The notes beneath the pieces were generated by a model. That model was not told where the DNA came from and searched no databases. It saw only the letters and a list, made by a program, of their open reading frames with translations. Made by a program: the position numbers and the translations under genes. This document shows, piece by piece, positions 1 through 64,000 of a DNA stretch of 64,000 nt. Within the stretch, counting starts at the first letter, position 1. Each line of letters begins with the position of its first letter. This DNA is from Candidatus Omnitrophota bacterium (lineage in GTDB: Bacteria; Omnitrophota; Gorgyraeia; Gygaellales; Profunditerraquicolaceae). The stretch is from assembly GCA_963805065.1 (NCBI GenBank), contig CAWDSS010000010.1, positions 407,059 to 471,058 of the forward strand, written 5' to 3'.

Positions 1-1178
1 GAGAATAAAGGTTCCCAGGTTTGAGGCAAGGGTAATGCCTATGAGACCCACAACCGAACGCACGCCGATAGCCCCAATTACCGAAGTAACAAGGATCAAG
101 GTTGCCAGAGAAACATGCGGCGTAATATACTTAGTGTGTATAAAACCTAGCGAAGAAGGCAGTTCCCTGTCTTCCGCCATACCGGCACTAACCCGCATCG
201 CCGTATTCATACAGCTTAAGGTTGTCCCGATTACCGCAATGGCAACAGTAATCGCCATAGTAATCATTAAGCCGAATCCCAGGCCATGGAACAGAGAATC
301 TCCGATAAGTTTGGCAAGGTCTCCGATTGGAGCGCCTGATGCCGCAGCTGCAGCCATGCCGGTTACTGTAGTGGCGCCGGTAGTGTTGACTAACTTTTCG
401 CTGATCATAAAGCTTGCGCCAAAATACTGAAAAAGATAAGCAAACAACCCCTGAACAATAAGAGAAATAATAATCGCCTTGGGGATTGTTGTTTTAGGAT
501 CTTTTGTTTCAGCTGCTAAAGCTGTGCAGCTTTCAAAACCGACCAGAATCAAGATAGCTATGGTAGATTGAACCAATATACCCTGCAATGAATGTATCTT
601 AATTATATCCCAGCCTCCGCTAAAGGCCCATTGCGTTGCATGTTGAGGATTAGCAATACGATACCAAATTGCCAAACTGGTAAAGATAACCAAAGTAACC
701 CACTGGATAATATTGATCCAGATTGACGTCACAGTTGATCCTGTTACCCCCCGGTATGCTATATAGCCTGTAACAACTGTAAATACTACACCGATACGGT
801 CAAATTCGTTATTGATAGAGTATGGCCTGTAAACTGTGTATAAATATAGCCAATCAAAGTTGCCATCATTGCCACCATTACTCCCGGATATACCCAATAG
901 AAAAGATGTGCTGCCCATCCGGTAGCCAGTTTTGCTATGCGGGCCATTGAAGTCGGACCGCTTACTTTTTCCTTGCGGGAATCCAAGAAGGCTTTCTCCG
1001 CAAAATAAGTGCAGCTTGCAAAACCTGCTTCAGGATAAATTTTTGCAAGCTCTGAATAGGATAATGCTGTCAGGAAACAAACAGTCAAAGCAAGCGCAAT
1101 TCCTGCCCAGAGATCACTTGCAACTGATGCTCCGTTTGGCGCCTGGTGGCAGCGGCTTGCAGCTGATAAGTAATCCAC
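1..1178 (-). pseudogene. APC-family amino acid permease, apparently disrupted: the N-terminal part (ORF 786..1178) and the remainder, which continues to the window edge, are in different frames
   Basis: ORF 786..1178 encodes the TM1b-TM2 region with ALSYSELAKIYPEAGFASCTYFAEKAF. My manual translation of the minus strand downstream of 786 continues in another frame with typical APC sequence (NNEFDRIGVVF...GFESCTALAAETKDPKTTIPKAIIISL) and has no stop before position 1. The frame switch must occur in ~830-850, in the AT-run atatttata. The N-terminus also looks truncated. Confidence 0.45.
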
Positions 1179-1411
1179 AAGAAAGCGCCCGGCGCAATCA
1201 ATGCCATAGCGTTCATCGCAGCGCCCATTAACCCGAGCTTGGGTTTTACTAAGGAAGAATTATTGATTTTGAGCCATAGTCAAGCCTCCCCTTGCACTTA
1301 GTTATATAATTGCTTACTAAAACAAAAAAGGCATCTTTGTATCCAGAATTGGATAAAAGACGCCTACGTCTTAAAACTTTAATTGCCCTTGCTGGTGCCC
1401 TTGCCGGGCAT

Positions 1412-1438
1412 AAAAAAAGCGTTCTCTAAAAAGAACGC
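1412..1438 (-). terminator. rho-independent terminator downstream of the sigma-factor gene
   Basis: Stem GCGTTCT(1419-1425)/AGAACGC(1432-1438) with a 6-nt loop, preceded on the plus strand by AAAAAAA (a T-run on the minus strand). Confidence 0.5.
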
Positions 1439-1524
1439 CTCTGTTTATCTACACTTCTATGTGTTTACCCCCTTTAGGGGGCCTTACATCACTACAAGTA
1501 AAAAACTTTGCTTCCTGGTAACGC

Positions 1525-2055
1525 CTAGTAATAATATTTTCTACACTTTTCTTTTATCCTTGCCAACAATTTGACTACGCGCACGTGGGAAATGTCGAAC
1601 CTGGCGCCTATTTCCCTTGTAGTCAGGCCATCGGCATAAAGAAAAAGAATACCCTTTTCTCTTTTGGTTAAGCCGTTATTACGTATGGTCTCCGCTAACA
1701 TCTTATTATTCAAGTTTTCAAAATAATGTTTGGATAATTCATCCTGCAAATACAGGGTTTCTTTAAGGCCTGAATTTTCTTTGTCCGTAATTGCCTCTAT
1801 GCTAATCAAAACAGCTTTTGCCCTGTATTTTCTTATATAGTTCCTTAAATAGAAATAGCAGCCTTGAAGAATATAACTGTCGGTCTTATCGGACAGCTTA
1901 CCCTCCAAAAAATCCTGCCAAAGATGCACCAACGCCTCCTGGAATAAATCCTCATGGCTAAAACAAGTAAAATAACCGCTCAGCTTATAGGATATCCTTT
2001 TTAAAATAGGACTTATTCTCTTAACCAGGTTTTCGAACTCTATGTGTTTTGCCAT
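1525..2055 (-). CDS. RNA polymerase sigma factor, sigma-70 family (small, ECF-like; regions 2 and 4 recognisable)
   Basis: 176 aa; region 4 HTH LTKREKGILFLYADGLTTREIGARFDISHVRVVKLLARIKEK; region 2-like YILQGCYFYLRNYIRKYR. Confidence 0.6.
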   Translation of the reverse strand: MAKHIEFENLVKRISPILKRISYKLSGYFTCFSHEDLFQEALVHLWQDFLEGKLSDKTDSYILQGCYFYLRNYIRKYRAKAVLISIEAITDKENSGLKETLYLQDELSKHYFENLNNKMLAETIRNNGLTKREKGILFLYADGLTTREIGARFDISHVRVVKLLARIKEKCRKYYY

Positions 2056-2058
2056 TTC

Positions 2059-2098
2059 AAAAAAAACCCTTTAAAAGCTTTTCTTAAGCTTTAAAGGG
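2059..2098 (-). terminator. rho-independent terminator after nadE
   Basis: Near-perfect 13-bp stem CCCTTTAAA(A)GCTT / AAGCTTTAAAGGG, preceded on the plus strand by an A8 run (a T-run on the minus strand). Confidence 0.5.
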
Positions 2099-2140
2099 CT
2101 GCTTTGTCCTTTGTATTTATCTCTTCAGTGAGATAAACTC

Positions 2141-3814
2141 CTAACTTTTGTATTTATTCGTAATAGGCATTCTCCTGTCCTTACCAAATGCCTTGGGAGT
2201 TATTTTTATCCCCGGAGGAGACTGCCTGCGCTTGTACTCGCTTCTATCAACCATATTTAATACTTTACGTGCTGTTTCTAGATCAAACCCCAAAGAAACA
2301 ATACTATTTAAGTCCCTGTCTTCTTCGACATAGGCTTTTAAAATGAGATCCAGGGTTTCATATTCAGGAAGCGTATCGCTGTCCTTTTGATTCGGCTTAA
2401 GCTCAGCTGTCGGCGCCTTGGTAAACATGCGCTCAGGAATCACCGAGGACAGGGAATTCCTGTATTTTGCCAGCTTGTAGACAAGAGTTTTCGGCACATC
2501 CTTAATTACGGCAAAGCCGCCTGCCATGTCTCCGTAAAGCGTGGCATAGCCTGTGCTCATCTCGGATTTATTACCCGTGGTCAAAACTAACCAGCCGAAT
2601 TTATTGGAAAATGCCATTAAGAAATTACCTCTGATACGCGCCTGAAGATTCTCTTCGGCTATATCCCTTTCTGAGCCGGCAAAATGCTGCTCAAGTATAA
2701 GTAGGTACATTTTATATATCTGCTCAATGGAAATCTTGAGCAATTTTATGCCTAAATTAGACGAAAGCTCGCAAGCATCAGTTTCTGAATTCGAAGACGA
2801 ATACCGCGAAGACATAAACAAACAGATAACATTCTCTTTACCCAGGGCATCTGCTGCTAAAGTTGCTACCAGCGCAGAATCAATACCTCCGCTTAAACCT
2901 AAAACTGCTTTCTTAAATCCGTTTTTGTGTACATAATCGCGTAAGCCCAATATTAATGCCTGATAAATTTCCGCTACCGGCTCTAAAGATCTCATACTGC
3001 GCTTAGGGAAACTCTCTCTTTCTTTAACCAGCCCCGCCTTTATTGTGATTGTCTTTTGGCTGCACCTGGTTTTACTGTCAGGAATTTCTAAATCCACTAT
3101 CAAAAGGTCTTCTTTAAATGCCTCTGCCCGGCTTATGACTTTTCCCGCACTACCCACGACCATGCTCTGGCCGTCAAAAACCAGTTCATCCTGCCCGCCG
3201 ACCAGGTTTGTATAGCATACACTTACCTTATTGGATTTGGCCTGGCTGCGGATGATTTCTTCTCTTAATTTAACCTTTCCGGAATAATAAGGAGAAGCAT
3301 TAATATTGAGCACTAATTTTGCTCCGCACATGGCAACTTTTGCCGTGGGCCCGTCCCTATGCCAAATGTCTTCGCAGATATTTACCCCAAATACTACTTT
3401 TCCTAGCTTATAGATACAGGGCCTGTTGCCGGAACTAAAATAACGCTTTTCATCAAATACCCCGTAATTAGGCAAAAATACCTTGTGGCATACCCCGTAA
3501 ATTTTCGCGTTATGGATTACTGCTGCGGCATTATATAACGCAGCTCCTTTTTTATCCACAAAACCTACAATGGCTACAACATTTTCTATAGCCTTAGCGA
3601 CTTCCTTTAGTCTGGCTAAATTATCACTGACAAATTTATTTTTAAGCAGTAAATCTTCCGGGGGATAGCCCGTCAAAGCCAACTCAGGAAAACAAATTAT
3701 ATCCACATTAAATTCCTTGGCCTTACGGATATACTCGATTATCTTATCGGCATTACCTTCCAAGTCGCCAACCGTGGAATTTATCTGTGCTAAAGCTATG
3801 CGTAAAGTTTGCAT
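2141..3814 (-). CDS. nadE: glutamine-dependent NAD+ synthetase (N-terminal nitrilase/CN-hydrolase domain plus a C-terminal NAD synthetase PP-loop domain)
   Basis: 557 aa; N-terminus IALAQINSTVGDLEGNADKI...ICFPELALTGYPPEDLL; PP-loop GLSGGIDSALVATLAADALG. Confidence 0.85.
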   Translation of the reverse strand: MQTLRIALAQINSTVGDLEGNADKIIEYIRKAKEFNVDIICFPELALTGYPPEDLLLKNKFVSDNLARLKEVAKAIENVVAIVGFVDKKGAALYNAAAVIHNAKIYGVCHKVFLPNYGVFDEKRYFSSGNRPCIYKLGKVVFGVNICEDIWHRDGPTAKVAMCGAKLVLNINASPYYSGKVKLREEIIRSQAKSNKVSVCYTNLVGGQDELVFDGQSMVVGSAGKVISRAEAFKEDLLIVDLEIPDSKTRCSQKTITIKAGLVKERESFPKRSMRSLEPVAEIYQALILGLRDYVHKNGFKKAVLGLSGGIDSALVATLAADALGKENVICLFMSSRYSSSNSETDACELSSNLGIKLLKISIEQIYKMYLLILEQHFAGSERDIAEENLQARIRGNFLMAFSNKFGWLVLTTGNKSEMSTGYATLYGDMAGGFAVIKDVPKTLVYKLAKYRNSLSSVIPERMFTKAPTAELKPNQKDSDTLPEYETLDLILKAYVEEDRDLNSIVSLGFDLETARKVLNMVDRSEYKRRQSPPGIKITPKAFGKDRRMPITNKYKS

Positions 3815-3828
3815 GTTTATATGCCCCT

Positions 3829-3866
3829 AAAAACAAAAATGCCTTCCAGCACATTTCGCCGGAAGA
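3829..3866 (-). terminator. terminator downstream of atpC, ending the atp operon
   Basis: Imperfect hairpin CTTCCaGC...GCcGGAAG (3842-3866), then on the minus strand CATTTTTGTTTTT. Confidence 0.4.
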
Positions 3867-3937
3867 CATCCCTGTCTAATACACTTCTCTGTTTTCAATA
3901 CAAGTATAACATAGCACATTAATTTGTCAAGCTGTTA

Positions 3938-6471
<2,534 letters not shown>

Positions 6472-6472
<1 letters not shown>

Positions 6473-8001
6473 TACCTTTTAATTTCCTTAAGGAAATCTT
6501 GTTTGAATTGTAGAATCGCATTATCCAATTCTTTCATTAAATCCTGGCTCATTTCTTTTTTCTCGTCTATTTCTTTACCTATATCAGGGTAATCATTTTC
6601 CATGTATCTTAAGAATTCATCTTCAAATTTTTTCACGGCATCAACCGGCAAATCATCCAGAAAGCCGTTTGTCCCGGCGTAAATAATCATTACCTGTTTT
6701 GAAATGGGTAAAGGGTTATAGCGGTCTTGCTTAAGGATTTCTACCATTCTTGCCCCGCGGTTCAGCTGCGCTTGGGTAGTCTTATCTAACTCTGTGCCGA
6801 ATTGCGTAAACACCACGAGTTCCCTGTATTGGGCTAAATCCAGGCGCAGTTTGGAAGCTACCTGGCGCATGGCTTTAACCTGCGCTTTTCCTCCGACCCT
6901 AGAAACTGATAAGCCTACGTTAATAGCCGGCCGGACTCCCGCATAGAAAAGATCGTTCTCCAGGTAAATTTGTCCGTCGGTGATTGAAATTACGTTAGTA
7001 GGAATGTAACTTGTGATATCCCCTGCCTGGGTTTCTACTATCGGTATAGCAGTAAGAGAGCCGCCTCCTAAATTATCATTTAATTTAGCTGCCCTCTCCA
7101 ATAAACGCGAATGCAGATAAAATATATCGCCTGGGTATGCTTCTCGGCCGGGAGGCCTTCTTAACAATAGAGATAACTGGCGGTATGCCTGGGCATGCTT
7201 GGATAAATCATCATAAATTATCAACGCGTGTTTACCCGAATACATAAATTCTTCTGCCATGGCGCAGCCTGCGTAGGGCGCTAAATATTGTAAAGACGCC
7301 GATGCTCGGGAAGAAGCGCTCACAATGGTCGTGTATTTCATTGCCCCATGTTTTTCCAATACCTTTGCTACTGAAACAATGCTGGATAATTTTTGCCCAA
7401 CTGCAACATATATGCAATAAACATCCTTATCTTTCTGGTTTATTATCGTGTCTATGGCTATGGCGCTTTTACCTATCTGGCGGTCGGCAATGATTAATTC
7501 ACGTTGGCCGCGGCCTATGGGAGTCATGGCATCAATTGCCTTAATGCCTGTATGCAAAGATTCTTTCACCGGCTGGCGCTCCACAACATTGGGAGCCTTT
7601 GATTCTAGCGGCCTGTATTTATCCGTATGAACCGGCCCTTTTCCGTCAATGGGCCTGCCCAAGGCGCTAACCACGCGGCCGACTAATGCTTCTCCCACCG
7701 GGACCTGCGCGATTTTGCCTGTCCTTTTTACAATGTCCCCTTCTTTTATGTACCTATCGGGGTTATCTGTGCCGAATATTACTACGCCCACGCTGTCTTC
7801 TTCCAGGTTAAACACCAATCCTGTGACCTGTTCGGAAAATTGCACTATCTCGCCTGCCATTACGTCATCCAGGCCGTATATACGCGCGATTGTATCTCCT
7901 ACCTGGATAACCGTGCCGATAGACTCAACCTGCATGCGGCTTTTATACTTTTCTAATTCTTTTTTAATTATAGAGGTTATTTCTTCCGGTTTTAGCGGCA
8001 T
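6472..8001 (-). CDS. atpA: F0F1 ATP synthase alpha subunit
   Basis: 509 aa; [16 protein letters not shown]-loop region; [28 protein letters not shown]. Confidence 0.95.
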
Positions 8002-8002
8002 A

Positions 8003-8548
8003 TTAAACCTGGGCTTTCCTTAAAGTTTGCCTGATTCCTTCCAGGCGGTTTCTTACGGAGCCGTCTATTATTTTGTTACCAATTACAACCTGAACTCCGC
8101 CTAACAAATTTGCATCTAACTCTATGAAAAATTTAAACTTTTTATTAAATTTACTTTCCAATTTGTCTTCTATTTCTTTTATCAATTCCAGATCCAGCGG
8201 GAAAGACGTTTTTAATAATGCCTCTTCTTCGCCATAAGCATATGTAATCCTTAAATATTCGGCAATGTCAGTAATCTCATCAATGCGGCCCTTTTCCACG
8301 AGTAGTTTAAGAAATTGTTTTGTCTCTTCTGCGAAATCCTCGTTTAATACATTATCCAGGAATTCACATTTTTCCGAGTAACTGATTTCCATGCCCCGTA
8401 ATAATTCCAGAAACTCGGGATTGTCGCTGATAATAACATTCCTTAAGTTTTTCAAATCCTCTAAGGCTTTATCTTTACCGATGGTCTCTTTTGCAAAAGC
8501 CATAAAAGCCTCGGCGTATCTTTTTACCAAAATCTTATCTTTTATCAT
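8003..8548 (-). CDS. atpH: F0F1 ATP synthase delta (OSCP) subunit
   Basis: 181 aa helical protein between atpF and atpA; sequence and position are typical of the delta subunit. Confidence 0.7.
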
Positions 8549-9042
8549 TTCAGCCCATCTACCTTGTCCAGGAAATCTTTAACAATCCTTTTATCGCCTT
8601 CACCGGTAAGCTTTTCCTGTATAACAATCTCGGTTGCACTCATGGTAAGATCGATAATCTTATCCTTTAATTCGTCTTTAGCCTTATCTAACTCATATCT
8701 TATGTCTTTTTTGGCATTATTAATTATTTCCTGCGCTTCTTCATTCGCCTTTTTCCTGATTTCGTCAGTAATATCCCTGCCGCTGGTAATTGCCTCTTCA
8801 ATTTTTAGCTTTGCCGTTTTTTCAATATCCGATAATTTAGACTCGTAATCAGCCTTTAAGTTGGAAATCTCCAGTTTCGCATCTTCTATTGTTTTAAATT
8901 CAGAGGCGATCCTGTTTTTCCTTTCATCCAAGAGCTTAAGGAGCTTCTTCCAGGCAAATATGCGCAAAAGAAAGAGTAAGAGAAGAAAACTTATGACTTG
9001 CGCAATGATTTCATTTGTGCTAAGAAGTTTTAGCAATTCCAT
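8545..9042 (-). CDS. atpF: F0F1 ATP synthase B subunit
   Basis: 165 aa; an N-terminal TM helix followed by a long charged coiled coil. Confidence 0.7.
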   Translation of the reverse strand: MELLKLLSTNEIIAQVISFLLLLFLLRIFAWKKLLKLLDERKNRIASEFKTIEDAKLEISNLKADYESKLSDIEKTAKLKIEEAITSGRDITDEIRKKANEEAQEIINNAKKDIRYELDKAKDELKDKIIDLTMSATEIVIQEKLTGEGDKRIVKDFLDKVDGLK

Positions 9043-9060
9043 TTTTGATTAGCCGCTGTT

Positions 9061-9291
9061 TTAAATTTTACCTGCCATGACAAATGCGAACACCAGGGCA
9101 TAAATCGTCAACGCCTCAATAAAAGCGCAGCCTGTTGCCATATTGATTAATATTTTTGTAGATGCTTCCGGCTGCCTGCCGGTTGCCTCCATAGCCGAGG
9201 TGATAGCCTTACCCAAGCCCAATGCCGAGCCAAATGCTGCTATCGCAAGACCTAAGGGTATTGCGAATGCCAATGCTACTTTGTAATCCAT
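9061..9291 (-). CDS. atpE: F0F1 ATP synthase C subunit (proteolipid)
   Basis: 76 aa; two TM helices with a conserved acidic residue (ALTIYALVFAFV...IEAL). Confidence 0.85.
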   Translation of the reverse strand: MDYKVALAFAIPLGLAIAAFGSALGLGKAITSAMEATGRQPEASTKILINMATGCAFIEALTIYALVFAFVMAGKI

Positions 9292-9305
9292 TTTTCCCTC
9301 CCTGT

Positions 9306-10055
9306 TTATTCTTCCTTCACTAATATCAACGCAAAATAAATCGTACTTAAAAGAGCAAACACCACTGCCTGCACAACCGAAGCTACGATTGCTAACAGAG
9401 AACTAAACAGTAAAAGCGGCACACCCGCAATTCCCAGCCCCGATAAAACCGCAAGTAGCAAGTCATCCCCCCAAATATTGCTTCTTAAACGTAACGACAG
9501 GCTGATAGGCTTGACCAGTTCGGAGACAATATGAAGCACAAGCAGCATTAGCGGGATAAATACGGAAAAAGCCAATATGCCCCTGGGCTTTCCCATCATA
9601 TGGTCAACATAACCTAAAAACCCTTTTTCCCGCAAAGCAGAATATTGCACGTAAACAAAAACGCAGATTGCCAATGCAAACGTTGTTGACCAGCTTGAAG
9701 TAGGAGATTTCATAAAAGGTATTAAACCGAATAAATTCATGGAAATAATATAAACGAAAAGCGTTCCGATAAAAGGGGTGTATTTTCTCCCCTTCGGGCC
9801 CAAGACACCGCAGACAAAATCATCCAGTATCCCGACTATAAGTTCACAGGCATTCTGCAGCCTGCCTGGTATAAATTTACTTTTACGCGAGGCAAAATAG
9901 GCAGTCAGCGTAAGAACGCAGACTACGATCAGGGAAAAAATGATGTTTTCCCAGACGTAAAGATATTGGGCCAGATGCGAAGAAACTCCCAGCTTCGAAG
10001 CAAGAATTGTAACTAGGTTCGGGAGTTCCAGCTGAGTAATATGTGTTGCGGCCAT
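9306..10055 (-). CDS. atpB: F0F1 ATP synthase A subunit
   Basis: 249 aa; LSLRLRSNIWGDDLL matches the conserved LSLRLFGNM region. The 5' end overlaps the upstream ORF by 43 nt, so the start is uncertain. Confidence 0.8.
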   Translation of the reverse strand: MAATHITQLELPNLVTILASKLGVSSHLAQYLYVWENIIFSLIVVCVLTLTAYFASRKSKFIPGRLQNACELIVGILDDFVCGVLGPKGRKYTPFIGTLFVYIISMNLFGLIPFMKSPTSSWSTTFALAICVFVYVQYSALREKGFLGYVDHMMGKPRGILAFSVFIPLMLLVLHIVSELVKPISLSLRLRSNIWGDDLLLAVLSGLGIAGVPLLLFSSLLAIVASVVQAVVFALLSTIYFALILVKEE

Positions 10056-10312
10056 ACGGTTATCGCACCTCCGAGCAAAATACCTGCGCCCGCTCCTACA
10101 AGCAGGCCTGCAATCGGGAAGAATTTAAAAGTCAAAATCAGTAATCCCAGTGAATACAAAATAGGAAATTTTACCAGCAAGATCAAGCCAAGTTTTGCTT
10201 TTGATTCCTTCAGGATAGCAATGCGCAATAACTTTATAAAAAGCAGGTAATTAATTATGAACCAGGCTGCTCCAACTAAAAAGCCTAAGAAAAAACGCCA
10301 ATAATTAAACAT
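10013..10312 (-). CDS. small membrane protein, AtpI-like ATP synthase accessory protein
   Basis: 99 aa, hydrophobic, immediately upstream of atpB. Confidence 0.35.
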   Translation of the reverse strand: MFNYWRFFLGFLVGAAWFIINYLLFIKLLRIAILKESKAKLGLILLVKFPILYSLGLLILTFKFFPIAGLLVGAGAGILLGGAITVWPQHILLSWNSRT

Positions 10313-10547
10313 TTTGTGATTTGTTTTCTATCCTTAAAACCTGCCTGATGATCCTGATAACTTCCAGGATACTGGCCAGCGCTCCTATAGTTATGGCTAT
10401 AAATAAGACATAATGAGGGAACCCAAATCTTTTTTCCAGAAAATCTCCCACAAAATAAGCTGTAATGGGGCCTGCAGCCAATATCAGCGGGATAAAAGAA
10501 ATCATCCCCACTATCCTGATCCAGGCGTAGAACTCCTCTTTTTTCAC
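10305..10547 (-). CDS. small two-TM membrane protein, AtpZ-like ATP synthase accessory protein
   Basis: 80 aa; two TM helices; leads the atp cluster. Confidence 0.4.
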   Translation of the reverse strand: MKKEEFYAWIRIVGMISFIPLILAAGPITAYFVGDFLEKRFGFPHYVLFIAITIGALASILEVIRIIRQVLRIENKSQNV

Positions 10548-10563
10548 TTTAAAATAACAGGAA

Positions 10564-10998
10564 TTATTTCTTTATGATTTTAAACGACTCGAATGACTTG
10601 TCGCTCTTTTCTCCTCCAATGGCTACTGCCCGAAGGACCCAGGTATAAACCTGATTGACCTCGAAAGTCTCTGCTTTTATGCTCGCCACGTGGCTAGTCG
10701 CTGGCACTTGCTCTTTGAGGATTAAATTCGCTCCCACTGTATTATAGCCTTTGTATACCCTGAAATCGTAATAGCGCAGGTATATGCTATTTCCCGGTAT
10801 CCAGATAAAATCAAGAGAATCTTTGCCTGTCAAATCTATATCATTGGAAACAGGAGAAATCAAGGTGGGAGCAGACGGGGAATTCAACATACCTTCCGAC
10901 TTTCCCGTAATGCCCATATCTGCAAAAACAGCTGAAACAAATATTAAATTAACCAGGATTATGAATATGATTAAATTTTTCTGCTTTGTTTTAATCAT
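10564..10998 (-). CDS. exported hypothetical protein (signal peptide plus a beta-rich domain)
   Basis: 144 aa; N-terminal KQKNLIIFIILVNLIFVSAVFA; no motif I can name. Confidence 0.4.
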   Translation of the reverse strand: MIKTKQKNLIIFIILVNLIFVSAVFADMGITGKSEGMLNSPSAPTLISPVSNDIDLTGKDSLDFIWIPGNSIYLRYYDFRVYKGYNTVGANLILKEQVPATSHVASIKAETFEVNQVYTWVLRAVAIGGEKSDKSFESFKIIKK

Positions 10999-11058
10999 TG
11001 CTACGGCTCCTTTTTTTGTCCTGTTGCGGCGAGCGAAATTTTTCGTAACTTTAAAGAG

Positions 11059-11781
11059 TTATGCTTTCTTATTCGTTATGTCTTTGGTGAGAATAATTGC
11101 TTCTGCGATTTCGCGCATGGTCTTTCTGGAATCCATGCTCTGTTTTTGAATTAACCTATACGCCTCAGAAGGCAAAATATTGGCTTCTTGCGATAAAATA
11201 TCTTTTGCCCGCTCAATTAGTTTACGGGTAGTCAAGGCCTCTTCGGCACTACGCGCCCTTAAATCCAGCTCTGCATTCTCAATAGCCATGGCTGCCTGGT
11301 TAGCCAGGGCTGCCAGCACATCGAGTTCATGCTTAGAGAATTTATGTTTTTTGGAAGTATAACAATTAAGCACGCCTATGACCCTTCCCTTTACTGCCAT
11401 AGGCACACAGGCTAAAGACACGAGGTTTTCTTTTTTGGCTATATCGCTGTTCAAATAGCGCTTGTCTTCTCTTACATCCAAAACACTAATGGGTTTATTT
11501 TCGCTAGCAACTATTCCTGCAATGCCTACGCCTATTTTTAAATTCGGCTTCTTGTTGTATTCTTCACAGATGGATTGCGTTGCCTTAACCACAAGCTCAT
11601 TCTTCTCGGGGTCAAGAAGCATGAGAGATGAAATCTTGGAATTCATTATCTCCGCTGTGACCTGCACCACCAGGCGTAAAAGCTCCTCCAGATACAAACC
11701 AGAAGTAATCAGGTTGGCAATCTTGGAAAGCGCTTCAATCTGCTTTACATAAATTTCATAATGCTCTTTCTTCTTTGTCAT
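11059..11781 (-). CDS. GAF-domain plus ANTAR-domain regulator (RNA-binding antitermination-type output)
   Basis: 240 aa; central GAF-like region; C-terminal ANTAR-like sequence LIERAKDILSQEANILPSEAYRLIQKQSMDSRKTMREIAEAII; the start is 1 nt after the glnA stop. Confidence 0.6.
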   Translation of the reverse strand: MTKKKEHYEIYVKQIEALSKIANLITSGLYLEELLRLVVQVTAEIMNSKISSLMLLDPEKNELVVKATQSICEEYNKKPNLKIGVGIAGIVASENKPISVLDVREDKRYLNSDIAKKENLVSLACVPMAVKGRVIGVLNCYTSKKHKFSKHELDVLAALANQAAMAIENAELDLRARSAEEALTTRKLIERAKDILSQEANILPSEAYRLIQKQSMDSRKTMREIAEAIILTKDITNKKA

Positions 11782-11782
11782 C

Positions 11783-13114
11783 TTACAATATCGGTAAATA
11801 CTTATTCACTTCGTATTGCGTTACCTGGGCTTTGTATTCATCCCATTCCATTTTTTTGTTACGGATGAAATGCTCAAAAACTTTTTCTCCCAGGCAATCC
11901 TTAACTAGTTTGCTTTTTTCTGTAATCCTGGTTGCTTCTAATAGGTCCTCGGGCAATGACTTAATGCCTGATTTGTCTCGTTCTTGCTCGCTCATATGAT
12001 AGATATTATCATTTGCCGGGTCGGCTAGCTTATAATTCTTTTCAATGCCTTCCAATCCTGCGGCTAACATTACCGAAAAGGCTAAGTAAGGATTGCAGGA
12101 GGGGTCAGGAGAGCGATATTCAATACGGGTTGCTTTTTCTTTTCCTGGCTTATACATGGGAACGCGTATAAGTGCCGAGCGATTCATCTGCGCCCAACAG
12201 ATATAAACCGGGGCTTCGTAACCGGGGACTAACCGCTTATAGGAATTAACCCATTGGCTGGTAATTGAGGTTATTTCCGGTGCATGTTTCAGTAAACCTG
12301 CGGTAAATGATTTACCGACGCTTGAGAGGTAATATTTTTCTTTTTTATCAAAAAACGCATTTTTATCACCCTTGAATAAGGATTGGTGCACATGCATGCC
12401 TGAGCCGTTTATGCCGAATATCGGCTTTGGCATAAATGTGGCGTAAACCCCGTGCTTACGGGCAATCTCTTTGACGACTAAACGGTATGTCATAACATTA
12501 TCTGCCATGGTGAGCGCATCGGTATAACGCAGGTCTATTTCATGCTGCGACATGGCAACTTCATGATGGCTGTATTCAACCGCGATGCCTAATGCCTGAA
12601 GGGTAAATATTGTATCCCGCCTTAAATCCTGGGCAACATCCAAAGGCACTAAATCAAAATATCCTCCCTGGTCTAAAGGTTGAGGCGTCTGGCTATTGCT
12701 AAAATAGAAATATTCCAATTCCGGCCCTACATTGTAAGTAAAACCTTTTGCCTTGGCTTTGGCTAAATTACGTTTTAGAACAAAGCGGGGATCTCCTTCA
12801 AAAGGCTTGCCGCCGGGTTCGTAAATATCGCAGAACATCCTTGCCACGCTGTAACTTTCTCCCGAACGCCAAGGTAATATAGCAAATGTGTCAGGATCGG
12901 GCTTGGCGATCATATCCGATTCTTCAATACGCGCAAAACCTTCAATTGAAGAGCCGTCAAACCCCATACCCTCATCTAACGCACCTTCTAATTCATCAGT
13001 TGTAATGGCAAAACCTTTTAAGAATCCCAACACATCGGTGAACCAAAGGCGGATGAATTTTACTTTGTGTTCTTTTACCAATTTCAAAATATCAGCTTTT
13101 GTCTTCTTAGCCAC
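11783..13114 (-). CDS. glnA: glutamine synthetase, type I
   Basis: 443 aa; N-terminus VKFIRLWFTDVLGFLKGFAI; GS catalytic-domain motifs throughout. Confidence 0.9.
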   Translation of the reverse strand: MAKKTKADILKLVKEHKVKFIRLWFTDVLGFLKGFAITTDELEGALDEGMGFDGSSIEGFARIEESDMIAKPDPDTFAILPWRSGESYSVARMFCDIYEPGGKPFEGDPRFVLKRNLAKAKAKGFTYNVGPELEYFYFSNSQTPQPLDQGGYFDLVPLDVAQDLRRDTIFTLQALGIAVEYSHHEVAMSQHEIDLRYTDALTMADNVMTYRLVVKEIARKHGVYATFMPKPIFGINGSGMHVHQSLFKGDKNAFFDKKEKYYLSSVGKSFTAGLLKHAPEITSITSQWVNSYKRLVPGYEAPVYICWAQMNRSALIRVPMYKPGKEKATRIEYRSPDPSCNPYLAFSVMLAAGLEGIEKNYKLADPANDNIYHMSEQERDKSGIKSLPEDLLEATRITEKSKLVKDCLGEKVFEHFIRNKKMEWDEYKAQVTQYEVNKYLPIL

Positions 13115-14270
13115 TCTTCCTCCCTTGTGAAAATATTTTCATTCTATTCAAGGCCTCTTTTAAATTGTCGAAACTTGAGGCATAAGATATACGAACATAA
13201 TCCTTAAATTCGCTGCCGAATGCCGTTCCCGGCACAACCGCAACTTTCTGTTGTTTCAGGAGCTTTTGCGCAAAATCCATCCCAGAAAGCCCTGTTTTTT
13301 TCACCGAAGGAAAAGCATAAAATGCGCCTTGCGGCTCGTGGCACACAAGGCCTAAATTATTCAGGCTGCCCACGATAAACTCCCTGCGCCTCCTATATTC
13401 GCGCTTCATTTCCTCAACAGATTTTCTGCCGGTTGCCAATGCCTCACAGGCAGCCATCTGGCTGGTTATGGGAACGCACATAATAGTATACTGGTGAATC
13501 TTGGTCATTGCAGCAATTATTTCACGCGGGCCGCAGACAAAACCCACTCTCCAGCCGGTCATAGCATAACTCTTGGAAAAACCATCCAGGTAAATCGTGT
13601 TTTGTTTTGCGCCTTTTAGCGTGGCAAAAGGGATATGCTGGAAATCGTAGGTTAAATCACCGTAGATTTCATCGGTGATGCAAAGCAATTTGTGTTTTAA
13701 TAAGACCTTATTGATACCTTCCAATTCTTTTTTAGTATAGGATACGCCTGTGGGATTGCCGGGATAATTCAACAGCAGGGCCTTGGTCTTTTTATCAATA
13801 TATTTTTCCAGGGTCTTAGGACTAAGTTTGAAGCCTTCATCTTTTGTGTTAATGAATACGGGGGTTCCGCCGGCTAATTCCGTAATCGGGCCGTAAGATA
13901 CGTAACTGGGAGATGGTATAAGTATTTTGTCTTGCGGGTTTATGATTGCGCGCAGAGCCAAATCTAAACCTTCACTTGCGCCGACAGTAATCAGGATTTC
14001 CTCATCAGGGCAATAATCCAGATTATGCTTAGCTTTAAGGTAACGGTTGATGCTTAACCTTAGTTTATAAAGCCCTTTATTGGAGGTATAAGAAGTAAAA
14101 CCCTGCTCTAGCGAATAAATGCCTGCTTCGCGTATGGGCCAGGGAGTAACGAAATCCGGCTCACCCACACCAAGGGAAATCACATCTTTCATCCCCAGCA
14201 CCAGATCGAAAAATGCGCGGATGCCCGAAGGCTGCATTTCCCGGACTTTTTTAGAAATGATATTTTTCAT
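13107..14270 (-). CDS. PLP-dependent aminotransferase, class I (aspartate/alanine aminotransferase-like)
   Basis: 387 aa; PLP-lysine region SKSYAMTGWRVGF; typical fold-type I sequence. Confidence 0.85.
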   Translation of the reverse strand: MKNIISKKVREMQPSGIRAFFDLVLGMKDVISLGVGEPDFVTPWPIREAGIYSLEQGFTSYTSNKGLYKLRLSINRYLKAKHNLDYCPDEEILITVGASEGLDLALRAIINPQDKILIPSPSYVSYGPITELAGGTPVFINTKDEGFKLSPKTLEKYIDKKTKALLLNYPGNPTGVSYTKKELEGINKVLLKHKLLCITDEIYGDLTYDFQHIPFATLKGAKQNTIYLDGFSKSYAMTGWRVGFVCGPREIIAAMTKIHQYTIMCVPITSQMAACEALATGRKSVEEMKREYRRRREFIVGSLNNLGLVCHEPQGAFYAFPSVKKTGLSGMDFAQKLLKQQKVAVVPGTAFGSEFKDYVRISYASSFDNLKEALNRMKIFSQGRKSG

Positions 14271-14282
14271 TTTTAAAATAAT

Positions 14283-14337
14283 GGGGACGTTTCTATTTTT
14301 CCTCTAAACTGGAGACGTTAAAAATAGAAACGTCCCC
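14283..14337. repeat. palindromic intergenic repeat, copy A (arms GGGGACGTTTCTATTTTT / AAAAATAGAAACGTCCCC)
   Basis: Perfect 18-bp inverted arms around the loop CCTCTAAACTGGAGACGTT, flanked by A/T runs; one of five copies in the window. Confidence 0.85.
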
Positions 14338-14344
14338 ATTTTTT

Positions 14345-14392
14345 CCATTTTTTCGCAGTTTTGCGTTTTTACTTTTGGCTTTTAACTTTTTA
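14345..14392. repeat. AT-rich heptamer-periodic tract (GTTTTGC/GTTTTAC-like units)
   Basis: cagttttgcgtttttacttttggcttttaactttttact with ~7-nt periodicity, directly flanking repeat copy A. Confidence 0.5.
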
Positions 14393-14394
14393 CT

Positions 14395-14880
14395 CTAATA
14401 CGATATCGCAATTCTCTTATTCTCTTCCCTGTGTTTCAAAATAACTCCATCCTCTTTGTATTTCTTAAGCAGGAAATGTGTTGCGGTGCCGCGCACATGC
14501 TCAAGGCAGGCGAGTTTCTCTGCCACAAAATTGGAAACTGTATGGATGTTTCTGCCTTCCACAACCAATAGAAGGTCGTATGTCCCGGAAAGAAGATAAC
14601 AGCTGGTTACTTCCGGAAAAGAATAAATCCTTTCGGCAATTTTATCAAAGCCAAAATCTTTCTGAGGCGCAATATTGACTTCTATAATTGCCCGCACGCT
14701 GGAATCTTCGTCTTTAATTAAATCTTTGTTTATCACTGCCTTATACTTTAAAATTACCCCTTCCTTTTCGTATTTTGCCATTGCCTTCTTTATCTCCTGC
14801 GGCTTTTTCTTTAACATTTTGGCAATTTCTTCCGCAGTTGTGCGGGCGTCTTTTTCCAAAATCTCTAATATTTCATCCAT
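14395..14880 (-). CDS. Lrp/AsnC-family transcriptional regulator
   Basis: 161 aa; N-terminal HTH (ILEILEKDARTTAEEIAKML) plus a C-terminal RAM/ACT-like domain. Confidence 0.8.
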   Translation of the reverse strand: MDEILEILEKDARTTAEEIAKMLKKKPQEIKKAMAKYEKEGVILKYKAVINKDLIKDEDSSVRAIIEVNIAPQKDFGFDKIAERIYSFPEVTSCYLLSGTYDLLLVVEGRNIHTVSNFVAEKLACLEHVRGTATHFLLKKYKEDGVILKHREENKRIAISY

Positions 14881-14892
14881 TTAATCCCCCTT

Positions 14893-14925
14893 TTTTAACA
14901 AAAATACCCCGCGTTTCCCGGGGCG
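14893..14925 (-). terminator. terminator after the CheY-like regulator (end of pst operon 1)
   Basis: Hairpin CCCCG-cgtttcc-CGGGG, followed on the minus strand by TATTTTTGTTAAAAAA. Confidence 0.45.
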
Positions 14926-14952
14926 AAATCTGCTGTAATTTTAAAGGATTTT

Positions 14953-15351
14953 TTAGTGTTTGTCTTTCTCACGCAAGTCAAGGCTGACTACCTTTTTTAG
15001 AATTATATCTTCGAGGAAGTTAGCTGTAAAGGGTTTGGAAATATAATCATCCGCGCCTAGGGATTTGGCCTGGGCAACGCTATCCTCATCGTTTAAGGCA
15101 GTAACCATAATGACTTTTATATCCTTGTTTATCTCTTTTATCTGGCGCAGCGTATCCAAACCAGACTCCGAACCTAAGCGGATATCCAAAAGCACGACAT
15201 GAGGCTGGTCCCTTTTTACTATGTCAATTGCCTCTATTCTGGAATTGGCCCCAAAGGTGCAGTAATTCTTCTTCCTTAAGAAACTGCGGGTCAGCTCGCA
15301 TATTTCGTTTTCATCATCAACTACTAATACCTTAATGATATCCATAAGCAA
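14953..15351 (-). CDS. single-domain response regulator (CheY-like receiver)
   Basis: 132 aa; VLVVDDE...LLDIRLGSESGLD...IMVTALNDED...GADDYISKPF. Confidence 0.8.
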   Translation of the reverse strand: MLMDIIKVLVVDDENEICELTRSFLRKKNYCTFGANSRIEAIDIVKRDQPHVVLLDIRLGSESGLDTLRQIKEINKDIKVIMVTALNDEDSVAQAKSLGADDYISKPFTANFLEDIILKKVVSLDLREKDKH

Positions 15352-15420
15352 TTATATTACCATATTTCGGGTCAGAATCAAGATATATTGAGGATCGTGC
15401 CTAAAGGAGGGTGCCTAATG

Positions 15421-16089
15421 CTAATTTAACTTTTCCGGCCGGTGTTTGACTACCTTGGCCTCTACCATATAGATTATATCCTCTGCAATATTGGTAGTAT
15501 GGTCGCATATACGCTCTAAGTGGCGGGAAATCAACAAGAGAGGCACTGCACGGTCAGCGGTTTTAGAATCCTTAAGCATATAATCATTTATCAGTTCCTG
15601 CTGCACGAGGTTACGCAGTTTATCAGCTTCTGCGTCCGAAAGAACCACTTCTCTTGCCAACTCTACATTCTTATTGATAAAGGCGTCTATTGCCTGGCGG
15701 ACCATATCCTGGGCAATGGCTGATAATTTTGGAATGTCAATCAGAGGCTTAAGCAATGGCTTATCTGCGATTTCTATAACACGCTGCGCAATATCCACAG
15801 CCAAATCAGCAATGCGTTCAAGCTCGGAATTAATCTTCATTCCCGTGGTGATAAACCTTAAATCACTCGCCAGGGGCTGGTAACGGGCAATTAAATCTAT
15901 GCATTTTTCGTCAACTTCAAGCTCTAATTCGTCAATCTTATCGTCAGCATCTATTACTTCATTGGCCTGCTGTTTATCCCGGTTTTTTAAAGCCTCGGTT
16001 GATTTGAAAATTGCTTCCTGAGCCAATACCCCCATCTTTAGGATATCCTTGTGCAGCTCTTTTAGCTCCTCATCTAAATGTCTTTCCAT
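15421..16089 (-). CDS. phoU: phosphate-transport regulator PhoU
   Basis: 222 aa; two PhoU repeats ([31 protein letters not shown]; ERICDHTTNIAEDIIYMV). Confidence 0.85.
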   Translation of the reverse strand: MERHLDEELKELHKDILKMGVLAQEAIFKSTEALKNRDKQQANEVIDADDKIDELELEVDEKCIDLIARYQPLASDLRFITTGMKINSELERIADLAVDIAQRVIEIADKPLLKPLIDIPKLSAIAQDMVRQAIDAFINKNVELAREVVLSDAEADKLRNLVQQELINDYMLKDSKTADRAVPLLLISRHLERICDHTTNIAEDIIYMVEAKVVKHRPEKLN

Positions 16090-16145
16090 TCAATCCTCCT
16101 TGCCTGCAAAGGCACACCCGCGCAACTCCACATAAGCGCGGGGTG

Positions 16146-16901
16146 TTAACCGTATCTACCGGTAATATAATCTTCCGTACGCCTATCTTTAGGTGCCGTG
16201 AATATATCCTGTGTTTTTGCGAATTCAATCAATTCGCCTAACAGCATGAACCCTGTATCGTCGGAAACGCGCGCAGCCTGCTGCATATTATGGGTAACAA
16301 TTATTATAGTATAATTATTCTTTAGTTCACGCATTAATTCTTCTATCCTCTGCGTTGCCTGGGGGTCTAGTGCGGAACAAGACTCATCCATCAATAATAC
16401 GTCGGGTTTTACTGCCAAAAGCCGTGCAATACAGAGCCTCTGTTTCTGCTCCAAAGACAATCCCAAAGCCGATTCCCGAAGCCTATCCTTCAAATCTTCC
16501 CACAAAAGGACCGACCTTAAACTTTTTTCCACGATTTCATCCAGGTTGTTTCGCCTTACAGACTCAGCATGGATTTTTTCTCCGAAAACAATGTTTTCAT
16601 AAATTGACAGGGGAAACGGGTTGGGACGCTGAAACACCATGCCCACGGTTTTGCGCAATCTGACTAGGTCTATTTTTGCATCAATTATATTCTCTTTTTC
16701 GATAAGGACTTCGCCCTCTACACGCACGCCGTCAATCAGGTCATTCATCCTGTTAAAAGCCCTAAGCAAGGTTGACTTGCCGCATCCGGAAGGCCCGATA
16801 ATCGCGGTAATTCTTTTCTCTGCAAAATCAGCATTCACGTTTTTCAGGGCATGAAAATCACTGTACCAAAGATTAAGGTTGTTAACGATTATTTTAGGCA
16901 T
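16146..16901 (-). CDS. pstB: phosphate ABC transporter ATP-binding protein PstB
   Basis: 251 aa; Walker [10 protein letters not shown]; ABC signature [16 protein letters not shown]; PstB-typical C-terminal [10 protein letters not shown]. Confidence 0.9.
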
Positions 16902-17647
16902 TATCCGAACTTTCCTCTAATATAACCATCTGTTCGCTTATCAAAAGGCGCAGTAAATATTTTATCGGTATTATCAATTTCGATCAATTCCCCATTCAAA
17001 AAAAACGCAGTCCTATCGCCCACCCTGGCTGCCTGTTTAACATTATTCGTAACCAGAACTATTGTGTAATGCTTTTTCAATACCAGCATTGCCTCTTCCA
17101 CTTTCGCAGTAGATATGGGGTCAAGCCCGGAACATGGCTCATCGAATAAAATCACATCCGGCTCTAACGCCAGGGTCCTTGCTATGCACAAACGCTGCTG
17201 TTGGCCTCCGGATAATTTGAAAGCGGAAACACTTAACCTGTCTTTGACCTCTTCCCAAAGATATCCTTTTTTCAACGCCTCTTCTACCTTCTCTGCCAGC
17301 TTCTTTGTATTCTTTAACCCAAGCATCCGTATTCCATAGGCCACATTATCAAAAATAGAAAGCGGCAGAGGCAAAGGTAAAGCAAAAACCATGCCGATTT
17401 TTCTACGCAATAATTCTACATCCATCTTATTAATGCCTACTCCGTCAAATTTAATGCTTCCCGTCATTTTAAAATTAAGACTGAGGTCATTTAAACGGTT
17501 AAGCATCCTTAAAAAAGTAGTCTTGCCGCTATTCGCCGGCCCTATCACGCTTAAAATTTCATTTGGCGCAATCTCCATGCTGACGTTTTTGAGCGCATGT
17601 ATAGAACCAAACCAAATATTTAGACCCTTGATATTAAACTTAGCCAC
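16901..17647 (-). CDS. second, divergent PstB-like ABC ATPase in tandem
   Basis: 248 aa; Walker [10 protein letters not shown]; signature [16 protein letters not shown]; C-terminal [10 protein letters not shown]. Confidence 0.8.
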
Positions 17648-17670
17648 AACGACCTCTCAAATAAACCTCT

Positions 17671-17783
17671 GTCGATTTTTCGAAACATAATTAGCGGGTG
17701 GCTTGGAGTGATTTCGAGCTGCGTGATGCAGCGAGAAACACTCCAAGACAGGACCCGCTAATTCTACTAAACTAAAATCGACA
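17671..17783. repeat. large compound palindrome inside pst operon 1
   Basis: Outer arms GTCGATTTT/AAAATCGAC; inner ~20-bp arms TTAGCGGGTGGCTTGGAGTG / CACTCCAAGACAGGACCCGCTAA; central mini-hairpin GAGCTGC-gtgat-GCAGCgAG. Confidence 0.5.
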
Positions 17784-17795
17784 CATCAAACAAAC

Positions 17796-18647
17796 TCACC
17801 ATTTTTTGTTTTTCCTAAATTGATAGCGTATAATTATCGCCACTAAATTCATAAACAAGACCAGCGCAAGCAGGACAAGCGCGGTACCATATCTTACCTT
17901 TTCATCAACATTAGGCACTTGTGTGGAAATTACATAAAGATGGTACGGCAGCGCCATCGCCTGTTCAAATACGGATTTGGGAAGCTGGGGTAGATAAAAC
18001 GCAGCAACCGTAAAAAGAATAGGAGCTGTTTCTCCAGCAGCCCTGCCTAAACCGAGAATTGCTCCCGTAAGTATCCCGGGAATAGCATTAGGTAAAACTA
18101 TGTGCCTGATAGTCTGCCATTTACTTGCTCCTAAAGATAGACTTACTTCTCTAAACGATTGCGGGACACTTTCTAATGCCTCGCGCGAAGCAGTGATAAT
18201 TAACGGCAAAATCATGATTCCTAAGGTAAGCGACCCTGAAAGAATGGATGCTCCGAATTTAAAAAATATTACAAACAGCGCTAATCCAAACAACCCGTAA
18301 ACTACCGACGGAACACCTGCCAAATTTACAATGGCTAATTTTATTATGCGGGTCAAGAAGTTGTCTTTAGCATACTCACTTAAATATATAGCTGCCAGAA
18401 GCCCGATAGGCAAGGCAAAAATAATTGCGCCTACCACAAGATAAATCGTGCCTACTATAGCAGGGAATATTCCTCCGCTACGCATGCCCTGCCTTGGTAT
18501 ATCCGAAAGGAACTGCCAGTTAATGGCTGGTAAACCCTTTTGGACGATAATTACAACTATCAATCCTACGGGGATGACAATTGAAAGAGTTGCCAGCAAT
18601 AAGAAGAAAAAAGCGATATTTTGCGTGCGGTAAGGATTTTTCATCAT
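17796..18647 (-). CDS. pstA: phosphate ABC transporter permease PstA
   Basis: 283 aa; ABC permease EAA-like loop, multi-TM; operon position. Confidence 0.85.
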   Translation of the reverse strand: MMKNPYRTQNIAFFFLLLATLSIVIPVGLIVVIIVQKGLPAINWQFLSDIPRQGMRSGGIFPAIVGTIYLVVGAIIFALPIGLLAAIYLSEYAKDNFLTRIIKLAIVNLAGVPSVVYGLFGLALFVIFFKFGASILSGSLTLGIMILPLIITASREALESVPQSFREVSLSLGASKWQTIRHIVLPNAIPGILTGAILGLGRAAGETAPILFTVAAFYLPQLPKSVFEQAMALPYHLYVISTQVPNVDEKVRYGTALVLLALVLFMNLVAIIIRYQFRKNKKW

Positions 18648-19507
18648 TGCCTCTTATGCAAAAATAAATCAGCGGTTACGTTAATGGCAAAACTAATTAC
18701 AAACAAAACTATGCCAATAGCGAATAAAGCAAAATAATGTTCACTTCCTACTACTGCCTCTCCCATTTCAGCAGCGATAGTGGCGGTTAAAGTCCGTACC
18801 GGCACCAATATGCTCTGCGGGATAACCGCGGCATTACCTGTAATCATCATCACTGCCATAGTCTCTCCGATTACCCTTCCTACTCCCAGCATAACCGCAG
18901 CAAGTATACCGCTTGAGGCGGCCGGAAGCATCACCCGCCATATTGTCTGCCAATGAGTTGCTCCCAGAGCAAGGGCGCCCTCTTTGTAGGTCTTGGGAAC
19001 TGAATAAAGAGCGTCCTCGGCAATAGAAACTATGGTTGGCATAGCCATGAATGCCAGCATTATTGAGCCTGACAAAGCAGTTAACCCGGTAGGCAAATGA
19101 AAAATGTTCTTTACCAGCGGAACAAGCGTCACAATACCAATGAATCCTAAGACTACGCTTGGTATAGCCGCAAGTAATTCTATTCCAGCCTTAAGAACTT
19201 CTTTGCTTTTTTTAGGAGCAATCTCGGCGATATAAACCGCACAACCTACGCCAATGGGGATTGAGATGATTGCCGCGCCTAAAGTCACTATAAGCGAACC
19301 GAGAATCAAAGGAAGTATGCCTAATTGAGGCGGCTCTGAAATAGGATACCAGCTTTTCCCCAGCAGGAATTTATTAGGGCTTACGGTCTGGAATACCGCA
19401 AGCCCTTCTTTAAGCAGGAATAAAAATATAAGAATAACAAAAAAAATGGAAGCTAATCCACAGATAAGGACTAGCTTCTCGATAACGAATTCTTTAAATT
19501 TTCGCAC
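18644..19507 (-). CDS. pstC: phosphate ABC transporter permease PstC
   Basis: 287 aa; multi-TM permease between pstS and pstA. Confidence 0.85.
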   Translation of the reverse strand: MRKFKEFVIEKLVLICGLASIFFVILIFLFLLKEGLAVFQTVSPNKFLLGKSWYPISEPPQLGILPLILGSLIVTLGAAIISIPIGVGCAVYIAEIAPKKSKEVLKAGIELLAAIPSVVLGFIGIVTLVPLVKNIFHLPTGLTALSGSIMLAFMAMPTIVSIAEDALYSVPKTYKEGALALGATHWQTIWRVMLPAASSGILAAVMLGVGRVIGETMAVMMITGNAAVIPQSILVPVRTLTATIAAEMGEAVVGSEHYFALFAIGIVLFVISFAINVTADLFLHKRQ

Positions 19508-19512
19508 GTAAG

Positions 19513-20367
19513 TTATCTATTGATGGGAACAAAATCCGTCTTTAATACAATATCTTGTCCTTCTTGGGAAAGCACAAAATCAACAAATTTTTTCACCAAG
19601 CCTTTCGGCTCTCCATTAACATATAAAAATAAAGGTCTTGAAATCGGATATTTGCCACTCACAACATTATCTGTTGTGGAAGATACATATTCTGATGTTT
19701 CATCTTTTGCTACTGAAATAGCTTTTTGCTTGGAAGAAATATAACCCATACCATAGTAACCTATCGCAGAAGGGTTACCCGCTACTTCATCCGCAATTGC
19801 CTGGGAAGAAGGCAAAAGTAAAGCGCTTGACGCAAATTCTTCCTTGCCGTTGGGGTCTCCTTTTCTTAAAACATGCTCTTTAAAATATACGTGGGTCCCG
19901 GAATTAACTTCTCTGGAAAGAATCACAATTTTACTATCAAGGCCGCCTACTTCTTTCCAGTTAGAAACTTTCCCGGTAAATATTGCTGCCAATTGCGCTA
20001 TAGTCAATTTGCTTACGGGGTTTTTGGGATTTACAACCACAGCCAAACCATCTAAACCCACTTTTATTTCAAACGGGTTAATGCCTTTTTGCTTTGCCAG
20101 CGCTATTTCTTTTTCTTTAATGTTACGCGAGGCCATGGCAATATCACAAGTGCCGCTAATCAGGCTTGAGAATCCGGTCCCTGAGCCGCCTCCTGTAACT
20201 GCCACAAAATCACCGGGATTTTTCTCCATATATTTCTCAGCCCAAGCTTGCCCTAAATTTACCATGGTGTCGGAGCCTTTAACCTGTATGGAATTTTTCT
20301 CTGATGCAGCTAATGCATAGCTTACGAAAAGAAATGTTAGAACAATAAATAACCATTTTCTTAACAT
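19513..20367 (-). CDS. pstS: phosphate-binding protein PstS
   Basis: 284 aa; signal peptide; GSDTMVNLGQAWAEKY...VTGGGSGTGF...GTCDIAMASR. Confidence 0.85.
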   Translation of the reverse strand: MLRKWLFIVLTFLFVSYALAASEKNSIQVKGSDTMVNLGQAWAEKYMEKNPGDFVAVTGGGSGTGFSSLISGTCDIAMASRNIKEKEIALAKQKGINPFEIKVGLDGLAVVVNPKNPVSKLTIAQLAAIFTGKVSNWKEVGGLDSKIVILSREVNSGTHVYFKEHVLRKGDPNGKEEFASSALLLPSSQAIADEVAGNPSAIGYYGMGYISSKQKAISVAKDETSEYVSSTTDNVVSGKYPISRPLFLYVNGEPKGLVKKFVDFVLSQEGQDIVLKTDFVPINR

Positions 20368-20425
20368 ATTTACCCCTTTCTTTTACCAGCAGAATTCTTC
20401 TTCATTTGTATCTTTTATAAAGTAA

Positions 20426-20482
20426 TTATATTACTATTGTAATATTAATTATATGTAAATTCTATGTAAAGTTTATGTTAAG
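20426..20482 (-). promoter_or_regulatory. candidate Pho box (three 11-bp-phased TTTACAT/TTAACAT direct repeats) plus a TATAAT -10 upstream of pstS (operon 1)
   Basis: Plus-strand ATGTAAA at 20454-60 and 20465-71, ATGTTAA at 20476-82 (TTTACAT/TTAACAT on the coding strand); ATTATA at 20426-31 is a TATAAT on the coding strand. Confidence 0.5.
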
Positions 20483-21199
20483 TTATTGTGGTGCTTGCGG
20501 AGGGTTTTCTAGTTTTTCGGGATGGTGTTTAACTACTTTGGCTTTTACCATGTAAATAACGTCTTCGGCAATATTAGTGGCGTGGTCACATATACGCTCT
20601 AAATGACGGGCAATTAGGAATAAAGGGATTGCCCGGCTGATAGTGGATTTATCTTTCAAAATATAATCATTGATCAGCTCTTCCTGGACTAAGTTACGCA
20701 GGGCATCCGCATATTTGTCGGATAATATCACTTTCCCTGCCAATTCAGCATCTTCTTTCACGAATGAATCCAGCGCATCTTTAGTCATTTTTTGCGAAAG
20801 ACTGGTTAACTTCGGGATGTCAATCAAAGGCTTAAGCAAAGGCTCATCTGCTAATTCCAAAACCCGCTGCGCGATATCCACGGCAAGGTCAGCCATTCTT
20901 TCCAAATCCGTAGAAATCTTCATTGACATGGCAATGAATCGCAAATCAGAAGCCATAGGCTGCCTTAAAGCCAGCAAATCTAAACATTCTTCATCAATCT
21001 TAAGCTCCCATTCATCGATTATCCTATCATCAATTATTATCTTATGTGCCATATCTTGGCTTCGCTGCTTAAGGGCCTCTACTGAATTAAAAATCGCTTC
21101 TTCTACCAGTGTGCCTAACTTGAGTAAGTCCTGCTTTAAATCAGCCAGCTCTTCATCAAAATGCCTTTCCATATCAAGTCTCCTTAATCTTTTACCCAA
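20483..21199 (-). CDS. phoU: PhoU (second copy)
   Basis: 238 aa; [31 protein letters not shown]; [18 protein letters not shown]. Confidence 0.85.
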
Positions 21200-21953
21200 A
21201 CCTTCCTGTGATATAGGCCTCGGTTCTTTTATCCTTTGGAGCGGTAAAAATATCCTGGGTTTTAGCGAATTCGATTAATTCACCCAAAAGAAAGAATCCG
21301 GTGTAATCAGAAACCCTTGCTGCCTGCTGCATATTATGCGTGACTATTACGATAGTGTAGTCTTTCTTTAATTCGAGGATGAGTTCTTCGATTTTCGCGG
21401 TTGAGATGGGGTCAAGGCTGGCACAGGGCTCATCAAATAAGATTACTTGCGGCTCAACAGCAAGGCACCTGGCAATACATAATCTTTGCTGTTGTCCGCC
21501 GGAAAGCTTAAGCGCGCTCTCATGCAGCCTATCTTTTACTTCGCCCCACAAAGCTGCTTTCTTCAATGACTCCTCAACTTTTTCTTCAATAAATAGCCTA
21601 TCCTTAATTCCATTTACGTTAAGCCCGTAGCTGATGTTGTCGAATATGCTTTTAGGAAATGGATTTGGTTTCTGAAAAACCATTCCTACTTTCTTTCTTA
21701 TTTCAACCAGGTCAACAGAATCATTGACGATATCCGTTCTATCAAGGTAGATTTTACCGGTGAGAGTCGTATTCGCCACGAGCTCATTCATACGGTTTAG
21801 CAGCCTGATAAAAGTCGACTTTCCGCATCCGGAAGGGCCGATTATTGCGGTTACCTGATTCTGGTGAATATCAAGATTTATATTTCTTAAGGCCTGGACC
21901 TTATTGTAAAAGAAGCTTACGTCTTGCACCTTCATTTTCATTTTATTATCCAT
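21192..21953 (-). CDS. pstB: phosphate ABC transporter ATP-binding protein PstB (operon 2)
   Basis: 253 aa; GPSGCGKST; [16 protein letters not shown]; [10 protein letters not shown]. Confidence 0.9.
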
Positions 21954-22794
21954 ACATTTCCCTCTGTCTTTGTCGAATAAAAATAGCTATTCCTGAAATT
22001 AATAACACCATAAATAAAAGCACGAGGCTGCACCCGTAGGCGATAGCTGTTTGTTTATCCGGATGGGTGCCTTCGGTCATCAGCGCATAAATATGATACG
22101 GCAGCGCCATAACCTCAGAAAAAATAGATTTAGGATACCCGCGCAGATAAAAGGCTGCTGCGGTAAAAAGAATCGGGGCTGTTTCACCGGCAGCCCTTCC
22201 TATGCTTAAAATGATTCCCGTGAGAATTCCCGGTAAAGCCGTAGGCAAGACTATGTTCTTTATTGTTCCCCATTTAGTTGCCCCTAAAGACAGGGAGGCT
22301 TCTCTTATTGATTGCGGAACTGCCAATAATGCCTCCTGGCTTGATGAAATAATTAATGGTAGGATTAAAATTCCCAAAGTCAAACTTCCCGAGAGAATCG
22401 AAACGCCAAAACCAAAGAATTTTACAAATACCGCAAGCCCAAAAAGCCCGAATACGACCGAAGGAACCCCGGCTAAATTATTGATGCTTATTCTAATTAT
22501 ATTCACAACAAAGCCCTTGGGAGAATATTCACAAAGATAAATTGCGCATGCCAACCCCAGAGGCAAGGCGAAAATTATAGCACCCATAGTTAAACAGAAT
22601 GTGCCCACTATAGCCGGCGCAATCCCCCCTTGAGTCATAGCTGACCGTGGCCCTTGAGTAAGAAATTCCCAAGAGATTATTTTGAACCCTCTTACACTGA
22701 TAAAATAAATTATCAAAGCAAGGAAAATAAGGGTAGTTAACATACAAAGCAATAACATGAAAAACCCTAAATTCTGAGTAAGGTTCTTTTTCAT
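21946..22794 (-). CDS. pstA: PstA permease (operon 2)
   Basis: 282 aa; paralog of the 17796..18647 protein. Confidence 0.85.
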
Positions 22795-23666
22795 CCGCTC
22801 AATCCTAACTTTATTCTAAAGCGCCTGCTAATCAGTTCGGCAGCAATGTTAAAAACAAAGGTTGTCAAAAATAAAAGGAGTGCGATTGCAAAAAGCGCAT
22901 GATAATGTGCGCCACCCATGGGAGCCTCACCCATCTCCGCGGCAATTGCAGCGGTCATGGGCCTGACCGGTTCTAAAAATGAATGCGGAATAACTGCCGC
23001 ACCTCCGGCGACCATCAATACTGTCATAGTTTCGCCTATTGCCCTGCTCATTCCTAAAATAACCGCTGTTGAAATACCAGAACCTGCTGCGGGTATTATC
23101 ACTTTAGTTAAAGTTTGCCATCTATTCGCCCCCACAGCAAAAGACGCTTCACGAAATGACTTCGGCACATAATTTAAAGCATCGTCCGCCAAACTACATA
23201 CTGTAGGAGTTGCCATCACTCCTAATACTAAACTTGCATTAAGAGCACAAAGGCCGGTTGGGAGATGAAACAGGTTCTGTAAAAATGGCGTTAGAATTAC
23301 CATGCCGAAAAAACCATATACTACAGAAGGAATACTGGCTAATATTTCAATTAAAGGTTTTAGTATCGCTCTTTGTTTGTGTCCTGCCAATTCATGCAGA
23401 TATAATGCGCTTCCCACCCCTAAGGGGATACACACAAGAATTGCGCCAAATGTCACCCACACTGATGCTAATATCAAAGGCAAGATACCAAACTCAGGAG
23501 TTGAATACGTGGGATACCACGATTTACCGAATACAAACTGCCATATATTTACCTTTCTAAAGATCGGCAGGCCTTCATTAAAAAGAACTATGATAATCCC
23601 GATAAGGAATATCAAAGAAGAAAATGCTAGTATCGTAAAAATCCATTTATATAATTTTTCTTTCAT
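22791..23666 (-). CDS. pstC: PstC permease (operon 2)
   Basis: 291 aa; paralog of the 18644..19507 protein. Confidence 0.85.
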   Translation of the reverse strand: MKEKLYKWIFTILAFSSLIFLIGIIIVLFNEGLPIFRKVNIWQFVFGKSWYPTYSTPEFGILPLILASVWVTFGAILVCIPLGVGSALYLHELAGHKQRAILKPLIEILASIPSVVYGFFGMVILTPFLQNLFHLPTGLCALNASLVLGVMATPTVCSLADDALNYVPKSFREASFAVGANRWQTLTKVIIPAAGSGISTAVILGMSRAIGETMTVLMVAGGAAVIPHSFLEPVRPMTAAIAAEMGEAPMGGAHYHALFAIALLLFLTTFVFNIAAELISRRFRIKLGLSG

Positions 23667-23671
23667 CTATT

Positions 23672-23706
23672 TTATAAAAAATGCGGCAGGAAATCTGGCC
23701 TGCCGC
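23672..23706 (-). terminator. intra-operon hairpin plus T-run between pstS2 and pstC2 (attenuator-like)
   Basis: GCGGCAGG(23683-90)/CCTGCCGC(23699-706), followed on the minus strand by ATTTTTTAT. Confidence 0.45.
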
Positions 23707-23742
23707 ACCTAGGAGGCCTTAAATTGAGGAAACGCTTTATTT

Positions 23743-24636
23743 TTACTTTAAGGCCACAAACCCTTCATCTTCAACTAACTTCTGACCTTCTGTGCTTAAT
23801 ATGTAATCAATAAGCTGTTTTGCTAATCCTTTAGGCTCGCCATTGGTATACATGAATAAAGGCCTTCCCAAGAGGTATTTGTTGGTTAAAACGGTCTCTT
23901 TGGATGCCTTTACGCCGTTAACATCAACTGCCTTAACCGCATCCGTTACATAGCCCAGCCCGACATAACCAATTGCACTGGTAGTCTTGGACACCGTAGA
24001 GGCAACCGCCTGATTAGAAGCCTGCATAAGTGCATCTGCGCGCACCTTTGCCCCATCCAGGGCCAAAGTACCAAAGGCTTCAAATGTTCCACTTGAGCTA
24101 TCGCGGGATATAACCACGATTTTCTCATCCGGGCCGCCTAATTGCTTCCAATTAGAGATTGCTCCCGTATAAATATTCTTAATCTGTTTCTTGGTAAGAG
24201 CATTTATGCTATTTGACGGATGCACAATAACACAAATCCCATCCATTGCAATTACATTGGCTTTGGGGCTCCTTCCGTTTCTCACGGCTTTATCAAGCTC
24301 AGTATCCTTAATCGAACGTGACGAATCGCCGATATCGCAAGTACCATCAATTAACGAAGCAATACCCACGCCTGAACCACCACCACGAACAGATATTTCC
24401 GCACCGGGATTATTATTCATAAATACCTCGGCCGCTTTTTGAGCGATGGGTAAAACGGTAGTCGAGCCTTCAAGCACAATCTTCTCTGCGTAACAAGGAA
24501 ACGCAATGCCCAAAACCAGCGCTCCTAATGTCATTAATCTTGTGAACTTCATCTTCATCTCCTCCTTTAATGATTGAATTAGATCCTTGACATTGCAACG
24601 CAATGTCTGCGCACTCACTAAAATTTCATATTCCAA
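23743..24636 (-). CDS. pstS: phosphate-binding protein PstS (operon 2); the true start is probably the internal MKMKFTRL... at about 24558
   Basis: Signal peptide MKMKFTRLMTLGALVLGIAFPCYA preceded by AGGAGG; GSTTVLPIAQ...RGGGSGVG...GTCDIGDSSR. Confidence 0.85.
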   Translation of the reverse strand: MEYEILVSAQTLRCNVKDLIQSLKEEMKMKFTRLMTLGALVLGIAFPCYAEKIVLEGSTTVLPIAQKAAEVFMNNNPGAEISVRGGGSGVGIASLIDGTCDIGDSSRSIKDTELDKAVRNGRSPKANVIAMDGICVIVHPSNSINALTKKQIKNIYTGAISNWKQLGGPDEKIVVISRDSSSGTFEAFGTLALDGAKVRADALMQASNQAVASTVSKTTSAIGYVGLGYVTDAVKAVDVNGVKASKETVLTNKYLLGRPLFMYTNGEPKGLAKQLIDYILSTEGQKLVEDEGFVALK

Positions 24637-25937
24637 TCGACTTGCAAGGTTTGTTCCGGTATATATCCTCCGGTGCTGGCCTTATCAAGACACTCTGCCC
24701 AATAATAGTTTAGCCTTAACCAGGTATTCTTTCCCAGTCCGTAATCAAAGATAGCCTCGTAAGCCTTGGAGTTTGTCCTTCCCGCATAATACCTATCGGT
24801 ATCAGTAAGGATATCCAGCCATGCATCGCGGCCTAATTTAGAGTAAATAAGTCTTGCCTGCCATTGCTTTGCATCAGCTACAGCTTCATCGCCAAATTTT
24901 ACACCTACATCAAAAGCGCCTCTCCCTGTAGTACCACTTGGCAGAGCTGTGTTATACATGTATTCGCCGAATAGAGAGGCAAATGGCAGAAATCCATGAA
25001 AAGGCTCTTTAAAAGATAACTCTGCGGCGGGCTGAATAGTATTATAACTATATAAATACATGCCGCCAGAACCTGTGCTAGTAAATGAATTGGTCGCTAA
25101 TACATTACCGGACCCAGAAGTTGTACTGTTTTCCGAAGCAAATTTCTGTGCCCCCTCTATATGGGTGAACACGTTAGAGGTAAGTGCCGTTTTAAGTGCT
25201 GTGTTATCATTGAATTGAAGTTTTGCACCTAACTGATTTGCAAATAGTGTAGGCTCTGCATCTGTCCTAGAATCATTCTTCATTATATAAACTAAATCAT
25301 TCATGAAAAGTTCCAGTTTGGAATTTACCTTATGACTTAGTTGTAAACCTACGCCTTCCGGAGTAATATTATCATCCCAGAAAAGATTGTGCACCCTCCA
25401 AAGAGGATTCTGGATTTTACCGCCAACAAGAGTAACGCCGTTAACAGGCATGTATTGCGCGTAGGCATAGTCTAACACAACGGCTTTTGGTGAGCCGGGA
25501 GTATTGGTACTCACATCATTATTGCCTAAGGTAACATTTCTGGTACGGGGATCCGACTCCTTACCAGTAGCAATACCAACGGCCACTGTCAATTTATCAT
25601 TAACTTTTGATTCTACTCCTACCCTGGCTCGGATACGCACCCTGCTCTGGTCAACCATGCCTTTATCCTTATCCCATTGATAGCGTAATCTGAAATCTCC
25701 TTTTAACTTCGTATTCTGCACCCAAGCCGGCAACGAAGAATCTTTCCCTTCAGCAATCTCTTTTTTTATCTGCTCTTTTGTTTCTGTGCCGATCTGCTGC
25801 GCCTCACCTGCTGTTAAGACACCTTTATCAACTAGTTTCTGAAGTAAAAGGTCTATTTCACTGGCAAAGACAGAACGTGTTTCCAAACTTAGCGCAAAAA
25901 AACCAACTAATAACACTAATAACAAAAACTTCCTCAT
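24618..25937 (-). CDS. outer-membrane beta-barrel porin, plausibly phosphate-selective (OprO/OprP-like)
   Basis: 439 aa; signal peptide; abundant Tyr/Trp/Gly beta-strand pattern; C-terminal ...VDWNMKF ends in Phe; first gene of pst operon 2. Confidence 0.55.
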   Translation of the reverse strand: MRKFLLLVLLVGFFALSLETRSVFASEIDLLLQKLVDKGVLTAGEAQQIGTETKEQIKKEIAEGKDSSLPAWVQNTKLKGDFRLRYQWDKDKGMVDQSRVRIRARVGVESKVNDKLTVAVGIATGKESDPRTRNVTLGNNDVSTNTPGSPKAVVLDYAYAQYMPVNGVTLVGGKIQNPLWRVHNLFWDDNITPEGVGLQLSHKVNSKLELFMNDLVYIMKNDSRTDAEPTLFANQLGAKLQFNDNTALKTALTSNVFTHIEGAQKFASENSTTSGSGNVLATNSFTSTGSGGMYLYSYNTIQPAAELSFKEPFHGFLPFASLFGEYMYNTALPSGTTGRGAFDVGVKFGDEAVADAKQWQARLIYSKLGRDAWLDILTDTDRYYAGRTNSKAYEAIFDYGLGKNTWLRLNYYWAECLDKASTGGYIPEQTLQVDWNMKF

Positions 25938-25952
25938 TTTGATTTCCTCCTT

Positions 25953-26138
25953 TTAGTTATCAACACAGAGTTTTCTTATCTGACGTAATCCACCTTCAAT
26001 TTCTTTCAAAGACTGGTCAGCATAATCACAGTCAGCCCGCTCTTCCTCTATATTATCCAATATGCTGCGTAACCTGTTAATCTGGTTACGCAGGTGGCTC
26101 GCCACAAAATCCCTGCGTATGCTCGACATGGTGTTCAT
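25953..26138 (-). CDS. small helical hypothetical protein (61 aa)
   Basis: Start preceded by AAGGAGGTG; the gap to the upstream small ORF is 1 nt. Confidence 0.35.
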   Translation of the reverse strand: MNTMSSIRRDFVASHLRNQINRLRSILDNIEEERADCDYADQSLKEIEGGLRQIRKLCVDN

Positions 26139-26139
26139 T

Positions 26140-26277
26140 TCAATATCTCACCTCCTTTATCGGTCCTTTGGCTTCAAAAATCTGGCTGTTAAATTCATTA
26201 ACCCTTTGTGCCTCTTTATCTATGATCTTGTCAAAGAATTTTATTATTAAAGAAATTTTCTTTAAGAGTTTTCTCAT
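26140..26277 (-). CDS. small hypothetical protein (45 aa; not in the ORF track, which lists only ORFs of 60 aa or more)
   Basis: My manual translation: MRKLLKKISLIIKFFDKIIDKEAQRVNEFNSQIFEAKGPIKEVRY. ATGA start/stop overlap with the 66-aa ORF; it carries the RBS for the next ORF. Confidence 0.3.
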   Translation of the reverse strand: MRKLLKKISLIIKFFDKIIDKEAQRVNEFNSQIFEAKGPIKEVRY

Positions 26278-26474
26278 TCTATCACCCCTGCATATTCAAA
26301 AACCCTCTCCCTTATATTTATGTCATCATTTTTTACTCCGGAGGCAAATAACGGGCAAAGCTCATAAAGCTCAAAACAAAAATTCTCTCTTTCAAATGTT
26401 GACGGAACCATTAAGCCATCCAGAAAATGGTTACATATTGCATATTTACTTTTTGAGCTTAAACAAGGGCACAT
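26274..26474 (-). CDS. small Cys-containing hypothetical protein (66 aa)
   Basis: MCPCLSSKSKYAICNHF...; overlaps the 3' end of the regulator gene by 16 nt, so the start may be internal. Confidence 0.25.
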   Translation of the reverse strand: MCPCLSSKSKYAICNHFLDGLMVPSTFERENFCFELYELCPLFASGVKNDDINIRERVFEYAGVIE

Positions 26475-26917
26475 CCTTTAACCTCCTGTAGCTTTCCAGG
26501 CTTGCATTTTGAATTACGGACAGTCACAAGGAATTCTTTATAACGCATAGTAATTAATTCCGTTATGATTTCAATTAAATACGAAACGCTGAATGGCTTG
26601 GTAAGATAATAATCCGCTCCCACCAGGTTCCCGTATATTTTATCTTCAGGGTCAGCTTTAGCGGTTAACATTACTACGAACGTCTTAAAAGCAGCGGGAT
26701 TCTCCTTGATTGCCTTACAAATCCGGAATCCATCAATACCCGGCAGCATGATATCAAGGACCACAATATCAAATACTTCCTGAGTAACTTTTTCCTGCGC
26801 CGCAAGGCCGTCATAGATACTCTGGACTATAAATCCCTCTTTCTTTAGGTTATATGATATTAACTCGTTAACATCTCTATCATCTTCGATAATTAGAATT
26901 TTTCTTTCGCTATTCAT
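26459..26917 (-). CDS. single-domain response regulator (receiver), heading pst operon 2
   Basis: 152 aa; ILIIEDD...VVLDIMLPGIDGF...VVMLTAKADPEDK...GADYYLTKPF. Confidence 0.8.
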   Translation of the reverse strand: MNSERKILIIEDDRDVNELISYNLKKEGFIVQSIYDGLAAQEKVTQEVFDIVVLDIMLPGIDGFRICKAIKENPAAFKTFVVMLTAKADPEDKIYGNLVGADYYLTKPFSVSYLIEIITELITMRYKEFLVTVRNSKCKPGKLQEVKGCALV

Positions 26918-27116
26918 TGTATTAATCTTACGCTTCTAAACCATGTTAAGCGTATTGGCTATAGAAGAAATCCATACTTTGCATCTCTTCTCTAATTAAC
27001 CTTTTAAGGTAATTGATAATTTTTGTTTTTAATTTATTTAACGCCTTTTTCATATTTTGTCCAATTTTGTATTTCTGGATAAAGTATAAAATATGGGCGT
27101 TAAATGCGCTTCAAGG

Positions 27117-27140
27117 AAAAGTAAAATGTAGGTAAAGTTT
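27117..27140 (-). promoter_or_regulatory. Pho-box-like TTTAC half-sites upstream of the regulator heading pst operon 2
   Basis: Coding-strand sequence TTTACCT-acat-TTTACTT with 11-bp phasing (plus strand AGTAAAATGTAGGTAAA). Confidence 0.3.
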
Positions 27141-27166
27141 TTAAGGGTTTACGACGGGGAAAAAGG

Positions 27167-27637
27167 CTATCTTGAGATTTTTACTATCTTGTATTTAAGC
27201 AGGCCTGCGGGGACAGTAATTTCGACTATATCGTTTTCTTTGTGGTGCAGAAGACTGCTGCCCACGGGAGAATTTACAGAGATTTTGCCTTGCGCATAAT
27301 CTGCTTCCACCTCTGCCACTAACATATACTCAAACTCATCATCAGTATCTAAGTCCTTCAGCCTGACAGTTGCGCCGATTAAAACCTGATCCGACTGGAT
27401 GTCCTCATCTTCGATAATGCGCGCACCTGCCAGCTTTGTTTCTAACTCCGCGATTTTCTTCTCATTGTATCCTTGCGCATCTTTGGCTGCGTCATAATCG
27501 GCATTCTCAGAAATATCTCCATGAGCCCTGGCTGCTGCAATTGCCTTGGATATCTCTCGACGTTTTATTGTCTTTAGGTATTCCAGCTCTTCTGCTAATT
27601 TTTGATAACCTTTTTTTGTCAGGTAAATTTCACTCAT
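27167..27637 (-). CDS. greA: transcription elongation factor GreA (start at the internal MSEIYLTKKGY; the ORF-track start at 27685 overlaps phoR)
   Basis: LTKKGYQKLAEELEYLKT...ARAHGDISENADYDAAKDAQ; C-terminal FKBP-like domain. Confidence 0.85.
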   Translation of the reverse strand: MSEIYLTKKGYQKLAEELEYLKTIKRREISKAIAAARAHGDISENADYDAAKDAQGYNEKKIAELETKLAGARIIEDEDIQSDQVLIGATVRLKDLDTDDEFEYMLVAEVEADYAQGKISVNSPVGSSLLHHKENDIVEITVPAGLLKYKIVKISR

Positions 27638-27638
27638 A

Positions 27639-29414
27639 TTATATTTTAGGTAATAAAAAGTAGAACTTGGAGCCCAGGCCTTCAATGCTTTCTACCCCCA
27701 CACTTCCTCCATGTAGCTCTAAGATATGCTTTACAATGGATAAACCTAAGCCTGTTCCTCCCAGTTCTCTAGAGCGGGCTTTATCCACTCTATAAAAGCG
27801 CTCAAATACGCGCGGCAGGTCTTTTTCGGGGATTCCCACGCCTGAGTCTTCTACCACTACCTTTATTAAACCGTTTAATTCCTGGTTATAAATTTTAACA
27901 GTCCCTTTATCCTTGTTAAACTTTATGGCATTATCAATTAAATTGGTCAATACCTGTTCTGCCTTGGCTTTATCTGCCCGGATTAAAAGATTGCTACTTA
28001 AATCATTTTTAGCCTCAATAGACCTTTTCTTGAGCTGTGATTTAAAACCCGCTAAAACCTTATCTGTTAAATCTTTTAAATTGAAATCTTCCAGTTCAAG
28101 CTTTATCGTGCTTGATTCGATGTGAGATAAATCCAGCAGGTCATTGATCAGATTATTAAGCCTGTTGGCGTGGTCCTGTATAATACCCAGGAAATGCCGG
28201 CTATTTTCCTTATCTTCTAAGGCGCCCTCCAGCAAAGTTTCTACAAACCCTTTTATGGAAGTCAACGGCGTCTTTAATTCATGCGAGACGTTTGCCACAA
28301 AATCGCGGCGCATGGTTTCCAGTTTCCGGATTTGCGTTATATCATGTATCACCACTAAACAGCCGCTGATCAAATTATTTTCAAATACGGCAGAGGCATT
28401 AATGTGAAATATTCTCTGCACCGGCCAGGAAAGGCTTAATTCTTTGGATAAGGGCTTACCGCTATTTAAAACTTGCGTTATAACTTCTGAAATATCATTA
28501 TTTCTAATTGACTCCAGCAGGTTTTTACCCTCTACCTTGCCCCTGGTAACACCGAATATCTTTTCTACCGTGGGATTTATAGAAATTATGCTTGCCGATT
28601 TATCCACTACAATTACTCCTTCAATCATGCTATTCAAAATAGCTGCCAGGTGTTGATTTTTATTCTGGATTTCTATAATTTTGCCTTCCAAGTCACCAGC
28701 CATCTTGTTTAATGTACGTCCTAGTTCTCCTATCTCATCTTGAGAAATCCGCGGCATTCTTACGCTGAAATCTCCGGTTGCGAATCTGTGGGCAATAGAA
28801 ATCATTTTATTTATGGGTTTTACGGTTTGAGCAGCTAAAATAGAACCCAGGACAAAAGCAAAGCACATGGCAAAAAGCAAACCCAGGAATACGATTTTCT
28901 TGATCGAAAAAAGCGTAGTTTGTACAGTAGTCAGGGGAAGAGCTAATCTTAAGACCCCCGCAATGCCATTCTTTTCCTTTATGGGGAGAGCGACATACAA
29001 CATGTCAATATTTAGCGTATAAGAATAGCGGATGTCGCTTCCGACATCACCTGTCAGGGCAATTTTTATCTCAGGCCGGCTTAAATGGTTTTCCATTTTG
29101 GCGGTCTCTGCCGGAGATTTTTCAGAATCAGCCAACACCTCGCCTTGATTATTTATCACCGTCAGGCGACACTTGGCACTTTTGCTCAAGGCGTAAACTA
29201 ACTCTTCTAAACGGACTATGCCTTCTTTCTTCAAACTTTCAGCCGTAATCTGATTTTCTATTATATTGGCGTAAGTTATGAGAGAAGATTCGATATTGCG
29301 CAGGGATATTGCTTCTAATTTCTTATCTAAAAAGAAGGCGATGAGTCCAAAAGAAATCAAAATAACTAAAATATATGAAAAAATGAGCTTTAGTTTAAAG
29401 GTTTTTTTATACAA
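27639..29414 (-). CDS. phoR: sensor histidine kinase, PhoR-like (TM sensor, HAMP, PAS, HisKA, HATPase)
   Basis: 591 aa; HisKA VSHELKTPLTSI; HATPase NLIDNAIKF...GGTGLGLSIV; next to phoB. Confidence 0.8.
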   Translation of the reverse strand: MYKKTFKLKLIFSYILVILISFGLIAFFLDKKLEAISLRNIESSLITYANIIENQITAESLKKEGIVRLEELVYALSKSAKCRLTVINNQGEVLADSEKSPAETAKMENHLSRPEIKIALTGDVGSDIRYSYTLNIDMLYVALPIKEKNGIAGVLRLALPLTTVQTTLFSIKKIVFLGLLFAMCFAFVLGSILAAQTVKPINKMISIAHRFATGDFSVRMPRISQDEIGELGRTLNKMAGDLEGKIIEIQNKNQHLAAILNSMIEGVIVVDKSASIISINPTVEKIFGVTRGKVEGKNLLESIRNNDISEVITQVLNSGKPLSKELSLSWPVQRIFHINASAVFENNLISGCLVVIHDITQIRKLETMRRDFVANVSHELKTPLTSIKGFVETLLEGALEDKENSRHFLGIIQDHANRLNNLINDLLDLSHIESSTIKLELEDFNLKDLTDKVLAGFKSQLKKRSIEAKNDLSSNLLIRADKAKAEQVLTNLIDNAIKFNKDKGTVKIYNQELNGLIKVVVEDSGVGIPEKDLPRVFERFYRVDKARSRELGGTGLGLSIVKHILELHGGSVGVESIEGLGSKFYFLLPKI

Positions 29415-29416
29415 GC

Positions 29417-30106
29417 CTACTCCTGTTCAAACCTATACCCGTAATTTTTTACGGTTAGGATACGCTTGGCCTCAGCCTTAAGTTTCTTGCGTAAGGTCCT
29501 GATATGCACGTCCACGGTCCTGGTCTGGATTTCCATGGCATGGTCAAATCCCCAGATATTATCCAATAGGTAATCCCTGGACAACACCCTGCCATTGGCT
29601 TTAATCAGGGTTTTTAATAGCTCGAATTCTTTTGCGGTTAACTCAAGCGGCTTTCCTTTTATATTTACCGAGATTTTCGAAAAATCAATTTCCAGGCCTC
29701 CTATCCTTAAGACTTCCGGTAATTTCTCTTTTTCCTTGGTCCTGCGTAACACCGCTTTAATTCTTGCAATTAACTCCCGTGGGCTAAACGGCTTTGTAAT
29801 ATAATCATCGGCGCCTAATTCCAGGCCAACTATCTTATCGGATTCCTGCGCTTTTGCAGTAAGCATAATTACAGGAATTCCTTGAGTCTTGGATTCTTTT
29901 TTTAAAGATTTGCATACCTCTAAGCCGTCCATTCCCGGCAACATTAAATCCAGGATTATTAAATCCGGATGTTCTCTACCGGCTAAATCCAAGGCATATT
30001 CTCCGTCATGGCAAGACAACGTCCTGAAGCCTTCTTTCTTAAGATTGTAATCCAGCATCTTTACTATATCTTTCTCATCTTCTACAATTAAAATTTTTTC
30101 CTTCAT
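29417..30106 (-). CDS. phoB: OmpR/PhoB-family response regulator (the true start is MKEKILIVEDE)
   Basis: Receiver domain plus winged-helix output (LTAKEFELLKTLIKANGRVLSRDYLLDNIWG). Confidence 0.85.
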   Translation of the reverse strand: MKEKILIVEDEKDIVKMLDYNLKKEGFRTLSCHDGEYALDLAGREHPDLIILDLMLPGMDGLEVCKSLKKESKTQGIPVIMLTAKAQESDKIVGLELGADDYITKPFSPRELIARIKAVLRRTKEKEKLPEVLRIGGLEIDFSKISVNIKGKPLELTAKEFELLKTLIKANGRVLSRDYLLDNIWGFDHAMEIQTRTVDVHIRTLRKKLKAEAKRILTVKNYGYRFEQE

Positions 30107-30777
30107 TTTTGCTTTCCTCTGCAGGCGTTGACACAAACTCCGCAGATATACTGGTCTACCAAGCGCTGTTTCTGGAATTCTTTGAGTTTATCAAAACACT
30201 TAATATATTCGAAATTAGCAGGATTCTCTGCTATGGCGCCTGCCGGGCACATTTTAACACAAAGTTTACAATCCTGGCAATCTTCTTTTGTGGGTTTATC
30301 TGTTTTTAATGGCATATCAGTCAGTATAGTAGCGATGCGAAACTGGCTGCCTAATTGCCTGTTAACCAGCAAATTATTTCTGCCAATCCAGCCCAGGCCG
30401 GCCAGAAATCCTATTTTTTTGTGTGAAAGATGCCCTTTTTGCTTTTCCCAATCCACAATTTGCGAAGCAGGTATGGGTAAAGCCAGGAAACCTTTCTTTT
30501 GGATATAATTGCTTAATTTCAGGGTCAGTTGGTCTAAGAAGGCGTTAAGCGTACGATAATGAGAAAAATACAGACGGGTGGGGCTAGTTTGTATTTCTTC
30601 TAAGATAGCGGATGATAGCCTTACGCCAAAACAGATTGCTTTATCCATTTTTTTTAGGATATTCTCTGAAAGCAGGAAACTTTCTTTTATATCGCAGATA
30701 TCCGCTACGCCGAATAAATCCGCGCCCAAGCCTTGGGAAAGTTTCTTTAGGGCGAGGTAATTCTTATTCTTATCCAT
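30103..30777 (-). CDS. queG: short QueG-family 4Fe-4S protein (epoxyqueuosine reductase-like core)
   Basis: 224 aa; GFLAGLGWIGRNNLLVNRQLGSQFRIATILTDMPL followed by CQDCKLCVKMCPAGAI; shorter than canonical QueG. Confidence 0.5.
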   Translation of the reverse strand: MDKNKNYLALKKLSQGLGADLFGVADICDIKESFLLSENILKKMDKAICFGVRLSSAILEEIQTSPTRLYFSHYRTLNAFLDQLTLKLSNYIQKKGFLALPIPASQIVDWEKQKGHLSHKKIGFLAGLGWIGRNNLLVNRQLGSQFRIATILTDMPLKTDKPTKEDCQDCKLCVKMCPAGAIAENPANFEYIKCFDKLKEFQKQRLVDQYICGVCVNACRGKQK

Positions 30778-32629
30778 TAAGCTTCCTTAAATAAACCATT
30801 AGCAGTGAAATTGAGGCTGGCGTTACTCCTGAAATACGGGAAGCCTGGCCTAAATTCAAAGGTTTAAATTTGAGTAGCTTTTCTCTTATTTCGCGAGATA
30901 AACCGCTGATTCCAGTATAATTCAAATCCTGTGGCAGTAATATCTTTTCTAAATTCTTAAACCTCTCTACTTCCTTTAATTGCCTTTGTATAAACCCAGC
31001 ATATTTTATCTCTATTTCAACCTGGCGTAAAGCCGAATCAGGTATATTAATTTTCATGCTGTCCAGGCTGTTTAAGTTTTCTATATTTATTTGCGGCCTT
31101 TTTAAGATTTCTTCCAGTGTCACAGCTTTCTTTATGGCGGATGTTCCCAATGCAGTTAACCTGTTATTTATTGCCTCGGTCGGTTTTATGCGGGTAGATT
31201 TCAATAAATTAATGCCCTCACTTATAGCTTCTGATTTATCTTGAGTCATTTTGTAATCTTTTTTGGAAACAAGCCCCAGTCCAAAACCTGTCTTTCTTAA
31301 GCGCAGGTCTGCATTATCTTCACGGATAACCAGGCGGTATTCTACGCGTGAGGTAAACATCCTATAAGGCTCGAGGGTTCCTTTTGTAGTAAGGTCATCG
31401 ATTAATACTCCGATATAGCTGGAGGCACGGTCTAAAATTAACGGCTCTTTCTTCTTGGTTCTTAATCCGGCATTAATTCCCGCGATTAGGCCTTGAGCTG
31501 CTGCCTCTTCATAACCGGTAGTTCCGTTAATTTGTCCTGCCAAATATAAATTCTGGATTAATTTTGTCTCAAGCGAAGGGTAAAGCTGTGTAGGCTCTAC
31601 CACAGTGTGCTCAATGCCGTAGCCAAAGCGTATTACCTTAACTTTTTCCAAACCCTCTATGGACTGGAGTATTTTTAATTGCACGTCTTCAGGCAGGCTT
31701 GTAGATAAACCGTTGGGGTAAATCTCATTGGTATCCAGCCCTTGCGGCTCCAAAAATACCTGGTGCCTGTCTTTGTCAGAAAATTTCACGATTTTGTCCT
31801 CTATCGACGGACAATACCTCACCCCGGTTGCTCTTATTATCCCTGTATAAAGCGGAGAACTGCCTAAATTATCTTTGATGATTTTATGCGTGTTTTTATT
31901 AGTATAGGTTATGTGGCAGGGGATTTGTTGCCGGGTTAATTTTGTGGTAGAAAATGAAAACGGCTTAGGCGGCTGGTCTCCTTTTTGCACAATAAGTTTG
32001 GAAAAATCTATGGAATTCTTATCCAGGCGCGGGCAAGTACCGGTTTTAAACCGCAGGAGGTTAAAACCGCTATTATTTAAACTTTGAGCCAAGCCCAGGG
32101 AAGCTTTTTCATTAATTCTGCCGCCGCTAAAATGTTTCAGGCCCACATGGATAAGGCCGTCCAAGAAAGTACCTGTGCAAATAACCACGCAAGTGGAATT
32201 TATCCGCTCATTATTTTCAGTGATTACCCCCAAAATTAAACTATCTTTTATTATCAACTTTTTGACTTCTGCTTGTTTTAGGCAAAGATTCTCTGTGGTT
32301 GTAACCAGTTTTTTCATATGCCGGTTATATTCATACATATCTATTTGTGCCCGGGAAGATTGCACTGCCGCGCCTTTAGAGGCATTAAGTATCCTGAATT
32401 GAATTCCGCAAGAATCAGCGGCAATCCCCATTACACCACCCAGCGCATCAATTTCCTTTACCAACTGGCCCTTGCCTACTCCGCCGATAGCCGGATTACA
32501 ACTCATTAAGCCGACAGTTTCAGCGTCTAAGGTGAGCATAAGGGTTTTACAACCCAAGCGCGCACTCCCCAGCGCTGCCTCAATGCCCGCATGCCCAGCA
32601 CCGATAATTATAACGTCGTAATTAGTCAT
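30770..32629 (-). CDS. mnmG: tRNA uridine-5-carboxymethylaminomethyl modification enzyme MnmG (GidA)
   Basis: 619 aa; FAD-binding N-terminus YDVIIIGAGHAGIEAALGSARLGCKTLMLT. Confidence 0.9.
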   Translation of the reverse strand: MTNYDVIIIGAGHAGIEAALGSARLGCKTLMLTLDAETVGLMSCNPAIGGVGKGQLVKEIDALGGVMGIAADSCGIQFRILNASKGAAVQSSRAQIDMYEYNRHMKKLVTTTENLCLKQAEVKKLIIKDSLILGVITENNERINSTCVVICTGTFLDGLIHVGLKHFSGGRINEKASLGLAQSLNNSGFNLLRFKTGTCPRLDKNSIDFSKLIVQKGDQPPKPFSFSTTKLTRQQIPCHITYTNKNTHKIIKDNLGSSPLYTGIIRATGVRYCPSIEDKIVKFSDKDRHQVFLEPQGLDTNEIYPNGLSTSLPEDVQLKILQSIEGLEKVKVIRFGYGIEHTVVEPTQLYPSLETKLIQNLYLAGQINGTTGYEEAAAQGLIAGINAGLRTKKKEPLILDRASSYIGVLIDDLTTKGTLEPYRMFTSRVEYRLVIREDNADLRLRKTGFGLGLVSKKDYKMTQDKSEAISEGINLLKSTRIKPTEAINNRLTALGTSAIKKAVTLEEILKRPQINIENLNSLDSMKINIPDSALRQVEIEIKYAGFIQRQLKEVERFKNLEKILLPQDLNYTGISGLSREIREKLLKFKPLNLGQASRISGVTPASISLLMVYLRKLNG

Positions 32630-32635
32630 TTTAAT

Positions 32636-32742
32636 TTAAAAGTTAAAAGCCAAAAGTAAAAAGAACAAGTAAAAAGTCAAAACTTTTAAATTTTAACTTA
32701 AACTTTTACCTTTTTGCTTTTACCTTTTGACTTTCTATTATA
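32636..32742. repeat. AT-rich heptamer-periodic tract (AAAAGTN units, then their complement), forming a long imperfect dyad
   Basis: aaaagttaaaagccaaaagtaaaaagaacaagtaaaaagtcaaaac...ctttttgcttttaccttttgactttc. Confidence 0.5.
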
Positions 32743-34026
32743 CTATTCTTTTGCTAATTTAACAAGGAGGGGCAAGATATCCCGGCCGAGCAATTCTCCT
32801 AATGAGCCAAGTTTCGCTGCCTTTTCGGAGAAACTCATGGTGCCGTCAGGCTTGATATTATCGCCTGAAACCAAAAGCGGGACAGGGTCTGCTGAATGGG
32901 CTTTAATCGCGCATACCGTGGAATGGTCTGCGGTTACAGCAACAACTGTATTTTTGATATCCAGCTTAGAAAGTAAGCTGGTAAAAAAGTATTTGTCTAT
33001 CGCTTCAACAATCTCTTTTTTCTTATTGAAATCTCCGTCGTGCGCCGGTTCATCCGGGCCTTTAATGTGCACGTAAATCCCGTCAAATTTTTGTATAGAA
33101 TCCAAAGCTACCTTTGCCCAGACAGGATAATCCACGTCCAAATGCCCGGTTGAATCAGGTACATCGATTATTTCCATGCCTGTAAGAAGCGCAATACCTT
33201 TTTCTACCGGCATCTGCACAAATGAGCCGAATTTCAGGTTATACACAGTTTGTATATCGGGAAATTTTGGCAAATGATCCCCCGCATCGCGCGATAAAAT
33301 CACGTTACCCGGCATTTTATTCTCGGACACCCTTTTTTTATTTACCAAAGATTCATTCAGGACTTTATTGGACTTCTCTGTAAATTCATTTAGCAGTCGC
33401 GCTGCTTCTATTGCCTCTTTTGAATCTTCATATCCGGGCATGGGAACTGATTCTGCCACAAAATTCTTAAAACTCTCTTTTGCTACGCCAAAAACTCCTT
33501 TTCTGTCATAGGCAGGGTCTGTATTTGTAATCCAGCCGGATAATTTATTGTGCATGCCTCTTATGACTAAAACTCCGCGATGGCCGATTGTATTTTTGAA
33601 TTCGAAGGTCGCGCTGCTAAGCGTGACTTTCGAATTTATTTCCTTTGCTAAGCTGGTTGCTTCCTCGGTAGTCAAATTCCTTCCCACCCGGCGGTCTTTA
33701 ATGGTCTTGGCGTCATCTGCTACCGTAGCAAAATTAACGCGGAAAGCTACGTCCCCGTCATTTACCGCGATACCCTCTGCAAAAGATTCTAAGGGGCCCC
33801 TTCCTGTATAATATTTATGCGCGTCGTAGCCAAGCAGGCTAATCACGGCAATATCCGATTCAGGCGCAATACCCTTAGCCACTGGATAAACTAAACCGGT
33901 CTTACCCTGCTGAGCCAGGCGGTCCATGTTCGGCGTGAGTGCCGCTTCAAGAGGCGTCTTGTTATTTAATTCCTTAATGGGCAAATCTCCCAAGCCGTCT
34001 AATACTACATAAATAATTTTTTTCAT
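32743..34026 (-). CDS. apgM: cofactor-independent phosphoglycerate mutase, archaeal-type (ApgM family)
   Basis: 427 aa; IIYVVLDGLGDLP...; alkaline-phosphatase-superfamily metal-site pattern. Confidence 0.7.
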   Translation of the reverse strand: MKKIIYVVLDGLGDLPIKELNNKTPLEAALTPNMDRLAQQGKTGLVYPVAKGIAPESDIAVISLLGYDAHKYYTGRGPLESFAEGIAVNDGDVAFRVNFATVADDAKTIKDRRVGRNLTTEEATSLAKEINSKVTLSSATFEFKNTIGHRGVLVIRGMHNKLSGWITNTDPAYDRKGVFGVAKESFKNFVAESVPMPGYEDSKEAIEAARLLNEFTEKSNKVLNESLVNKKRVSENKMPGNVILSRDAGDHLPKFPDIQTVYNLKFGSFVQMPVEKGIALLTGMEIIDVPDSTGHLDVDYPVWAKVALDSIQKFDGIYVHIKGPDEPAHDGDFNKKKEIVEAIDKYFFTSLLSKLDIKNTVVAVTADHSTVCAIKAHSADPVPLLVSGDNIKPDGTMSFSEKAAKLGSLGELLGRDILPLLVKLAKE

Positions 34027-34038
34027 CTGTTAATTATT

Positions 34039-37000
34039 TTAGCATTTAGAGAAACCACAGGCATGGCATTTAACGCAGCCTTCTTCGTGGCGTAGCGCAC
34101 CCCCGCAATCCGGGCATACCCCTACGATGTCTCCTCTATCTTCCAAATCAGTAGTGATGATTTCATCTTCGTGCGAATGCTTCATAGAAATACTTGCCGC
34201 CGCTTCTACTGAAGCCTTCAAGAGCTGGCTATTGACCAGCCTTCTCTCAACTACGCGCGCGATAGCATCTGCGCAGGAGAAAATCCTTTGTCCTTTTTCC
34301 CATGAAGGGCTGGGGCAGCGGATATTACGCAATTGCTCAATTATCGACTTTACTTCTATGCCTGAACGAAAACCTAAAGATACTAATCTACCGATTGCTT
34401 CCAGCTGCGATGCTGCGCAACCGCCGGCCTTACCCATCTGCGTAAACAGTTCAAAAGGCCTGCCTTCCTCGTCGACGTTTATAGTAACATAGAGATTGCC
34501 GCATCCGGTTGAGACCTTGGTTGTGGTACCGATAATTACCTCAGGCCTTGGCCGCGGAGCAATTTCTTTTTTGAATTCCATGCCTATCGGTTCCTGCTTT
34601 TGTTTGGCAGTACCGACATTAAGCACCTGCTCTTCACGGCTCTTATCACGGTATATAGTAATACCTTTACAACCGGTTTCATAAGCCAACAGATATGCTT
34701 TTCTTACATCTTCCAATGTTGCATCATGAGGGAAGTTTATGGTCTTGGAGGTAGCATTGTGCACGTATTTCTGGAAAGCTGCCTGCATGCGCACATGCCA
34801 TTCAGGGGAAATGTCATGGGCTGTTACAAATATCCTTTTTACGTCATCAGGTATGCCTTCGATGTTCTGGATAGAGGCGTTTTCCGCAATTTTTTCCATT
34901 AATTCGCGGCTGTAAAATCCTCTTTCCTTGGCAATCTCCTCAAACAAAGGCTCTACTTCTACTAGCTTATCGTTATCCATGACATTACGATAATACGATA
35001 CCGCAAATATTGGCTCTATCCCCGAAGAACTCGGGCCGGCAATGATACTTATGGTGCCGGTAGGCGCTATTGTAGTAAGGGTGGCGTTACGCATTTTCAT
35101 AGGATGATCTTTTTTATCGTAAATACTTCCCTTAAAAGCAGGGAACACCCCTTTTTCTTTTCCCAGTTCCAGTGATTTTGCGGTTGATTCCTCCAATATA
35201 AAAGACATTACTTTTTCCGCAAGCGCCACAGCCTCATCGCTATTATAAGGTATCTTAAGGATAATTAACAGGCTTGACCAACCCATAACACCTAACCCGA
35301 TTTTACGCGTCACCTTGGTGGCTTTTTCTATTTGGGGAAGGGGGAATTTGTTTACGTCAATAAGGTTATCCAGAAAATGCACTGCCAGGCGGGTAACTTG
35401 TTTTAATTTATCCCAATCGATTTCTATGCGTCCGCCCACGTTTTTATGCATTACCGCCAGGTTTATTGAACCCAGGTCGCAGCTTTCATAAGGCAAAAGC
35501 GGCTGCTCTCCGCAGTCGAGAGAAATAAAACCATTGCTAATAAAAGTCAATGTTGCTGGTTCAGTAAGGTCGTATACTTCTTGTTCTCCTAAATACTCAA
35601 TCTTATCTATCGTATCTTCAAATTCAGACGAATAAAAATTATGTTTAGATAAAATTTTTAACTTCTTTTCATTTTTATTACAGAGAAAACCGATTTCTTC
35701 AATAAATTTCTTTATATTATCCCTGCTTATTTGAAGCTCATGGCATACCCCATCTAAAATATAATCCCGTCTTTCTCCTCCTGCGCTTGTATAAGCAAAA
35801 CCTCTTCTTTCTCGGCGGCTCCTGTCATATATCTTAGAATATATGCCTAAATTTATGAGGAGAAGTTGGACGCCTTTTAAAAGTTTAAGAGATTTTGCAG
35901 TCAGGCGTATATATGTCGTGTTGTTAGTCTCCTCTATACCGATTGTGCCATCAGCAGTAAATAGTCCCTGCAAAAACCCAATTACAGCTTCTTTTGGTGC
36001 TGTGCAAATTAAGTCCGGAACTTCTTTCTGTTCTGAATCCCATGCTTTAATCCCTAGGCTTTTAAAAAATTCTACAAAGTATTTACTGTGATATGATAGA
36101 TGATATACATTATTTTCTCTCAACACTTCTTTGATATCCTGTCCGTAAAAATTATTTATAATGGGTTTGATGTAATCTAAAATCTCTAAATCATCCTGGC
36201 TAAATGTGAAACCTGTCCGGCAGTTTTCATCTTGATCTCGCAACCAACCATCTCCTACCAATAAGCCTAAAACCTGCCCTAATTCTTTTGACCATCGGGA
36301 AGGAAAATTAAATTTGTAGCTCTTGCTATTTTCTCCAATATATTCATTCTTAATATTAAAAGGCAAACAGGTATTATCATTAAACTTTCCTGCTCCGGAT
36401 TGGATAAGCACTTTGTGGATGCGGGGTTTTAAATCTTGCACCCTGACCCAGCCTTCGGTAGTCATAACCTTATGGTCAGCGGTAGCTATTAACTCAAAAC
36501 CTGACTTAGCAATCGCTTTAAACACGGGTTTCACGCCGGTTTTAAAAACCCGGCTGATTCTATTTAAGGAAACTCCTAATTTTACTTCAGTGGCCACGCT
36601 GCCTTCTTCTTCAACGCTAAAGAGAGCATCTAATATTCTATCATCGGTAAATATGCCTATGCCTCCGCCACTATAGTCTCTGGTCAGATCCTTTATTTTC
36701 ACCAAGCCTTTTTCTGTTGAAACTAATGTATCTCCTACAACGCAAGGATTGGTACTTTCAATTTTTCCTAATCGCGGCGTAGGATTGTATTGATTAATCC
36801 TATCGATAAAGATAATGCCCGGCTCACCATTCTTATGCGCCTGCTTAACTATCAGGTCAAATACGGTTTTGGTATTAAGGCTCTGCACGACTTTGTGTGT
36901 ATGAGGATCGATCAAATCATAATCCTCTCCATTTTTAAGCTTATTCATGAAATCGTCGGTAATGGCAACCGAAATATTAAAATTGGTTATATGCTTGTTG

Positions 37001-37563
37001 TTTTCCTTGCAGGTGACGAATTCCATGATATCGGGATGATCTACCCTTAGTATCCCCATATTTGCCCCGCGGCGAGTACCACCCTGCTTAACCGCTTCGG
37101 TTGCCGCATCATAAACTTTCATAAAAGATATCGGCCCGGAGGCAATCCCTCCGGTAGTTTTTACCACCGCATTCTTGGGGCGAAGCCGCGAAAAAGAAAA
37201 TCCCGTGCCGCCGCCTGATTTATGTATGAGGCTGGTAACTTTCAGGGTTTCAAATATAGATTCCATGGAATCGTCAATTGGTAAGGTAAAACATGCGGAA
37301 AGCTGGCCTAAGTCTTTTCCTGCGTTCATAAGGCAAGGAGAATTAGGCATGAATTCTAAAGAAGTCATGATTTCTAAAAAATACTTTTCTAAGTTTGCCA
37401 CTTCTGTTTCGCTCTTTGCGTAAAGTTTATCCGCCAGCGCAATTGCCTGGGCGACCCTGCGAAACATTTCTTCCGGGGTTTCAATTACTTTGCCCTGTTC
37501 GTCTTTTTTAAGGTACCTTCTCTCTAGCACCTTAAGGGCATTTTCCGAGAGTTTCAGTTCCAT
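34039..37563 (-). CDS. nrdJ: class II (adenosylcobalamin-dependent) ribonucleotide reductase NrdJ, interrupted by an intein
   Basis: 1174-aa ORF; exteins total ~764 aa with active site IESTNP|CGEQPLLPYESC and a C-terminal Cys-rich zinc ribbon CPDCGG...CVKCHACGFSKC. Confidence 0.9.
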   Translation of the reverse strand: MELKLSENALKVLERRYLKKDEQGKVIETPEEMFRRVAQAIALADKLYAKSETEVANLEKYFLEIMTSLEFMPNSPCLMNAGKDLGQLSACFTLPIDDSMESIFETLKVTSLIHKSGGGTGFSFSRLRPKNAVVKTTGGIASGPISFMKVYDAATEAVKQGGTRRGANMGILRVDHPDIMEFVTCKENNKHITNFNISVAITDDFMNKLKNGEDYDLIDPHTHKVVQSLNTKTVFDLIVKQAHKNGEPGIIFIDRINQYNPTPRLGKIESTNPCVVGDTLVSTEKGLVKIKDLTRDYSGGGIGIFTDDRILDALFSVEEEGSVATEVKLGVSLNRISRVFKTGVKPVFKAIAKSGFELIATADHKVMTTEGWVRVQDLKPRIHKVLIQSGAGKFNDNTCLPFNIKNEYIGENSKSYKFNFPSRWSKELGQVLGLLVGDGWLRDQDENCRTGFTFSQDDLEILDYIKPIINNFYGQDIKEVLRENNVYHLSYHSKYFVEFFKSLGIKAWDSEQKEVPDLICTAPKEAVIGFLQGLFTADGTIGIEETNNTTYIRLTAKSLKLLKGVQLLLINLGIYSKIYDRSRRERRGFAYTSAGGERRDYILDGVCHELQISRDNIKKFIEEIGFLCNKNEKKLKILSKHNFYSSEFEDTIDKIEYLGEQEVYDLTEPATLTFISNGFISLDCGEQPLLPYESCDLGSINLAVMHKNVGGRIEIDWDKLKQVTRLAVHFLDNLIDVNKFPLPQIEKATKVTRKIGLGVMGWSSLLIILKIPYNSDEAVALAEKVMSFILEESTAKSLELGKEKGVFPAFKGSIYDKKDHPMKMRNATLTTIAPTGTISIIAGPSSSGIEPIFAVSYYRNVMDNDKLVEVEPLFEEIAKERGFYSRELMEKIAENASIQNIEGIPDDVKRIFVTAHDISPEWHVRMQAAFQKYVHNATSKTINFPHDATLEDVRKAYLLAYETGCKGITIYRDKSREEQVLNVGTAKQKQEPIGMEFKKEIAPRPRPEVIIGTTTKVSTGCGNLYVTINVDEEGRPFELFTQMGKAGGCAASQLEAIGRLVSLGFRSGIEVKSIIEQLRNIRCPSPSWEKGQRIFSCADAIARVVERRLVNSQLLKASVEAAASISMKHSHEDEIITTDLEDRGDIVGVCPDCGGALRHEEGCVKCHACGFSKC
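35515..36744 (-). mobile_element. intein (410 aa) with a LAGLIDADG homing-endonuclease domain, inserted immediately before the catalytic Cys of NrdJ
   Basis: Starts CVVGDTLV (Cys codon at 36742-36744); block B TADHKV; dodecapeptide motifs LGLLVGDGWL and FLQGLFTADGTIG; block F VYDLTEPATLTFISNGF; ends ...ISLD followed by extein Cys (Asp codon 35515-17, Cys 35512-14). Confidence 0.85.
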
Positions 37564-37586
37564 TGTTCCTCCATATTAAAAATAAT

Positions 37587-37640
37587 GGGGACGTTTCTAT
37601 TTTCCTCTGAACTGGAGACGTTAAAAATAGAAACGTCCCC
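37587..37640. repeat. palindromic intergenic repeat, copy B
   Basis: GGGGACGTTTCTATTTT-cctctgaactggagacgtt-AAAAATAGAAACGTCCCC, between the nrdJ start and the end of the LacI-family gene. Confidence 0.85.
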
Positions 37641-37767
37641 ATTCTTTTACAGTAAAGTTTATAATAGCATATTTTCTAACGGGGTCAAGATAAAAATACA
37701 ACATATTGTAGGCTTAGGTTTTTGATATACAATAAATTGTGCTAGAGCAACCTTTCCGACGGGCTAA

Positions 37768-38787
37768 TTAAAGCGGTTTACAGGAATCCCTTAACACCAT
37801 TTCGGCGGGCAGAAGAATCTTATTAATTTTAATTTCTTTCTTAGAGCTCATAAGACGGTTTAATTCTTTTACGCTTTCTTCTGCCATTTTAATTAGCGGC
37901 TGCCTTACGGTTGTTAATGCCACCGGCGCATCAAGGCCGGAAGGGTTATCATCAAAACCGATGATGGATAAATCACCGGGGATATTCTTTCCTAACTCGC
38001 GTGCCACAGCCATCGCTTCCAGGGCCATGGAATCAGAAGCCACAAATACGGCACTCGCCGGGTCGCTCATTTTAAACAAGCCCTCTGCAGCCTGCCTTGC
38101 CTGTCCGCGCGAATAATCAGTCTTAAATATGTAATCTTCGCGTAACGCAATGTTATTTTTCTTCAGCGCCCGCTTATATCCTTCCAGCCTCATAGCTGCT
38201 GCCTGGGTAACTAAGTCTCCGGATATATGCGCGATTTTTTTATGGCCGAGGCTGACCAAATAACTCACTGCCTCAAAAGCCGCAGCCGCATTATCTACGG
38301 CAATGCAGCTCACATTCAAATCTTCCACATAATTATTTATTACTACACAAGGGATGTTTTGAGATACTGCGTCTTCCAATTGGTGGCGGTTGCCGATGAT
38401 GTCTGCGAAGATTATGCCTCCCACTCCTTTTAAATTAAGCGCTGTCCTTGCGTCTGTAAGGTGTAACAGTAAATCCAGCTTTAATGCCGAGCAAAGTGTA
38501 CCGATGCCGCGGATTAATTCCAAAGCATAGAATGAGTAAAATACTCCTTCGTAGCGCGGGATAACCAGGGCAATCACATTGCTTTTACCCGTCGCTAACC
38601 TTTGAGCAAAAACCGAAGGCTGGAATTTCAGCTGTTTTATGGCATCCGAGACCCTAATGCGGTTTTTTTCCTTGACAGTGGAGAATTTGTTTATTACGCG
38701 GGAAACCGTAGTAATGGAAACGCCGGCAAGGCGCGCAACATCTTCGATGGAAATAGTTTTGGAGGGACCTTTTTTAATACGGACCAT
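37768..38787 (-). CDS. LacI-family transcriptional regulator
   Basis: 339 aa; N-terminal HTH ISIEDVARLAGVSITTVSRVIN; periplasmic-binding-protein-like effector domain. Confidence 0.8.
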   Translation of the reverse strand: MVRIKKGPSKTISIEDVARLAGVSITTVSRVINKFSTVKEKNRIRVSDAIKQLKFQPSVFAQRLATGKSNVIALVIPRYEGVFYSFYALELIRGIGTLCSALKLDLLLHLTDARTALNLKGVGGIIFADIIGNRHQLEDAVSQNIPCVVINNYVEDLNVSCIAVDNAAAAFEAVSYLVSLGHKKIAHISGDLVTQAAAMRLEGYKRALKKNNIALREDYIFKTDYSRGQARQAAEGLFKMSDPASAVFVASDSMALEAMAVARELGKNIPGDLSIIGFDDNPSGLDAPVALTTVRQPLIKMAEESVKELNRLMSSKKEIKINKILLPAEMVLRDSCKPL

Positions 38788-38805
38788 TATAAAGCCATAT
38801 GCAAT

Positions 38806-39969
38806 CTATTTTAATACGCTATCGCCGATCTGTATGGGTGAAATTTCTTTCTTAATATCGCAGGCAGAGATATTTTTACGGGTCTGTATTACTTCTATGT
38901 CAGCGACGTATTGCCCATTCCTGGTTACCCGGAACCTGTTTCCCAATTTTACGCCTGCTTCTTCTCCGAAATCAATAATGACAAAATTATTCTCCCTATT
39001 CAACGCCGAGACCCTGCCTTCTAAAGGAGCGCTTTCCGGCTGTAAATTCTCTGCTTGAGGCCGCACAACAATGGGAGGAAGCTCTACGGATTCTCTTTTG
39101 GATAAGGGCAGGTCTTTTTTGGGCTTTTCTTCTGTGGCAATTTCCGTCACTTGTTTATTAAGATTCCCCAACTGGGAAAGTTTATCTGAAAGCATTACCT
39201 GCATCTCGCCGAACTTTCGCTCCAGGTTAGCCTTTTCTTCCTGAAGCGCCTGTAATTTATTTTCCAGCGTGACCTTACGGTTGCTTAAGCTTCTGACCTG
39301 CTGAAGAAGCATTCCATTTTCACTGCGTAATGATCCGAATGTTTCCTGCATTTTATTTTTGTCATTTTTCTCCCTGACCAAATCCTGGGATAAGCCATCC
39401 ACCATTTTCTGGCTGTAATCAAACTGGCGCTTTAAATCTTCTTTTTCGCGTTTCAAATTATTTAATTCCAGCTCCAGGGTGGTCTTTTCACGCTGCAGCT
39501 TTTCATCGTTAATCTGGGCTGATTTCAGGTCGTTACGCAATGTATCCAATTGAAGCTCTAAATCTGTTTTGGATTTTAAAACATCTGCCCAGTAAGCGTC
39601 TGTGGGAGGAGGCGGCGGGGCTACTTCGGGTTCTTTTTTTGTTGCTAACTGATCCTGAAGGAATTTTATTTTATCCGTTAGGTCATCTTTTGCTTTATTC
39701 GCTAATTCATACTTTTTCTCTAAATCCAGCTTTTCTTTGGAAATCCTGCTTAAATCCTTATTCAGCGAATCTATTTTTTGTTCGTAATCGCGTAGCCCGC
39801 CCTGAAGCTGCTGGGCTTGTTTATTAAGGGTTTCGTTTTTCTGCGCTAATTCTTGCGCATCGCGGATTACAGCCTGCTTTGAGCTGGAAGCCTGCAGAAA
39901 AAGAAAAATAAATACGACTGATATTGCGATGAGGCCCACCAGGATTAATTTTATCTTTTTCTCCATCAA
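38806..39969 (-). CDS. membrane-anchored long coiled-coil protein with a small C-terminal beta domain (function unknown)
   Basis: 387 aa; N-terminal TM LILVGLIAISVVFIFLFL; ~250 aa of heptad-rich Q/K/E/L sequence; a poly-Pro stretch. Confidence 0.35.
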   Translation of the reverse strand: MMEKKIKLILVGLIAISVVFIFLFLQASSSKQAVIRDAQELAQKNETLNKQAQQLQGGLRDYEQKIDSLNKDLSRISKEKLDLEKKYELANKAKDDLTDKIKFLQDQLATKKEPEVAPPPPPTDAYWADVLKSKTDLELQLDTLRNDLKSAQINDEKLQREKTTLELELNNLKREKEDLKRQFDYSQKMVDGLSQDLVREKNDKNKMQETFGSLRSENGMLLQQVRSLSNRKVTLENKLQALQEEKANLERKFGEMQVMLSDKLSQLGNLNKQVTEIATEEKPKKDLPLSKRESVELPPIVVRPQAENLQPESAPLEGRVSALNRENNFVIIDFGEEAGVKLGNRFRVTRNGQYVADIEVIQTRKNISACDIKKEISPIQIGDSVLK

Positions 39970-40003
39970 TCCTCCTTAAATCCTCCTTAAATGAACGCCT
40001 AAT

Positions 40004-41239
40004 TTACCACAATTGAGCAAACACCCTTTGCATAACCAGGCTTGATGCGCCCAGCGCTACCGCATTTTCCCTTAACTGGGAATAAACTATCTTTAAATTA
40101 TCCGTCGCTTCCCTAAAAGCCCATTCCTTAACCGTAGAATTAACCCTGGCCAAGAATTCTTCTCCGGCTTCTTCAAATCCTCCGCCCACAACTACAATTT
40201 CCGGATTAAGTAAATTTACTAGATAGGCGATCTTAACACCCAGCCTCTTTGCAGCTTTATCCAGGCAAGCCAAGGCAATCTCGTCTTTTGCGCGGCCTGC
40301 AATAAACACGCTTTTTAAATCCACGTTATCAATGTTGCTGGAGGTGAGTTTAAAAAACTTTGCTGCTTTTTCCTTATCACGCGCTAACAAGGCCTTGGCG
40401 TCTTCCAAAATCCCCAAATCAACTTCCCAGCGCTTGATGAAACAATTGTTGCCAAACTCGCAGTTAAACAAATCCTGCTCTTTGTAATTATAAATGGAAA
40501 CCTCTCCGGCATAACCTTGCGCGCCCCTGTAAATTTCTCCGTTAATCATTATGCCGCATCCCACTCCCGAAAACATGTAAATAATATTTTTGTAACCGTA
40601 TTCCAAATCCAGCCAATGCTCGCCAAAGCATGCGGAAGTAGCATCGTTTTCAATTAATGTCGGCAAATTAAATTCTTTTTCCATTAAGGCCTTAAGCGGT
40701 AAATCTACCGACGCATAAGTATAATAATGATCCATCTTCTGGGGCCAGTGCACAGAGCCCGTCTCTTTATTGATTAGCCCGGCTATGCCTATGCCTATGC
40801 CTCTGATATTGGGCGTGTATTCTTTTGAGCGCCTCAATATTTCGCGCACGATTTCCAGCAGGCATTCGGAAATTTCTTTTACCGATGCGCGGGGGCGCAC
40901 GATTTGTGTCTTAGTGACGATGTTTCCTTTTAAATCCACAAGCAAGCCCACCATGTTCATCAAATTCAATCCCACGCCAATTACAAATCCTGCCTGCGGA
41001 TTCAAATCCAAAAGCACCGGCCTTCTTCCGCCTTCGGAAACATCGAGCTCTTTTTCGTAGATAAGGTTTTTCTTTAAGAATTCATCAATATAATTGGAGA
41101 TTGTGACTACGTTGATGCCCATTTCCTTGGAAATATCCGGGCGACTGATGGGGCCACGTTTCCTTAGGATCTCTAAGATATCGATATTACGTCTTTCTTT
41201 TTCTGTAAGCTGTTCTTTTTGAAGATCCATAGTATTCAT
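40004..41239 (-). CDS. ROK-family transcriptional regulator (NagC/Mlc/XylR-like; HTH plus sugar-kinase-like domain)
   Basis: 411 aa; N-terminal winged helix; ROK region GVGLNLMNMVGLLVDLKGNIV...GIGIGIAGLINKETG. Confidence 0.75.
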   Translation of the reverse strand: MNTMDLQKEQLTEKERRNIDILEILRKRGPISRPDISKEMGINVVTISNYIDEFLKKNLIYEKELDVSEGGRRPVLLDLNPQAGFVIGVGLNLMNMVGLLVDLKGNIVTKTQIVRPRASVKEISECLLEIVREILRRSKEYTPNIRGIGIGIAGLINKETGSVHWPQKMDHYYTYASVDLPLKALMEKEFNLPTLIENDATSACFGEHWLDLEYGYKNIIYMFSGVGCGIMINGEIYRGAQGYAGEVSIYNYKEQDLFNCEFGNNCFIKRWEVDLGILEDAKALLARDKEKAAKFFKLTSSNIDNVDLKSVFIAGRAKDEIALACLDKAAKRLGVKIAYLVNLLNPEIVVVGGGFEEAGEEFLARVNSTVKEWAFREATDNLKIVYSQLRENAVALGASSLVMQRVFAQLW

Positions 41240-41274
41240 TGTCCGTCTTCATCTTTCTCCGTGGCTTTAATGAA

Positions 41275-41379
41275 CATATAACTTACGGAAGCACGAAGTG
41301 CAACGTAAGTTATATGCGCGAATTAGATCCTTGACACGAAATCGATGACACGCAGTTTTGAACCTTACGTGTCAAGGAT
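41275..41379. promoter_or_regulatory. two perfect 12-13-bp inverted repeats between the TPR gene and the ROK regulator, plus a 16-mer shared with the porin/pstS2 junction
   Basis: CATATAACTTACG(41275-87)/CGTAAGTTATATG(41304-16); ATCCTTGACACG(41327-38)/CGTGTCAAGGAT(41368-79); GAATTAGATCCTTGACA (41320-36) also occurs at 24577-24593. Confidence 0.4.
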
Positions 41380-41513
41380 AAATTCAACCTCAAACTTATG
41401 TTCGCTTGCGCTCCATAAGTTTTGGTTTCATTTATTTATACTACCAAATGTGGCGTAAGTCAAGTATTTTTAATAAGTAATGAAGGGTAGGGGATTAGGC
41501 GCTAATTTGAAGT

Positions 41514-43223
41514 TTAATAGACGTCAACCAAATCAATGCTGCGGTCAAGGATACCGGAAGAAGAGACTATAACCAGGTTTATTTCTTTGGTGCCGGGTGA
41601 GAGATAGGATGCGTTAAACTTTGAGTTTTGGGAAGAAGGCTTCATTGAGCCTATATCACCTGACCAGAGGTATTGTAACTCTACTTGCATGCATCCGCTT
41701 TCCGGTAGATACGCACTGGCAGTAAAATTAGCCTCCTGACCTTTATTTAATCTGTAGGCTGAGGATTTTAAATCCGCTTTGGACATGTTAAAAACGGAAT
41801 TCTGTTTTAATGAAATGTCTAAAAATGTTTTGAGGTTATAATCAATGGGCTTACCTTGTTCAATTTCCTTTAACCTCTCTTTAGCTGATGAAACTGTGTC
41901 CGCAAAATTATCTGCAGCCTTATTTAGCAATTGATTATAAAACTCTTTTGCTTTCGTGTAATCCTCTTCCCACTGGCTAAGCAGGCCCAGCTGGTATAAA
42001 CTGGAAATTGCCTGAGGGCTTAAATCTTTTTCTTCCTTGGCCAATTGTTCAAAATATTGCCTGCCTGATTTTATATCTGCACCAATATAGGTGCTGATTA
42101 TGCCGGCTTTGAAAATTGCCTCATCGCGGTGAGGCGACTGTGTAAAATACTTGATTAAATCCAGATAAATATCCTTAGCCGAAGTATAATCCTTGGATTT
42201 TTCTAAGTTAAAGGCGCGCAAATACATTAGTTCCTGGCCAAAAGATTTCTTTCCACCCAGCTCTTCTATGTTTTTAAATAACTTTTCTGCGTAAGCAGGG
42301 TCATTTAACGCCTGGTCTTTGTAAGAAAACTTTTTAGCGGTATCTATGAGCAGTGGGATTGATTTTTCTTTTGGCAAGGACTTCAAGATCCTTGCAATAT
42401 AGGCATCGTAAAGGGTTTCACTTAAATCCAGGTTACCTTCCTGATAAAAGCTTGAGGCGCTTGCCAGGAGTTCATCGTCTTTCATTTCAGATGAAGCTAT
42501 TGCTTTAGCATAAATTTTGTACAGTTCTCTGGATTTTCCTTTTTCTTCATAAGCTAAAAGCCCGTCCGCAACATCCTTTATGGGTTTTAAATCCCTGGCC
42601 CCTTTGGCAAACTCTGAAGCCGCATTCATAAGGCCCGACAAAGATTCCTCTGCGAAAACATCCTGCTGGTTCTTGTGGAATTGCCAAATCAATAGCCGGC
42701 TGTAAAGATTAATCGGCTCGGTTTGAGATGTTTTGTCAATTGCGTTTTTGGCATCCAGCGTCAACTCTTCCCGGTAGTTGTTGCCTTGCGCAAAATATTC
42801 ATCCCAAAACTTGCTTTCCTCAAGATACTTAAGCTGTTTGAAACGGGTTAAGGCAATATAGTAATTTATAAAAGGCGTAGCTACCTGATTCTTTTGCACC
42901 AAAGATTTCAAGAAATCTACGAATTCGGAATATTTATTATCCTTATAATAAAGACTGCTTAATTCTTCAAACGGCGCACGCAGCGAGTCATTGGTCTTTG
43001 ATTCAATAATCTCCTTGCTTAATGTAACTAATCTATTGTTGTCGTCTTGAGCAAGAACTGAATGACAAATACCAAAGCACAAATGACAAATGACAAATGT
43101 TAAAATAATGGGGACGTTTCTATTTTTCTGCTGATTGGGAGACGTTAAAAATAGAAACGTCCCCATTTTTTTGACCATAGACCATTGGCCCTTCAATGTT
43201 GCTTGAATTTTCAATTTTATCAT
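41514..43223 (-). CDS. secreted TPR-like repeat protein (5' end uncertain: the ORF reads through palindromic repeat copy C and a heptamer array)
   Basis: 569-aa ORF; signal-peptide h-region ILTFVICHLCFGICHSVLA|QDD; helical TPR-like repeats; beta-rich C-terminus. The ATG at 43221-23 overlaps the stop of the upstream gene (ATGA). Confidence 0.5.
   Translation of the reverse strand: MIKLKIQATLKGQWSMVKKMGTFLFLTSPNQQKNRNVPIILTFVICHLCFGICHSVLAQDDNNRLVTLSKEIIESKTNDSLRAPFEELSSLYYKDNKYSEFVDFLKSLVQKNQVATPFINYYIALTRFKQLKYLEESKFWDEYFAQGNNYREELTLDAKNAIDKTSQTEPINLYSRLLIWQFHKNQQDVFAEESLSGLMNAASEFAKGARDLKPIKDVADGLLAYEEKGKSRELYKIYAKAIASSEMKDDELLASASSFYQEGNLDLSETLYDAYIARILKSLPKEKSIPLLIDTAKKFSYKDQALNDPAYAEKLFKNIEELGGKKSFGQELMYLRAFNLEKSKDYTSAKDIYLDLIKYFTQSPHRDEAIFKAGIISTYIGADIKSGRQYFEQLAKEEKDLSPQAISSLYQLGLLSQWEEDYTKAKEFYNQLLNKAADNFADTVSSAKERLKEIEQGKPIDYNLKTFLDISLKQNSVFNMSKADLKSSAYRLNKGQEANFTASAYLPESGCMQVELQYLWSGDIGSMKPSSQNSKFNASYLSPGTKEINLVIVSSSGILDRSIDLVDVY
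43058..43100. repeat. heptanucleotide tandem array (CAAATGA)x3 plus degenerate units
   Basis: gaatgacaaataccaaagcacaaatgacaaatgacaaatg. Confidence 0.7.
43110..43164. repeat. palindromic repeat, copy C
   Basis: GGGGACGTTTCTATTTTT-ctgctgattgggagacgtt-AAAAATAGAAACGTCCCC. Confidence 0.85.
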
Positions 43224-44575
43224 TTGTTTTTTACCTTCCCTTTACTCTTGTTATTTAACACCGGGTTCTTCCAGAATTCCCTCAATACATAATACGCCTT
43301 GCGGGGAGTGCGTTTATTAATGCCGTTTTCCAGTTCTTCCGACAGCGCGGCTATCCCGAACCACTCCTCGTTCATATTCATATTATTGGGCGCTTTTATA
43401 TCAAAATAATAACTGCCGTTGGACCAGCCTGCTTCTGTATCATGTATCTTCCAGCCTTCCGGATTATCTTGATTGTGTTTCCACCATTCATCCGTCCATT
43501 CAAAAGTTGTGCCGCCTATGCAGTTACCAACACCAGTTTTAGTGTTATACAAATTTTCGTAAATCTGGCGCCACTGCCACTCAAGGAAAAATGCCTGCAT
43601 GTTCTGGTCTTCTTTTTTTAAATACGCGTCGTACGCATCAGCGCCGAATTCCGATAAGAGAATTGGCTTATCAAAAGTTGCTTTCAGGGAATTAAACAAA
43701 TTCCCGAAGGTTTTCCCCCGGTAAATTATGCAGGCGACTAAATCTACTTGGGGTGCGAATTTATTGGCGAATTCAAGCCCGATTAATTCTCCGTTGCCTA
43801 AGGCAACGGGATGGTTAGGGTCGATTTTATGAATTTCTCCTGCCAGCTCGTTTACATATGAATAGTAAATTTCTGCCTTCATTGCCTTTTGTTTCTGGGG
43901 GTCTGTTTCCTTGTCTATTTCATCTGTTGACCAACGGTTAACCATCCCTAAGCAGGAATAATTGTTTTCATTGCCCAAAATCCAAAGCAATACTCCCGGC
44001 TCATCTTTATAGAGGCTGACCATATTCAACACGTCTTTTTTAACTTTATCCTGAAATGCCTTATCTCCGTAAAATGGGCAGGGATATTCCCAAAACCCCA
44101 GCCAGTTTCCCAAAATAGTGCGTATGCCGTAAATTTCATAAAAATCTTTAATTACTTTTTTTACTGCCTCGGGATTTTCTCCTGGCTGATAAATCCTTAT
44201 CGTGTTTACGCCCATTTCTTTCATTAATTTTCCATCAACCAGCCAGGGCTTATTGGGATCAGACCACCAGTCATATTCATGATTTTGCCCGATGGGGATA
44301 GGGCTGTAACAGACGCCTTTTACAATGTAGGGCTTTTGGTTTACGATTAGTTGGTAATGGCTGTTTTTGAGTTTTTTTATGAAGACGGCAGGCAGAGGCC
44401 TGGAAGCCATGCCTGAAAGGCAGGTTAAAAAGAAAATGGCACAAGGCACAAGGCTCAGGGCACAAAGTAAACCTTTGGCCCTGAACCCTGGATCCTGAAT
44501 CTTGAATCGTTTAATAATTTTATTCGTACTTAATCTCATCCAGATAGAAAGTTGCGCCTTCCGGATTGTTATCAA
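43220..44575 (-). CDS. GH2-like clan GH-A TIM-barrel glycoside hydrolase (WxLGNE acid/base and LSEFG nucleophile-type motifs), secreted
   Basis: 451-aa ORF; VLLWILGNENNY and PILLSEFGADAY. The 5' leader is encoded by heptamer arrays; an alternative start, MASRPLP, lies at about 44410. Confidence 0.55.
   Translation of the reverse strand: MITIRKAQLSIWMRLSTNKIIKRFKIQDPGFRAKGLLCALSLVPCAIFFLTCLSGMASRPLPAVFIKKLKNSHYQLIVNQKPYIVKGVCYSPIPIGQNHEYDWWSDPNKPWLVDGKLMKEMGVNTIRIYQPGENPEAVKKVIKDFYEIYGIRTILGNWLGFWEYPCPFYGDKAFQDKVKKDVLNMVSLYKDEPGVLLWILGNENNYSCLGMVNRWSTDEIDKETDPQKQKAMKAEIYYSYVNELAGEIHKIDPNHPVALGNGELIGLEFANKFAPQVDLVACIIYRGKTFGNLFNSLKATFDKPILLSEFGADAYDAYLKKEDQNMQAFFLEWQWRQIYENLYNTKTGVGNCIGGTTFEWTDEWWKHNQDNPEGWKIHDTEAGWSNGSYYFDIKAPNNMNMNEEWFGIAALSEELENGINKRTPRKAYYVLREFWKNPVLNNKSKGKVKNK
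44438..44506. repeat. two adjacent heptanucleotide tandem arrays, (GGCACAA)x4 and (CCTGAAT-like)x4
   Basis: ggcacaaggcacaaggctcagggcacaa ... ccctgaaccctggatcctgaatcttgaa. Confidence 0.75.
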
Positions 44576-45719
44576 TGTTAGTTGCCCAGCAAAAACCGCC
44601 GATTACATAGGACATATCCTTACCTTTTAAATCAATGGTGTATTGTGTCCATTCTTTGTTTAATATAGTTGGGCCGATGCTGGCGCTGTCTGAATCAGAA
44701 TACTCGCCCATTATGCCGCCGACTTTAAACTCCTCAATGCGCTCTCCACCTTTGTCTCCGCGCGCCCAAAAGGTAAGTTTCGTGGCTTTGGAAAGATCAA
44801 ATCCGCCGTCAGCCCCACCCCAGTTGTTAGCGGGATTTTGCCAGAAAATACCTGCCCAACGCGCACCCTGCGCAGCCTTGCCGTTGTAAATTATTTTAAT
44901 GCAGGTATCCCCTAAATAAGGATCGTCTTTACAAGCGCCGTCGTATTTTATGTCGCCATAATCGCCCATCCAGCCTGAAGGAATAAAATGATTCTTAGGC
45001 GAAGAACGATCGGAATACACATAAAATGGCATGGCTTCTTGCTTCTTTGACTCGGGTTTCATGCTCGGGTCTGCTTCAAACTTAACGTTATCCAGATAGA
45101 ATGTGCATCCATCAGGGCATAGGTCTGAGGTAGTTACCCAGCAAAAACCTCCGTTAATATAGGAAAGGTCTTTACCGGAAAGGTTAATCGTGTATTCTTT
45201 CCAGGTGTCGGTAAGTTCTACCGGCCCCATTTCAATTGCTGCTGAATCCGGGTACGTCCCCTTGATGCCTCCGACCATAAACTTCTGGATTACCTCTCCG
45301 CCTTTTGCACCGCGCGCCCAGAAAGTTAATTTGGTCATTCCGGTAAGGTCAAAACCGCCTTTTTTGCTGCCCCAGTTGTTAGCCGGATTTTGCCAATACA
45401 CTCCTGCCCATCCCTGGTTTTGTGCTTTCTTCGCGCTGTAGGTAAACTGCATGCAGGTTGTGCCTGATTGCGGATTCTCGGAAAATTGGTCATTCATCTT
45501 AATATCTCCGTAGTCACCCATCCAACCTGAAGGAATATAGTGATTGTTTCGGGCATTTTTATCCGCATAAACCACAAATTCCTTGAGTTTTTCAGTAGCG
45601 GGTGCGGCTGCCGGAGTTGCTGCAGGAGCTGCTGCCGGGCTTACGTTTTTTTCTTGGGCAAAAGCGCACAAAGGCAAAGCCAGAACCACTGCTACTAATA
45701 CTGCCATTAACTTCTTCAT
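44520..45719 (-). CDS. secreted protein with two tandem ~170-aa beta-rich repeats (probable carbohydrate-binding modules)
   Basis: 399 aa; signal peptide LMAVLVAVVLALPLCAFA; two copies of YIPSGWMGDYGDIK...GW/AGxxWQNPANNWG...TKLTFWARG...GGFCW...TFYLDxxK(F/Y)E. Confidence 0.5.
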   Translation of the reverse strand: MKKLMAVLVAVVLALPLCAFAQEKNVSPAAAPAATPAAAPATEKLKEFVVYADKNARNNHYIPSGWMGDYGDIKMNDQFSENPQSGTTCMQFTYSAKKAQNQGWAGVYWQNPANNWGSKKGGFDLTGMTKLTFWARGAKGGEVIQKFMVGGIKGTYPDSAAIEMGPVELTDTWKEYTINLSGKDLSYINGGFCWVTTSDLCPDGCTFYLDNVKFEADPSMKPESKKQEAMPFYVYSDRSSPKNHFIPSGWMGDYGDIKYDGACKDDPYLGDTCIKIIYNGKAAQGARWAGIFWQNPANNWGGADGGFDLSKATKLTFWARGDKGGERIEEFKVGGIMGEYSDSDSASIGPTILNKEWTQYTIDLKGKDMSYVIGGFCWATNIDNNPEGATFYLDEIKYE

Positions 45720-45736
45720 TTCTACACCCCCCTTTT

Positions 45737-45924
45737 TAAAAAGTTAAAACTAAAAAGTAAAAACTCAAAACTGTAACTCAAAACTTAAAAGTTTTGAGCT
45801 TTACGTTGCAGTTTTGCGTTTTGCATTTTACGTTTTGCGTTTTTTACCGCCTCCTTTCTACTTTCCTACTTTTTTACTTTTTGCTTTTAAATTTTTTTAC
45901 TTTTTGCTTTTTACTTTTTACTTC
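45737..45924. repeat. long AT-rich heptamer-periodic tract: A-rich half (AAAAGTA-like units), then T-rich half (GTTTTGC/TACTTTT units)
   Basis: aaaaagttaaaactaaaaagtaaaaactcaaaactg...gttttgcgttttgcattttacgttttgcg...tactttttgcttttaaatttttttactttttgctttttactttttact. Confidence 0.6.
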
Positions 45925-48371
45925 CAGAGTTTCTTATACAAGTAATAAGACTTGCGTAATTGCCTTAAAAACGGGCTTAATTTTCCGTCACCCTGGCCGC
46001 AAATTCCCAGCCACTCCTCATGCATATAACCGTCGGGAAACGGCCCGGTAAATAATCCTTTTGTATCATGCGTGTATGGCTCATAAGCCTTCCACCATTC
46101 ATCCAGCCATTCAAACGCCACTGCGCCGATAGAGTTTCCCGCACCGGTGTGAAATGCCATGTTGTTTTCAATATCCTCCCAGGAGCCCTGATGATACACT
46201 GCCTGGGCTTCTTCAGCCTCATCCAGGGAACTGCCTTCTGCGTATGCAGGGCAGCCATACTCTGTAATAAACACCGGCACATCTGCTTCTTCTCTTACGC
46301 TTTTCCAAAGCCTGCCAAAACCATACTCTCCCCGATAGGCGTTAGTGCCGAAAATATCAATATCAGGCGCATCTTTGCCGAATTTATCCAGGAATAATAT
46401 GTCGCCGCTACAAATTGCTACAGGATGTTCGGGGTCAATTTCTTTAATGTGGTTTGCCACTTCATTTGCGAATTTAAAAAATGCGTCGGGTTCCTTATTG
46501 GCATTACAGGCATAGCCGTAAACATTTTCATTACCCAGGAGCCAGAATAATATGTAGGGTTCATCTTTAAATTCCAGAACCATGTTAGTCACTGACTCCA
46601 TCATGTTTTTCTTTTGCTCTTCATTAGTATAATCTGTGCCCGGGCTCCAGGGTGCGCCTGAACCCAAAGCATATTTACCCAGGAAATCGCCCATAATTAC
46701 CATTATCCCGTAATTATCGTAAAGGTCGCGCATAATTTCCTTATGCATTTTATAAGGGTGGTGATAAATCCTTAGGGCATTTACACCCATTTCTTTCATT
46801 AGCCTGAAATCTCCTACTGCGGGTTCGTCTTTATCCTGCAGATTATTTCTGTTTTTATCCACGAAAGCATCATACGGACCGTCTGCCTTGCCGTTCTTAT
46901 TAAAATCATCCTCCATCCAGTTAGTCATTGTCCCGTTATCCGGAGATTCCCCTACTTTTGTGGGAGCATAAGTCAGGCCCTTGATGACAAACGGCTTATT
47001 ATTAACCAGCAATTCCCAGTCGCCGGTTTCATATTGCACTAAATGCACCCTGCCTTTACCGCGCCTCTTTTTTATGCTCAAAAGGTCTTTAGAGGGTTTT
47101 GGCTTGAATTTATCAAGAATACCGATTTTCACAAACCTGCCCGGGTTAGTAATTGTTATATCATTAGAAACGTCATTATCATAACCATTGATTATTCGGA
47201 TATCCGCATCTACTAATTTGTATCCCAACTGCGGATTCTTATGCAGTAAATAATTTATCTTGGCAATTGCTGCTTGGCCAACATACCAGGGCGTATGCCA
47301 ATAAGTCCAGCCGTAACTCCCCGGGTAATGCACTACAATTGCATAATAACATTTAATCGCATGTTTAATTAGGCCGGATTTTTCCAAAAACAAGGCGGTA
47401 TAAAATAATTTTACTCCCTCTGGCTCAGGCGCATTAGCCCATTTTAAAAACCCTGCTTCCAAATCAGGGGAATGTACAAAATCCCAGTGCGAGCCTTCCA
47501 GCCGCTTTTGTTTCATGGCTGTTTTAAATTCAGGATCCCAGCGCACAGAGCTGGAATTGGGATAAATCCCCTCGCCTACCGCCTGAATCAGGCCTTCCTG
47601 ATCGGTAACCACATATTTATAATCCTTAGTCCCTACGTTTTCAAACTTTCCGTATTTCCCATAATCTACAACATCTTCCTTGCCGGGATCATAGAGGACT
47701 ATTTTTGTGGGCAGCTGGCTTACTTTTATTTTTACTGTTTCTTCAGGCATTGTGCCCGGGCAGGGCGCAGGCAATTTTTCATTGGGATTTAATTTAAGTA
47801 TACTTTCTCTGGCAGCCCTGGCAACAGACCAAAACCAGCCTCTAGGGTCCCAGGCTTGCGCAAAACAATATTTTTCCACCACTACTTTAAAGGCCTTAAT
47901 GGACTCTTCTTTCTTTCCCTGATCCCTGTAAGATTCGCCTTGAATAAAATGCGCTGTGGCAACGTCATTTAATTCTCCCACAGCTTCAATATCCGGCCTG
48001 TTCTTAGGCAGGGATTTTAATGACGCCTGTTCTTTCTCTGCTTGAGGAGTATACAAATCTATTAACTGCTGGGTGTATTTGAAGGTTTCTTCTATGTTCT
48101 TTTTTCCATGGGCATTCCAGGATTTAACGATAAGCTCGCCGGATGTAGGTTTGTCTTGAGCGAATAAGTAGCGACATGTACTAAAACAAAAAATAAGCGA
48201 TAAACAAATAATACATAGGTCGATAGTCGATAGTCGATAGTCGATAGTTTTGAAAGAAAAGGGGACGTTTCTATTTTTAAATAAATAACATAACGTAGTA
48301 AAAATAGAAACGTCCCCTTTTCTTTTAGACCATAGACCCTTAGATTTATTTTTTCTATTTATTTTTTTCAT
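45918..48371 (-). CDS. large secreted GH2-like clan GH-A glycoside hydrolase (N-terminal extra domains plus a C-terminal TIM barrel paralogous to 43220..44575)
   Basis: 817-aa ORF; ILFWLLGNENVYGY and VPVFITEYGCPAY; signal-peptide h-region IDLCIICLSLIFCFSTCRYLFA|QDKP. The leader reads through palindromic repeat D and (GTCGATA)x4. Confidence 0.55.
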   Translation of the reverse strand: MKKINRKNKSKGLWSKRKGDVSIFTTLCYLFKNRNVPFSFKTIDYRLSTIDLCIICLSLIFCFSTCRYLFAQDKPTSGELIVKSWNAHGKKNIEETFKYTQQLIDLYTPQAEKEQASLKSLPKNRPDIEAVGELNDVATAHFIQGESYRDQGKKEESIKAFKVVVEKYCFAQAWDPRGWFWSVARAARESILKLNPNEKLPAPCPGTMPEETVKIKVSQLPTKIVLYDPGKEDVVDYGKYGKFENVGTKDYKYVVTDQEGLIQAVGEGIYPNSSSVRWDPEFKTAMKQKRLEGSHWDFVHSPDLEAGFLKWANAPEPEGVKLFYTALFLEKSGLIKHAIKCYYAIVVHYPGSYGWTYWHTPWYVGQAAIAKINYLLHKNPQLGYKLVDADIRIINGYDNDVSNDITITNPGRFVKIGILDKFKPKPSKDLLSIKKRRGKGRVHLVQYETGDWELLVNNKPFVIKGLTYAPTKVGESPDNGTMTNWMEDDFNKNGKADGPYDAFVDKNRNNLQDKDEPAVGDFRLMKEMGVNALRIYHHPYKMHKEIMRDLYDNYGIMVIMGDFLGKYALGSGAPWSPGTDYTNEEQKKNMMESVTNMVLEFKDEPYILFWLLGNENVYGYACNANKEPDAFFKFANEVANHIKEIDPEHPVAICSGDILFLDKFGKDAPDIDIFGTNAYRGEYGFGRLWKSVREEADVPVFITEYGCPAYAEGSSLDEAEEAQAVYHQGSWEDIENNMAFHTGAGNSIGAVAFEWLDEWWKAYEPYTHDTKGLFTGPFPDGYMHEEWLGICGQGDGKLSPFLRQLRKSYYLYKKLWK
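48219..48246. repeat. heptanucleotide tandem array (GTCGATA)x4, perfect
   Basis: gtcgatagtcgatagtcgatagtcgata. Confidence 0.85.
48257..48322. repeat. palindromic repeat, copy D (extended-arm variant AAAAGGGGACGTTTCTATTTTT / AAAAATAGAAACGTCCCCTTTTC)
   Basis: Loop aaataaataacataacgtagt. Confidence 0.85.
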
Positions 48372-48377
48372 TGAACT

Positions 48378-49226
48378 CTATCCTACAATTGCTCCCTGGG
48401 TTACGCCTTTCACAATATATTTCTGCATCAGCACGTAAACTATTATTATAGGTAAGGCAGTTATGGTTAAGCCTGCCATTAACAACGGATAATTCGTGAC
48501 AAATTCTCCCTGGAATGTCTGAAGCGCAACCTGAAGCGGCATATATTGCTTTGAATCAAAAATTATCAAAGCCAGGATATATTCATTCCACACGTTCAGT
48601 GCGTTAAATACAACCACTACTGCTAACACCGGCTTTGCCAAAGGTAAAGCCACATGCCACCATATTCCTAATTTTGAACAACCATCTATCCTGGCTGCGT
48701 CTTCCAGCTCTTTGGGCAATTTATCAAAAAATGTCTTTAATAAAAATATGCTGGTAGACAACCCCACGTTAATCATGCATAAAATATAGCCTATGGGAGT
48801 ATTTCTCAGATGCAGTTTATTCAATAATACGTACAGGGCAACAAAACTTCCCGGTATAGGAATCATCATCGCTACCATAAACATGAGAAATAAAAAATTC
48901 CTGCCGGGAAAACGAAAGCGTGAAAATGCATACGCTGCCATGGAAGAAATAATCACTATGCCCACTACCACTGATACGGTATATAAAATACTGTTCAGGA
49001 AATACCTGTCAAACCCGCCCTGAATCCAGGCCTGGTAATAATTTGAAATATGGAATGTTTTTGGGATTAGCGAGTTGTCTTTAAATATGGTTTCCTGCGT
49101 CTTGAGGCTGGAAGAAACCATCCACAAAAGAGGAAAGATACAGCTGATTGAGACAGTGATGAGGAAAATGTGTACCAGCGCATTTACGGTTACTCTTTTG
49201 ATTTTATAATAAGCAGTCGTCTTCAT
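48378..49226 (-). CDS. carbohydrate ABC transporter permease (MalG/UgpE-like)
   Basis: 282 aa; EAA loop region LEDAARIDGCSKLGIWWHVALPLAKP. Confidence 0.8.
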   Translation of the reverse strand: MKTTAYYKIKRVTVNALVHIFLITVSISCIFPLLWMVSSSLKTQETIFKDNSLIPKTFHISNYYQAWIQGGFDRYFLNSILYTVSVVVGIVIISSMAAYAFSRFRFPGRNFLFLMFMVAMMIPIPGSFVALYVLLNKLHLRNTPIGYILCMINVGLSTSIFLLKTFFDKLPKELEDAARIDGCSKLGIWWHVALPLAKPVLAVVVVFNALNVWNEYILALIIFDSKQYMPLQVALQTFQGEFVTNYPLLMAGLTITALPIIIVYVLMQKYIVKGVTQGAIVG

Positions 49227-49232
49227 ATGTTT

Positions 49233-50159
49233 CTATTGCATTTGCCGCGCTCTTTTGGAGAAGCGGTATTGGATAAACGATATTATTACTAATACCACGC
49301 CGAAAGTTATGCCTTGTGCGCAGGCATAGCCGAAACGCGATGAACCGCGCATGGAAGCCAATATTCTTAATACAGGAACTGAAGTATAGCCTGCCAACTC
49401 TCCGCCTACCAATCCGATAATCAAAACAAACGCCTGCATGGTTCCCAAAACCGTAAGTATTGCCACCAACACCGCAACCGGTATCATCAAGGGAACTGTG
49501 ACCCTGGTAAAAGATTGCCAGGCATTTGCCCCGTCCACTCGTGCTGCCTCATATAGCTCGCGCGGAATTGTTTGTAATCCTGCCAAAAATATCAAGAATC
49601 CCCAGCCAAAGCCTTTCCAGGAATGCACCAATGCCACAGTTGTAAGGGCAGTCTTGGGATCTGAAAGCCAGTGATGCACTAATTGCGGCAGGCCCACACT
49701 AACCAGCATACGGTTAATAATATTAGCACCATCAACATCGTTGATAATAAAACGCCAGGCCATGCCGACTACTATTTCCGATAAAACAGGCGGAATGAAA
49801 AATATCATCCTGTAAAAATTCTTCGCACGTATTTCTCTGTCGCAAGCCCAAGCCAGAAGAAAAGCCAGCGCGTTCTGGAAAGTCAGGGCGATTAGTGTAA
49901 TGTAACCTGCGTTCCGCATGGCTTGCCACCAGCTGGGGTCCTGTAAAATTATTTCTTTGAAATTGTTAAAACCGACAAATATCTTGGTGGGCAATATGCC
50001 GTCCCAGTCATAAAGGCCCAATTGGAACACCCAGATAAAGGGTATGATATAGAAAATTACAAATATTGCTACGGCGGGGAGAACAAATAAATAGTTTTCT
50101 AAAGTGGATTTTATCCGCATATAAAACTTTATTAATTGTAACTTAATGTCAAATGACAA
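49233..50159 (-). CDS. carbohydrate ABC transporter permease (MalF/UgpA-like)
   Basis: 308 aa; LYEAARVDGANAWQSFTRVTVPLM. Confidence 0.8.
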   Translation of the reverse strand: MSFDIKLQLIKFYMRIKSTLENYLFVLPAVAIFVIFYIIPFIWVFQLGLYDWDGILPTKIFVGFNNFKEIILQDPSWWQAMRNAGYITLIALTFQNALAFLLAWACDREIRAKNFYRMIFFIPPVLSEIVVGMAWRFIINDVDGANIINRMLVSVGLPQLVHHWLSDPKTALTTVALVHSWKGFGWGFLIFLAGLQTIPRELYEAARVDGANAWQSFTRVTVPLMIPVAVLVAILTVLGTMQAFVLIIGLVGGELAGYTSVPVLRILASMRGSSRFGYACAQGITFGVVLVIISFIQYRFSKRARQMQ

Positions 50160-50168
50160 AACTCAAAG

Positions 50169-50232
50169 AAAAGGGGACGTTTCTATTTTTAACGTTTCCT
50201 AATCAGAAGAAAAATAGAAACGTCCCCTTTTC
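50169..50232. repeat. palindromic repeat, copy E (extended-arm variant), itself nested inside a 12-bp outer inverted repeat
   Basis: Loop aacgtttcctaatcagaag; outer CAAATGACAAAA (50143-54) / TTTTGTCATTTG (50279-90). Confidence 0.85.
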
Positions 50233-50295
50233 TTTGGTTGTCGAATTACTTAGATTAAGGGATTTATTTTGACGTTGGGATTTTGTCATTTGTTA

Positions 50296-51594
50296 TTATC
50301 TTCTTTTGGCTAATTCTCTTTCTTTTATTGCCTGCGTGAGGCTAGCTACCTCTTCGGGGGTCTTTTCTCCGAGGATAATGGATTGTATGCCTTTGTCCCA
50401 CGCTTCTATGACTGCAGAAAATTCTGAAACGCCCCAAATATTCGGGTGCGTTGAATATTCCATGCCGTTGGCAAATTCCGATAAAATATCGGATATTTTA
50501 GTTGCGCTGTTTTTATTAGCCGGCAGGTTATTGGTTGTTTCAGCCAAAAATGCCTGCTGGTTTGTGTCGGTAAACCACTCTAAGAATTTAACTGCCTCTT
50601 CCTTGTTTTTAGAACGCGCGTTAACCATAAATGAGGAGCCCGCACCTCCCCAAATCGCCATAGGATATTTATCCGATTGCTTGGGGGGAAGAAACGCTGC
50701 GTACTCTAAATTGGGATTCATGCCTTTGTAAACATTAACGCACCATGAGCCATTAAAGGCAAACACTGCTTTTTCATTGGCAAACAGCTGCTCTGCGGTC
50801 TTATTGACCATAATCAACAATTCTCCCGAAGCCAGCCCTGCATCCCTCATATTCTTAAAGATGGTTAAAACCTGAATCCAGTCAGGGTCAGTATAAGGAA
50901 CTTCGCCTCTTATTGTCGCTAAAACTTTATCCTTGCCCATAATATTAAAGGCGTAATTATTGGCAAAGCAGTCAATCATCCACAGCTCTCCCCATCCGGA
51001 AACAAAACCCTGCAGATTAGCTTCCTTGATTTTTTTAGCCATATCCAGGAATTCCTGCAGGGTAACAGGAGGTTTTTTGGGATCAAGGCCAAGAGTTTTA
51101 AATAGATTCTTGTTATAGACCATTTGAATAGTCATCACGTCTATCGGTACACCGTAAATGCCCGGCTTTACGTTGTAACTATTTCCTTCAATAAATTCAT
51201 TTACTGCTAAGGCCTTGGCAAAGAAAGAGTTTTTCCAAGAGCCGCTATTTTCTTCCATAAAAGGGGTTAATTCCAGAATATGCCCGGCTTTGATAAAAGA
51301 GGCGAAATCTCTTTTTTCGCCTAAAATTCCAAAAATATCCGGGAGGTTTGTTCCCTGGGCAGCTGCGCGCACTTTCTGAGTGTAGGCATCAGAAGGGGCA
51401 TATAATTCAAAATTTACCTTTACTCCGGCCTTTGCTTCATACCTCTTTGCCAACTCCTGGAATGCCGGCTCTCTGTCTGTCATCCAGTGCCAGACAGTTA
51501 TAGTTGGTTTTGTTGCTTTCTGGCCGGAAGAACAGCCAATAATAGAAAATATAAGGACAAATAGCGCTAAACCCCCAATGCGTAACTTACCCAT
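50296..51594 (-). CDS. extracellular solute-binding lipoprotein, family 1 (sugar ABC transporter SBP)
   Basis: 432 aa; lipoprotein signal LALFVLIFSIIGC|SSG; SBP_bac_1-like sequence. Confidence 0.8.
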   Translation of the reverse strand: MGKLRIGGLALFVLIFSIIGCSSGQKATKPTITVWHWMTDREPAFQELAKRYEAKAGVKVNFELYAPSDAYTQKVRAAAQGTNLPDIFGILGEKRDFASFIKAGHILELTPFMEENSGSWKNSFFAKALAVNEFIEGNSYNVKPGIYGVPIDVMTIQMVYNKNLFKTLGLDPKKPPVTLQEFLDMAKKIKEANLQGFVSGWGELWMIDCFANNYAFNIMGKDKVLATIRGEVPYTDPDWIQVLTIFKNMRDAGLASGELLIMVNKTAEQLFANEKAVFAFNGSWCVNVYKGMNPNLEYAAFLPPKQSDKYPMAIWGGAGSSFMVNARSKNKEEAVKFLEWFTDTNQQAFLAETTNNLPANKNSATKISDILSEFANGMEYSTHPNIWGVSEFSAVIEAWDKGIQSIILGEKTPEEVASLTQAIKERELAKRR

Positions 51595-51726
51595 GTTTCT
51601 TTTGCTCCTTTCCCTAAAGATTTGAACTTAAAGTATACCACCTAAACACCGCCAAATCAAGGTTGTCAAATTAAATTGAATAAATCTAACATAAGTTTAA
51701 AGGCGGGTCAAGATTTTTATTGGGCT

Positions 51727-52431
51727 TTATATCGCTCTTAACACGCGAGATAAACCCATAAGATCGGCCTTTTCCAGGTTAACGCCTACCTTGTACTTAT
51801 TGGTATCCACCATTTTTGACCAGACTACTTCACCTCTGGTGTACAGCGGCTCGCCCTTATCAGGAATTTCAAGCCACATTTCCAAAGCAGTCCTGGGGTG
51901 TAATTGCTCATTTGCCGAGATACCAATACCTTTAGCGCTGACATCTTCAATTGAAGCCTGGCTCTCTTTATTTTCTCTAAGGTTTATAAACTTCACGGGA
52001 AAAGTCGCATTAAACCTGTCAAAAATCCTGCGGTCTTGAAATTTTTCTTCTTCCATTGTCTCACCCCCTTCAGGTATTGTGTCTTTCCACCATTGGTTAT
52101 TTACCAGACGAGGAAAATTGCTGCGCATAAACTTATAGATTGTTTCCTTATCCCCGTCCTTAATCTTATTGAAGCAAACGCCATGGATGTTGACGCTGCC
52201 TATTGTTTTATGCCAGGCTACCCACGCTTCTATATTTATAGCAGAAACGTCAGATAAAACAATAGTTAATTTCACAAACTCATCTTTCGGTAACTTCATC
52301 TGCAAAGCAAGGTTACAACCCAAGAAACTGATATCGCCCACAGTGCAGTCCGCGCAATTTTCAGCTCCCTGAAGCTTCACCTTAAGCTCTTTGTTTATTT
52401 TCCACCTCGCACAACGCCTTCGCCCTGTCAT
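51727..52431 (-). CDS. tandem PilZ-domain protein (two c-di-GMP-binding PilZ modules)
   Basis: 234 aa; module 1 RRRCAR ... DISFLG; module 2 RRIFDR ... DVSAKG (RxxxR plus D-x-S-x-x-G signatures); the ATG overlaps the stop of the giant ORF (ATGA). Confidence 0.65.
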
Positions 52432-55400
52432 CTCACTCCTTTCTGTGGCTGGTAATAGGTTAAGTTTATATTAGGTAAAACAGCGGCATTAGCATGCAAG
52501 CCGCTATTGACAATCGGCAATAAAGTTCCATCTGTGAAATGCGAATTGTCAGCTGTGAATTGAATTGGTGAACTAGAATATTTCTCTTCCCAAACTCGAT
52601 CAACAAACTGAACTAGCCTGTTTATCGCATTCATATGCGAATAAAGGTATTGGTTTAACTTTGAAAATTCAACTTTATGCCGTGGATCAATAAACAACTG
52701 AGCTACTAATTCTGCGGCATCCTGACCAAATTCGTTTCTTGTAGAATCGTATGTGTATATAATATATTCTAAAATTCTGTAGGTATCTTCAGCCATAAGT
52801 TGCTTTGCAAAACCTAAAAGTTGTCGATCCAACGTGCCCTTGAAATGGCCATAAACTTGATAGATCCATATCTTGTCAAGCTGAATCAAATTTGTGAAAG
52901 AAATTGCTCCTGCTGTAGCCTGCGGCAATTCAGCCAAACTCAAAAACTCATTATATAATTCCTCCGGAACGAATCCCAAATTAACAATAGCAATATTAGT
53001 ACCGGAAAGTAAAGCAGGGCTATATTCTCCTTTGATTAAATCAATATAACGAATTCCGTATTTCTTCACTGTTTCTCGTAACGAATTAGATTCCGACCAA
53101 TCGTTAGACCTTCCGAAAGTAAAGAGAGTTACGTCTCTTTCTTTAAGATGAACTGCACTCTCTTTGGCTTGCGCAATAATCTGCAGGAACTGAACAAGAT
53201 GCTTCCAGGTAAATTCTTGGTAATAGGTCGTCCACAATGAACTAGCTATGCTATTTTTATCAAATGGCAGGGTTTTTAGCAATTGTCTCATCTTTAACTT
53301 TTCTAGGAAACACGCTTTGGCTTGTTGATTATCTTGAGATTTATCATTTTGCTCTTTTTTAACAAGCTCGGGGTTAAAGTATAAGCCAACGCCATTGCTA
53401 AAAAGGCCAGCTTCCAAATAAAAAGTCTCTGCATCCCTTGCCCCTCTAAGAGGAGAATGATAATCATCAACAATAATCTTTAAACGCCCTCCTAATCCAA
53501 AAGGAATATCATGATTAAACGAGACGATAAGATCAACCGGTGAAATTTGTTGCCGTTCCTTTTCGCTTGGATATTGAATAAACAAAAGACCGTCATTCTC
53601 AAAATAATCCCCAAAAGTCCTCTCCCGTCCAAAAAGAATCCTTTGAGCCTGACAAAACCCCCAATAGCTTAAATAGATTTGAATCGCTGCCTGCGGATAA
53701 AATTGTTTTATTGTCCGAGCAAGATTAAGGACAACGCCCGCATCTCCGTACCCTTGATCTTCCTCCGTAGACGGTAACGCAACGAGCCTTACAGACCTAA
53801 TTTCATCTTTGGCGACACTCCGAACCATTTTTACTTTTTTACCCTTCGCTCCCTTTTTTATCACCGGCGAGGCGGCGCGTTTTTCGGTTCTAGGTGTTAG
53901 GTTTTTGGTTATTGAGCTAGAACCAACAGACACCGGCGAAGAGACAAAACTTATACTCTGTTTGGCTACCTGGAAAGCTTTTTCCACATCAAGAAAAGCC
54001 GAGCCTTTATCGTCAATTTCAATTTCAAAACTATTTGAAAACACATCGAGAAGTTGCTCTATTTCTCCAGAAGTTAACTTCTCTGTAAGAAGATACGAAA
54101 AAACTTCACTTATATATTCGCCAAAAGCTGAAACAAAAACTCTATGGTTGTCAGTTGAAACAGTATCTTTATAAATAATAAGCTTATACCAGCGCTGGGC
54201 GATATACCTTAAAAGCTCTAAGTTTGAGACGTATTGCTCTAAATCTTCCTGTGCGAATGCCCAGGCAAGAGGAACGCCGTAATATAGAGTTTTACAGGGT
54301 GGCATATTTTCTGAAAGAAACTGCTCGCCGAATTTCAGCGTCGTTACAAAAACGTCGTCTTTTTTAACAAACAATTTTTTCAACATGGGTATCAATACTG
54401 TTTCTGCAAAATCAGTGAGAGTTTTTGATTTATTTAAATGGGCGATGAAGTCCTCTGTCGCCCGGTCAACACTTGAAAACAACCATTCCTTTTTCTCAAG
54501 GCGCTCTTGGACCTTCGGATCATAAAGTTTCCAAAGACGCACATAACTGTTAACGCGTCCATTAACCCTATAGTCTTCATAGAGCTCTAAAACCCGGGCA
54601 ATCGGCTCGCAGAAACCGTTAGGGTTAACGCTATCATTTAGGAGTTGTGTAAAAAACTTATCAATCTGCTTTCTATAAGCTAAGAGGATTCCGCAAAATA
54701 TTTCAAGCGGCTCAAAATTTTCACCAAGTTTCTCTAAGACATAGCTGGCATTATAATAGCCCTCAGGCGCAACCTCTAGGCCATCCAAATCAATGACAGA
54801 CGCATAATAGTAGCCATTTTTATGTAAAGCATAAGCATTATCTTCATGCGGATCGCGTAAAAATAACCCTTTGTTAAAGACGCGCCATAAATGAAGATAC
54901 ATGGCTACTTTCAGGCTGTTTTTCTCGAAAGAATTTAGATCCTCTGTTTCTTTGAGGTATTGCTCTGTCATAATGATGCGTTCTTTTTGAGTCCCGGGCT
55001 CATAGATAGTATAAGTCATTCCATACCAAGGATGATAATCTAAATCATATTTATGAAGCCTGTCGACCACGCAATCCATGAGGAAAGTAAAGTTAGAATT
55101 ATATTCATAGCCATCCAGCGTCTTTGTAACATACTCCCGGACGACCTTAAAAACAATGGGATACTGCCGTCTGCTTTCACCCTCTCCATACTCCAGAGTC
55201 ATTCTAAAGAGGCGCTTATAGTTACCACTGTCGTCAATGAGTTTAACCTCTTTGATTTCTATATCTTGGGGCCTAGCATGAATCTTAAAATTGATTCTAA
55301 ACGTATCAATCTTAAAATCAGGCTCTTCAGCTACCGCATAAAGCAAAGCCACATCCCTGAGATATCCTTTGCCATAACGCTCTAAGTTCTCATGTAGGGC

Positions 55401-58400
55401 TTCAAAAAATGCTTTCTGCTCTCTAGGAGAAAGGCCTTCCTCAAAAAATTCCCCCTGCTCTTTAAAGGTTCGCGTTAACAATCTTTGTTCGATCTCTTCG
55501 ACATTGTCAACATTCATGCTATAGAATTCTTTCGGATGGCCTGGTTTACAAATAGCCTTGGCGAATGCATTCAAATTGGAATCTTTAAAATTAAATTTAA
55601 CCGGCGAGCTAACCGTGTCTTCTGCACCATTTTTGCTGGTTCGGAATGCCGCCGCGAATCTTCCCAAGGAAAATTGATCACCAAAAAGATTACCGCCTGC
55701 TCTGTATCTGCGATAAATATCCAATACTTCGGCTGTCGAATAACAAAATCCGCTTGGATTAATAGCATCAGAAATCATTTTTTCAAAGAACTTCTCATAT
55801 TGATGGCCGTAAGCTAAAAGGATTCCGTAGAATACTTCAAGAGGCTCGAAATTATCCCCAAGTTTTTCAAGAACATGACTTGCATCAAAATCTGATTCGT
55901 AGCCCACTTCCAAACCGTCTAAATCTATCATCAAAGGATAATATTGGCCTTCCTTTTCAATAATCATCACATTCTCATTATGGGGAACACGAACAAATAG
56001 CCATCCTTCAAAAATCCTCCAGAAAATAAGATAGAGCGACACCTTTAAACTGTTCATCTCGAGCGCTCCTAAATCCTGAGTCTCATCCAAATATTGTTCT
56101 GTTAAAATCAAGCGTTCACGACCAACCAAAGGATCATAAAGAACATGGGTTGTCCCATATTTAGCATGAAAAGCGGGATTATATTTTTGAATCTTATCAA
56201 TAATGCAATTTACGACGTTCACAAATTCAAAATTATAGGGGTATCCGTTAAGAGTTCTTAATTTTTCGTCTCTAACAACCTTGAGAACTATAGGGCATAA
56301 TGCACCGCTTATTCTATCTTCCAAAATTAACTTAAAAACCCTTTTGAAAGTGCCGCCATCATTTAAGAAACTCAGTTCTCTCACGGCGATATCTTTGGGG
56401 GCCGCTATAATATCAGAAAACTTTTCTGAGCCATCTTTCTTAAAACCGCCTTTTTGGATCATGGAATAAATCAAGGCTACATCTTTAATTAAACTCTCGC
56501 CGCAACATTGTGCACGCCCTGTTTTTAGAACCTCCATAAAAACTTTTTGCTCTCCAAAGGAAAGCAGGCTTTCCCTAAATTCTTCATTAACCAAAGCTTG
56601 AATATCAGCAAGGAATCTATCCGGCTGAAGATTAATTGTTTCTTTAGCATGAGTAGTTATACAAAAAGATTTTGCAAAATCATTCATTGCCTGATCTTCA
56701 AAATTATATTCTATCCCTTTGTAGTTAGAATTTTTGTTGAAAGATAAACCGATTAGATTGTTTTTGACCGGCGAGCTGGATTCGGCTCCTTCATTTTTAG
56801 GCATCGGTCCCTCGGCTTGCAGCCTCGGGACTCCCTCGCCTCTCATTGGGCTCGTGCTCGGTCGCGAGGCGGCGCCTTCGTTAGTTCTCAGTTTCCGGTT
56901 TCTAGTTTTCAGATTATGATTCTCAACTAACAACGGACAACTGACAACAGACAACTGCAAAGCCGGCGAGGCGGCGTGGGGATTTTTTCCTGCCGGAGAG
57001 CTGCCAGATTTAGTATCTTCAGCCCACGCTTCTTGAACTTTCTTGATTCCCGAGAGGTCTTCTAATTTTTCCTTAAGCCTTGAGAGTTCTATTTCCTTAT
57101 CTACTTCTAACAACAAACCGTCAAGCTTCTGGATTATCCCAAACAAATCAACTTCAGGAAAAACCATTTCTTTTAAAATTGAAAGCAATTTTTTTCTTCG
57201 TAATTGCTTATCCGGTAATTCAGCTCCCGCTGCCGGTGAGCTAGAGAACAGCTGCCTGTTTATCTTAAGGCGTTCTGCAAGCTCTCTGGCCATCTGCCAA
57301 CGCCATTCCTGCCTATTTTGAGTCCCTTTATAGAAGAAACCTGTTATAGTAGTCCCTCTTTCTTTCTCGCTATCCATCGATAACAAAATCTCATAGCGCG
57401 GAATACATAAAATTTTAGCTATACCAACATATTTAGAAACAATCACCACGCTTTCTCTGACATGTTCTATGACAGAAACATCGGAATATTTACCTACGCT
57501 ACGAGTCAATCCCTCTCCTGCCCATCCCCCAATTCCGTTTTCCCTGTGCCATTCAACAGCCCTTTCGATAGGGATAAGCCGTCTTCTCTTATCACGGAAG
57601 CCCAATCCTGCATCATGAATGGATATTAAAACAAAATCATCAACCTCGCAGCGCACGATTAAACCCAGAGATCTCTTTGCGTGCTGGTTAGTGTTTTCCA
57701 CAGAGCACGCAGTAAATTCATTTTCATCGCCCCTTATCTTTCCCTTAGTGATAACCGGGATTGTTTTTGTTAAATTAAAATAATCATCCCGGAGGCTACA
57801 TTTGTAATCCAAGCCATCTATTTTACGGCTACTCATGGCAGCCCCAATAATCCATGTATCCATTCCTTCAAGCGCCTTCAATTCGTTTTTGACCACAATA
57901 AACTCTTTCAAATCTTTTTTGGGATTCAAAGCCATCCTCATAAAATTTCTTGCTTTTGGCACAAAAGAAAACACCCTCTCGTCTATCACCGATGAGCTTG
58001 CTTTAAGCGTAGTCGAAGGGAATAGTTGGACCTTTGGCGAGGCGGCGCATTCAGGCGAAGCAGGGTTTTTATCGAGAGGGGAACAGGATTGACTAGTTGT
58101 TTCTTTTTTCTCAAGTGAATTCACGCCAACAAACGAGTAGTACATATGCTCAGCATCCTCAATAGGCGTTTCAAGGATTCTTTCTTTCAAAGATGCGATA
58201 TACCTTGCGTCATCTTTTCTTTGCAGAATTTCTGCGGCTTCTTGTGCTTTATTTTCTCTGCCTAATTCGATGCTTTTAGCAAAAGTATATAAAATATCTT
58301 TTCCGTTTTTACCAAGCTTTCTTTCGATAAGATCCAGCCTCCCGTTAATAAAAGCCTCCCACAGCACTGGTAATCCTACGTGCTGTGATAATAAATCTAT

Positions 58401-61400
58401 AGCCTCTATAAGCCAGGCATGCCTGTAACGGGTTGAGAATTCCCTGCATTGGTTAAGTAAACTCAAAACCAGATAATCCACTAACGCAAGTTCAAAAAAC
58501 CTGAATTCCGATTCGCAAAAACCATCGAATAAGAGGCAAAGCGCTTCTCTCATTAGATACGGCTCTAAATCTAGCCCCTCAAATGAACTGCCATCGTTAT
58601 TCCAGCGAGAAGCAAGAATACGAGCTTGATAAGGTACTCGTATCACTATGCCATTAGACAAATGGCTCACAAACAAAACAATATGAGACAAGTCAATCGT
58701 GGAATTAAACGCCTGAGAAAGCCTATGAGAAACATTCCTTACGCTTTGTTTTTGAGCTTCATTTGGCTCTGTAATGTGACGTTGTGCCACTCTAAAGTAG
58801 GAAGCAAAAATGACCTTTTCCACATAAAATGCCATAATAAAGGCATTTTCTCTTTCGGCTTTATAATTATTTCTTGTTTTGCTGCGTTTTTCAAACCCCT
58901 TGATAAAATTCAAAATTGAAAACATATCTCTTTTGCGCAGATGACGAAACGCCTCTATGAGACCTGCTTTTGCAGCCTCAGGAGCCTCAACTTTATTTAT
59001 AATTTGTCGTATCCCCGTGCGATATAAATAATCTATATACCTTGCATCAGGAGATAAGTCATTGATATTGTAAGCGTTACCCGCAACAACGATACAACCA
59101 TCTCCGAAAGGAATATCAGCCCAGTCTGCCTCATCATAGCGAACAGTAAAAGAGAAAATGGTTTCCTTATCAAAGGTCATTCTTGCAAAATAGCGCTTAT
59201 CTTTCAGGTCATCGGGAACTAACCTCTTCATTACTACGGAATCCTGCCACTTCTCTTTAAATAAATTACTGTGGAGCCTTACATTAAGGTCTTGCTCACC
59301 AGGAATATTGGCAAAAATGAAGTTTTCTTCACCCACTAAATTAGCCTGTACTGTTCCCGAATAGGGGAAAAATCTTTTTTCCTCCAACAGAGCTAATAAA
59401 TCCAGGTAATCTCCTAGTTTCTGATTTTGAATAGCGGTTATCACTCTCTCAAAGTATGAGAAATCAGGAACCTTCTCAAGGAAAGTATTAAATCTAAATC
59501 CGCAAAGGTGCTCATATAAACCTTTACTTATTAATATGCCCATAATGTTATGTGCAGCACGAAGAGTTTTTACATTACCCTCAGCTATACGCATCAAATC
59601 AGGCAATATATAAACTTCATAATTATCAACGTTAGGGAACCGTTTGTAAAAATCAGCGATTAAATCTGGAACAGCATCTAAGATAGAAAGATTATAAGCA
59701 TATCTAAGCCATTCCCATCTTCGATCATAAAATCTATCGAGGTCGCGCTCAAGAAGGAGTAAACGATAAATTCTTTCTACAGCTTCTTCTTTATAAGGCC
59801 TTAATTGCTCTGGGCAATTATCATTAAATAATTGTTCGGCGGTTTCCCATTGCTTCCACTCTCTCTTCATTGATTTTAAGACAAGGCGGATAGAAGATAT
59901 TTCTTTATCTTTATTGAGTTTATCTACCCATATATGATTTACGCCTAAAGACTCTCTCTGCGGATTAACAGAAGTCAAAAGTTGACTGAAAAACCAGATG
60001 GCTTCAGGATGATATTTATCCTTCATATGAGGAATCGCCCATTCTATCATGATATCAATAAATGGTTTTTTGTTGATGTCGCCCAATATAGAATCGAAAG
60101 TGGGCTTTTCTTCATATGCATCATGATCATTGGTAAGAACGAGAGATTCAAGAGTAATAGTAAGGTTTATATTTCCTGGTTTGTTATGCGAGATTAATTC
60201 TTGGGCATCGAACTTTCTAGCCTCTTTGGTACTGAATTCGGCTGCTCCTCCTTGTGCGATTATTGAATTCACATTAAACCGCTCAGGATACTTCTTGTAT
60301 TGAGCAGTTAAGCCATATCGTTTTAGAATAGAGGTTAACTCAGCGGTACGATTAAGTGGAGGGAGCTTTATGTTATAGTTAATTTTCTCCGGAAAATATT
60401 TTTCTAGTATGCTTACCAAAACAGGCAAACTTCTGCCCCGTTTTTTAAATACTCCTTCGTGGTTAGAATCAAGAGAAATCACTAATATCACGTTAGAAGC
60501 AATCTGAGCCATAAAATGCTCAAGCTCTGTTTCTTCTGTAGGTAGAAAGAACCCACTGGTAACCACGTAAACTTTATCTATATTAGCGGCGATAAAATTA
60601 ACTATTTTAAGAAAATCAGGATACAACGTAGGCTCGCCTCCCAGCAACCGGACACTTGAAAATCCCCGTATGTCTTCGCTAATAAGTTTTTTGAGTTTCT
60701 CACAAGGAAAAATAGCACCCGGATTATGCTTCATAGCTTTTTCTGCACAGCAAAATGGACAGCCCAAACCACACCTGAAAGTCATTATAAGATTAATGTG
60801 ATCTTCAAAATCCAAGAAAGTGCGCAAAAGATCATATGTTATTGCAAATCGATATTCAGAATGTAATATCCTGTCTAGGATATCTTGCATTGTCTCAAAG
60901 CGCTTCCTTTCTTTATCCTCCATCACCGGCGAGGCGGCGCGGGGATTATTTTGCACTGGAGAACCGGATTCTTCAAAAACCTTACATAAGTTTATGATTT
61001 CGGTTGACCCCCAAAAATCAACCTTTTCAATTTCAATATTCGGTGATCCTAACTTTTCATTAACATATTTCTCGGGGTTGGCAAAAACTCCGGGCTTAGA
61101 AGGATCATGGCTTTTTAGAATAACAGCCAAACATCCATCGGGCGTAATACAAAGGCTTGAGTAGAACGGCTCTTGTTCTCTTTCAAAACGACTTCGCTCT
61201 AAAAGACCTAACTTTAATGCCATGGAAAACGCGCGTCCTTCATAAAAGATACCATGGATATTCTGCTTTAAATTGATCTCAAATTCTTCTCCCAAGGGAA
61301 CCCAAACCAACTCTCTTGTCAAGTTATTGAACGACTCTTTCAATGCATTACCACGTACACTAAAAGGCTGCAGTTCTCCTAATTCCCAAATAATCAGGTG

Positions 61401-63956
61401 GTCTTGCATTGAATCATTTTTGTAAGATAAAGGTAAGAATTGAATTATATCACGATATCTACTGTAGTATGACACTAACAGCTTTCTAAAATCTTCTGAA
61501 TCAACCCCACCATGTCTCATGACTGCTTGTATAACATCCGGATAAAACAAATGAAAACTAAAATATGGCCATTGTGAAGAATTTTCCACAGGATTAAGGG
61601 ATTGAAAGACTTTTTCAAGAATATCCCTATTATTCTGATTAATAAGTTTCTTGGCATTAATAACCAAATCTTTTCTCACTGGAAATCTAGGCAATAACTG
61701 AGAGATAATATAAGCTAAATCACGACGATTTAAAGCATCTGAATCAAGTCTAGTTCCTATTTTTAATGCAGGCCATTTATTAGTTATCGAAAATATTAGT
61801 AATCTGAATAATTTAGGTGACATCTGTTTTACGGGTCCCATAGCATCAAACAGACAATGTTCACATGCATCATTACAACCCCATGTGAACAAAATTCCTA
61901 TCTCTTTGTGGTTTTTGAGCCATAATTCAACAATCATTTGAAATTTTTTTGTAAAGCAGGGAAATGAATTGTTTATGAAATTTTCAATCGTAGGCGAGGC
62001 GGCGCGGGGTTTTTCTCCCACTGGCGAGCTGGATCGAGTCTCAAGATCACCATAAAGATCATAAATAAGCCTCTTTTCAGCATCGCCTAATATTTCATAG
62101 GCGGTTGCAGCCTCTTTAAATATTTTTTCGGCTTCTTTGTTGTTAGGGTTACGATCAGGATGAAACTTCAAAGCTATGGCTCGATATGCCTTTTTGATCT
62201 CTTCCCGCGTAGCATCAGGTTTAACCCCAAGAGTCTTGTAAAACTTAAGCGACTTATTATAACCATTGACGCTGTTAAGAGAATTGTAAGACAATGCATT
62301 GATATACCGCGGGAGCTCCGAATAGCTATCGTCTGTAAGAATATATCCTATTTCTCTTAAGTAAATAACAATTGAATAAGCGGTATCATAAATATTCTTT
62401 CCTTGAGGTTGAATAATCCAAGTCTTGAGGATCATAGGGTTATCGTGGCAGACAAAAGCGACCTCTATAAACCTCTCTCCTGGCCTGCCAGGACCTTCAT
62501 TTTTCACGCGTATATCAAGGACGCCTTCTTGGTAAGGTATTTGGACAATATCTGCTTCTGGGCGGCCAATACTGTTTGTATCAGAGGCCCGAACTACACT
62601 CTTTTCCAAGCCGCCCGAGCTGCTCAAGCCTCCTTTCAATACATTCTCCATCCTATCGCATGATTTTGTTGGTTCAGCTTCCTGATGCATTTGATCAAGC
62701 AGCGCCAAATCATAAGACTCCACAGCTTCAGAGTTGAATACCAGTAATCTCTTCCCGTCTACAGAGAAGAAAGGCTTATCTTTTTCCCCCAGCTTAAGTG
62801 CAATTTTTTTGCCATTGATAGTAGTACAAATCAAATTAATGACTTTTGTCAAACCGTCATATATATGCAGATAGCTCCCACACGCAGAATAATAAGTATT
62901 GAGCAATGCGCCACGCGTATTCAAAGGAACGATTTTTGCGTTATCCACATGATAGATGGCACAGCTAGGATCAACATCCCAGTTTATTTTGTTAATGTCA
63001 TAACAAAGAAGTGTACTGTCAAGTGTTGGTGATATAGAAAATTGATAGAGATTGGGGGCGATAAAAGTCCTTTCTTTTGTTTTGAAATTATACACTTCTG
63101 CTGAACCACACAAACTGATAAATAGCGAATCTGGAATAGCTATAAAATTAGCAAAACTCGTGCCTTGGGGGATAAGAAATATTTTCCTAGTTTCAAACTC
63201 ATAAATTACTTTCTCTTTATTGTCCAAGCGCAAGATGGCAAATTTTTCATCTTTGGGAAAAACATGAATAAACGGCAATCTCCCCGGCTGCACTTGGGAT
63301 AAATCAACTTCAAGGCCTGTCTTTAGATCAAACAGGCTGCTATTATAATCTTCTTTAAACATTACAATGGCGTATCCATCTTGCCCTGAAATATGGACAT
63401 GAGACACTTGACCTTCGAAATTTATATTTAAAACTTCTCTTTTTTCGATATCGATTATTTGCACGGTGTCATTAGGGAAATAAACAGGTATCAAACTACC
63501 GCTTCTTGAAAATGTACCAAACATACTGGCTCCCTTATGCAATCCCTTAATTTCTAAAACCCTTCCCGATTCTATATTGATTATTTCCGGTGAAAACAGT
63601 TTGCCGCGGTAGTCGATCGCCAGATACATATCCTTTGGCGAAAAATTAGCGCTCAAAACATCTGTTTTTAACGATAGCTCAACGATCTTTCCAGATGCAA
63701 CTTCATACAGCTTCTCATCAACAAAAGCAAACTTTCCTTTCCTAGATATGAAATTACTATGTGCATAGTGATAGTGATCCATATTATATGCATTGAATCC
63801 CGGAAGGCGCATTCCTTGTGTCTCAAGAGGAGAACTACTAAGCCTCGGCGAGGCGGCGCGGTTAAAATCGGTCGATAGTCCATAGTCTATAGGCGATAGT
63901 GAAAGTCCCGTGTCCTGACCATTGACCATAGACCATTGACCATAGACTGATTTCAC
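52428..63956 (-). CDS. giant multidomain protein (3842 aa or more; the ORF remains open upstream of the GTG start and continues past the window edge)
   Basis: Uninterrupted 11.5-kb ORF; domains are listed as separate features below. Confidence 0.8.
54657..55364 (-). other. giant protein: atypical protein-kinase-like module 2 (internal duplicate of module 1)
   Basis: PIVFKVVRE ... MTEQYL ... LRDPHEDN ... VIDLDGLEV (IDLD at 54783..54794); DPHxxN resembles the catalytic loops of ABC1/UbiB- and APH-type kinases. Confidence 0.5.
55782..56504 (-). other. giant protein: atypical protein-kinase-like module 1
   Basis: PIVLKVVRD ... LTEQYL ... VRVPHNEN ... MIDLDGLEV (IDLD at about 55917..55928). Confidence 0.45.
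56925..56959. repeat. heptanucleotide tandem array (CAACTAA CAACGGA CAACTGA CAACAGA CAACTGC) inside the giant ORF
   Basis: Encodes ...[13 protein letters not shown]... within a low-complexity linker. Confidence 0.7.
57387..57689 (-). other. giant protein: GHKL/histidine-kinase-like ATPase region
   Basis: [12 protein letters not shown] (DxGxG, about 57597..57626) ... [10 protein letters not shown] (G2-like); extent approximate. Confidence 0.4.
60087..60809 (-). other. giant protein: radical-SAM domain 2
   Basis: [18 protein letters not shown] (CxxxCxxC at 60750..60773) and [15 protein letters not shown] (GGEP at 60630..60641). Confidence 0.65.
61257..61904 (-). other. giant protein: radical-SAM-like domain 1
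   Basis: [15 protein letters not shown] (CxxxCxxC at about 61854..61877); extent approximate. Confidence 0.5.
62052..62246 (-). other. giant protein: DnaJ J-domain
   Basis: [62 protein letters not shown], with the HPD tripeptide. Confidence 0.8.
62397..63779 (-). other. giant protein: beta-propeller-like repeat region (WD40/PD40-like)
   Basis: Repeating ~40-aa units with (I/V)xxxD and YD/FD strand motifs; extent approximate. Confidence 0.35.
63883..63950. repeat. heptanucleotide tandem arrays (GTCGATA/GTCCATA/GTCTATA ... GACCATT GACCATA x2) inside the 5' end of the giant ORF
   Basis: gtcgatagtccatagtctataggcgatag...gaccattgaccatagaccattgaccatagactgat encodes [31 protein letters not shown]. 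Confidence 0.75.
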
Positions 63957-64000
63957 CGGAGAGGCGGCGCCTTCGTTAGCTTTCGGCCCAAGACGTACAG

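Follow-up and report, generated by a model that had tools for sequence, protein, structure and literature searches.

Introduction

Two kinds of described system come closest to the repeats treated here. Classical REPs are imperfect palindromes of 20-40 bp, each forming its own hairpin and bearing an unpaired GTAG or CGTC tag (PMC3733652). TIRtrons and their TIRYT genes are the subject of Di Nocera, De Gregorio and Rocco 2013 (PMC3733652); TIRYTs correspond to subclass 2.1 of the TnpA-Y1 proteins (Quentin et al. 2018, PMC6006769) and to Group 1 of the RAYTs (Bertels et al. 2017, PMC5581495), and subclass 2.1 has a median length of about 238 aa and the motifs NHVH, W[EQ] and YIELNP (PMC6006769). 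In the structure 4ER8, the contact of R97 with the REP hairpin is base-specific (PMC3479197). No description of REPIN- or TIRtron-type systems in the candidate phylum Omnitrophota was found in the literature searched.

The window, that is, the whole 64-kb stretch of DNA analysed here, contains five intergenic palindromes. These can be read with good confidence as head-to-head doublets of the two terminal inverted repeats found on either side of a Y1/HUH tyrosine-transposase-like gene (TIRYT; RAYT Group 1; TnpA-Y1 subclass 2.1). The palindromes belong to a known kind of small intergenic repeat that, by analogy with related systems, is probably mobile; the doublets behave like REPINs and fit the published TIRtron/TIRYT class.

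The palindromes of the window

A pattern scan of the window recovered all five intergenic palindromes of the initial annotation where it had placed them (Table 1). With up to two mismatches allowed, GGGGACGTTTCTATTTTT is present as exactly 10 arms in the 64 kb and is absent from dinucleotide shuffles. The arms had been described as identical, which is correct for nine of the ten, carrying GGGGACGTTTCTATTTTT exactly, the exception being the left arm of copy B, whose TTTTC end is one mismatch. As to a G-U wobble bias on the sense strand of imperfect copies, the cases are few and mixed. Window arms have 0-1 mismatch, and the remaining matches, with 4-5 mismatches, occur in about the number expected by chance; neither solo half-sites of 10 nt or more nor decayed arms were found in the window. 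The elements measure 55-73 bp, with arms perfect over 18-27 bp, and GGGACGTTTCTATTTT occurs 10 times in the 64 kb, on both strands and always between genes. Extrapolated, the density of 5 per 64 kb would give roughly 90 copies on the 1.19-Mb contig.

Table 1. Position, structure and surroundings of the five palindromes, and other features of the window
Feature	Extent (strand)	Core	Arm starts	Arms and loop	RNA hairpin (kcal/mol; z)	Neighbouring genes
Copy A	14276..14344 (.)	14283-14337	14283/14320	arm doublet; 25-nt arms, 96% complementarity; loop cctctaaactggagacgtt	-33.9; -7.1	stop of AsnC/Lrp regulator gene (14395-14880, -); ATG of aminotransferase gene (13107-14270, -)
Copy B	37579..37648 (.)	37587-37640	37587/37623	TTTTC end of left arm is a G-U wobble on the - strand		LacI-type regulator gene (37768-38787, -); intein-containing ribonucleotide reductase gene (34039-37563, -)
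Copy C	43099..43175 (.)	43110-43164	43110/43147	29-nt arms, 93% complementarity; loop subfamily as in A and B		glycoside-hydrolase-like gene (43220-44575, -); TPR protein gene (41514 to ~43010, -)
Copy D	48253..48325 (.)		48261/48300	perfect 27-nt arms AAAGAAAAGGGGACGTTTCTATTTTTA at 48253-48279/48299-48325; loop unlike A-C	-37.8; -9.8	3' of second ABC permease gene (48378-49226, -); 5' of GH2-like gene (45918 to ~48170, -)
Copy E	50164..50236 (.)		50173/50210	perfect 27-nt arms at 50164-50190/50210-50236; unique loop	-44.3; -8.8	solute-binding-protein gene (50296-51594, -); first permease gene (ATG ~50120, -)
Sigma70-like site	37688-37661 (-)					upstream of copy B
12-bp inverted repeat	CAAATGACAAAA at 50150, complement at 50281					around copy E
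Heptamer arrays in palindrome-free spacers	32638-32734; 44438-44508; 45737-45923; 63871-63947

The proposed division into two sub-variants is borne out by the alignments. Copies D and E have perfect extended arms of 27 nt, of the form AAAGAAAAGGGG...CCCCTTTTCTTT, and copies A, B and C share the flanks AATAATGGGG...CCCCATT and the loop sequence ctggagacgtt, with arms of 25-29 nt that are 93-96% complementary. The loops of D, of E and of the A-C group are mutually unrelated. Every copy lies at a gene boundary, as annotated, in a spacer separating two ORFs, and the long ORFs are without exception on the - strand. Copy A is found 12 nt ahead of the ATG of the aminotransferase gene, and copy E inside an ABC sugar transporter operon, at a position matching that of the REPs in E. 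coli malE-malF. From the sigma70-like site upstream of it, copy B may lie inside a 5' UTR.

Two further features had been tied to the palindromes and turn out to be separate from them. Heptamer tandem arrays, annotated as companions of every copy, adjoin A, C and D, with B and E lacking adjoining arrays; since they also fill palindrome-free spacers, they are a general spacer feature of this genome and not a part of the element. The 12-bp inverted repeat in which copy E is nested is real and lies outside the family. No Rfam family was matched in the window at gathering score. A Logan contig of the same strain ends at copy D, and same-strain Logan contigs simply end at elements; the family accounts for a conspicuous repeat at which short-read assemblies of these uncultured bacteria break.

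Spread of the family across Omnitrophota

The arm pattern recurs outside the window: at least 25 other species-level MAGs, mostly Candidatus Omnitrophota and with GC contents of 0.26-0.67, together contain at least 86 stretches with it. Some host MAGs are labelled Aminicenantes, Planctomycetales or Clostridia, and these labels count against the explanation preferred here. The flanking genes and DNA are unrelated, which, together with the arms in other MAGs, agrees with the original reading of a dispersed family and not of the remnant of one duplicated region. Where other MAGs have an orthologous gene, the element is on a different side of it or absent. Across MAGs the loops are variable (10-28 nt); family members from a single genome or lineage have loops in common, and the outer flanks change together from lineage to lineage (AATAAAGGG/CCCTTTATT, AAAATGGG/CCCATTTT and AATTAGGG/CCCTAATT). 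In 648 kb from other genomes, 98 paired arms were counted versus about 15 unpaired 10-mers, most of the latter being tandem arm duplications or degenerate pairs.

A Y1/HUH gene flanked by the same arms

A Y1_Tnp ORF adjoins an element in locus L005 and has 2084 relatives. The best 120 of these share 60-73% identity with it and have a length of about 225 aa; all those with a name come from Omnitrophota, and the majority, taken as protein clusters, were seen on one contig only. Identity within the clade across hosts is star-like, at 52-66%, save for one pair at 76%. In all 12 clade loci studied (L005, L059, L169, L170, L172, L173 and L175-L180), an arm or a doublet is located 50-150 nt before the ATG, and wherever sequence continues downstream (11 of 11 loci) there is a right arm that either overlaps the stop codon or is no more than 40 nt from it, the TAG of this arm being in most cases the stop codon of the ORF itself. 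The gene neighbourhoods of the transposase vary between genomes. One cognate gene is seen in the 11 loci of MAG CAZRVK and one in the four loci of JAHISH.

A Y1 search with an approximate E. coli YafM sequence as query had given matches in L035 and L070. Both genes were rejected as cognate genes, as they belong to other clades, and Pfam Y1_Tnp is found in them and in the L005 ORF with E values of 1e-15 to 1e-17. The L070-type gene is flanked by a repeat of its own, GGGGTCAGAATTATTTT, and none of 80 metagenome relatives has a family element beside it, so that finding it close to a variant element in L070 is a coincidence.

The alignment shows no variation in the HUH motif or the catalytic Tyr, and N59-H60-x-H62, W99-Q100 and Y120-I-E-L-N-P are invariant or nearly so among 21 clade proteins of 201-236 aa. 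A phmmer search of the PDB with one clade protein gave no match and a profile was needed, the best match of which was 4ER8, E. coli TnpA-REP (E 7.7e-7); the same structure came first in a fold search (E 1.3e-6, TM 0.54/0.64). The best-scoring family for six clade members is NCBIfam REP_Tyr_transpos (NF047646), at 54-69 bits, which is below its cut-off of 80 and counts against the preferred explanation; scores for the IS200 family are 20-32 bits, with a cut-off of 55. In a sister clade, more than 50 relatives have GGGG[TA]CAGA inverted repeats on both sides.

The window organism appears to have its own copy of the gene, P0098, on the same 1.19-Mb contig. P0098 and the AsnC protein of the window are each recorded on a single contig, 1,191,048 bp long in either case, and sample ERR10755942 contains the two of them; this link comes from a match of contig size and sample and not from overlap, which is also to be counted against the explanation. 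A doublet 3 nt past the P0098 stop has a loop of the A/B/C type, and a solo arm upstream has a D/E-type flank.

Covariation of residue 101 with an arm base pair

Arms of the form GACGGTTC/GAACCGTC go with Asp101, and arms of the form GACGTTTC/GAAACGTC with Gly101, at 12 of 12 loci, two of which were predicted ahead of look-up. Residue 101 is the only one of 249 alignment columns that separates the two arm types, and in a neighbour-joining tree the D-type proteins do not form a monophyletic group. This residue adjoins Arg102, which aligns with R97 of 4ER8. Hairpins of the G-type and of the T-type are found together in L029 and L070, two genomes that lie outside the transposase-gene comparison, and this mixture is counted against the explanation. 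From the covariation between G101D and the base pair comes a hypothesis, simple and testable, on how these enzymes recognise their sequence.

It has tentatively been considered that the partnership between Y1 gene and doublets might be phylum-wide and largely vertical, with residue 101 (Gly/Asp) setting the pair at stem position 8 (T:A/G:C) and the copies being held intact as RNA 3'-end hairpins of the host. If this possibility were true, the family would be a natural read-out of hairpin recognition by RAYT-type enzymes.

Proposed mechanism

The master unit begins with the left arm, followed by a leader of about 50-100 nt in which a hairpin sequesters the Shine-Dalgarno sequence; the ORF (about 225 aa) and the right arm come next, and the TAG of this arm usually provides the stop codon. 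Under the doublet explanation, the short doublets, made of two arms and a loop of about 19 nt, are its non-coding derivatives. By analogy with IS608 TnpA and E. coli TnpA-REP, a doublet would form a hairpin in single-stranded DNA, the Y1 enzyme would read the stem in a sequence-specific manner, and it would then cut and rejoin the DNA, with the result that copies spread into intergenic spacers. Such recognition of the stem would account for a 16-18-nt arm that stays near-invariant across Omnitrophota genomes with 26-67% GC even as the loops and outer flanks change. Once inside a transcription unit, a copy would be transcribed into an RNA hairpin of 18-27 bp with A/U-rich flanks, which could terminate transcription in part or stabilise the 3' end, for instance at the junction between binding protein and permease at copy E.

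Neither a pair of filled and empty sites nor a target-site signature was found, and the lack of observed mobility counts against this explanation. Moreover, the uniform arms, the almost complete absence of relics and the unrelated loops would also fit a selection of each copy for a host function.

Alternative explanations

A rather unlikely alternative is that the transposase unit is itself active as an IS200-like insertion sequence, being multicopy, selfish and spread by horizontal transfer, and that the palindromes are recent and neutral MITE derivatives instead of partners of a domesticated single-copy gene. The unit is compact and IS-like, with inverted repeats, an IS200-style sequestered Shine-Dalgarno sequence and a stop codon in the right arm, its gene neighbourhoods are variable, Group 1 has been described as the most IS-like group of RAYTs (Bertels 2017, PMC5581495), and near-perfect arms could mean a recent burst of copying. 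However, most protein clusters were seen on a single contig, the star-like identities are not those of near-identical copies, identical arms around unrelated loops speak against all copies being young, and no match was obtained in 2.9 million viral contigs.

Another proposal, distinctly improbable, would see the palindromes as host-selected elements of RNA 3' ends (bidirectional terminators or mRNA stabilisers), the stem being read by a host RNA-binding or processing protein and the link to the transposase being secondary. At -31 to -44 kcal/mol (z -6.5 to -9.8), the RNA hairpins of the five copies are stable, and D and E, which have A/U-rich flanks, are followed by UUUUCUUU, a U-tract, and A-C by AUUAUUUU. 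Furthermore, copy E is located between binding-protein and permease genes and copy D at an operon end, half of the copies begin no more than 20 nt past a stop codon, and no decayed copies are seen. Judging from these flanks and stems, the bidirectional terminator role suggested in the initial annotation is plausible. Against this proposal, a terminator does not need a fixed 16-nt sequence, positions are not conserved in orthologous operons, and the arms flank the Y1 gene at all loci of the clade and co-vary with one of its residues. The hairpins are not called by a terminator scan because their loops are of about 19 nt. Copies usually lie only 8-40 nt ahead of the Shine-Dalgarno sequence or start of the next gene, and as a rule they leave no space for a promoter there. 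Divergent spacers are not depleted, holding 8 of 74 copies versus a background of 9%, as judged from crude ORF calls in which the 'divergent' case L001 is a miscall in a genome of 67% GC; a strict selection for terminators is not supported, such spacers being used at the background rate.

Other regulatory readings were also rejected. A promoter is not compatible with inspection of the elements, as the sole -10-like hexamer, TAGAAA, is a poor match and the variable loop length excludes a fixed -35. The same applies to a gene-specific operator or conserved regulatory site, since orthologues in L001, L038, L053 and L061 have the element at other boundaries. For annotation purposes, likely 3' ends or processing sites of transcripts can be placed at the hairpins, which are not to be taken for gene-specific operators.

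Finally, DNA-uptake signals like Neisseria DUS or Haemophilus USS are conserved across related species and often occur as inverted pairs doubling as terminators, which would agree with the inverted, cross-species conserved pairs seen in intergenic DNA, but they are mostly single copies, including copies inside genes, and the rarity of solo arms in a family of mostly paired, spacer-confined arms rules this reading out as extremely improbable.

Comparison with known systems

Intrinsic terminators have a short GC-rich stem, a loop of 3-8 nt and a U-tract; the loops here are of about 19 nt. With bacterial MITEs (Correia/NEMIS, RUP, Nezha) the family shares short, non-coding, intergenic copies, stable hairpins and terminal inverted repeats of 18-27 bp, matching the repeats of a unit that carries a transposase. 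The MITE-like look noted initially is justified to this extent, as the copies are non-coding doublets of the inverted repeats of a transposase-like gene; nevertheless, the parent is of the Y1/HUH type (IS200-like, RAYT/TIRYT), which by analogy would act on single-stranded DNA, and not a DDE transposase, and the total length is 55-73 bp in comparison with a typical 70-300 bp. Nor is a target-site duplication, for which a check had been proposed, visible in the five copies or in other MAGs: the flanks outside GGGG/CCCC are inverted and not direct, and therefore belong to the arms.

There is also a likeness to REPIN-RAYT systems (Bertels and Rainey 2011; E. coli REP/BIME with TnpA-REP). In both cases inverted doublets that form hairpins are extragenic, here apparently in high copy number, the same repeats flank a Y1 gene that is apparently of low copy number, the closest solved relative of the clade protein in sequence and fold is 4ER8, and copies occupy known REP sites, such as the junction between binding protein and permease. 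The differences are that REP sequences are usually species- or genus-specific, that the clade scores under the NCBIfam REP_Tyr_transpos cut-off, and that a single arm is here no palindrome, lacks GTAG and has CGTC within the paired stem; a single arm without a hairpin of its own, unlike in classical REPs, counts against the explanation.

Features in common with TIRtrons include a Y1/HUH gene whose product has about 225-240 aa and contains the motifs NHVH, WQ and YIELNP (PMC6006769, PMC3733652), long terminal inverted repeats that flank it and begin with GGGG[AT][CG], a 3' repeat that can overlap the gene end, and the presence of the repeats as dimers elsewhere in the genome. The sister-clade repeat GGGG[TA]CAGA fully matches the published GGGGWSAS, whereas the repeat of the family is GGGGACG[T/G]TTCTATTTT, whose start, GGGGACGT, fits this consensus at 6 of 8 positions. 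Doublets also look dense, with 5 per 64 kb compared to a Group 1 average of about 12 flanking 16-mers per replicon, the arm is near-invariant over many species of one phylum with 26-67% GC, and covariation between a single residue and a single base pair is visible. Thus, Group 1/TIRYT genes, which have been reported without REPs or with few repeats, can go with a dense and deeply conserved family, and systems of the REPIN/TIRtron type are extended, in an unusually well conserved form, to the candidate phylum Omnitrophota.

The palindromes in the window

Searching the window with the arm GGGGACGTTTCTATTTTT, allowing at most two mismatches, gave exactly ten arms forming five inverted pairs (copies A-E), and all five pairs reported in the initial annotation were recovered at their stated coordinates. 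Dinucleotide shuffles of the window gave none. The arms had been described as identical, which holds for nine of the ten, the exception being the left arm of copy B, whose final base is C. The division into two sub-variants is borne out: a repeat finder assigns perfect 27-nt arms to D and E, and 25-29-nt arms with 93-96% complementarity to A, B and C, which have flanks and loop sequence in common, with the loops in the same orientation. Inter-arm spacing is 19-20 nt in every copy of the window, which contains neither isolated half-sites (at least 10 nt) nor decayed arms, the arms having 0-1 mismatch and the remaining matches, with 4-5 mismatches, being at chance level. All five copies lie, as had been stated, at gene boundaries, in each case between two long ORFs, and about one in ten gene boundaries of the window carries the element.

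Tandem heptamer arrays, reminiscent of cyanobacterial STRR repeats, occur in many spacers, with units TTTTTAC, AAAAGTA, AATGACA, GTCGATA, TGACCAT and others. Their reported association with the palindromes stands for A, C and D, which they adjoin, but they also fill palindrome-free spacers and are therefore excluded from the element. The sequence GACCATAGACC follows both C and D and reappears at 63924 beside a GTCGATA array; here no palindrome separates the two arrays. The motif TGTCATTTG/CAAATGACA is found in the window only beside C and E, and around E it constitutes the 12-bp outer inverted repeat noticed earlier. The minus strand carries every long ORF of the window, and GC skew stays below zero over the whole of 1-64000, which places the window within a single replichore where genes are strongly co-oriented. 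The 3842-aa ORF probably starts further in than the listed GTG, over which heptamer arrays run.

Coordinates of the elements and associated features (L, loci in other genomes or metagenomes; all other positions refer to the window)
Feature	Position or loci	Context
Copy A	14283-14337	Between AsnC regulator and aminotransferase genes, both -
Copy B	37587-37640	Between LacI regulator and intein-containing ribonucleotide reductase genes, both -
Copy C	43110-43164	Between hydrolase-like and TPR protein genes, both -
Copy D	48257-48322	3' of second permease gene of ABC sugar transporter
Copy E	50169-50232	Between binding-protein and first permease genes of the same transporter
TGTCATTTG/CAAATGACA	43080-43095; 50150-50161, 50281-50292	Beside C; around E
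Heptamer arrays	14366-14394, 32638-32734, 43061-43099, 44438-44508, 45737-45923, 48219-48248, 63871-63947	Spacers
Sigma70-like site	37688-37661 (-)	TTGACC, 16 nt, TATTAT, upstream TG; between LacI-type gene and copy B
Reductase large-subunit gene	34039-37563 (-)	Intein with LAGLIDADG homing-endonuclease domains; C-terminal TSCPD domain
3842-aa single ORF	52428-63956 (-)	Fills last 11.5 kb
Tandem duplicated single arms or nested doublets	L017 2015-2140, L060 1824-1910, L086 7157-7243, L076 3912-3945, L177 2376-3135	Left-left...right-right
G-type hairpins	L029 6209-6248, L070 4773-4820
Conserved leader	L172 717-784; also L005, L059, L169-L180	Upstream of Y1 genes
Second Y1_Tnp gene	L169 4181-4873	1 kb downstream of the cognate gene
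Sister clade of Y1 genes (W-E-G-R)	L089-L168; L070 3812-4560	L089-L168, metagenome loci
MAGs labelled Aminicenantes, Clostridia or Planctomycetota	L009, L014, L019, L021, L022, L039, L044, L047, L048, L055, L068, L084, L085; L016; L079

Distribution in other genomes

Scanning one genome per species with the pattern GACGTTTCTATTTT-N(10-30)-AAAATAGAAACGTC detected the element in at least 86 stretches from at least 25 MAGs. Among the matches listed, MAG labels are mostly Candidatus Omnitrophota, with some Planctomycetales, Aminicenantes and Clostridia, local GC spans 0.26-0.67, and loops measure 10 to 28 nt. The core GGGACGTTTCTATTTT is unchanged even at 65-67% GC, and the bases beyond GGGG/CCCC remain complementary, their sequence depending on the lineage. 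In 648 kb of matched stretches there are 98 paired arms versus about 15 unpaired 10-mers, the latter mostly tandem arm duplications or degenerate pairs. Secondary copies in these genomes mostly have 0-1 mismatch per arm, and one variant shows a compensated change in both arms (GACGGTTC/GAACCGTC). The loop is often common to copies of one genome or lineage, a sign that they were copied and did not arise independently. The position of the element is not conserved between species, as orthologues of window genes in L001, L038, L053 and L061 have it at different boundaries. It was not matched in viral contigs, no Rfam family matches it, and no account of it was found in a literature search.

The element-bearing MAGs labelled Aminicenantes (GC 0.65-0.66) all have the loop AAATTAATGCATT, a degenerate copy occurs under the label Clostridia (GC 0.26), and the element is also present under the label Planctomycetota; these bins could be mislabelled, or the element could have spread beyond Omnitrophota. 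The tandem or nested arms of some loci suggest slippage or repeated insertion into existing copies.

A partner gene flanked by the same arms

With an E. coli RAYT sequence as tblastn query, Y1_Tnp ORFs were found in three element-bearing loci. That of L005, 70 nt downstream of a canonical element, has 2084 relatives, of which the best 120 (60-73% identity, about 225 aa) are mostly recorded on one contig each, and the named members among these 120 are all Omnitrophota. One relative, P0048, is an ORF of L059 located between two elements. In a set of 12 loci, comprising L005, L059 and the DNA around ten further clade members, a left arm, either alone or within a doublet (left arm, loop and right arm), precedes the ATG by 50-150 nt in all 12, and a right arm is present in all 11 that have downstream sequence. 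Usually the AAAATAG of this right arm doubles as the final lysine codon plus stop codon of the gene; where it does not, the arm lies within 40 nt of the stop. Taking into account that only about a tenth of the window's gene boundaries has an element, two-sided flanking in 11/11 loci is far beyond chance.

Between left arm and ATG there is a conserved leader, TTGTTAGATTT ... anti-SD ... ACGTCTATTAA ... SD ... ATTTTTATG, forming a hairpin with the Shine-Dalgarno paired and ACGTCTATTAA in its loop, which, as in IS200, would conceal the ribosome-binding site. The ACGTCT motif of the leader also begins the A/B/C loops on the gene-sense strand. In L169, the second Y1_Tnp gene is distinct from the cognate one and separated from it by a Fic/RHH pair; no arms of this family flank it.

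The window organism appears to have its own gene of this clade, encoding the 201-aa P0098. This assignment is based on matching contig size and sample rather than on overlapping sequence: P0098 and the AsnC protein of the window are each on one contig of 1,191,048 bp, both in run ERR10755942. P0098 is preceded, at a distance of 68 nt, by a solo arm whose flank is of the D/E type and followed, 3 nt past its stop codon, by a full doublet whose loop CCGCTAAGCTGCAGAGATGA resembles that of A/B/C.

The Y1 protein and residue 101

With E-values of 1e-15 to 1e-17, Pfam Y1_Tnp matches the L005 ORF as well as the Y1 genes of L035 and L070, which are more distant. The best NCBIfam family is REP_Tyr_transpos (54-69 bits, under the cut-off of 80), with IS200 far lower, and the HUH histidines and catalytic tyrosine are invariant in the clade alignment. 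The best solved relative by clade profile is 4ER8, E. coli TnpA-REP with its REP hairpin (E 7.7e-7), followed by the ISDra2 and IS608 transposases; 4ER8 is also the best fold match (E 1.3e-6, TM 0.54/0.64) of an AlphaFold model (pLDDT 68.5, pTM 0.70, residues 89-115 of low confidence).

Five of the 12 loci have G-type arms, differing at stem position 8 (GACGGTTC/GAACCGTC), on both sides, and their five proteins all have Asp101 (W-Q-D-R-F), whereas the seven with T-type arms encode Gly101 (7/7). Among the 249 columns of the alignment, residue 101 alone separates the arm types, and a neighbour-joining tree does not unite the Asp101 proteins in a single clade. The G-type arms of two clade members, P0029 and P0108, were predicted from this residue before the DNA was fetched, correctly in both cases. 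Arg102, next to it, aligns in a profile alignment with R97 of 4ER8, for which a base-specific contact to G32 in the REP hairpin is reported (Messing et al., PMC3479197). This covariation, in a small sample of related sequences, fits an enzyme that recognises the stem directly and by its sequence, and its pairing of one residue with one base pair is testable at the bench. G-type hairpins also occur in L029 and L070, the other copies of both genomes being T-type.

Proposed mechanism and possible RNA role

The five palindromes are best explained as non-coding doublets built from the terminal repeats that bound a TIRYT/RAYT-type unit belonging to the organism itself. In IS608 and TnpA-REP, the Y1 enzyme binds and nicks a hairpin in single-stranded DNA, which is then copied. 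By analogy, the doublet would form such a hairpin, serve as the enzyme's substrate for binding and nicking, and spread as copies to other spacers. Enzyme recognition would account for the invariant arm, and copying and turnover for the loops shared within genomes and the positions shifting between species. The almost complete lack of decayed arms, together with the unrelated loops, is only partly accounted for by a selfish-element model and leaves room for selection at each copy.

The predicted RNA folds of the copies have energies of -31 to -44 kcal/mol, and copies typically begin about 20 nt past a stop codon and finish some 10-40 nt before the next start, a stability and spacing that would suit a partial terminator or an mRNA-stabilising hairpin. 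Copy E occupies a binding-protein/permease junction, a known REP position in E. coli. Three findings speak against the copies being terminators only: a terminator scan called no copy, copies are not depleted in divergent spacers, and copy B is perhaps downstream of a promoter, as the sigma70-like site would place it in the reductase 5' UTR and not at a 3' end.

Relationship to known systems

Read as doublets of a TIRYT/RAYT-type unit, the palindromes may work in the manner of a REPIN-RAYT pair. They correspond neither to an uptake signal nor to a classical GTAG/CGTC REP, and the initial suggestion of a MITE-like dispersed element was right in outline, although they are not MITEs of the kind that makes target-site duplications. 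Worthy of attention are the deep conservation of the arm across an uncultured phylum and its apparent abundance.

The element is best filed with the TIRtron/TIRYT systems. In length and in its motifs NHVH, WQ and YIELNP, the protein agrees with TnpA-Y1 subclass 2.1, which is RAYT Group 1 of Bertels et al. and which its authors equate with the TIRYTs of Di Nocera et al. (Quentin et al., PMC6006769). TIRYTs are RAYT-like genes with long flanking inverted repeats, many with GGGGWSAS; in some cases the repeats extend into the gene's 3' end, and in some they have dispersed dimers in moderate abundance (PMC3733652). In the sister clade, GGGG[TA]CAGA inverted repeats, tandemly duplicated in several loci, flank more than 50 metagenomic relatives, none of which has the Omnitrophota arm. 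These repeats agree with the published TIRtron repeat GGGGWSAS; thus, the arm GGGGACGT... is probably the Omnitrophota lineage's own variant of this design.

Follow-up and report, generated by a model that had tools for sequence, protein, structure and literature searches.

An Asp-ending LAGLIDADG intein at the catalytic cysteine of a class II ribonucleotide reductase is one of many such NrdJ inteins in nature

The analyzed window, a stretch of 64,000 nucleotides from a Candidatus Omnitrophota bacterium, contains on its minus strand a gene for a ribonucleotide reductase (RNR) of the NrdJ type, whose reading frame is interrupted by a single intein. The features of this locus are listed below in the direction of translation, with residues inside the intein counted from its first cysteine (Cys1):

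34039..37563, minus strand: nrdJ precursor ORF, 1174 aa plus stop, 3525 nt, carrying one intein
36745..37563, minus strand: N-extein, residues 1-273, ending in ...RLGKIESTNP
35515..36744, minus strand: intein, 410 aa, protein residues 274-683, from Cys1 to Asp410
36706..36744, minus strand: block A, CVVGDTLVSTEKG, with the codon of the nucleophile Cys1 at 36742-36744
36472..36483, minus strand: block B TxxH, T88-A-D-H91
35635..36297, minus strand: predicted LAGLIDADG homing-endonuclease domain, nested, approximately intein residues 150-370
36244-36270, minus strand: LAGLIDADG motif 1, LGLLVGDGW, residues 159-167, with Asp165
35944-35979, minus strand: LAGLIDADG motif 2, GFLQGLFTADGT, residues 256-267, with Asp265 (GLFTAD265GT)
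35515..35577, minus strand: block F/G C-terminal splicing module, VYDLTEPATLTFISNGFISLD
34039..35514, minus strand: C-extein, residues 684-1174, starting with Cys+1 (35512-35514) in CGEQPLLPYESC

Rfam and tRNA scans of the 64-kb window gave no matches.

The initial annotation had named a class II RNR as host, and domain searches, an equivalog score and a structural homolog agree on this point. Ribonuc_red_lgN, Ribonuc_red_lgC (E=1.6e-132) and TSCPD were found on the ORF with Pfam, the TSCPD domain being located in the 3' part of the C-extein and followed by a Cys-rich tail. In NCBIfam, the NrdJ equivalog NF006417 was matched with 1193.5 bits (cut-off 961) and TIGR02504 with 720.9 bits (cut-off 399.95). 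The NrdJ protein of T. maritima (1xje) aligned to residues 84-274 and 684-982 of the precursor with E=1e-115, and the active-site motif TNP-C-GE as well as the cysteine of the ..ESC.. motif are visible in this alignment. As judged from these matches, the host protein is a class II (adenosylcobalamin-dependent) ribonucleotide reductase NrdJ.

The alignment with T. maritima NrdJ runs through the N-extein up to STNP-C322, and Cys322, which according to the T. maritima structure papers we take to be the radical cysteine, has a counterpart at either end of the insert, namely C274 and C684, so that no other position of the junction is possible. The extein flanks are contiguous in the intein-free T. 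maritima protein and the insertion is in frame, which confirms that the intein sits exactly at the catalytic cysteine. The assignment of Cys322 is supported by Dassa et al. (2009), and the place immediately before the radical Cys is also the most frequent insertion site of RNR inteins (Dassa et al., 2009). The ORF, the codon positions, the length of 410 aa and both junctions (NP|CVVGDTLV upstream and FISNGFISLD|CGEQ downstream) were recovered to the base, and direct reading of the codons yielded TGC for Cys1 (36742-36744), CTC for the penultimate Leu (35518-35520), GAC for the terminal Asp (35515-35517) and TGC for Cys+1 (35512-35514). We also looked for an alternative junction with a canonical His-Asn or Asn end, which had been put forward as a possible objection, and found none that fits the extein alignment by which the boundary is set: the last 30 residues of the intein contain neither His-Asn nor any Asn-(Cys/Ser/Thr) pair, and the sole Asn nearby is N404 in an invariant Asn-Gly, where a junction would leave GFISLD ahead of the catalytic Cys. 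The G+C content is 36.7% in the intein versus 43-45.5% in the exteins. As the reading frame has no breaks and the extein exceeds the cut-off of the NrdJ equivalog, selection acts on a product that is functional only after splicing, and an active reductase cannot be formed before the intein is removed from the precursor.

By profile matches and predicted fold, the insert is a LAGLIDADG intein, as initially annotated, with a predicted single-chain two-motif homing endonuclease in which both catalytic Asp residues are retained. Pfam Intein_splicing was matched with 44-46 bits (cut-off 35.8), intein_Nterm TIGR01445 of NCBIfam with 36 bits (cut-off 24.5) and Pfam LAGLIDADG_3 with 75-79 bits (E=2.4e-22, cut-off 22.5); LAGLIDADG_2 (E=3.2e-05) stayed with 24.4 bits slightly under its 25-bit cut-off. 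The residues C1, T10, G13 and L14 of block A, T88, D90 and H91 of block B, G164-D165-G166 of the first LAGLIDADG motif and D392 of block F (V-Y-D392-L-T-E) are invariant in alignment A1. The AlphaFold model of the intein (pLDDT 86, pTM 0.87) retrieved the intein-endonucleases TliVMA, PI-PfuI, PhoVMA, PI-PkoII and PI-SceI as best Foldseek matches with E-values down to 4e-22, and I-DmoI was matched with a target TM of about 0.7.

A different picture emerges at the C-terminal end. Both nucleophiles of a class 1 intein, Cys1 and Cys+1, are present, and so are the T-x-x-H of block B and the Asp of block F expected for a class 1 HINT domain. The position of the C-terminal Asn (G:7) is occupied by Asp410, however, and the assisting His pair is replaced by Leu409 at the penultimate position (G:6) and by Leu399 (35548-35550) in block F, the latter aligning without gaps to the His of the ..HNF.. 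motif in DnaB and DnaE inteins. The same module also bears Ser403 and Ser408. The earlier statement that all expected intein blocks are present is correct for the blocks themselves, but it does not extend to the assisting residues, as the block F His is missing in addition to the penultimate one. It is known that step 3 of splicing is normally assisted by a His in block F and another in block G, and that the terminal Asn can be replaced by Asp or Gln (Mills, 2014; Tori, 2010; Wood, 2023). The G:6 His is missing from about 5% of the inteins that are functional (Mills, 2014).

For comparison we used 78 complete inteins, consisting of the window intein and 77 of its 80 best allelic relatives in GTDB genomes. 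The last residue is Asp in 33 members of this set, preceded by Leu in 29 and by Val in 4; Asn is found at this position in 25 members and Gln in 20, the Gln-ending alleles (H-Q, T-Q or R-Q) being located at the same NrdJ site. A C-terminal Asp, which had been described as rare, is consequently more frequent than any other ending in the closest relatives within this allelic family (33/78). The Asp type is characterized by a signature of five positions: Leu, Lys, Tyr or Phe instead of the block F His, Ser/Thr, Ser, Leu/Val and the terminal Asp. His at position 399 was found in none of the 33 Asp-type inteins versus 42 of the 45 Asn and Gln types, while Ser/Thr at 403 (32/33), Ser at 408 (31/33) and Leu/Val at 409 (33/33) are almost fixed; this signature means that both His residues that normally assist Asn cyclization are absent. 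The module occurs in 33 genomes of bacteria and archaea, and its S-L-D triplet is written with TCN and AGY for Ser, with CTN and TTR for Leu and with GAT (26 times) or GAC (6 times) for Asp. These synonymous changes demonstrate, at the level of codons, that the Asp-type module is kept by purifying selection. A sequencing error at codon 683, raised in the initial annotation as an objection to its own reading, is likewise excluded, because Asp is found in 32 other genomes and is encoded by both GAT and GAC. Carriage by viruses was considered as well and is not supported, the relatives on viral contigs all having 29% identity or less. On the basis of these comparisons the window intein is a member of a large natural group of Asp-ending NrdJ inteins. 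The earlier statement that Asp and Gln termini have been described in RNR inteins is borne out by Mills (2014) and by the title of Amitai et al. (2004), and the novelty is lower than implied, with Asp-ending reductase inteins on record since 2004.

Additional evidence comes from exchanges between the two types of module. The exteins of L008, which has a Leu-Asp ending, and L009, which ends in Ser-Asn, share 90-100% nucleotide identity, and their inteins are mosaics with 53-95% identity per 60-nt window. In L009 and in L012, residues 1-385 match Asp-type inteins and the last 25 residues match the Asn type. The NJ tree gives a rough picture from distances, carries no support values and was read only alongside these segment-identity and nucleotide mosaic analyses. 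Since modules of both types occur within near-identical exteins, both seem to work in the same context, and we assume from these sequences that Asp-type and Asn-type C-terminal modules appear to be functional in one extein context.

Taken as a whole, it is probable that the insert is a functional mobile intein that splices by the class 1 route with Asp410 cyclizing at step 3. The residues kept for splicing and for the endonuclease are C1, T88, H91, D392, D165, D265 and Cys+1. In the first step a thioester would form between Cys1 and Pro-1, aided by Thr88 and His91 of block B and by Asp392 of block F, and in the second step the N-extein would move to Cys+1, the later radical cysteine, to give the branched intermediate. 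In the third step the side-chain carboxylate of Asp410 would attack its own backbone carbonyl, so that a cyclic succinic anhydride arises in place of the usual aminosuccinimide and the intein is freed, before an S-to-N shift in step 4 would rebuild TNP-C-GEQ. The pocket for step 3 would be remodelled accordingly, with Leu at both positions of the assisting His (L399 and L409) and with the hydroxyls of Ser/Thr403 and Ser408 fixed in the Asp type. Anhydride formation at step 3 is what we infer by analogy.

An unlikely, but not negligible, alternative is that the C-terminal junction is cleaved independently of a cyclization of the last residue, with a carboxylate beside the scissile bond, either that of the terminal Asp or that of an Asp replacing the block F His, acting as catalyst or nucleophile, for example through hydrolysis or aminolysis that follows branch formation and is assisted by a general base. 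This idea is based on a sister lineage that shares the TNP|C..|CGEQ site and whose inserts end in ..S-R-G, ..Q-Q-G or ..S-V-G and have Asp in place of the block F His ([ST]-D-T-W-I-T-N-G...). As Gly is unable to cyclize, these endings hint at a chemistry independent of the terminal side chain. Related "W-type" Asp inteins read T-[LFY]-T-W-I-T-N-G-x-x-S-[LFY]-D, so that the carboxylate seems to swap between the block F His position in the Gly type and the terminus in the W-type, and the splicing domains of Gly-type inteins have, after each other, a W-type Asp intein as nearest relative. For one Gly-ending form the junction is identical throughout a 90% cluster of 8 members; a single member is present on 15 contigs, and contigs of this cluster reach 295 kb. 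Moreover, Amitai and co-workers reportedly observed in 2004 that the C-terminal junction of the Chy RIR1 intein was still cleaved after exchange of Asp345 for Ala, and are said to have held that cyclization of the terminal residue cannot explain this cleavage; step 3 of Asp-type inteins is thus possibly not a simple cyclization. The window intein, however, belongs to an "F-type" lineage whose splicing domain resembles ordinary Asn inteins (P0105, 42.6%) more closely than the W-type or Gly-type, no Gly ending was seen in its own lineage among the 78 sequences, and the terminal Asp is invariant in the Asp type, as expected if Asp itself reacts. In view of the Gly-ending sister lineage with Asp instead of the block F His, there is a slight chance that the Asp-type module marks a distinct C-terminal cleavage chemistry based on a carboxylate beside the scissile bond. 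If so, NrdJ inteins with this module would make up a class of inteins with a new mechanism, and the window intein together with the natural Asp/Asn swaps in near-identical exteins would offer a ready experimental system.

It is quite unlikely that the intein is defective in splicing or only conditionally active, in which case nrdJ would be decaying or regulated and dNTPs would be supplied by another RNR. Three residues of step 3 are indeed non-canonical (L399, L409 and D410), a second RNR is possible elsewhere, given that our view of the genome spans 64 kb, and a redox trap between Cys1 and Cys+1 is conceivable in principle. Against this, the 3525-nt ORF is intact with exteins over the NrdJ equivalog cut-off, all residues of steps 1 and 2 as well as both endonuclease Asp are retained, and reviews accept that inteins ending in Asp are able to splice (Mills, 2014; Tori, 2010; Wood, 2023). 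In addition, the same non-canonical module is kept in the 33 bacterial and archaeal genomes with turnover of synonymous codons, which indicates selection and not decay. The reading of the terminal Asp as an artefact, caused either by an error in sequencing or assembly (GAC read for AAC; a single transition separates the Asp codons GAY from the Asn codons AAY) or by a wrongly set junction while a canonical Asn end lies elsewhere, is refuted at the sequence level by an identical 1174-aa protein on a Logan assembly contig, possibly from the same sample, by the 32 other genomes, in which Asp always occurs with the four other co-varying residues, and by the T. maritima NrdJ alignment, which demands the removal of exactly these 410 residues, in line with the lack of His-Asn and Asn-(Cys/Ser/Thr) near the intein end.

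The class 1 route with a reacting Asp410 consequently stays our preferred reading. For the annotation this means one intact nrdJ gene with an intein that looks splicing-competent, neither a pseudogene nor a fusion, and with a genuine Asp terminus. Such termini are no one-off, as they are the most frequent state in the closest relatives and come with a five-residue signature devoid of both step 3 His. The L008/L009 exteins provide natural matched pairs for studying step 3 in the absence of Asn and of His, and Asp-type modules are a possible source of splicing modules with other pH or redox dependence for protein engineering.

Among the known systems, Chy RIR1 resembles the window intein in its natural C-terminal Asp and its RNR host. 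It reportedly has a length of 345 aa, compared to 410 aa for the window intein. The wild-type Chy RIR1 reportedly splices, and according to the account of Amitai and co-workers from 2004 the exchange of Asp345 for Asn, Gln, Glu or Ala is said to have abolished splicing. The intein was reportedly described as unique at that time, whereas Asp termini are found here in dozens of lineages. In reviews, this Asp-ending RNR intein is cited in support of a replacement of the terminal Asn by Asp (Mills, 2014; Tori, 2010; Wood, 2023). A 58-aa profile search for Chy RIR1 in an index of 5.8 billion proteins returned one fragment only, and a profile search with W-type Asp inteins mostly yielded dCTP-deaminase and DnaB inteins and none from Carboxydothermus.

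Gln-ending inteins are known from the RNR of Chilo iridescent virus (CIV RIR1) and from PolII of Pyrococcus abyssi and Methanoculleus marisnigri (Mills, 2014). They share with the window intein a terminal residue other than Asn that is still able to cyclize, and CIV RIR1 is likewise hosted by an RNR. In contrast to the Asp type of the window, which lacks both His, the Gln-type alleles keep the block F His (20/20) and mostly also the penultimate His. The anhydride proposed for step 3 has a counterpart in the self-processing module of FrpC (NeissLock), for which an Asp-X autoproteolysis via an aspartic anhydride with release of the downstream amine is described (PMC7846742). This analogy is chemical only, as the FrpC module has an unrelated fold, is triggered by calcium and performs no ligation. 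The canonical inteins at the radical-Cys site of RNR (Pyrococcus, NF006207; PI-PfuI, PDB 1DQ3) have the same architecture of a HINT domain with a LAGLIDADG endonuclease, and the window intein matches the intein part of NF006207 with E=2.1e-41 (NCBIfam). Unlike the window intein, these canonical members end in His-Asn or Ser-Asn and possess the block F His.

The nrdJ reading frame of the window encodes a class II ribonucleotide reductase (RNR), and its main landmarks are the following:

34039-37563, minus strand: nrdJ precursor ORF, 1174 aa
36742-36744, minus strand: codon TGC of Cys1, the first intein residue
35518-35520, minus strand: codon CTC of the penultimate Leu
35515-35517, minus strand: codon GAC of the terminal Asp
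35512-35514, minus strand: codon TGC of Cys+1, the first C-extein residue

The translated ORF has CVVGDTLV from residue 274 and CGEQ from residue 684, so that the insert measures 410 aa; the codon coordinates and the junction residues in the initial annotation all match this translation. The precursor exceeds the cut-offs of two NCBIfam equivalogs of B12-dependent RNRs (NF006417, 1193.5 bits, cut-off 961; TIGR02504, 720.9 bits, cut-off 399.95), and Pfam identified Ribonuc_red_lgN, Ribonuc_red_lgC (E=1.6e-132) and TSCPD, with the Ribonuc_red_lgC match running from residue 89 to 971 and bridging the insert. Among solved structures, Thermotoga maritima NrdJ matches best (1xje/1xjk, E about 1e-115). 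This alignment consists of two blocks (query 84-274 with chain 127-322 and query 684-982 with chain 322-639), which sets the insert boundaries from the extein side. C274 and C684 both align with Cys322 (...STNP-C-GE...), which we take from structural work on the T. maritima enzyme to be the thiyl-radical cysteine, and therefore exactly 410 residues have to be removed to obtain TNP-C-GEQ. Dassa et al. (2009) name the position just before the radical Cys as the site where RNR inteins occur most often. Equivalogs and Cys322 alignment bear out the claim of a 410-aa insert at the catalytic cysteine of a class II RNR. The G+C content is 36.7% in the insert, 43.1% in the N-extein, 45.5% in the C-extein and 41.3% in the entire window.

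The surroundings of nrdJ contain the following elements:

about 37690-37705, minus strand: near-palindrome CTACAATATGTTGTAT, directly upstream of the promoter-like site
37688-37661, minus strand: promoter-like site TTGACC-16-TATTAT with TG upstream
37577-37688, minus strand: leader region between a LacI-family gene and nrdJ
32743-34026, minus strand: cofactor-independent phosphoglycerate-mutase-like gene, 427 aa, 12 bp downstream of nrdJ

The near-palindrome presumably resembles an operator of the NrdR-box type. After the promoter-like site the leader forms a long near-perfect hairpin, GGGGACGUUUCUAUUUU...AAAUAGAAACGUCCCC (-36.9 kcal/mol, z=-6.5; none of 200 shuffles folds equally well), followed by a U-rich run and then a GGAGG ribosome-binding site. 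This hairpin, for which an Rfam scan gave no match, may be an attenuator or terminator. Pfam detected Metalloenzyme and PhosphMutase in the 427-aa protein on a Logan contig, and this unrelated housekeeping gene appears to lie in one operon with nrdJ. Among ORFs of 150 aa or more, nearly all in the 64-kb window lie on the minus strand, and a giant ORF of 3842 aa spans 52428-63956 (minus strand).

The insert matches Intein_splicing (44-46 bits, cut-off 35.8), LAGLIDADG_3 (75-79 bits, cut-off 22.5) and, weakly, LAGLIDADG_2 in Pfam. Its NCBIfam matches are the N-terminal splicing region of inteins and, in the RNR model NF006207 of the Pyrococcus type, the intein portion (E=2.1e-41). The following elements are present, in intein numbering:

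residue 1: Cys1
T88-A-D-H91: block B
LGLLVGD165GW: LAGLIDADG motif 1
GFLQGLFTAD265GT: LAGLIDADG motif 2
V-Y-D392-L: block F
start of the C-extein: Cys+1

An AlphaFold model based on a nine-sequence alignment reached a mean pLDDT of 86.1 and a pTM of 0.87, with disorder confined to residues 38-55. The top Foldseek matches in the PDB were the intein-endonucleases TliVMA (E=3.8e-22), PI-PfuI, PhoVMA, PI-PkoII and PI-SceI, and the endonuclease domain is covered by I-DmoI.

The intein ends ...EVYDLTEPATLTFISNGFISLD/C (slash, junction), and the codons confirm that the last residue is Asp410 and the penultimate one Leu409 instead of His. Furthermore, Leu399 occupies the block F His position, both in a gapless alignment to the solved DnaB and DnaE mini-inteins (..VFDLTVPGLHNFVANNII..) and in the family alignment. 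The intein blocks noted in the initial annotation are indeed present, but not all assisting residues; the absence of the block F His had been overlooked. Thus, the intein lacks the terminal Asn, the penultimate His and the block F His, and it is these two histidines that assist Asn cyclisation in step 3 of splicing (PMC4031507; PMC2807308; PMC10663303). Some inteins carry Asp or Gln in place of Asn, as the initial annotation states (Mills et al., 2014, PMC4031507; Tori et al., 2010, PMC2807308; Wood et al., 2023, PMC10663303).

Searching proteins with the intein as query gave 68 relatives, almost all of them RNR fragments, with the insert at TNP/C.../CGEQ wherever a junction is visible and with the ends S-L-D, S-N, H-N, H-Q, R-Q and R-N. 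The same 1174-aa protein was called on a Logan assembly contig, from a sample possibly identical to that of the window, and a search of viral contigs gave no close relative (best match 29% identity). Scanning one genome per species in GTDB revealed at least 524 encoded relatives; the best 80 loci yielded 77 complete inteins, 78 with that of the window. Asp is the last residue in 33 (29 Leu-Asp, 4 Val-Asp), Asn in 25 and Gln in 20. The Asp-type hosts carry these labels:

Omnitrophota and Omnitrophota-clustering 'Planctomycetia/Planctomycetales' MAGs
Methanoperedens
Heimdallarchaeota, among them the closed genome of Ca. Heimdallarchaeum aukensis
Woese-, Pace- and Nanoarchaeota
Nitrososphaeria
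Gammaproteobacteria, one MAG

The exteins are most similar (78-85% identity) to those of loci L003-L006 from Omnitrophota or 'Planctomycetales' MAGs, and the inteins of these loci are 63-68% identical to ours; the source of the window is therefore probably an Omnitrophota-like bacterium. In the 78 inteins, the mutual information of residues with the terminal type singled out five positions, all inside the last 12 residues:

Residues at the five positions, Asp type (33) versus Asn and Gln types (45)
399: Leu 28, Lys 2, Tyr 2, Phe 1, His 0; versus His 42
403: Ser/Thr 32 of 33; versus Ala, Cys, Gly or Val
408: Ser 31 of 33; versus Val, Ile, Thr, Ala or Leu
409: Leu 29, Val 4; versus His or Ser 37 of 45
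410: Asp; versus Asn or Gln

The Asp-type loci encode Ser408 by TCT, TCA, TCG, TCC, AGC and AGT, Leu409 by CTT, CTC, CTG, TTA and TTG, and Asp410 by GAT (26) and GAC (6). Such synonymous variation at 408-410 is the pattern that would be expected under purifying selection on the amino acids.

A rough NJ tree places the Gln type largely in a single clade, but Asn-ending inteins are nested inside Asp-type groups. The Ser-Asn inteins of L009 and L012 (Omnitrophota MAG loci) are 70-80% identical to that of the Asp-type locus L008 over residues 1-385, whereas their last 25 residues are 56-60% identical to Asp-type and 80% to Ser-Asn inteins. Between L008 and L009 the exteins share 90-100% nucleotide identity, whereas the inteins swing between 53% and 95% in 60-nt windows; L008 and L013, also Omnitrophota MAG loci, show the complementary pattern. 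Allelic inteins therefore recombine and are mosaics. As Asp-type and Asn-type C-terminal modules are both found in an essentially identical extein context, the comparison argues for both being functional in it.

The 58-aa C-terminal module, searched exhaustively with HMMER against 1.84 billion 50% representatives, gave 196 matches (E<=1e-3), and the best 150 of these, once parsed, contained two more lineages at the same insertion site. The first, termed W-type, also ends in Asp (T-[LFY]-T-W-[IV]-T-N-G-x-x-S-[LFY]-D, 328-392 aa; proteins P0070, P0071, P0078, P0088, P0095, P0136, P0139, P0209 and P0118/P0254). Between its splicing domain and that of the window, which is nearer to ordinary Asn inteins (42.6% to protein P0105), identity is only about 32%, so that the Asp terminus occurs in at least two splicing-domain lineages. 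The second lineage ends in Gly at TNP/C.../CGE of NrdJ (..[ST]-D-T-W-I-T-N-G-Y-x-S-R-G/CGE, also ..QQG, ..QRG and ..SVG) and comprises P0191, P0193 (cluster members P0246-P0252), P0179, P0202/P0253, P0207, P0090/P0245 and P0108. Its block F His position holds Asp, and it includes mini-inteins of 132 and 148 aa whose Cys1 and block B are normal. Within one 90% cluster, all 8 members have an identical junction of the P0193 form; their contigs reach up to 295 kb, and one member was seen on 15 contigs. As a terminal Gly cannot cyclise, these inserts look like an undescribed intein variant, and both lineages, though outside the window, bear on the splicing mechanism. A second intein is present in L038 (Nanoarchaeota MAG) and in P0002, where it starts only 11 residues past the end of the first (CGEQPLLAWEPC/FAPDTFITTKNG...), at the second active-site cysteine. 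At many other loci the N-extein ORF is 700-1000 aa long, which suggests further inteins in those nrdJ genes.

Next to the anatomy, junction, conservation and recombination observed for the window intein, a splicing route can be proposed. Steps 1, 2 and 4 would follow the class 1 intein route, given that all residues known to act in them are present, and in step 3 the Asp410 carboxylate would form a cyclic anhydride. It is a speculation that Leu399 and Leu409 bury the site, with Ser403 and Ser408 giving hydrogen bonds that replace the histidines. The main alternative, C-terminal cleavage independent of the terminal side chain, was suggested by the sister lineage with Gly ends and by the Chy D345A mutant, which reportedly still cleaved in the 2004 work of Amitai et al.; we consider it unlikely. 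A sequencing error or a singleton was rejected on the grounds that Asp recurs in 33 of 78 inteins, and the synonymous codons argue against decay or error as the source of the Asp-type module. It seems rather improbable that Asp-type inteins use a distinct C-terminal cleavage chemistry.

The founding Asp-ending example, Chy RIR1, is likewise an intein of an RNR. The initial annotation of an Asp-ending RNR intein is confirmed, and its interpretation is supported. Published work has established inteins that end in Asp (PMC4031507; PMC2807308; PMC10663303); compared with it, and granting that an earlier description is possible, the size of the Asp-type group, the five-residue signature, in which both assisting histidines are lost, and the module swaps seen in nature may be new.

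Follow-up and report, generated by a model that had tools for sequence, protein, structure and literature searches.

Among the long simple-sequence repeats of prokaryotes, heptamers are described as the most abundant class in most repeat-rich genomes, with examples in Burkholderia, Xanthomonas, Beggiatoaceae and Bacteroidetes, and polymerase slippage has been proposed for their predominance (Mrazek 2007, as summarized in PMC4679880 and PMC4692102). In cyanobacteria, the 7-bp STRR repeats fold as hairpins between genes, for example hupS and hupL, and a role in transcript stability or coupling has been proposed for them (PMC2670836). Direct repeats of TAACTGA are found in marine Beggiatoaceae, some cyanobacteria and five Bacteroidetes, and strains differ in them by indels in 7-nt steps (PMC4679880).

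The stretch of 64,000 nt analysed here (the window) comes from the genome of an uncultured Candidatus Omnitrophota bacterium, in agreement with the initial annotation, to which the gene content had not looked cyanobacterial. Its arrays are an instance, in an Omnitrophota host, of the heptamer simple repeats already known from bacteria; no report of heptamer repeats in Omnitrophota was found in the literature searched. As with prokaryotic repeats of 5-11-nt units, the arrays are longer than chance, heptamers are commonest, intergenic DNA is where they concentrate and their density varies among lineages, whereas a third of the arrays here were translated, in signal peptides or linkers, and period 8 formed a clear second class. 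With the cyanobacterial STRR they share tandem 7-bp units, several unit families per genome, arrays between operon genes and, in some cases, hairpin formation, but the phylum is another one and the arrays are short (3-9 units). None of the units was identical to STRR1-3, whose consensus sequences reportedly go back to Mazel et al. 1990; the best agreement was 6/7 (P ~0.03, the compared units being non-independent). The TAACTGA repeats have one dominant unit per genome (169 sets), whereas here nearly every locus had its own unit, and CAACTGA appeared only as one variant inside the array at 56924-56957. Because the phenomenon was already described for many bacteria, with heptamers reported in those sources as commonest, the initial statement that such arrays are unusual outside heterocystous cyanobacteria was overstated. 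The lineage-specific repeat-generating or repair process suggested along with it was not upheld either, the period bias being general among bacteria and only the density lineage-specific.

Tandem Repeats Finder (TRF) recovered all the arrays of the initial annotation where it had placed them or at most ~12 bases away, and only the final pair (63871-63947) began earlier than described, by ~12 bases. Shuffle tests showed that the strict 7-bp period claimed for them was the only strongly enriched period in the window. A strict scan of the window returned five period-7 arrays, against none in 30 dinucleotide shuffles, and no array at periods 8-15; a relaxed scan returned 11, against a mean of 0.25 in the shuffles (maximum 1), and three altogether at periods 8-15. 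When the strictly intergenic DNA of the window was shuffled separately, four period-7 arrays stood against 0.05. For a combined set of 178.5 kb, made up of the window and seven syntenic loci of related species (L066, L068 and L071-L075), the spectrum consisted of period 7 (n = 26), period 8 (n = 6) and at most one array of any other period. In 470 kb taken from 16 other Omnitrophota genomes, array density was 0.02 per kb, against ~0.17 per kb in the window. The arrays were not confined to one site, being spread over 14-64 kb of the window and recurring in the syntenic loci of at least six related species. An independent Logan contig (L001) matched the GTCGATA array base for base, the identical sequence occurring in Logan run ERR10755942, and the arrays of the relatives were identical between independent JGI and ENA assemblies; since independent assemblies reproduce them, they are no assembly artefact.

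The arrays occupied only sites where the sequence is free to vary, namely gene spacers, signal-peptide codons and the linkers of a giant protein (Table 1), and the claim that both non-coding and coding DNA are involved was borne out by location and translation. Across the combined set, 20 of the 32 arrays were intergenic, in 6.9% of the DNA (expected 2.2), eight lay no further than 50 codons into a gene (expected 3.3), and the remaining 83% of the DNA held only four (expected 26.5), all in the linkers of the giant ORF; none of the 32 fell in conserved domain-coding sequence. Some arrays were perfect and others ~75% degenerate, a mix that fits continual birth and decay; many were only ~75-80% regular.

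Table 1. Repeat arrays, hairpins and the giant ORF in the window.
Position	Strand	Feature	Context or evidence
14283..14337	.	REPIN-like hairpin	Arms GGGGACGTTTCTATTTTT / AAAAATAGAAACGTCCCC, 19-nt loop; predicted fold -32.8 kcal/mol, z = -7.6
14336..14394	-	AT-rich tract, 7-9-nt periodicity	TRF; (TAAAAAG/TTAAAAG/CCAAAAG...) on sense strand; non-coding
32636..32742	-	Whole spacer, phosphoglycerate mutase gene / mnmG	TRF (32638-32734); neighbour genes from Pfam
37587..37640	.	REPIN-like hairpin, one mismatch at stem top	Between LacI-family and ribonucleotide reductase genes
43061..43099	-	AATGACA x5.6; sense (CATTTGT)n	TRF; three perfect CAAATGA units at 43079-43099
43110..43164	.	REPIN-like hairpin	Junction of GH5-like and TPR genes
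43173..43192	+	GACCATA GACCATT, 2 units	8 nt from hairpin 43110-43164
44438..44508	-	Array pair (GGCACAA)x4 + (CCTGAAT)x4	TRF: 44438-44465 x4.0; 44480-44508 x4.1
45737..45924	-	Leader of very conserved 399-aa gene	TRF (45737-45923); non-coding
48219..48248	-	(GTCGATA)x4.3, perfect	TRF, 100% match
48261..48317	.	REPIN-like hairpin, 27-bp perfect stem	Between GACCATA and GTCGATA arrays; predicted fold -37.8 kcal/mol
48326..48340	+	TAGACCATAGACCC, ~2 units of GACCATA	Far side of hairpin 48261-48317
50173..50227	.	REPIN-like hairpin, 27-bp perfect stem	Between solute-binding-protein gene and first ABC-transporter permease gene
52428..64000	-	Giant ORF, >3842 aa, runs off window	Multi-domain
53877..53913	-	Weak (ANAACCN)x5 heptamer tract, third giant-ORF linker	Read by eye; below TRF threshold
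56881..56957	-	Two linker arrays: (CAGTTGT-like)x5, weaker (CTGAAAA-like)x4	TRF (56924-56957: CAACNGA, ~5 units)
63871..63947	-	Two linker arrays: GTCGATA-like x4.3 (63871-63900), GACCATW x4.6 (63916-63947)	TRF (second array as TGACCAT)

Several arrays supposed to be intergenic are in fact coding and specify signal peptides, those of secreted proteins of the glycosidase, TPR and solute-binding types, and the translated arrays formed n- and h-regions aligning with the ordinary signal peptides of the orthologs; translation in signal peptides and protein linkers had been missed in the initial annotation. The array at 43061-43099 codes for the hydrophobic core of the TPR-protein signal peptide (..FVICHLCFGICHSVLAQD), of which the aligned orthologs keep LCFGICHSVFAQD. 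A 7-periodic coding core of this signal peptide, TTTGTGC TTTGGNN TTTGTCA TTCAG, is common to the window and L071, upstream of which each has expanded a different resident heptamer, and the three perfect units at 43079-43099 represent conserved 7-periodic coding sequence that has expanded locally. In the GH5-like glycosidase (start ATG 44539), the array pair reads as a charged n-region (RFKIQDPGFRAKG) and a hydrophobic h-region (LLCALSLVPCAIFFLTCLSG), and its orthologs have ordinary signal peptides in the same place of the alignment. The GTCGATA array is read in frame as part of the N-terminal extension that the GH2-type glycosidase ORF (ATG 48371) possesses, where it immediately precedes the hydrophobic signal-peptide core.

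According to the predicted folds, the AT-rich tracts consist of heptamer arms in inverted orientation and would form long intergenic hairpins. The spacer at 32636-32742 combines an A-rich arm, (AAAAGNN)n, with a T-rich one in inverted orientation, (CTTTTAC)n, and was predicted as a single long hairpin (-30 kcal/mol, z = -4.3). The leader at 45737-45924 contains (TAAAAAG)n, (AACGCAA)x5 and inverted (GTTTTTA)n, stops at the Shine-Dalgarno sequence and pairs its outer arms as a long hairpin (predicted fold z = -4.3). Relatives carried other heptamers at the same position of this leader, and the unit AAAACGC, common to the window and L074 at this one orthologous site, may mean that arrays are sometimes retained or selected. 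The tract at 14336-14394 has TAA in every frame and directly adjoins the hairpin at 14283-14337.

The giant ORF carries a DnaJ and a radical-SAM domain, and its modules are joined by linkers of the form ..SSPV-X(n)-(P)RAASP, with a common DNA word, GCCGCCTCGCC, at eight sites. The arrays at 56881-56957 are in frame between GCCGCCTCGCC and GCCGCCTCGCG, those at 63871-63947 are in frame between GCCGCCTCTCC and GCCGCCTCGCC, and the tract at 53877-53913 is flanked by SSPV and RAASPV. The 17-nt spacer within 63871-63947 looks like a degenerate hairpin arm.

A REP-like hairpin family adjoining three array sites, where it forms hairpin-array mosaics, had also escaped the initial annotation. This 55-nt family is new, with an 18-bp stem (GGGGACGTTTCTATTTTT) and five copies in the window; in relatives, the hairpins lie near RAYT transposase genes, which have arm-like inverted repeats on both sides. 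The hairpin resembles REP/REPIN and BIME of E. coli in its two inverted conserved arms with a less conserved spacer, its extragenic position and its many copies per genome, and also in lying just after stop codons and between operon genes (cf. malE-malF REP), in combination with other short motifs, and in the RAYT genes nearby, in relatives. REPs are usually species-specific, whereas the 18-nt arm here was identical across 16 Omnitrophota species-level genomes, and a GTAG-type 5' tetranucleotide was not evident. Like the palindromic elements of Rickettsia (RPE), known for in-frame insertion into protein-coding genes, it is a palindromic repeat tolerated in frame inside ORFs, but its 55 nt are far fewer than their 100-150 nt. 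The copy at 48261-48317 keeps the reading frame of the N-terminal extension in the GH2-type glycosidase, and the hairpin can be read as ..KNRNVP.. in the extensions of this and the TPR protein and as ..KNRTVP.. in the L066 ortholog; from the open frames, we infer that these extensions are translated. The L066 ortholog of the hairpin at 43110-43164 has an unrelated loop and, as a compensatory pair, T8G / A-to-C, and the copy at 50173-50227 has inverted CAAATGACAAA words on its flanks.

All seven syntenic loci had 7-nt arrays (some 8-nt) with mostly unrelated units, and orthologous spacers and signal peptides held, for instance, ACATTAA, AAATCAC, CGAAGTA, ATTTTGC and CGTTATTT. Certain words recurred, with GACCATAGACC at three loci, GTCGATAGTC at two and CAAATGACAAA at three, and the 11-mer of the 43173 array was found again at 48328 and 63924; the same words at separate loci indicate that not every array was an independent local birth. 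Near-identical contigs (L066/L067 and L068/L069/L070, 99.93-99.99% identity) showed no indels, a clear array being present only in L066/L067.

It seems unlikely that the arrays are RNA-level cis elements with a function set by 7-nt phasing and not by unit sequence, whether as leader arrays loaded with OB-fold single-strand binders (cold-shock proteins, which bind one per heptamer, and ribosomal protein S1 are candidates) or as inverted pairs forming intergenic hairpins that set mRNA stability, attenuation or translational coupling. The leader arrays end a few bases from the Shine-Dalgarno of the 399-aa gene in the window, L066, L072, L074 and L075, inverted array pairs are predicted to fold significantly better than shuffles, and in L071 a (CAAATTC)n/(ATTTTGG)n hairpin (14219-14294) directly follows a stop codon. 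CspB-heptamer binding and TAACTGA arrays beside start codons are discussed in PMC4679880, and the proposal made for STRR hairpins (PMC2670836) points the same way. However, a sequence-specific factor does not fit units that differ by locus and species, many arrays are unpaired or translated, and genes of L068, L073 and L074 overlap at the same junctions, without a spacer, so that the elements are dispensable. Contingency loci are known from Neisseria opa, with CTCTT repeats in the leader-peptide region, and Haemophilus hmw, with 7-bp repeats upstream of genes; the arrays here are alike in having units that are not a multiple of 3 within signal-peptide codons of secreted or surface proteins, but they are shorter and often imperfect, and their length polymorphism is only putative. 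Such phase-variation switches, turning the secreted glycosidase, the binding protein or the giant protein on or off, in which gain or loss of one unit shifts the reading frame because neither 7 nor 8 is a multiple of 3, are in our estimation quite unlikely. Arrays with unrelated units do turn up repeatedly among the first ~30 codons when orthologous secreted-protein genes of at least six species are compared, several signal-peptide arrays are perfect with 4-5 copies, every array deep in coding sequence sits in giant-ORF linkers, and L001 stops at the exact last base of the pure GTCGATA tract, as would result from a branch in the assembly graph. Four full units were counted in 9/12 translated arrays versus 9/20 intergenic ones, which fits a frame-preserving gain of three units, but the trend was non-significant (P = 0.15). 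The near-identical contigs, from different samples, argue against switching, and for five array-bearing genes the protein clusters at 90% identity were singletons or equal in length, with no variant alleles recorded; moreover, the imperfect regularity of many arrays would lower slippage rates, 20/32 arrays are non-coding, and no coding sequence is less constrained anyway than that of signal peptides and linkers.

Spread of the REPIN hairpin and its flanking heptamer motifs as a mobile mosaic, by a RAYT-type transposase instead of formation in place, is very unlikely for the arrays as a whole. Arrays do lie at most 10-15 nt from three of the five window hairpins, the order [GTCGATA]n, arm or hairpin, [GACCATW]n at 48219-48340 returns at 63871-63947 with the degenerate arm, GACCATAGACC stands 8-10 nt off the hairpin at both 43173 and 48328, L071 carries an 8-mer-array module in inverted copies separated by 5.5 kb, and relatives possess RAYT genes. 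On the other hand, no RAYT gene was found within the window, none of ten heptamer arrays was within 1.5 kb of a hairpin in the 470 kb around 64 hairpins of the 16 other genomes, most arrays of the window and relatives lack a nearby hairpin and have locus-unique units, and the composite of hairpin and GACCATAGACC was not found in JGI metagenome contigs. Chance low-complexity sequence or assembly artefacts, which the shortness (21-70 nt) and AT-richness of some arrays might suggest, have a negligible probability and were refuted by the shuffles (0-0.25 against 5-11 arrays), the enrichment of period 7 only and the agreement of independent assemblies.

The arrays are best explained, and probably arose, by tandem duplication of the slippage type, biased toward 7 nt and subject to filtering by selection, against which it counts that no slippage event was seen in the near-identical contigs; this explanation covers the origin of the arrays, not the choice of 7 nt. 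Replication slippage would duplicate heptamers already resident at a site, with the same 7-nt (occasionally 8-nt) length bias as in many bacteria, and selection would eliminate the arrays wherever the sequence is constrained, leaving survivors in intergenic spacers, at the start of secreted-protein genes (first ~50 codons) and in the flexible linkers of the giant multi-domain ORF. At gene 5' ends, T-rich heptamers would yield, in all three frames, the hydrophobic or charged residues needed by a signal peptide, and in spacers A-rich and T-rich arrays, often as inverted pairs, may enable the transcript to form a long hairpin. A minority of the arrays would be mutual copies travelling with the REP/REPIN-like 55-nt hairpin in BIME-like mosaic modules. 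That arrays turn up in the same signal peptides of different species could be due to selection for switchability and not simply to tolerance.

Tandem Repeats Finder detected a period-7 array at every position where the initial annotation had placed one (see the table). In a strict scan of the window, five period-7 arrays were found vs none in 30 dinucleotide shuffles, and no arrays with periods of 8-15; a relaxed scan gave 11 period-7 arrays (0.25 expected), and shuffling the strictly intergenic DNA alone left four observed vs 0.05, period 7 being therefore specifically enriched. The window arrays repeat a 5-11-nt unit beyond chance, as heptanucleotide LSSRs do. Perfect two-unit heptamers were present at eight loci (3.6 expected), with no unit found at two loci. 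The GTCGATA array was recovered base for base in L001, an independent Logan contig (ERR10755942) that equals 48219-50179 of the window and was the sole other assembly of the exact sequence. L001 stops at one side with the final base of the pure GTCGATA tract and at the other 7 nt into the palindrome at 50173-50227, both at repeats; these ends may be assembly-graph branches (heterogeneity) or plain repeat-induced breaks.

Arrays, palindromes and recurring motifs in the window and in the syntenic loci of relatives (L066, L068, L071, L072, L074 and L075). Window arrays and 7-periodic tracts as delimited by Tandem Repeats Finder unless described as non-coding tracts or giant-ORF linkers.
Feature	Location (window unless a locus is named)	Description
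AATGACA-type array	43061-43099	contains three perfect CAAATGA units
(GGCACAA)x4	44438-44465	
(CCTGAAT)x4	44480-44508	
(GTCGATA)x4.3	48219-48248	perfect
CAACNGA array	56924-56957	
Array pair	63871-63900, 63916-63947	
AT-rich 7-periodic tracts	14336-14394, 32638-32734, 45737-45923	
Non-coding AT-rich tract	14336-14394	adjoins hairpin
Non-coding AT-rich tract	32636-32742	fills phosphoglycerate mutase gene-mnmG spacer
Non-coding AT-rich tract	45737-45924	leader of 399-aa gene
Giant-ORF linker arrays	63871-63947, 56881-56957, weakly 53877-53913	in frame
GCCGCCTCGCC sites in giant ORF	53866, 56863, 56965, 58036, 60928, 61993, 63847, 63958	minus strand
Hairpin copies	14283-14337, 37587-37640, 43110-43164, 48261-48317, 50173-50227	53-57-nt palindromes
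GGTAGAAAGGAGG sites	~45855-45870; L066 ~2005-2020; L068 ~4450-4465; L075 1320-1345, 2075-2096, 2525-2545	
(ACATTAA)x5	L066	directly upstream of Shine-Dalgarno sequence of 390-aa gene
8-mer array	L068	same glycosidase signal peptide as L075 arrays
(AAATCAC)x4.4; (TAACCGGC)x4.5; (CAAATTC)n/(ATTTTGG)n hairpin	L071	
(CGAAGTA)x4.7	L072	codons 2-12 of GH5-like gene
(ATTTTGC)x4.7	L074	lipoprotein signal peptide of solute-binding protein
(CGTTATTT)x4.6 and (CTACCTA)x4.3	L075	glycosidase signal peptide

All of the window genes are on the minus strand, with a G+C content of ~41%. The 399-aa protein (44520-45719, minus) had >3000 homologs, the best 120 of which showed 73-87% identity, and those of the best 120 that carried an organism name were nearly all from Omnitrophica/Omnitrophota (one from Margulisiibacteriota). 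The contigs coding for these homologs had the same gene order as the window: giant ORF, PilZ, sugar ABC transporter, GH2-type glycosidase, 399-aa protein, GH5-like glycosidase, TPR protein, ROK regulator, coiled-coil protein, LacI-family regulator, ribonucleotide reductase and phosphoglycerate mutase. Exact-arm matches to a REPIN-like palindrome present in five window copies (hereafter, the hairpin) were confined to Candidatus Omnitrophota MAGs, of which a few are labelled Planctomycetales or Aminicenantes. The window thus comes from an Omnitrophota species, and the suggestion that its host is not a cyanobacterium was borne out: hairpin, homologous proteins and syntenic loci alike belong to Candidatus Omnitrophota MAGs. 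Judged by the best 120 of the >3000 homologs of the very conserved 399-aa protein, the nearest sequenced relatives of the window species would stand at ~87% identity. The 399-aa protein is secreted, has no Pfam domain and may be a major envelope protein; the leader of its gene carried heptamer arrays in five of the eight species examined. The ribonucleotide reductase large subunit (34039-37563, minus) has 1174 aa vs 762-766 aa in three of the relatives (L068, L072 and L073), and contains a LAGLIDADG-domain intein; L071 and L075 have intein-bearing orthologs too.

In the syntenic loci of seven other contig sets, arrays occupied like places with different units. When these loci were pooled with the window (178.5 kb), 26 arrays of period 7, six of period 8 and at most one of each other period were counted, period 7 predominating over its neighbours. 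Intergenic DNA, 6.9% of the total, held 20 of the 32 arrays of period 7 or 8 (2.2 expected), and the first 50 codons of genes held eight (3.3 expected), whereas the remaining coding sequence held four vs 26.5 expected, all four of them in linkers of the giant ORF. Across 470 kb of DNA belonging to 16 other Omnitrophota genomes, heptamers were still the commonest class, although ~10 times sparser. The phenomenon therefore exceeds this locus, with a density that is strongly variable between species; arrays extended over 14-64 kb of the window, through the seven syntenic loci and, more sparsely, into 64 unrelated loci, so that confinement to one locus, which would have counted against the initial annotation, was not what was found. 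In L071, two spacers 5.5 kb apart (5675-5737 and 11150-11243) are inverted copies of one 8-mer-array module, with a common gttttccggttggcctgtttgccggttta and (AACCGGCT)n, and flank the segment from the permease genes to a 382-aa gene.

Longest ORFs and alignments with orthologs were used to assign the arrays to three classes, namely non-coding tracts, signal peptides and linkers. Among the second, the GGCACAA and CCTGAAT pair translates to RFKIQDPGFRAKG-LLCALSLVPCAIFFLTCLSG, and the orthologs of the protein have ordinary signal peptides at exactly the same place; the AATGACA-type array encodes the hydrophobic core of the signal peptide of the TPR protein, the end of which (LCFGICHSVFAQD) is kept in relatives. 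The GH2-type glycosidase has an N-terminal extension in which the GTCGATA array lies in frame. Upstream of the 390-aa gene, several species share the motif GGTAGAAAGGAGG, which L075 also has before small ORFs; this may be a leader motif or an extended ribosome-binding one.

The linker arrays belong to the giant ORF (52428-64000, minus), which codes for >3842 aa with DnaJ and radical-SAM domains and exits the window. Each is flanked on both sides by the recurring word GCCGCCTCGCC, encoding AASP, and 8-mer arrays in the L071 ortholog are bracketed by GCGCCTCGCCGCTGG in like manner. The modules of the giant ORF are connected by linkers of the form ..SSPV-X(n)-(P)RAASP.., all using the DNA word GCCGCCTCGCC, with one copy in short linkers and two bracketing the array-bearing ones, which resembles an empty vs a filled site. 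Orthologs were listed with 45,701 aa (L075, 1-826), 5,115 aa (L071, 1-3022) and 4,870 aa (L074, 1-3703), and the size of the giant gene therefore varies ~tenfold between related species.

Two processes were visible in the origin of the arrays, local expansion and dispersal. The signal peptide of the TPR protein has a 7-periodic coding core, TTTGTGC TTTGGNN TTTGTCA TTCAG, common to the window and L071, upstream of which a different resident heptamer was amplified in each lineage. Dispersed words were recovered at three loci (GACCATAGACC), two (GTCGATAGTC) and three (CAAATGACAAA), all far above chance, the recurrence of word families being evident only with longer, mismatch-tolerant words. The presence of perfect and degenerate arrays side by side fits continual birth and decay.

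The hairpins have 18-bp arms, GGGGACGTTTCTATTTTT and AAAAATAGAAACGTCCCC, at a density of five copies in the 64-kb window, with predicted folds of -31 to -42 kcal/mol (z = -7.6 to -9.8). Sixteen species-level Omnitrophota MAGs had the exact pattern, at 64 loci (L002-L065), with the 18-nt arm GGGGACGTTTCTATTTTT identical throughout and loops of 16-25 nt that were related within a genome and unrelated between genomes. Diverged copies, including the L066 ortholog of the 43110 hairpin, showed compensatory double changes at stem positions 2, 8 and 18, and the variable A/T flanks covaried, lengthening the stem by a mean of 4.3 pairs vs 1.4 with permuted partners. Most of the copies (71/74) were intergenic, for the most part between same-strand genes and 2-20 nt past a stop codon; within the N-terminal extensions of the window glycosidase and TPR genes and of the L066 TPR gene, the hairpin is in frame and reads KNRNVP or KNRTVP, which brings to mind the Rickettsia palindromic elements. 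With loops above the 8-nt limit of the consensus terminator scan, the hairpins escape detection by it.

Six RAYT genes were identified in relatives (NCBIfam NF047646, 71-88 bits; four reached the cut-off of 80), one in L075 and the others in five of the 64 hairpin-anchored loci; four of these five lay within 800 nt of a hairpin (P ~0.007, our own estimate), and those of L075 and L033 had arm-like inverted repeats at both sides. None was present within the 64-kb window. The anatomy of the family resembles that of a REPIN/REP-RAYT system, with many extragenic palindrome copies and two inverted arms round a less conserved spacer, but differs from it in an unusually well conserved arm that lacks the classical GTAG: arms begin GGGGACG, and no GTAG-like tetranucleotide was found in the arm or its immediate flank. 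The family is absent from Rfam, no match being obtained for the window at gathering thresholds; when 43000-50300 was searched permissively, nothing but generic long-hairpin families came up (miRNA precursors, a plastid 3'UTR hairpin), each scoring well under threshold. Viral contigs gave no hairpin matches, and hence no sign of phage origin. A second hairpin family (L066 1942-1997; L071 6614-6670), with arms CCCCGTTAGAAAC and GTTTCTAACGGGG, carries the TAGAAAC and CCCC blocks of the first in swapped order; its arm CCCCGTTAGAAA had one window match, at chance level and overlapping a promoter-like site. Many hairpins in L019, L024, L027, L029, L052, L053 and L057 have an extra solo CGTCCCC after them or extra partial GGGGACGTTTCTA arms before them, forming nested outer stems, as though arms had been partly re-duplicated.

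The arrays are probably best explained by slippage-type amplification of 7-nt units, after which selection would restrict them to low-constraint sequence. Changes in copy number were searched for in several ways: contigs that came from different samples and were 99.93-99.99% identical showed no indels; five array-bearing proteins, clustered at 90% identity, gave singletons without variants; a flank-anchored pattern across the GTCGATA array had no matches in JGI metagenome contigs, and thus gave no second allele; and the exact look-up of the 399-aa protein found no record. Together these searches neither support nor exclude slippage, which was not directly seen. Phase-variable switching would call on the same process, and arrays in the 5' coding region with a unit that is not a multiple of three, the pattern of contingency loci, were indeed present; the trend for a copy number of four to preserve the reading frame was not significant (P = 0.15), and we consider such switching distinctly unlikely.

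A role at the RNA level, dependent on 7-nt phasing, is compatible with slippage and selection and appears unlikely; bearing on it, the tracts in the phosphoglycerate mutase gene-mnmG spacer and in the leader of the 399-aa gene each combine an A-rich heptamer arm with a T-rich one in inverted orientation, predicted to form long hairpins (z = -4.3). The arrays might also have spread as part of a REPIN mosaic, since the arrangement [GTCGATA]n-spacer-[GACCATW]n is found both around the hairpin at 48261-48317 and, with a degenerate arm, in the giant-ORF linker at 63871-63947. A general link between hairpins and heptamers did not extend beyond the window genome (0/10 arrays within 1.5 kb of a hairpin in the 64 loci), the composite of hairpin plus GACCATAGACC had no matches in JGI metagenome contigs, and spread of this kind is very improbable.

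The cyanobacterial STRR have the consensus units CCCCA(A/G)T (STRR1), TTGGTCA (STRR2) and CAACAGT (STRR3). No array unit matched these or TAACTGA exactly, and the similarity was only marginal, with four unit-target pairs at one mismatch or fewer (1.26 expected, P = 0.03; units not independent). Like STRR, the arrays are 7-bp tandem units between genes, able to form hairpins (here predicted); unlike STRR, which belong to (filamentous) cyanobacteria, they are hosted by Omnitrophota. With different units and a different phylum, they do not strictly qualify as STRR. They do belong to the known heptamer-repeat kind. STRR 7-bp repeats make hairpins between hupS and hupL (PMC2670836), TAACTGA arrays adjoin start codons in Beggiatoaceae, cyanobacteria and Bacteroidetes (PMC4679880), and cold-shock proteins, one per heptamer, have been discussed as binders (PMC4679880). 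According to two papers (PMC4679880, PMC4692102, both citing Mrazek 2007), no other unit of long simple repeats is as abundant as the heptamer in most repeat-rich prokaryotes. The intergenic DNA of Xanthomonas and Nostoc is strongly enriched in heptamers, and slippage favoured by an interaction with DNA polymerase has been put forward (PMC4679880, PMC4692102). The initial annotation was correct in its observation and partly so in its interpretation, the repeats being real, non-cyanobacterial and present beyond one locus. In the light of this literature, the rarity outside heterocystous cyanobacteria that the initial annotation had claimed was overstated, heptamers being the commonest long-repeat unit in many prokaryotes (PMC4679880, PMC4692102); the special repeat-generating process it had suggested is not demonstrated. 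No paper connecting Omnitrophota with repeats of the heptamer or REP type came up in a literature search, and the heptamer-repeat phenomenon is now extended to this uncultured phylum.

In this clade of ultra-small, probably host-dependent Omnitrophota, heptamer and octamer arrays could conceivably serve both as frameshift switches under active maintenance and as raw material from which new coding sequence is made, and repeatedly rebuild the signal peptides of secreted glycosidases and binding proteins and, with the in-frame REPIN hairpin, make stop-free linkers that join neighbouring genes into giant ORFs, a proposal to which we give little credence. If the frameshift-switch reading were true, slippage by one unit would toggle secreted proteins, or the downstream parts of giant proteins. 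Since existing reads suffice for counting repeat length, the arrays offer a cheap handle on possible phase variation in unculturable organisms. Gene starts and "intergenic" annotation near arrays and hairpins should be expected to be unreliable. The REPIN-like hairpin, with its 18-nt arm identical in 16 species and RAYT genes nearby, is a ready marker for mobile-element dynamics and operon punctuation in Omnitrophota, and the arrays, which in at least six species code for signal peptides and for linkers of giant proteins, are simple repeats supplying low-constraint coding sequence.

Follow-up and report, generated by a model that had tools for sequence, protein, structure and literature searches.

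A recurrent linker joins the modules at the 3′ end of a giant Omnitrophota gene and may mark sites of protein cleavage or module exchange

Giant genes of tens of kilobases have been described in tiny, probably predatory Omnitrophota, each coding for a single chain made up of unrelated enzyme and signalling domains. They include the 'Archaeovorin' giants (West-Roberts et al. 2023, bioRxiv 10.1101/2023.11.21.568195) and the class-1 'multi-enzyme metabolic clusters', which carry radical SAM and HATPase_c domains (Nielsen & Lui 2026, bioRxiv 10.64898/2026.06.07.730766). The two studies cover 46 and 916 giants, respectively. According to the published description, pilZ, solute-binding proteins, transporters and glycosyl hydrolases lie downstream of most of these genes, and peptidase domains with a possible role in processing have been reported from giant proteins. 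The giant gene that ends in the 64,000-nucleotide stretch analysed here (the window) is of this kind. The architecture of the locus, the published descriptions, the 1.19-Mb contig and a GC content of ~41% point to Omnitrophota. It belongs to the multi-enzyme ('Archaeovorin'-like) type and lies in the canonical locus with pilZ, a sugar ABC importer and a glycoside hydrolase. As in the described giants, many distinct enzyme and signalling Pfam domains tile one polypeptide, including radical SAM, HATPase_c, HEAT, TPR, methyltransferase, response regulator and HD domains in the window gene and its relatives, and sequences are poorly conserved between genomes. The described giants are defined by TM helices, SecA_DEAD and C39/S8 peptidase in their N-terminal parts, a region that for the present gene lies outside the window. 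None of these was found in the C-terminal 3,856 amino acids, and this end of the protein has no membrane segments (no 19-mer exceeds a Kyte-Doolittle hydrophobicity of 1.6). Differences from the described giants are a DnaJ domain and a linker motif, mentioned in neither of the two papers, and a kinase-fold family and several modules without a Pfam model.

The ATG of pilZ overlaps the TGA of the giant gene (ATGA), and the Shine-Dalgarno sequence of pilZ, AAAGGAG, lies inside the last codons of the giant gene. The downstream protein contains two PilZ domains (PF07238, 74.4 bits against a threshold of 22.5, in two stretches) and has 408 homologues at E 1e-20 or better. The original prediction, made from the DNA alone, had placed such a c-di-GMP receptor gene directly downstream of the giant frame, which is what we find. 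The locus order of giant gene, pilZ, sugar-binding protein, two ABC permeases and GH2-like hydrolase, corresponding to the published neighbourhood, is kept in six relatives (L002, L024, L026, L028, L029 and L031). The features of the window locus, all on the minus strand, are as follows.

52428..64000, minus: giant gene, 3′ end; 3,856 codons and a stop, open at the window edge, identical in a Logan contig
63822..63998, minus: long linker (aa 1-59), NEGAASPV with a palindromic low-complexity insert; RNA hairpin, z -2.5
62274..63821, minus: module 1 (aa 60-575), beta-rich, possible propeller; sub-threshold beta-propeller Pfam matches only
62058..62243, minus: J-domain with HPD (aa 586-647); Pfam DnaJ and PDB J-domains
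61986..62042, minus: linker after the J-domain, by motif
60963..61985, minus: module 3 (aa 672-1012), CxxxCxxC (GCNDACEHC) by motif, without a family match
60918..60971, minus: linker after module 3, by motif
58074..60917, minus: module 4 (aa 1028-1975), radical-SAM core followed by ~600 aa of helical sequence
60453-60788, minus: radical-SAM core of module 4 (aa 1071-1182), PF04055
58026..58073, minus: linker after module 4, by motif
57246..58025, minus: module 5 (aa 1992-2251), GHKL (histidine-kinase-like) ATPase by conserved boxes, profile and Foldseek
57006..57245, minus: SSSPA linker and predicted helical segment of ~80 aa (aa 2252-2331); pLDDT <50 over SSSPA
56766..57005, minus: long linker with low-complexity insert, ending in ESSSPV (aa 2332-2411); 104 nt shared with the sister species
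55611..56765, minus: module 6 (aa 2412-2796), kinase fold with the catalytic Asp replaced (VPHNEN)
55599..55610, minus: short linker VSSPV, by motif
53943..55598, minus: module 7 (aa 2801-3352), kinase fold with a ~200-aa extension; Lys, DPHEDN and IDLDG intact
53862..53942, minus: linker VSSPV, palindromic insert, EKRAASPV; hairpin, z -2.65
52578..53861, minus: module 8 (aa 3380-3807), without a homologue found
52431..52577, minus: C-terminal tail, SSSPI ... YYQPQKGVR; its last codons hold the Shine-Dalgarno sequence and start of pilZ
51727..52431, minus: PilZ protein with two domains; its ATG overlaps the TGA of the giant gene
50296-51594, minus: solute-binding (sugar-binding) protein, in the conserved downstream block (45918..51594)
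49233-50159, minus: ABC permease 1, same block
48378-49226, minus: ABC permease 2, same block
45918-48371, minus: GH2-like hydrolase, same block

Successive modules are connected by a linker of the form [AS][AS]SP[VLIM], which in the window clade reads SSSPV-x4-P-R-AASP-V and is disordered in the AF2 model. The nucleotide motif GCCGCCTCGCC occurs in 8 copies against 0.69 expected, only in the giant ORF, in one frame and at module borders. Giant-gene ends totalling 16,160 aa contain 39 ASP tripeptides, and 30,595 aa from neighbouring genes contain a single one, an enrichment of ~70-fold. In other giants no 4-mer is commoner than xSSP (22-30 copies, 1.1-1.4 expected). The linker codons are almost invariably GCC-TCG-CCG across species: 31 of the 39 ASP tripeptides are encoded with GCC-TCG (~3% expected), and the third positions of the core C-GCC-TCG-CCG-(C/G)TG are conserved across six species. 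The same kind of generic linker separates the modules in many giants with unrelated content, with lineage-specific variants (SSSPV-type and RSE[VIM]R). The 22-nt linker pattern AWAAWCCYCRCGCCGCYTCGCC gave only single chance matches in unrelated taxa among 185,579 GTDB representative genomes and only chance matches in JGI metagenome contigs. A homology query with the linker alone returned no match, although L003 holds exact copies of it, and the C-terminal 1,436 aa returned no homologue at E 1e-5 or better in a protein search, not even their own sequence. The searched database evidently does not contain truncated giant-gene products, and 'no match' therefore indicates only that there is no homologue of ordinary length. 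The linker motif was not found described in the searchable literature.

When the protein was divided at the linkers, AlphaFold produced confident models, and a kinase-fold family without a Pfam model and a divergent GHKL family came to light. Every sequence motif quoted in the original prediction is present in the translation, and most of its domain assignments stand. The J-domain contains the HPD tripeptide (KFHPDRN) and matches Pfam DnaJ (PF00226) at E 1.1e-23, with 83.6 bits against a gathering threshold of 27.8, and PDB J-domains at E 2e-18. Two radical-SAM cores had been proposed. The second, in module 4, is supported by PF04055 (E 3.7e-12, 47.2 bits against 29.5) and by CxxxCxxC and GGEP; the first, in module 3, shows the CxxxCxxC motif only, with no GGEP and no Pfam or NCBIfam match at E up to 10, and is thus putative. 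Module 3 shows no similarity to module 4 and is not its paralogue. Matches of module 4 to viperin- and MoaA-like proteins are partial and cover its N-terminal half. Its PADLOC match to prokaryotic viperin was rejected because the NCBIfam viperin model scores 35 bits against a cutoff of 180, and the MoaA identity was rejected likewise (33 bits, cutoff 284). The beta-propeller proposed for module 1 is likewise putative; its Pfam matches are all partial and below threshold (E 0.007-0.011, 15-16 bits against cutoffs of 84-305).

The GHKL (Bergerat-fold) assignment stands, with N52, H56, D79, G81, G105 and G111 invariant in 18 sequences. The family profile matches the ATP-binding domains of DevS and VraS (E 0.009-0.06), and the top Foldseek matches are all GHKL with prob 1.0; the copy in the window has no Pfam match by itself. 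Both atypical-kinase-like modules were likewise borne out as kinase folds, by fold comparison alone, as no Pfam, NCBIfam or PDB family was matched by sequence. A bilobal fold, the beta3 Lys, the Asp and Asn of D-x4-N and the metal-binding Asp are present in this family. Unlike small-molecule kinases of the protein-kinase-like superfamily (N-acetylhexosamine 1-kinase NahK, APH and choline/homoserine kinases), to whose structures identity is only ~10%, one of the two copies has no catalytic Asp. Module 6 is probably a pseudokinase, and module 7 is probably an active kinase of the small-molecule type. Module 8, the ~450-aa C-terminal region for which no fold could be assigned originally, matches no Pfam or NCBIfam family, even with E values up to 10 allowed.

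Comparison with relatives shows that the modules change while the locus stays. Neighbouring genes share 77-82% DNA identity, whereas five syntenic relatives have almost entirely different modules at the C-terminal end of the giant gene. Their last 2,000-3,300 aa share with the window only a J-domain, a GHKL fragment and a linker. A collection of giant-protein sequences of ~95,000 aa contained nothing resembling modules 1, 3, 4 and 8. The relatives may carry the window modules in other parts of their genes, in which case the order has changed and the modules have not been replaced. The window and the sister species share a linker of 104 nt with 89% identity, although the adjacent modules are unrelated; the direct sign of recombination at linkers consists of this one linker in two species. 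No conserved architecture stands behind the domain mix, and the mix originally called unprecedented is an ordinary outcome of this gene class.

We believe that these observations are probably best explained by one giant gene whose modules are carried on linkers, with coupled translation, proteolytic release and exchange of modules at the DNA level. The 3′ end encodes a chain of autonomous modules of cytoplasmic type joined by short disordered linkers, in the order beta-rich module and J-domain, CxxxCxxC module, radical-SAM module, GHKL module, pseudokinase and kinase, and orphan module. This chain would be made as a single translation unit coupled to pilZ, and the J-domain may recruit DnaK in cis to aid the folding of the enormous nascent chain. 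The linkers would serve as recognition elements for handling the modules one by one. For the protein, proteolytic release appears the most likely form of handling, and the product would be a bacterial polyprotein; for the DNA, the linkers would be in-frame joints for gain, loss and exchange of modules. If modules are handled or exchanged at the linkers, the gene behaves as a stop-codon-free operon of cassettes and not as one integrated enzyme. The linker may mark protein cleavage sites or module-swap sites.

The polyproteins of picornaviruses and potyviruses offer a parallel for proteolytic release. They also place unrelated units in one ORF, with a short motif conserved whatever the neighbours, and show lineage-specific motif variants. 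In contrast to the viral systems, no protease was identified here. The giant-gene linker, moreover, keeps its synonymous positions, a conservation that a protease site does not need and would not by itself explain.

Synonymous conservation would be expected if mRNA or codons matter, as in a reading in which the linkers are purely structural or kinetic, acting as spacers and ribosome pause sites in a tethered multi-enzyme that stays intact and uncleaved. The invariant Pro, the R-A-A-S-P of the window clade and the disorder in the model agree with this, and the J-domain indicates a need for folding help during translation. A pausing linker may be compared with the SecM arrest peptide, RAGP. However, the linker Arg is not conserved beyond the closest clade, and ordinary flexible linkers are not kept as a 5-mer across species. 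A pause at rare codons is a weak idea because GCC (24%) and CCG (30%) are not rare here and only TCG is. The two long linkers with RNA hairpins have z values of about -2.5, and short linkers fold no better than shuffled sequences (z -0.7 to -0.85). No Rfam family matched within the giant gene. We consider this reading rather unlikely.

The linker could instead be primarily a DNA element, with GCCTCGCC as the core of a dedicated system of in-frame cassette exchange (site-specific or by microhomology) and the peptide as a tolerated by-product. The conserved third positions of the core, its restriction to the giant gene and the 104-nt linker between unrelated modules point in this direction, as do the palindromic inserts of the long linkers, which are flanked by direct repeats of the core. 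On the other hand, all linker copies are in direct orientation, which would favour deletion, and no recombinase was found in the window. The Ser codons of the SSSP half vary freely, so that selection clearly acts on the protein as well, and distant giants keep the peptide with a looser codon bias. We regard a primarily DNA-level role as quite unlikely. Interchangeable units bounded by short conserved sequences are known from integron attC cassettes, shufflons and NRPS/PKS module swapping, and relatives hold different sets of units at the same locus in those systems as well. Unlike integrons and shufflons, the giant gene has in-frame modules within one ORF, direct repeats only, and neither an integrase nor an attC-like structure; unlike NRPS/PKS megasynthases, it has no assembly-line logic. 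A bolder version of the preferred reading, to which we give a similarly low chance, would assign both roles to a core of ~12-15 nt (C-GCC-TCG-CCG-STG, [AS]ASP[VLM]), as recombination joint and as product-separation site. Whole enzyme modules would then be swapped between genes or genomes through the core, and the products would be separated through the action of a dedicated protease or at the ribosome, in the manner of 2A skipping or an arrest peptide.

It is very unlikely that the frame encodes a self-contained protein of some 4,000 or more aa, a new family in which J-domain, two radical-SAM domains, GHKL ATPase and kinases form one integrated machine. These folds do share one uninterrupted frame, and most of the domain calls hold. 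The view is nevertheless largely refuted by the length of the frame, by the differing relatives and by the generic linkers; furthermore, the GHKL and kinase modules have homologues that appear singly in many different long proteins. In the window, translation of 52428-63998 (minus) gives 3,856 sense codons and a stop, with the frame still open at the edge, and the ORF listing (52428..63956, minus) gives 3,842 aa counted from a GTG. Over 11,508 nt the window gene is 100% identical to a contig assembled independently (Logan, run ERR10755942), on which it reaches at least 18,085 aa before running off the contig end. The originally given 'at least 3,842 aa' is thus a large underestimate. In all, the gene spans at least 54 kb, with its 3′ end in the window and the N-terminal four fifths or more outside it, and exceeds the 10 kaa used by Nielsen & Lui. 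The giant gene of the sister species (JGI, Ga0494752_0000034) at the same locus reaches at least 26,400 aa, and others reach at least 25,381 and 16,452 aa; all are cut by contig ends, so that these lower bounds stay below the 30 kaa mark of West-Roberts.

It is extremely unlikely that the frame is an artefact, whether several genes merged through errors of assembly or sequencing or an open frame that does not code: although the giant frame of L026 breaks inside a linker and smaller ORFs follow (frameshifts at linkers occur there, or are mis-sequenced), chance would place a stop at intervals of about 16 codons at ~40% GC, which puts 3,856 stop-free codons at a probability of ~1e-109 by our own arithmetic, the adjoining frame is crowded with stops, real domains lie in frame over the whole length, the second assembly is identical, and three further relatives were found again at 99.99-100% identity in independent samples or assemblers.

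Omnitrophota giants were known, and what appears new here is the linker as a candidate for processing or recombination sites; the 'unprecedented' domain mix is ordinary for the class. The linker may bear on how giants are made, whether they are cut and how they evolve. Being short, located at module borders, enriched ~70-fold and synonymously conserved, it is a concrete candidate that can be tested with data already at hand, namely proteomes, the 916 catalogued giants and population metagenomes. The linkers also provide a practical rule for dividing giant proteins into foldable units. If true, a stop-free 'operon' of cassettes would be an undescribed bacterial way to organise, express and shuffle genes.

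The giant ORF and the features within it are located as follows.

52428-63998 (-): in-frame giant ORF, 3,856 sense codons with one stop at the end, open at the window edge
52428-63956 (-): the same ORF as listed from its GTG, 3,842 aa
63850-63998, 56880-56960 and 53850-53945 (-): long linkers
55611-56765 (-): upstream kinase-fold copy, with VPHNEN
53943-55598 (-): downstream kinase-fold copy, with DPHEDN
52428-52445 (-): last codons of the giant gene, AAAGGAGTGAGATGA

The ORF lies where the original prediction placed it, and the real protein is larger than the window part, as had been expected. The neighboring frame contains stops throughout, and the chance of a stop-free run of 3,856 codons at 40% GC is ~1e-109 by our own arithmetic. 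The proteins of the window are recorded from an NCBI/ENA contig of 1,191,048 bp. Over 11,508 nt the window shares 100% identity with a Logan assembly of run ERR10755942, on whose contig gene calling gives 18,085 aa for the giant gene. This is a lower bound, since the gene runs off the contig end, and no more than about one fifth of the gene therefore lies in the window. Pairs of related metagenomic loci from independent samples or assemblers are 99.99% identical over 20.7 kb (L029 and L030) or 100% identical (L026/L027 and L002/L003). The window's own giant frame is intact. The giant frame of L026 (6,581 aa) shifts within a linker, at about 5780-5900, reading GSGSPV in one frame and GSSSPV in the next. 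Between this frame break and pilZ lie ORFs of 540, 108, 504 (HEAT) and 91 aa, extending to 9711. Frameshifts at linkers thus exist or are mis-sequenced, and this one may reflect decay, a programmed shift or an error in sequencing.

The giant gene is followed by genes for a two-domain PilZ protein, a solute-binding protein (SBP), two ABC permeases, a GH2-like hydrolase and further products including a ROK regulator. In keeping with the proposed coupling to the PilZ gene, the TGA of the giant gene overlaps the ATG of pilZ (ATGA), and the pilZ Shine-Dalgarno sequence and ATG sit in the giant gene's last codons. Because these codons carry both signals, the window and the sister species L002 have no C-terminal sequence in common other than YQPQKGV[RK]*. 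The block from the giant gene to the GH2-like gene was found in six other metagenomic loci (PilZ identity 51-79%). The giant genes there are called at 26,400, 25,381, 16,452 and 6,581 aa, with contig ends cutting short the first three. This arrangement is typical for Omnitrophota giant genes (West-Roberts et al., bioRxiv 10.1101/2023.11.21.568195). The match suggests that the window comes from a member of Omnitrophota. Poor conservation and sparse annotation have been noted for such ORFs (Seymour et al., PMC10066038), and a 'multi-enzyme' class with radical SAM, HATPase_c, GNAT, HD and response-regulator domains has been catalogued (Nielsen & Lui, bioRxiv 10.64898/2026.06.07.730766). In L029 and L030, a gene for a 124-aa member of the 23S_rRNA_IVP / bAvd family lies between the SBP and permease genes (12116-12490); bAvd is an accessory protein of diversity-generating retroelements. 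Window positions 1-64000 carry no tRNA and have a negative GC skew over their full length, and every gene-like ORF of at least 150 aa is read from the minus strand. A ribonucleotide reductase large subunit (34039-37563 (-), 1,174 aa) is split by an intein that includes a LAGLIDADG homing endonuclease (Pfam Intein_splicing, LAGLIDADG_3).

Most of the predicted domains were correctly called. Pfam matches in the entire fragment are limited to DnaJ (aa 586-647, E 1e-23) and Radical_SAM (aa 1071-1182, E 4e-12), which support the predicted J-domain and second radical-SAM core; PDB and NCBIfam searches are consistent with both. Assignment of the latter (module 4) to viperin or MoaA was rejected, as scores were far under the cutoffs of these families. 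The CxxxCxxC motif of the supposed first radical-SAM core (module 3) is present, but neither slice searches to E 10 nor comparison with module 4 gave anything else linking it to radical SAM. Slice searches at E up to 10 gave no family match for the other modules except sub-threshold propeller hints, and modules 1, 4b (helical) and 8 (C-terminal) had no family assigned after homology searches. When aa 1992-3190 were searched exhaustively with HMMER against 1.84 billion representatives, 37 remote homologues (24-37% identity) emerged, the majority embedded in other proteins of 1.3-6.9 kaa. The GHKL ATPase call is confirmed by an 18-sequence alignment in which the N-box Asn/His, the DxGxG of the G1 box and the G2 glycines are invariant, by a profile whose PDB matches are histidine-kinase ATP-binding domains only, and by an AlphaFold model (pLDDT 82.5) matching TopoVI-B, MORC, GyrB and histidine kinases. 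In the homologue P0023, a receiver domain directly follows this module. The otherwise nearly invariant catalytic Asp is lost in the upstream one of the two tandem kinase-fold copies, and the sequences suggest a pseudokinase/kinase pair. The 3,856 aa contain no transmembrane-type hydrophobic segment; from this, the J-domain and the Fe-S enzymes, we infer that this end of the protein is cytoplasmic.

Module content differs among relatives. Genes adjoining the giant gene in L002 share 77-82% DNA identity with the window, whereas its giant protein, over the last 2,005 aa, has only a 63-aa linker and the final residues coding the pilZ ribosome-binding site in common with the window; TPR and HD-GYP-type (HD_5) modules are found instead. 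The giant ends carry receiver, J-domain and HEAT repeats in L024; a GHKL fragment, metallophosphatase, TPR and HEAT in L029; and methyltransferases and a LuxR-type HTH in L031. The L024 J-domain (residues 986-1038 of the giant-fragment protein) is 52% identical to that of the window and has another module context, immediately behind a SASPM linker and followed by HEAT repeats, indicating that J-domains recur in these giants. As the comparison covers gene ends, modules may be reordered inside the relatives' genes rather than replaced. The window's domain mix, proposed to be unprecedented, is not a conserved architecture, and the gene is one more example of the giant-gene class already known from Omnitrophota.

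The peptide [AS][AS]SP[VLIM] occurs at every module border in the window, often as SSSPV-x4-P-R-AASP-V, and is the low-confidence stretch in the AF2 model. Eight copies of GCCGCCTCGCC at up to one mismatch all lie inside the giant ORF in one frame; the remaining 52 kb of the window contain none, against 0.69 expected by chance. Giant-gene ends from six species contain 39 ASP tripeptides in 16,160 aa, and neighboring genes a single one in 30,595 aa. In many other long homologue-bearing proteins xSSP is the top 4-mer (22-30 copies, 1.1-1.4 expected). P0044 and P0047, proteins of 3.5-3.8 kaa with the same kinase-fold module, lack SSP linkers and contain RSE[VIM]R five times each, an apparent lineage-specific alternative.

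Conservation extends to the nucleotides. All eight AAS tripeptides in the giant ORF are encoded GCC-GCC-TC(G/T), whereas the five found in other genes are spelled differently; GCC accounts for 24% of Ala codons and TCG for 12-15% of Ser codons. GCC-TCG encodes 31 of the 39 ASP occurrences. In the consensus C-GCC-TCG-CCG-(C/G)TG, five third positions show 64-80% fixation, and one more, immediately upstream, shows 64%. TCG encodes the final Ser of xSSP in 13/21 and 7/15 cases in two distant giants from NCBI assemblies, where the background is 11-12%. One 104-nt linker shows 89% identity between the window and L002, exceeding that of the conserved flanking genes, even though the modules next to it are unrelated. 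Within the long linkers, palindromic low-complexity inserts keep the reading frame and have direct copies of GCCGCCTC on both sides; the two inserts tested gave RNA fold z-scores of -2.5 and -2.65.

In this giant modular gene, at a canonical locus and with verified modules that are not conserved among relatives, the border-specific linker is conserved in both peptide and codons. The giant chain would be translated as one unit coupled to pilZ, its J-domain may recruit DnaK in cis, and the linkers may act as recognition elements. As a strictly conserved 5-mer independent of its neighbors and with lineage-specific variants, the linker resembles a polyprotein cleavage site; processing of giants by C39 or S8 peptidase domains has been suspected in the giant-gene literature. 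Since synonymous sites are conserved and the linker is shared between unrelated modules, the linkers may also be in-frame recombination joints at the DNA level. Ribosome pausing at linkers is less well supported as an alternative, since only one of the three core codons is rare. Besides recognition and recombination, Ser-Pro linkers could, as an idea only, be candidate substrates of the conserved parvulin-type PPIase encoded upstream of giant genes (West-Roberts et al., bioRxiv 10.1101/2023.11.21.568195). Neither giant-gene paper (West-Roberts et al.; Nielsen & Lui) mentions linkers, and SSSPV paired with Omnitrophota was not found in the literature searched. The linker, for which we found no prior description, is what this analysis adds, and it makes giant-gene processing and module exchange testable questions.
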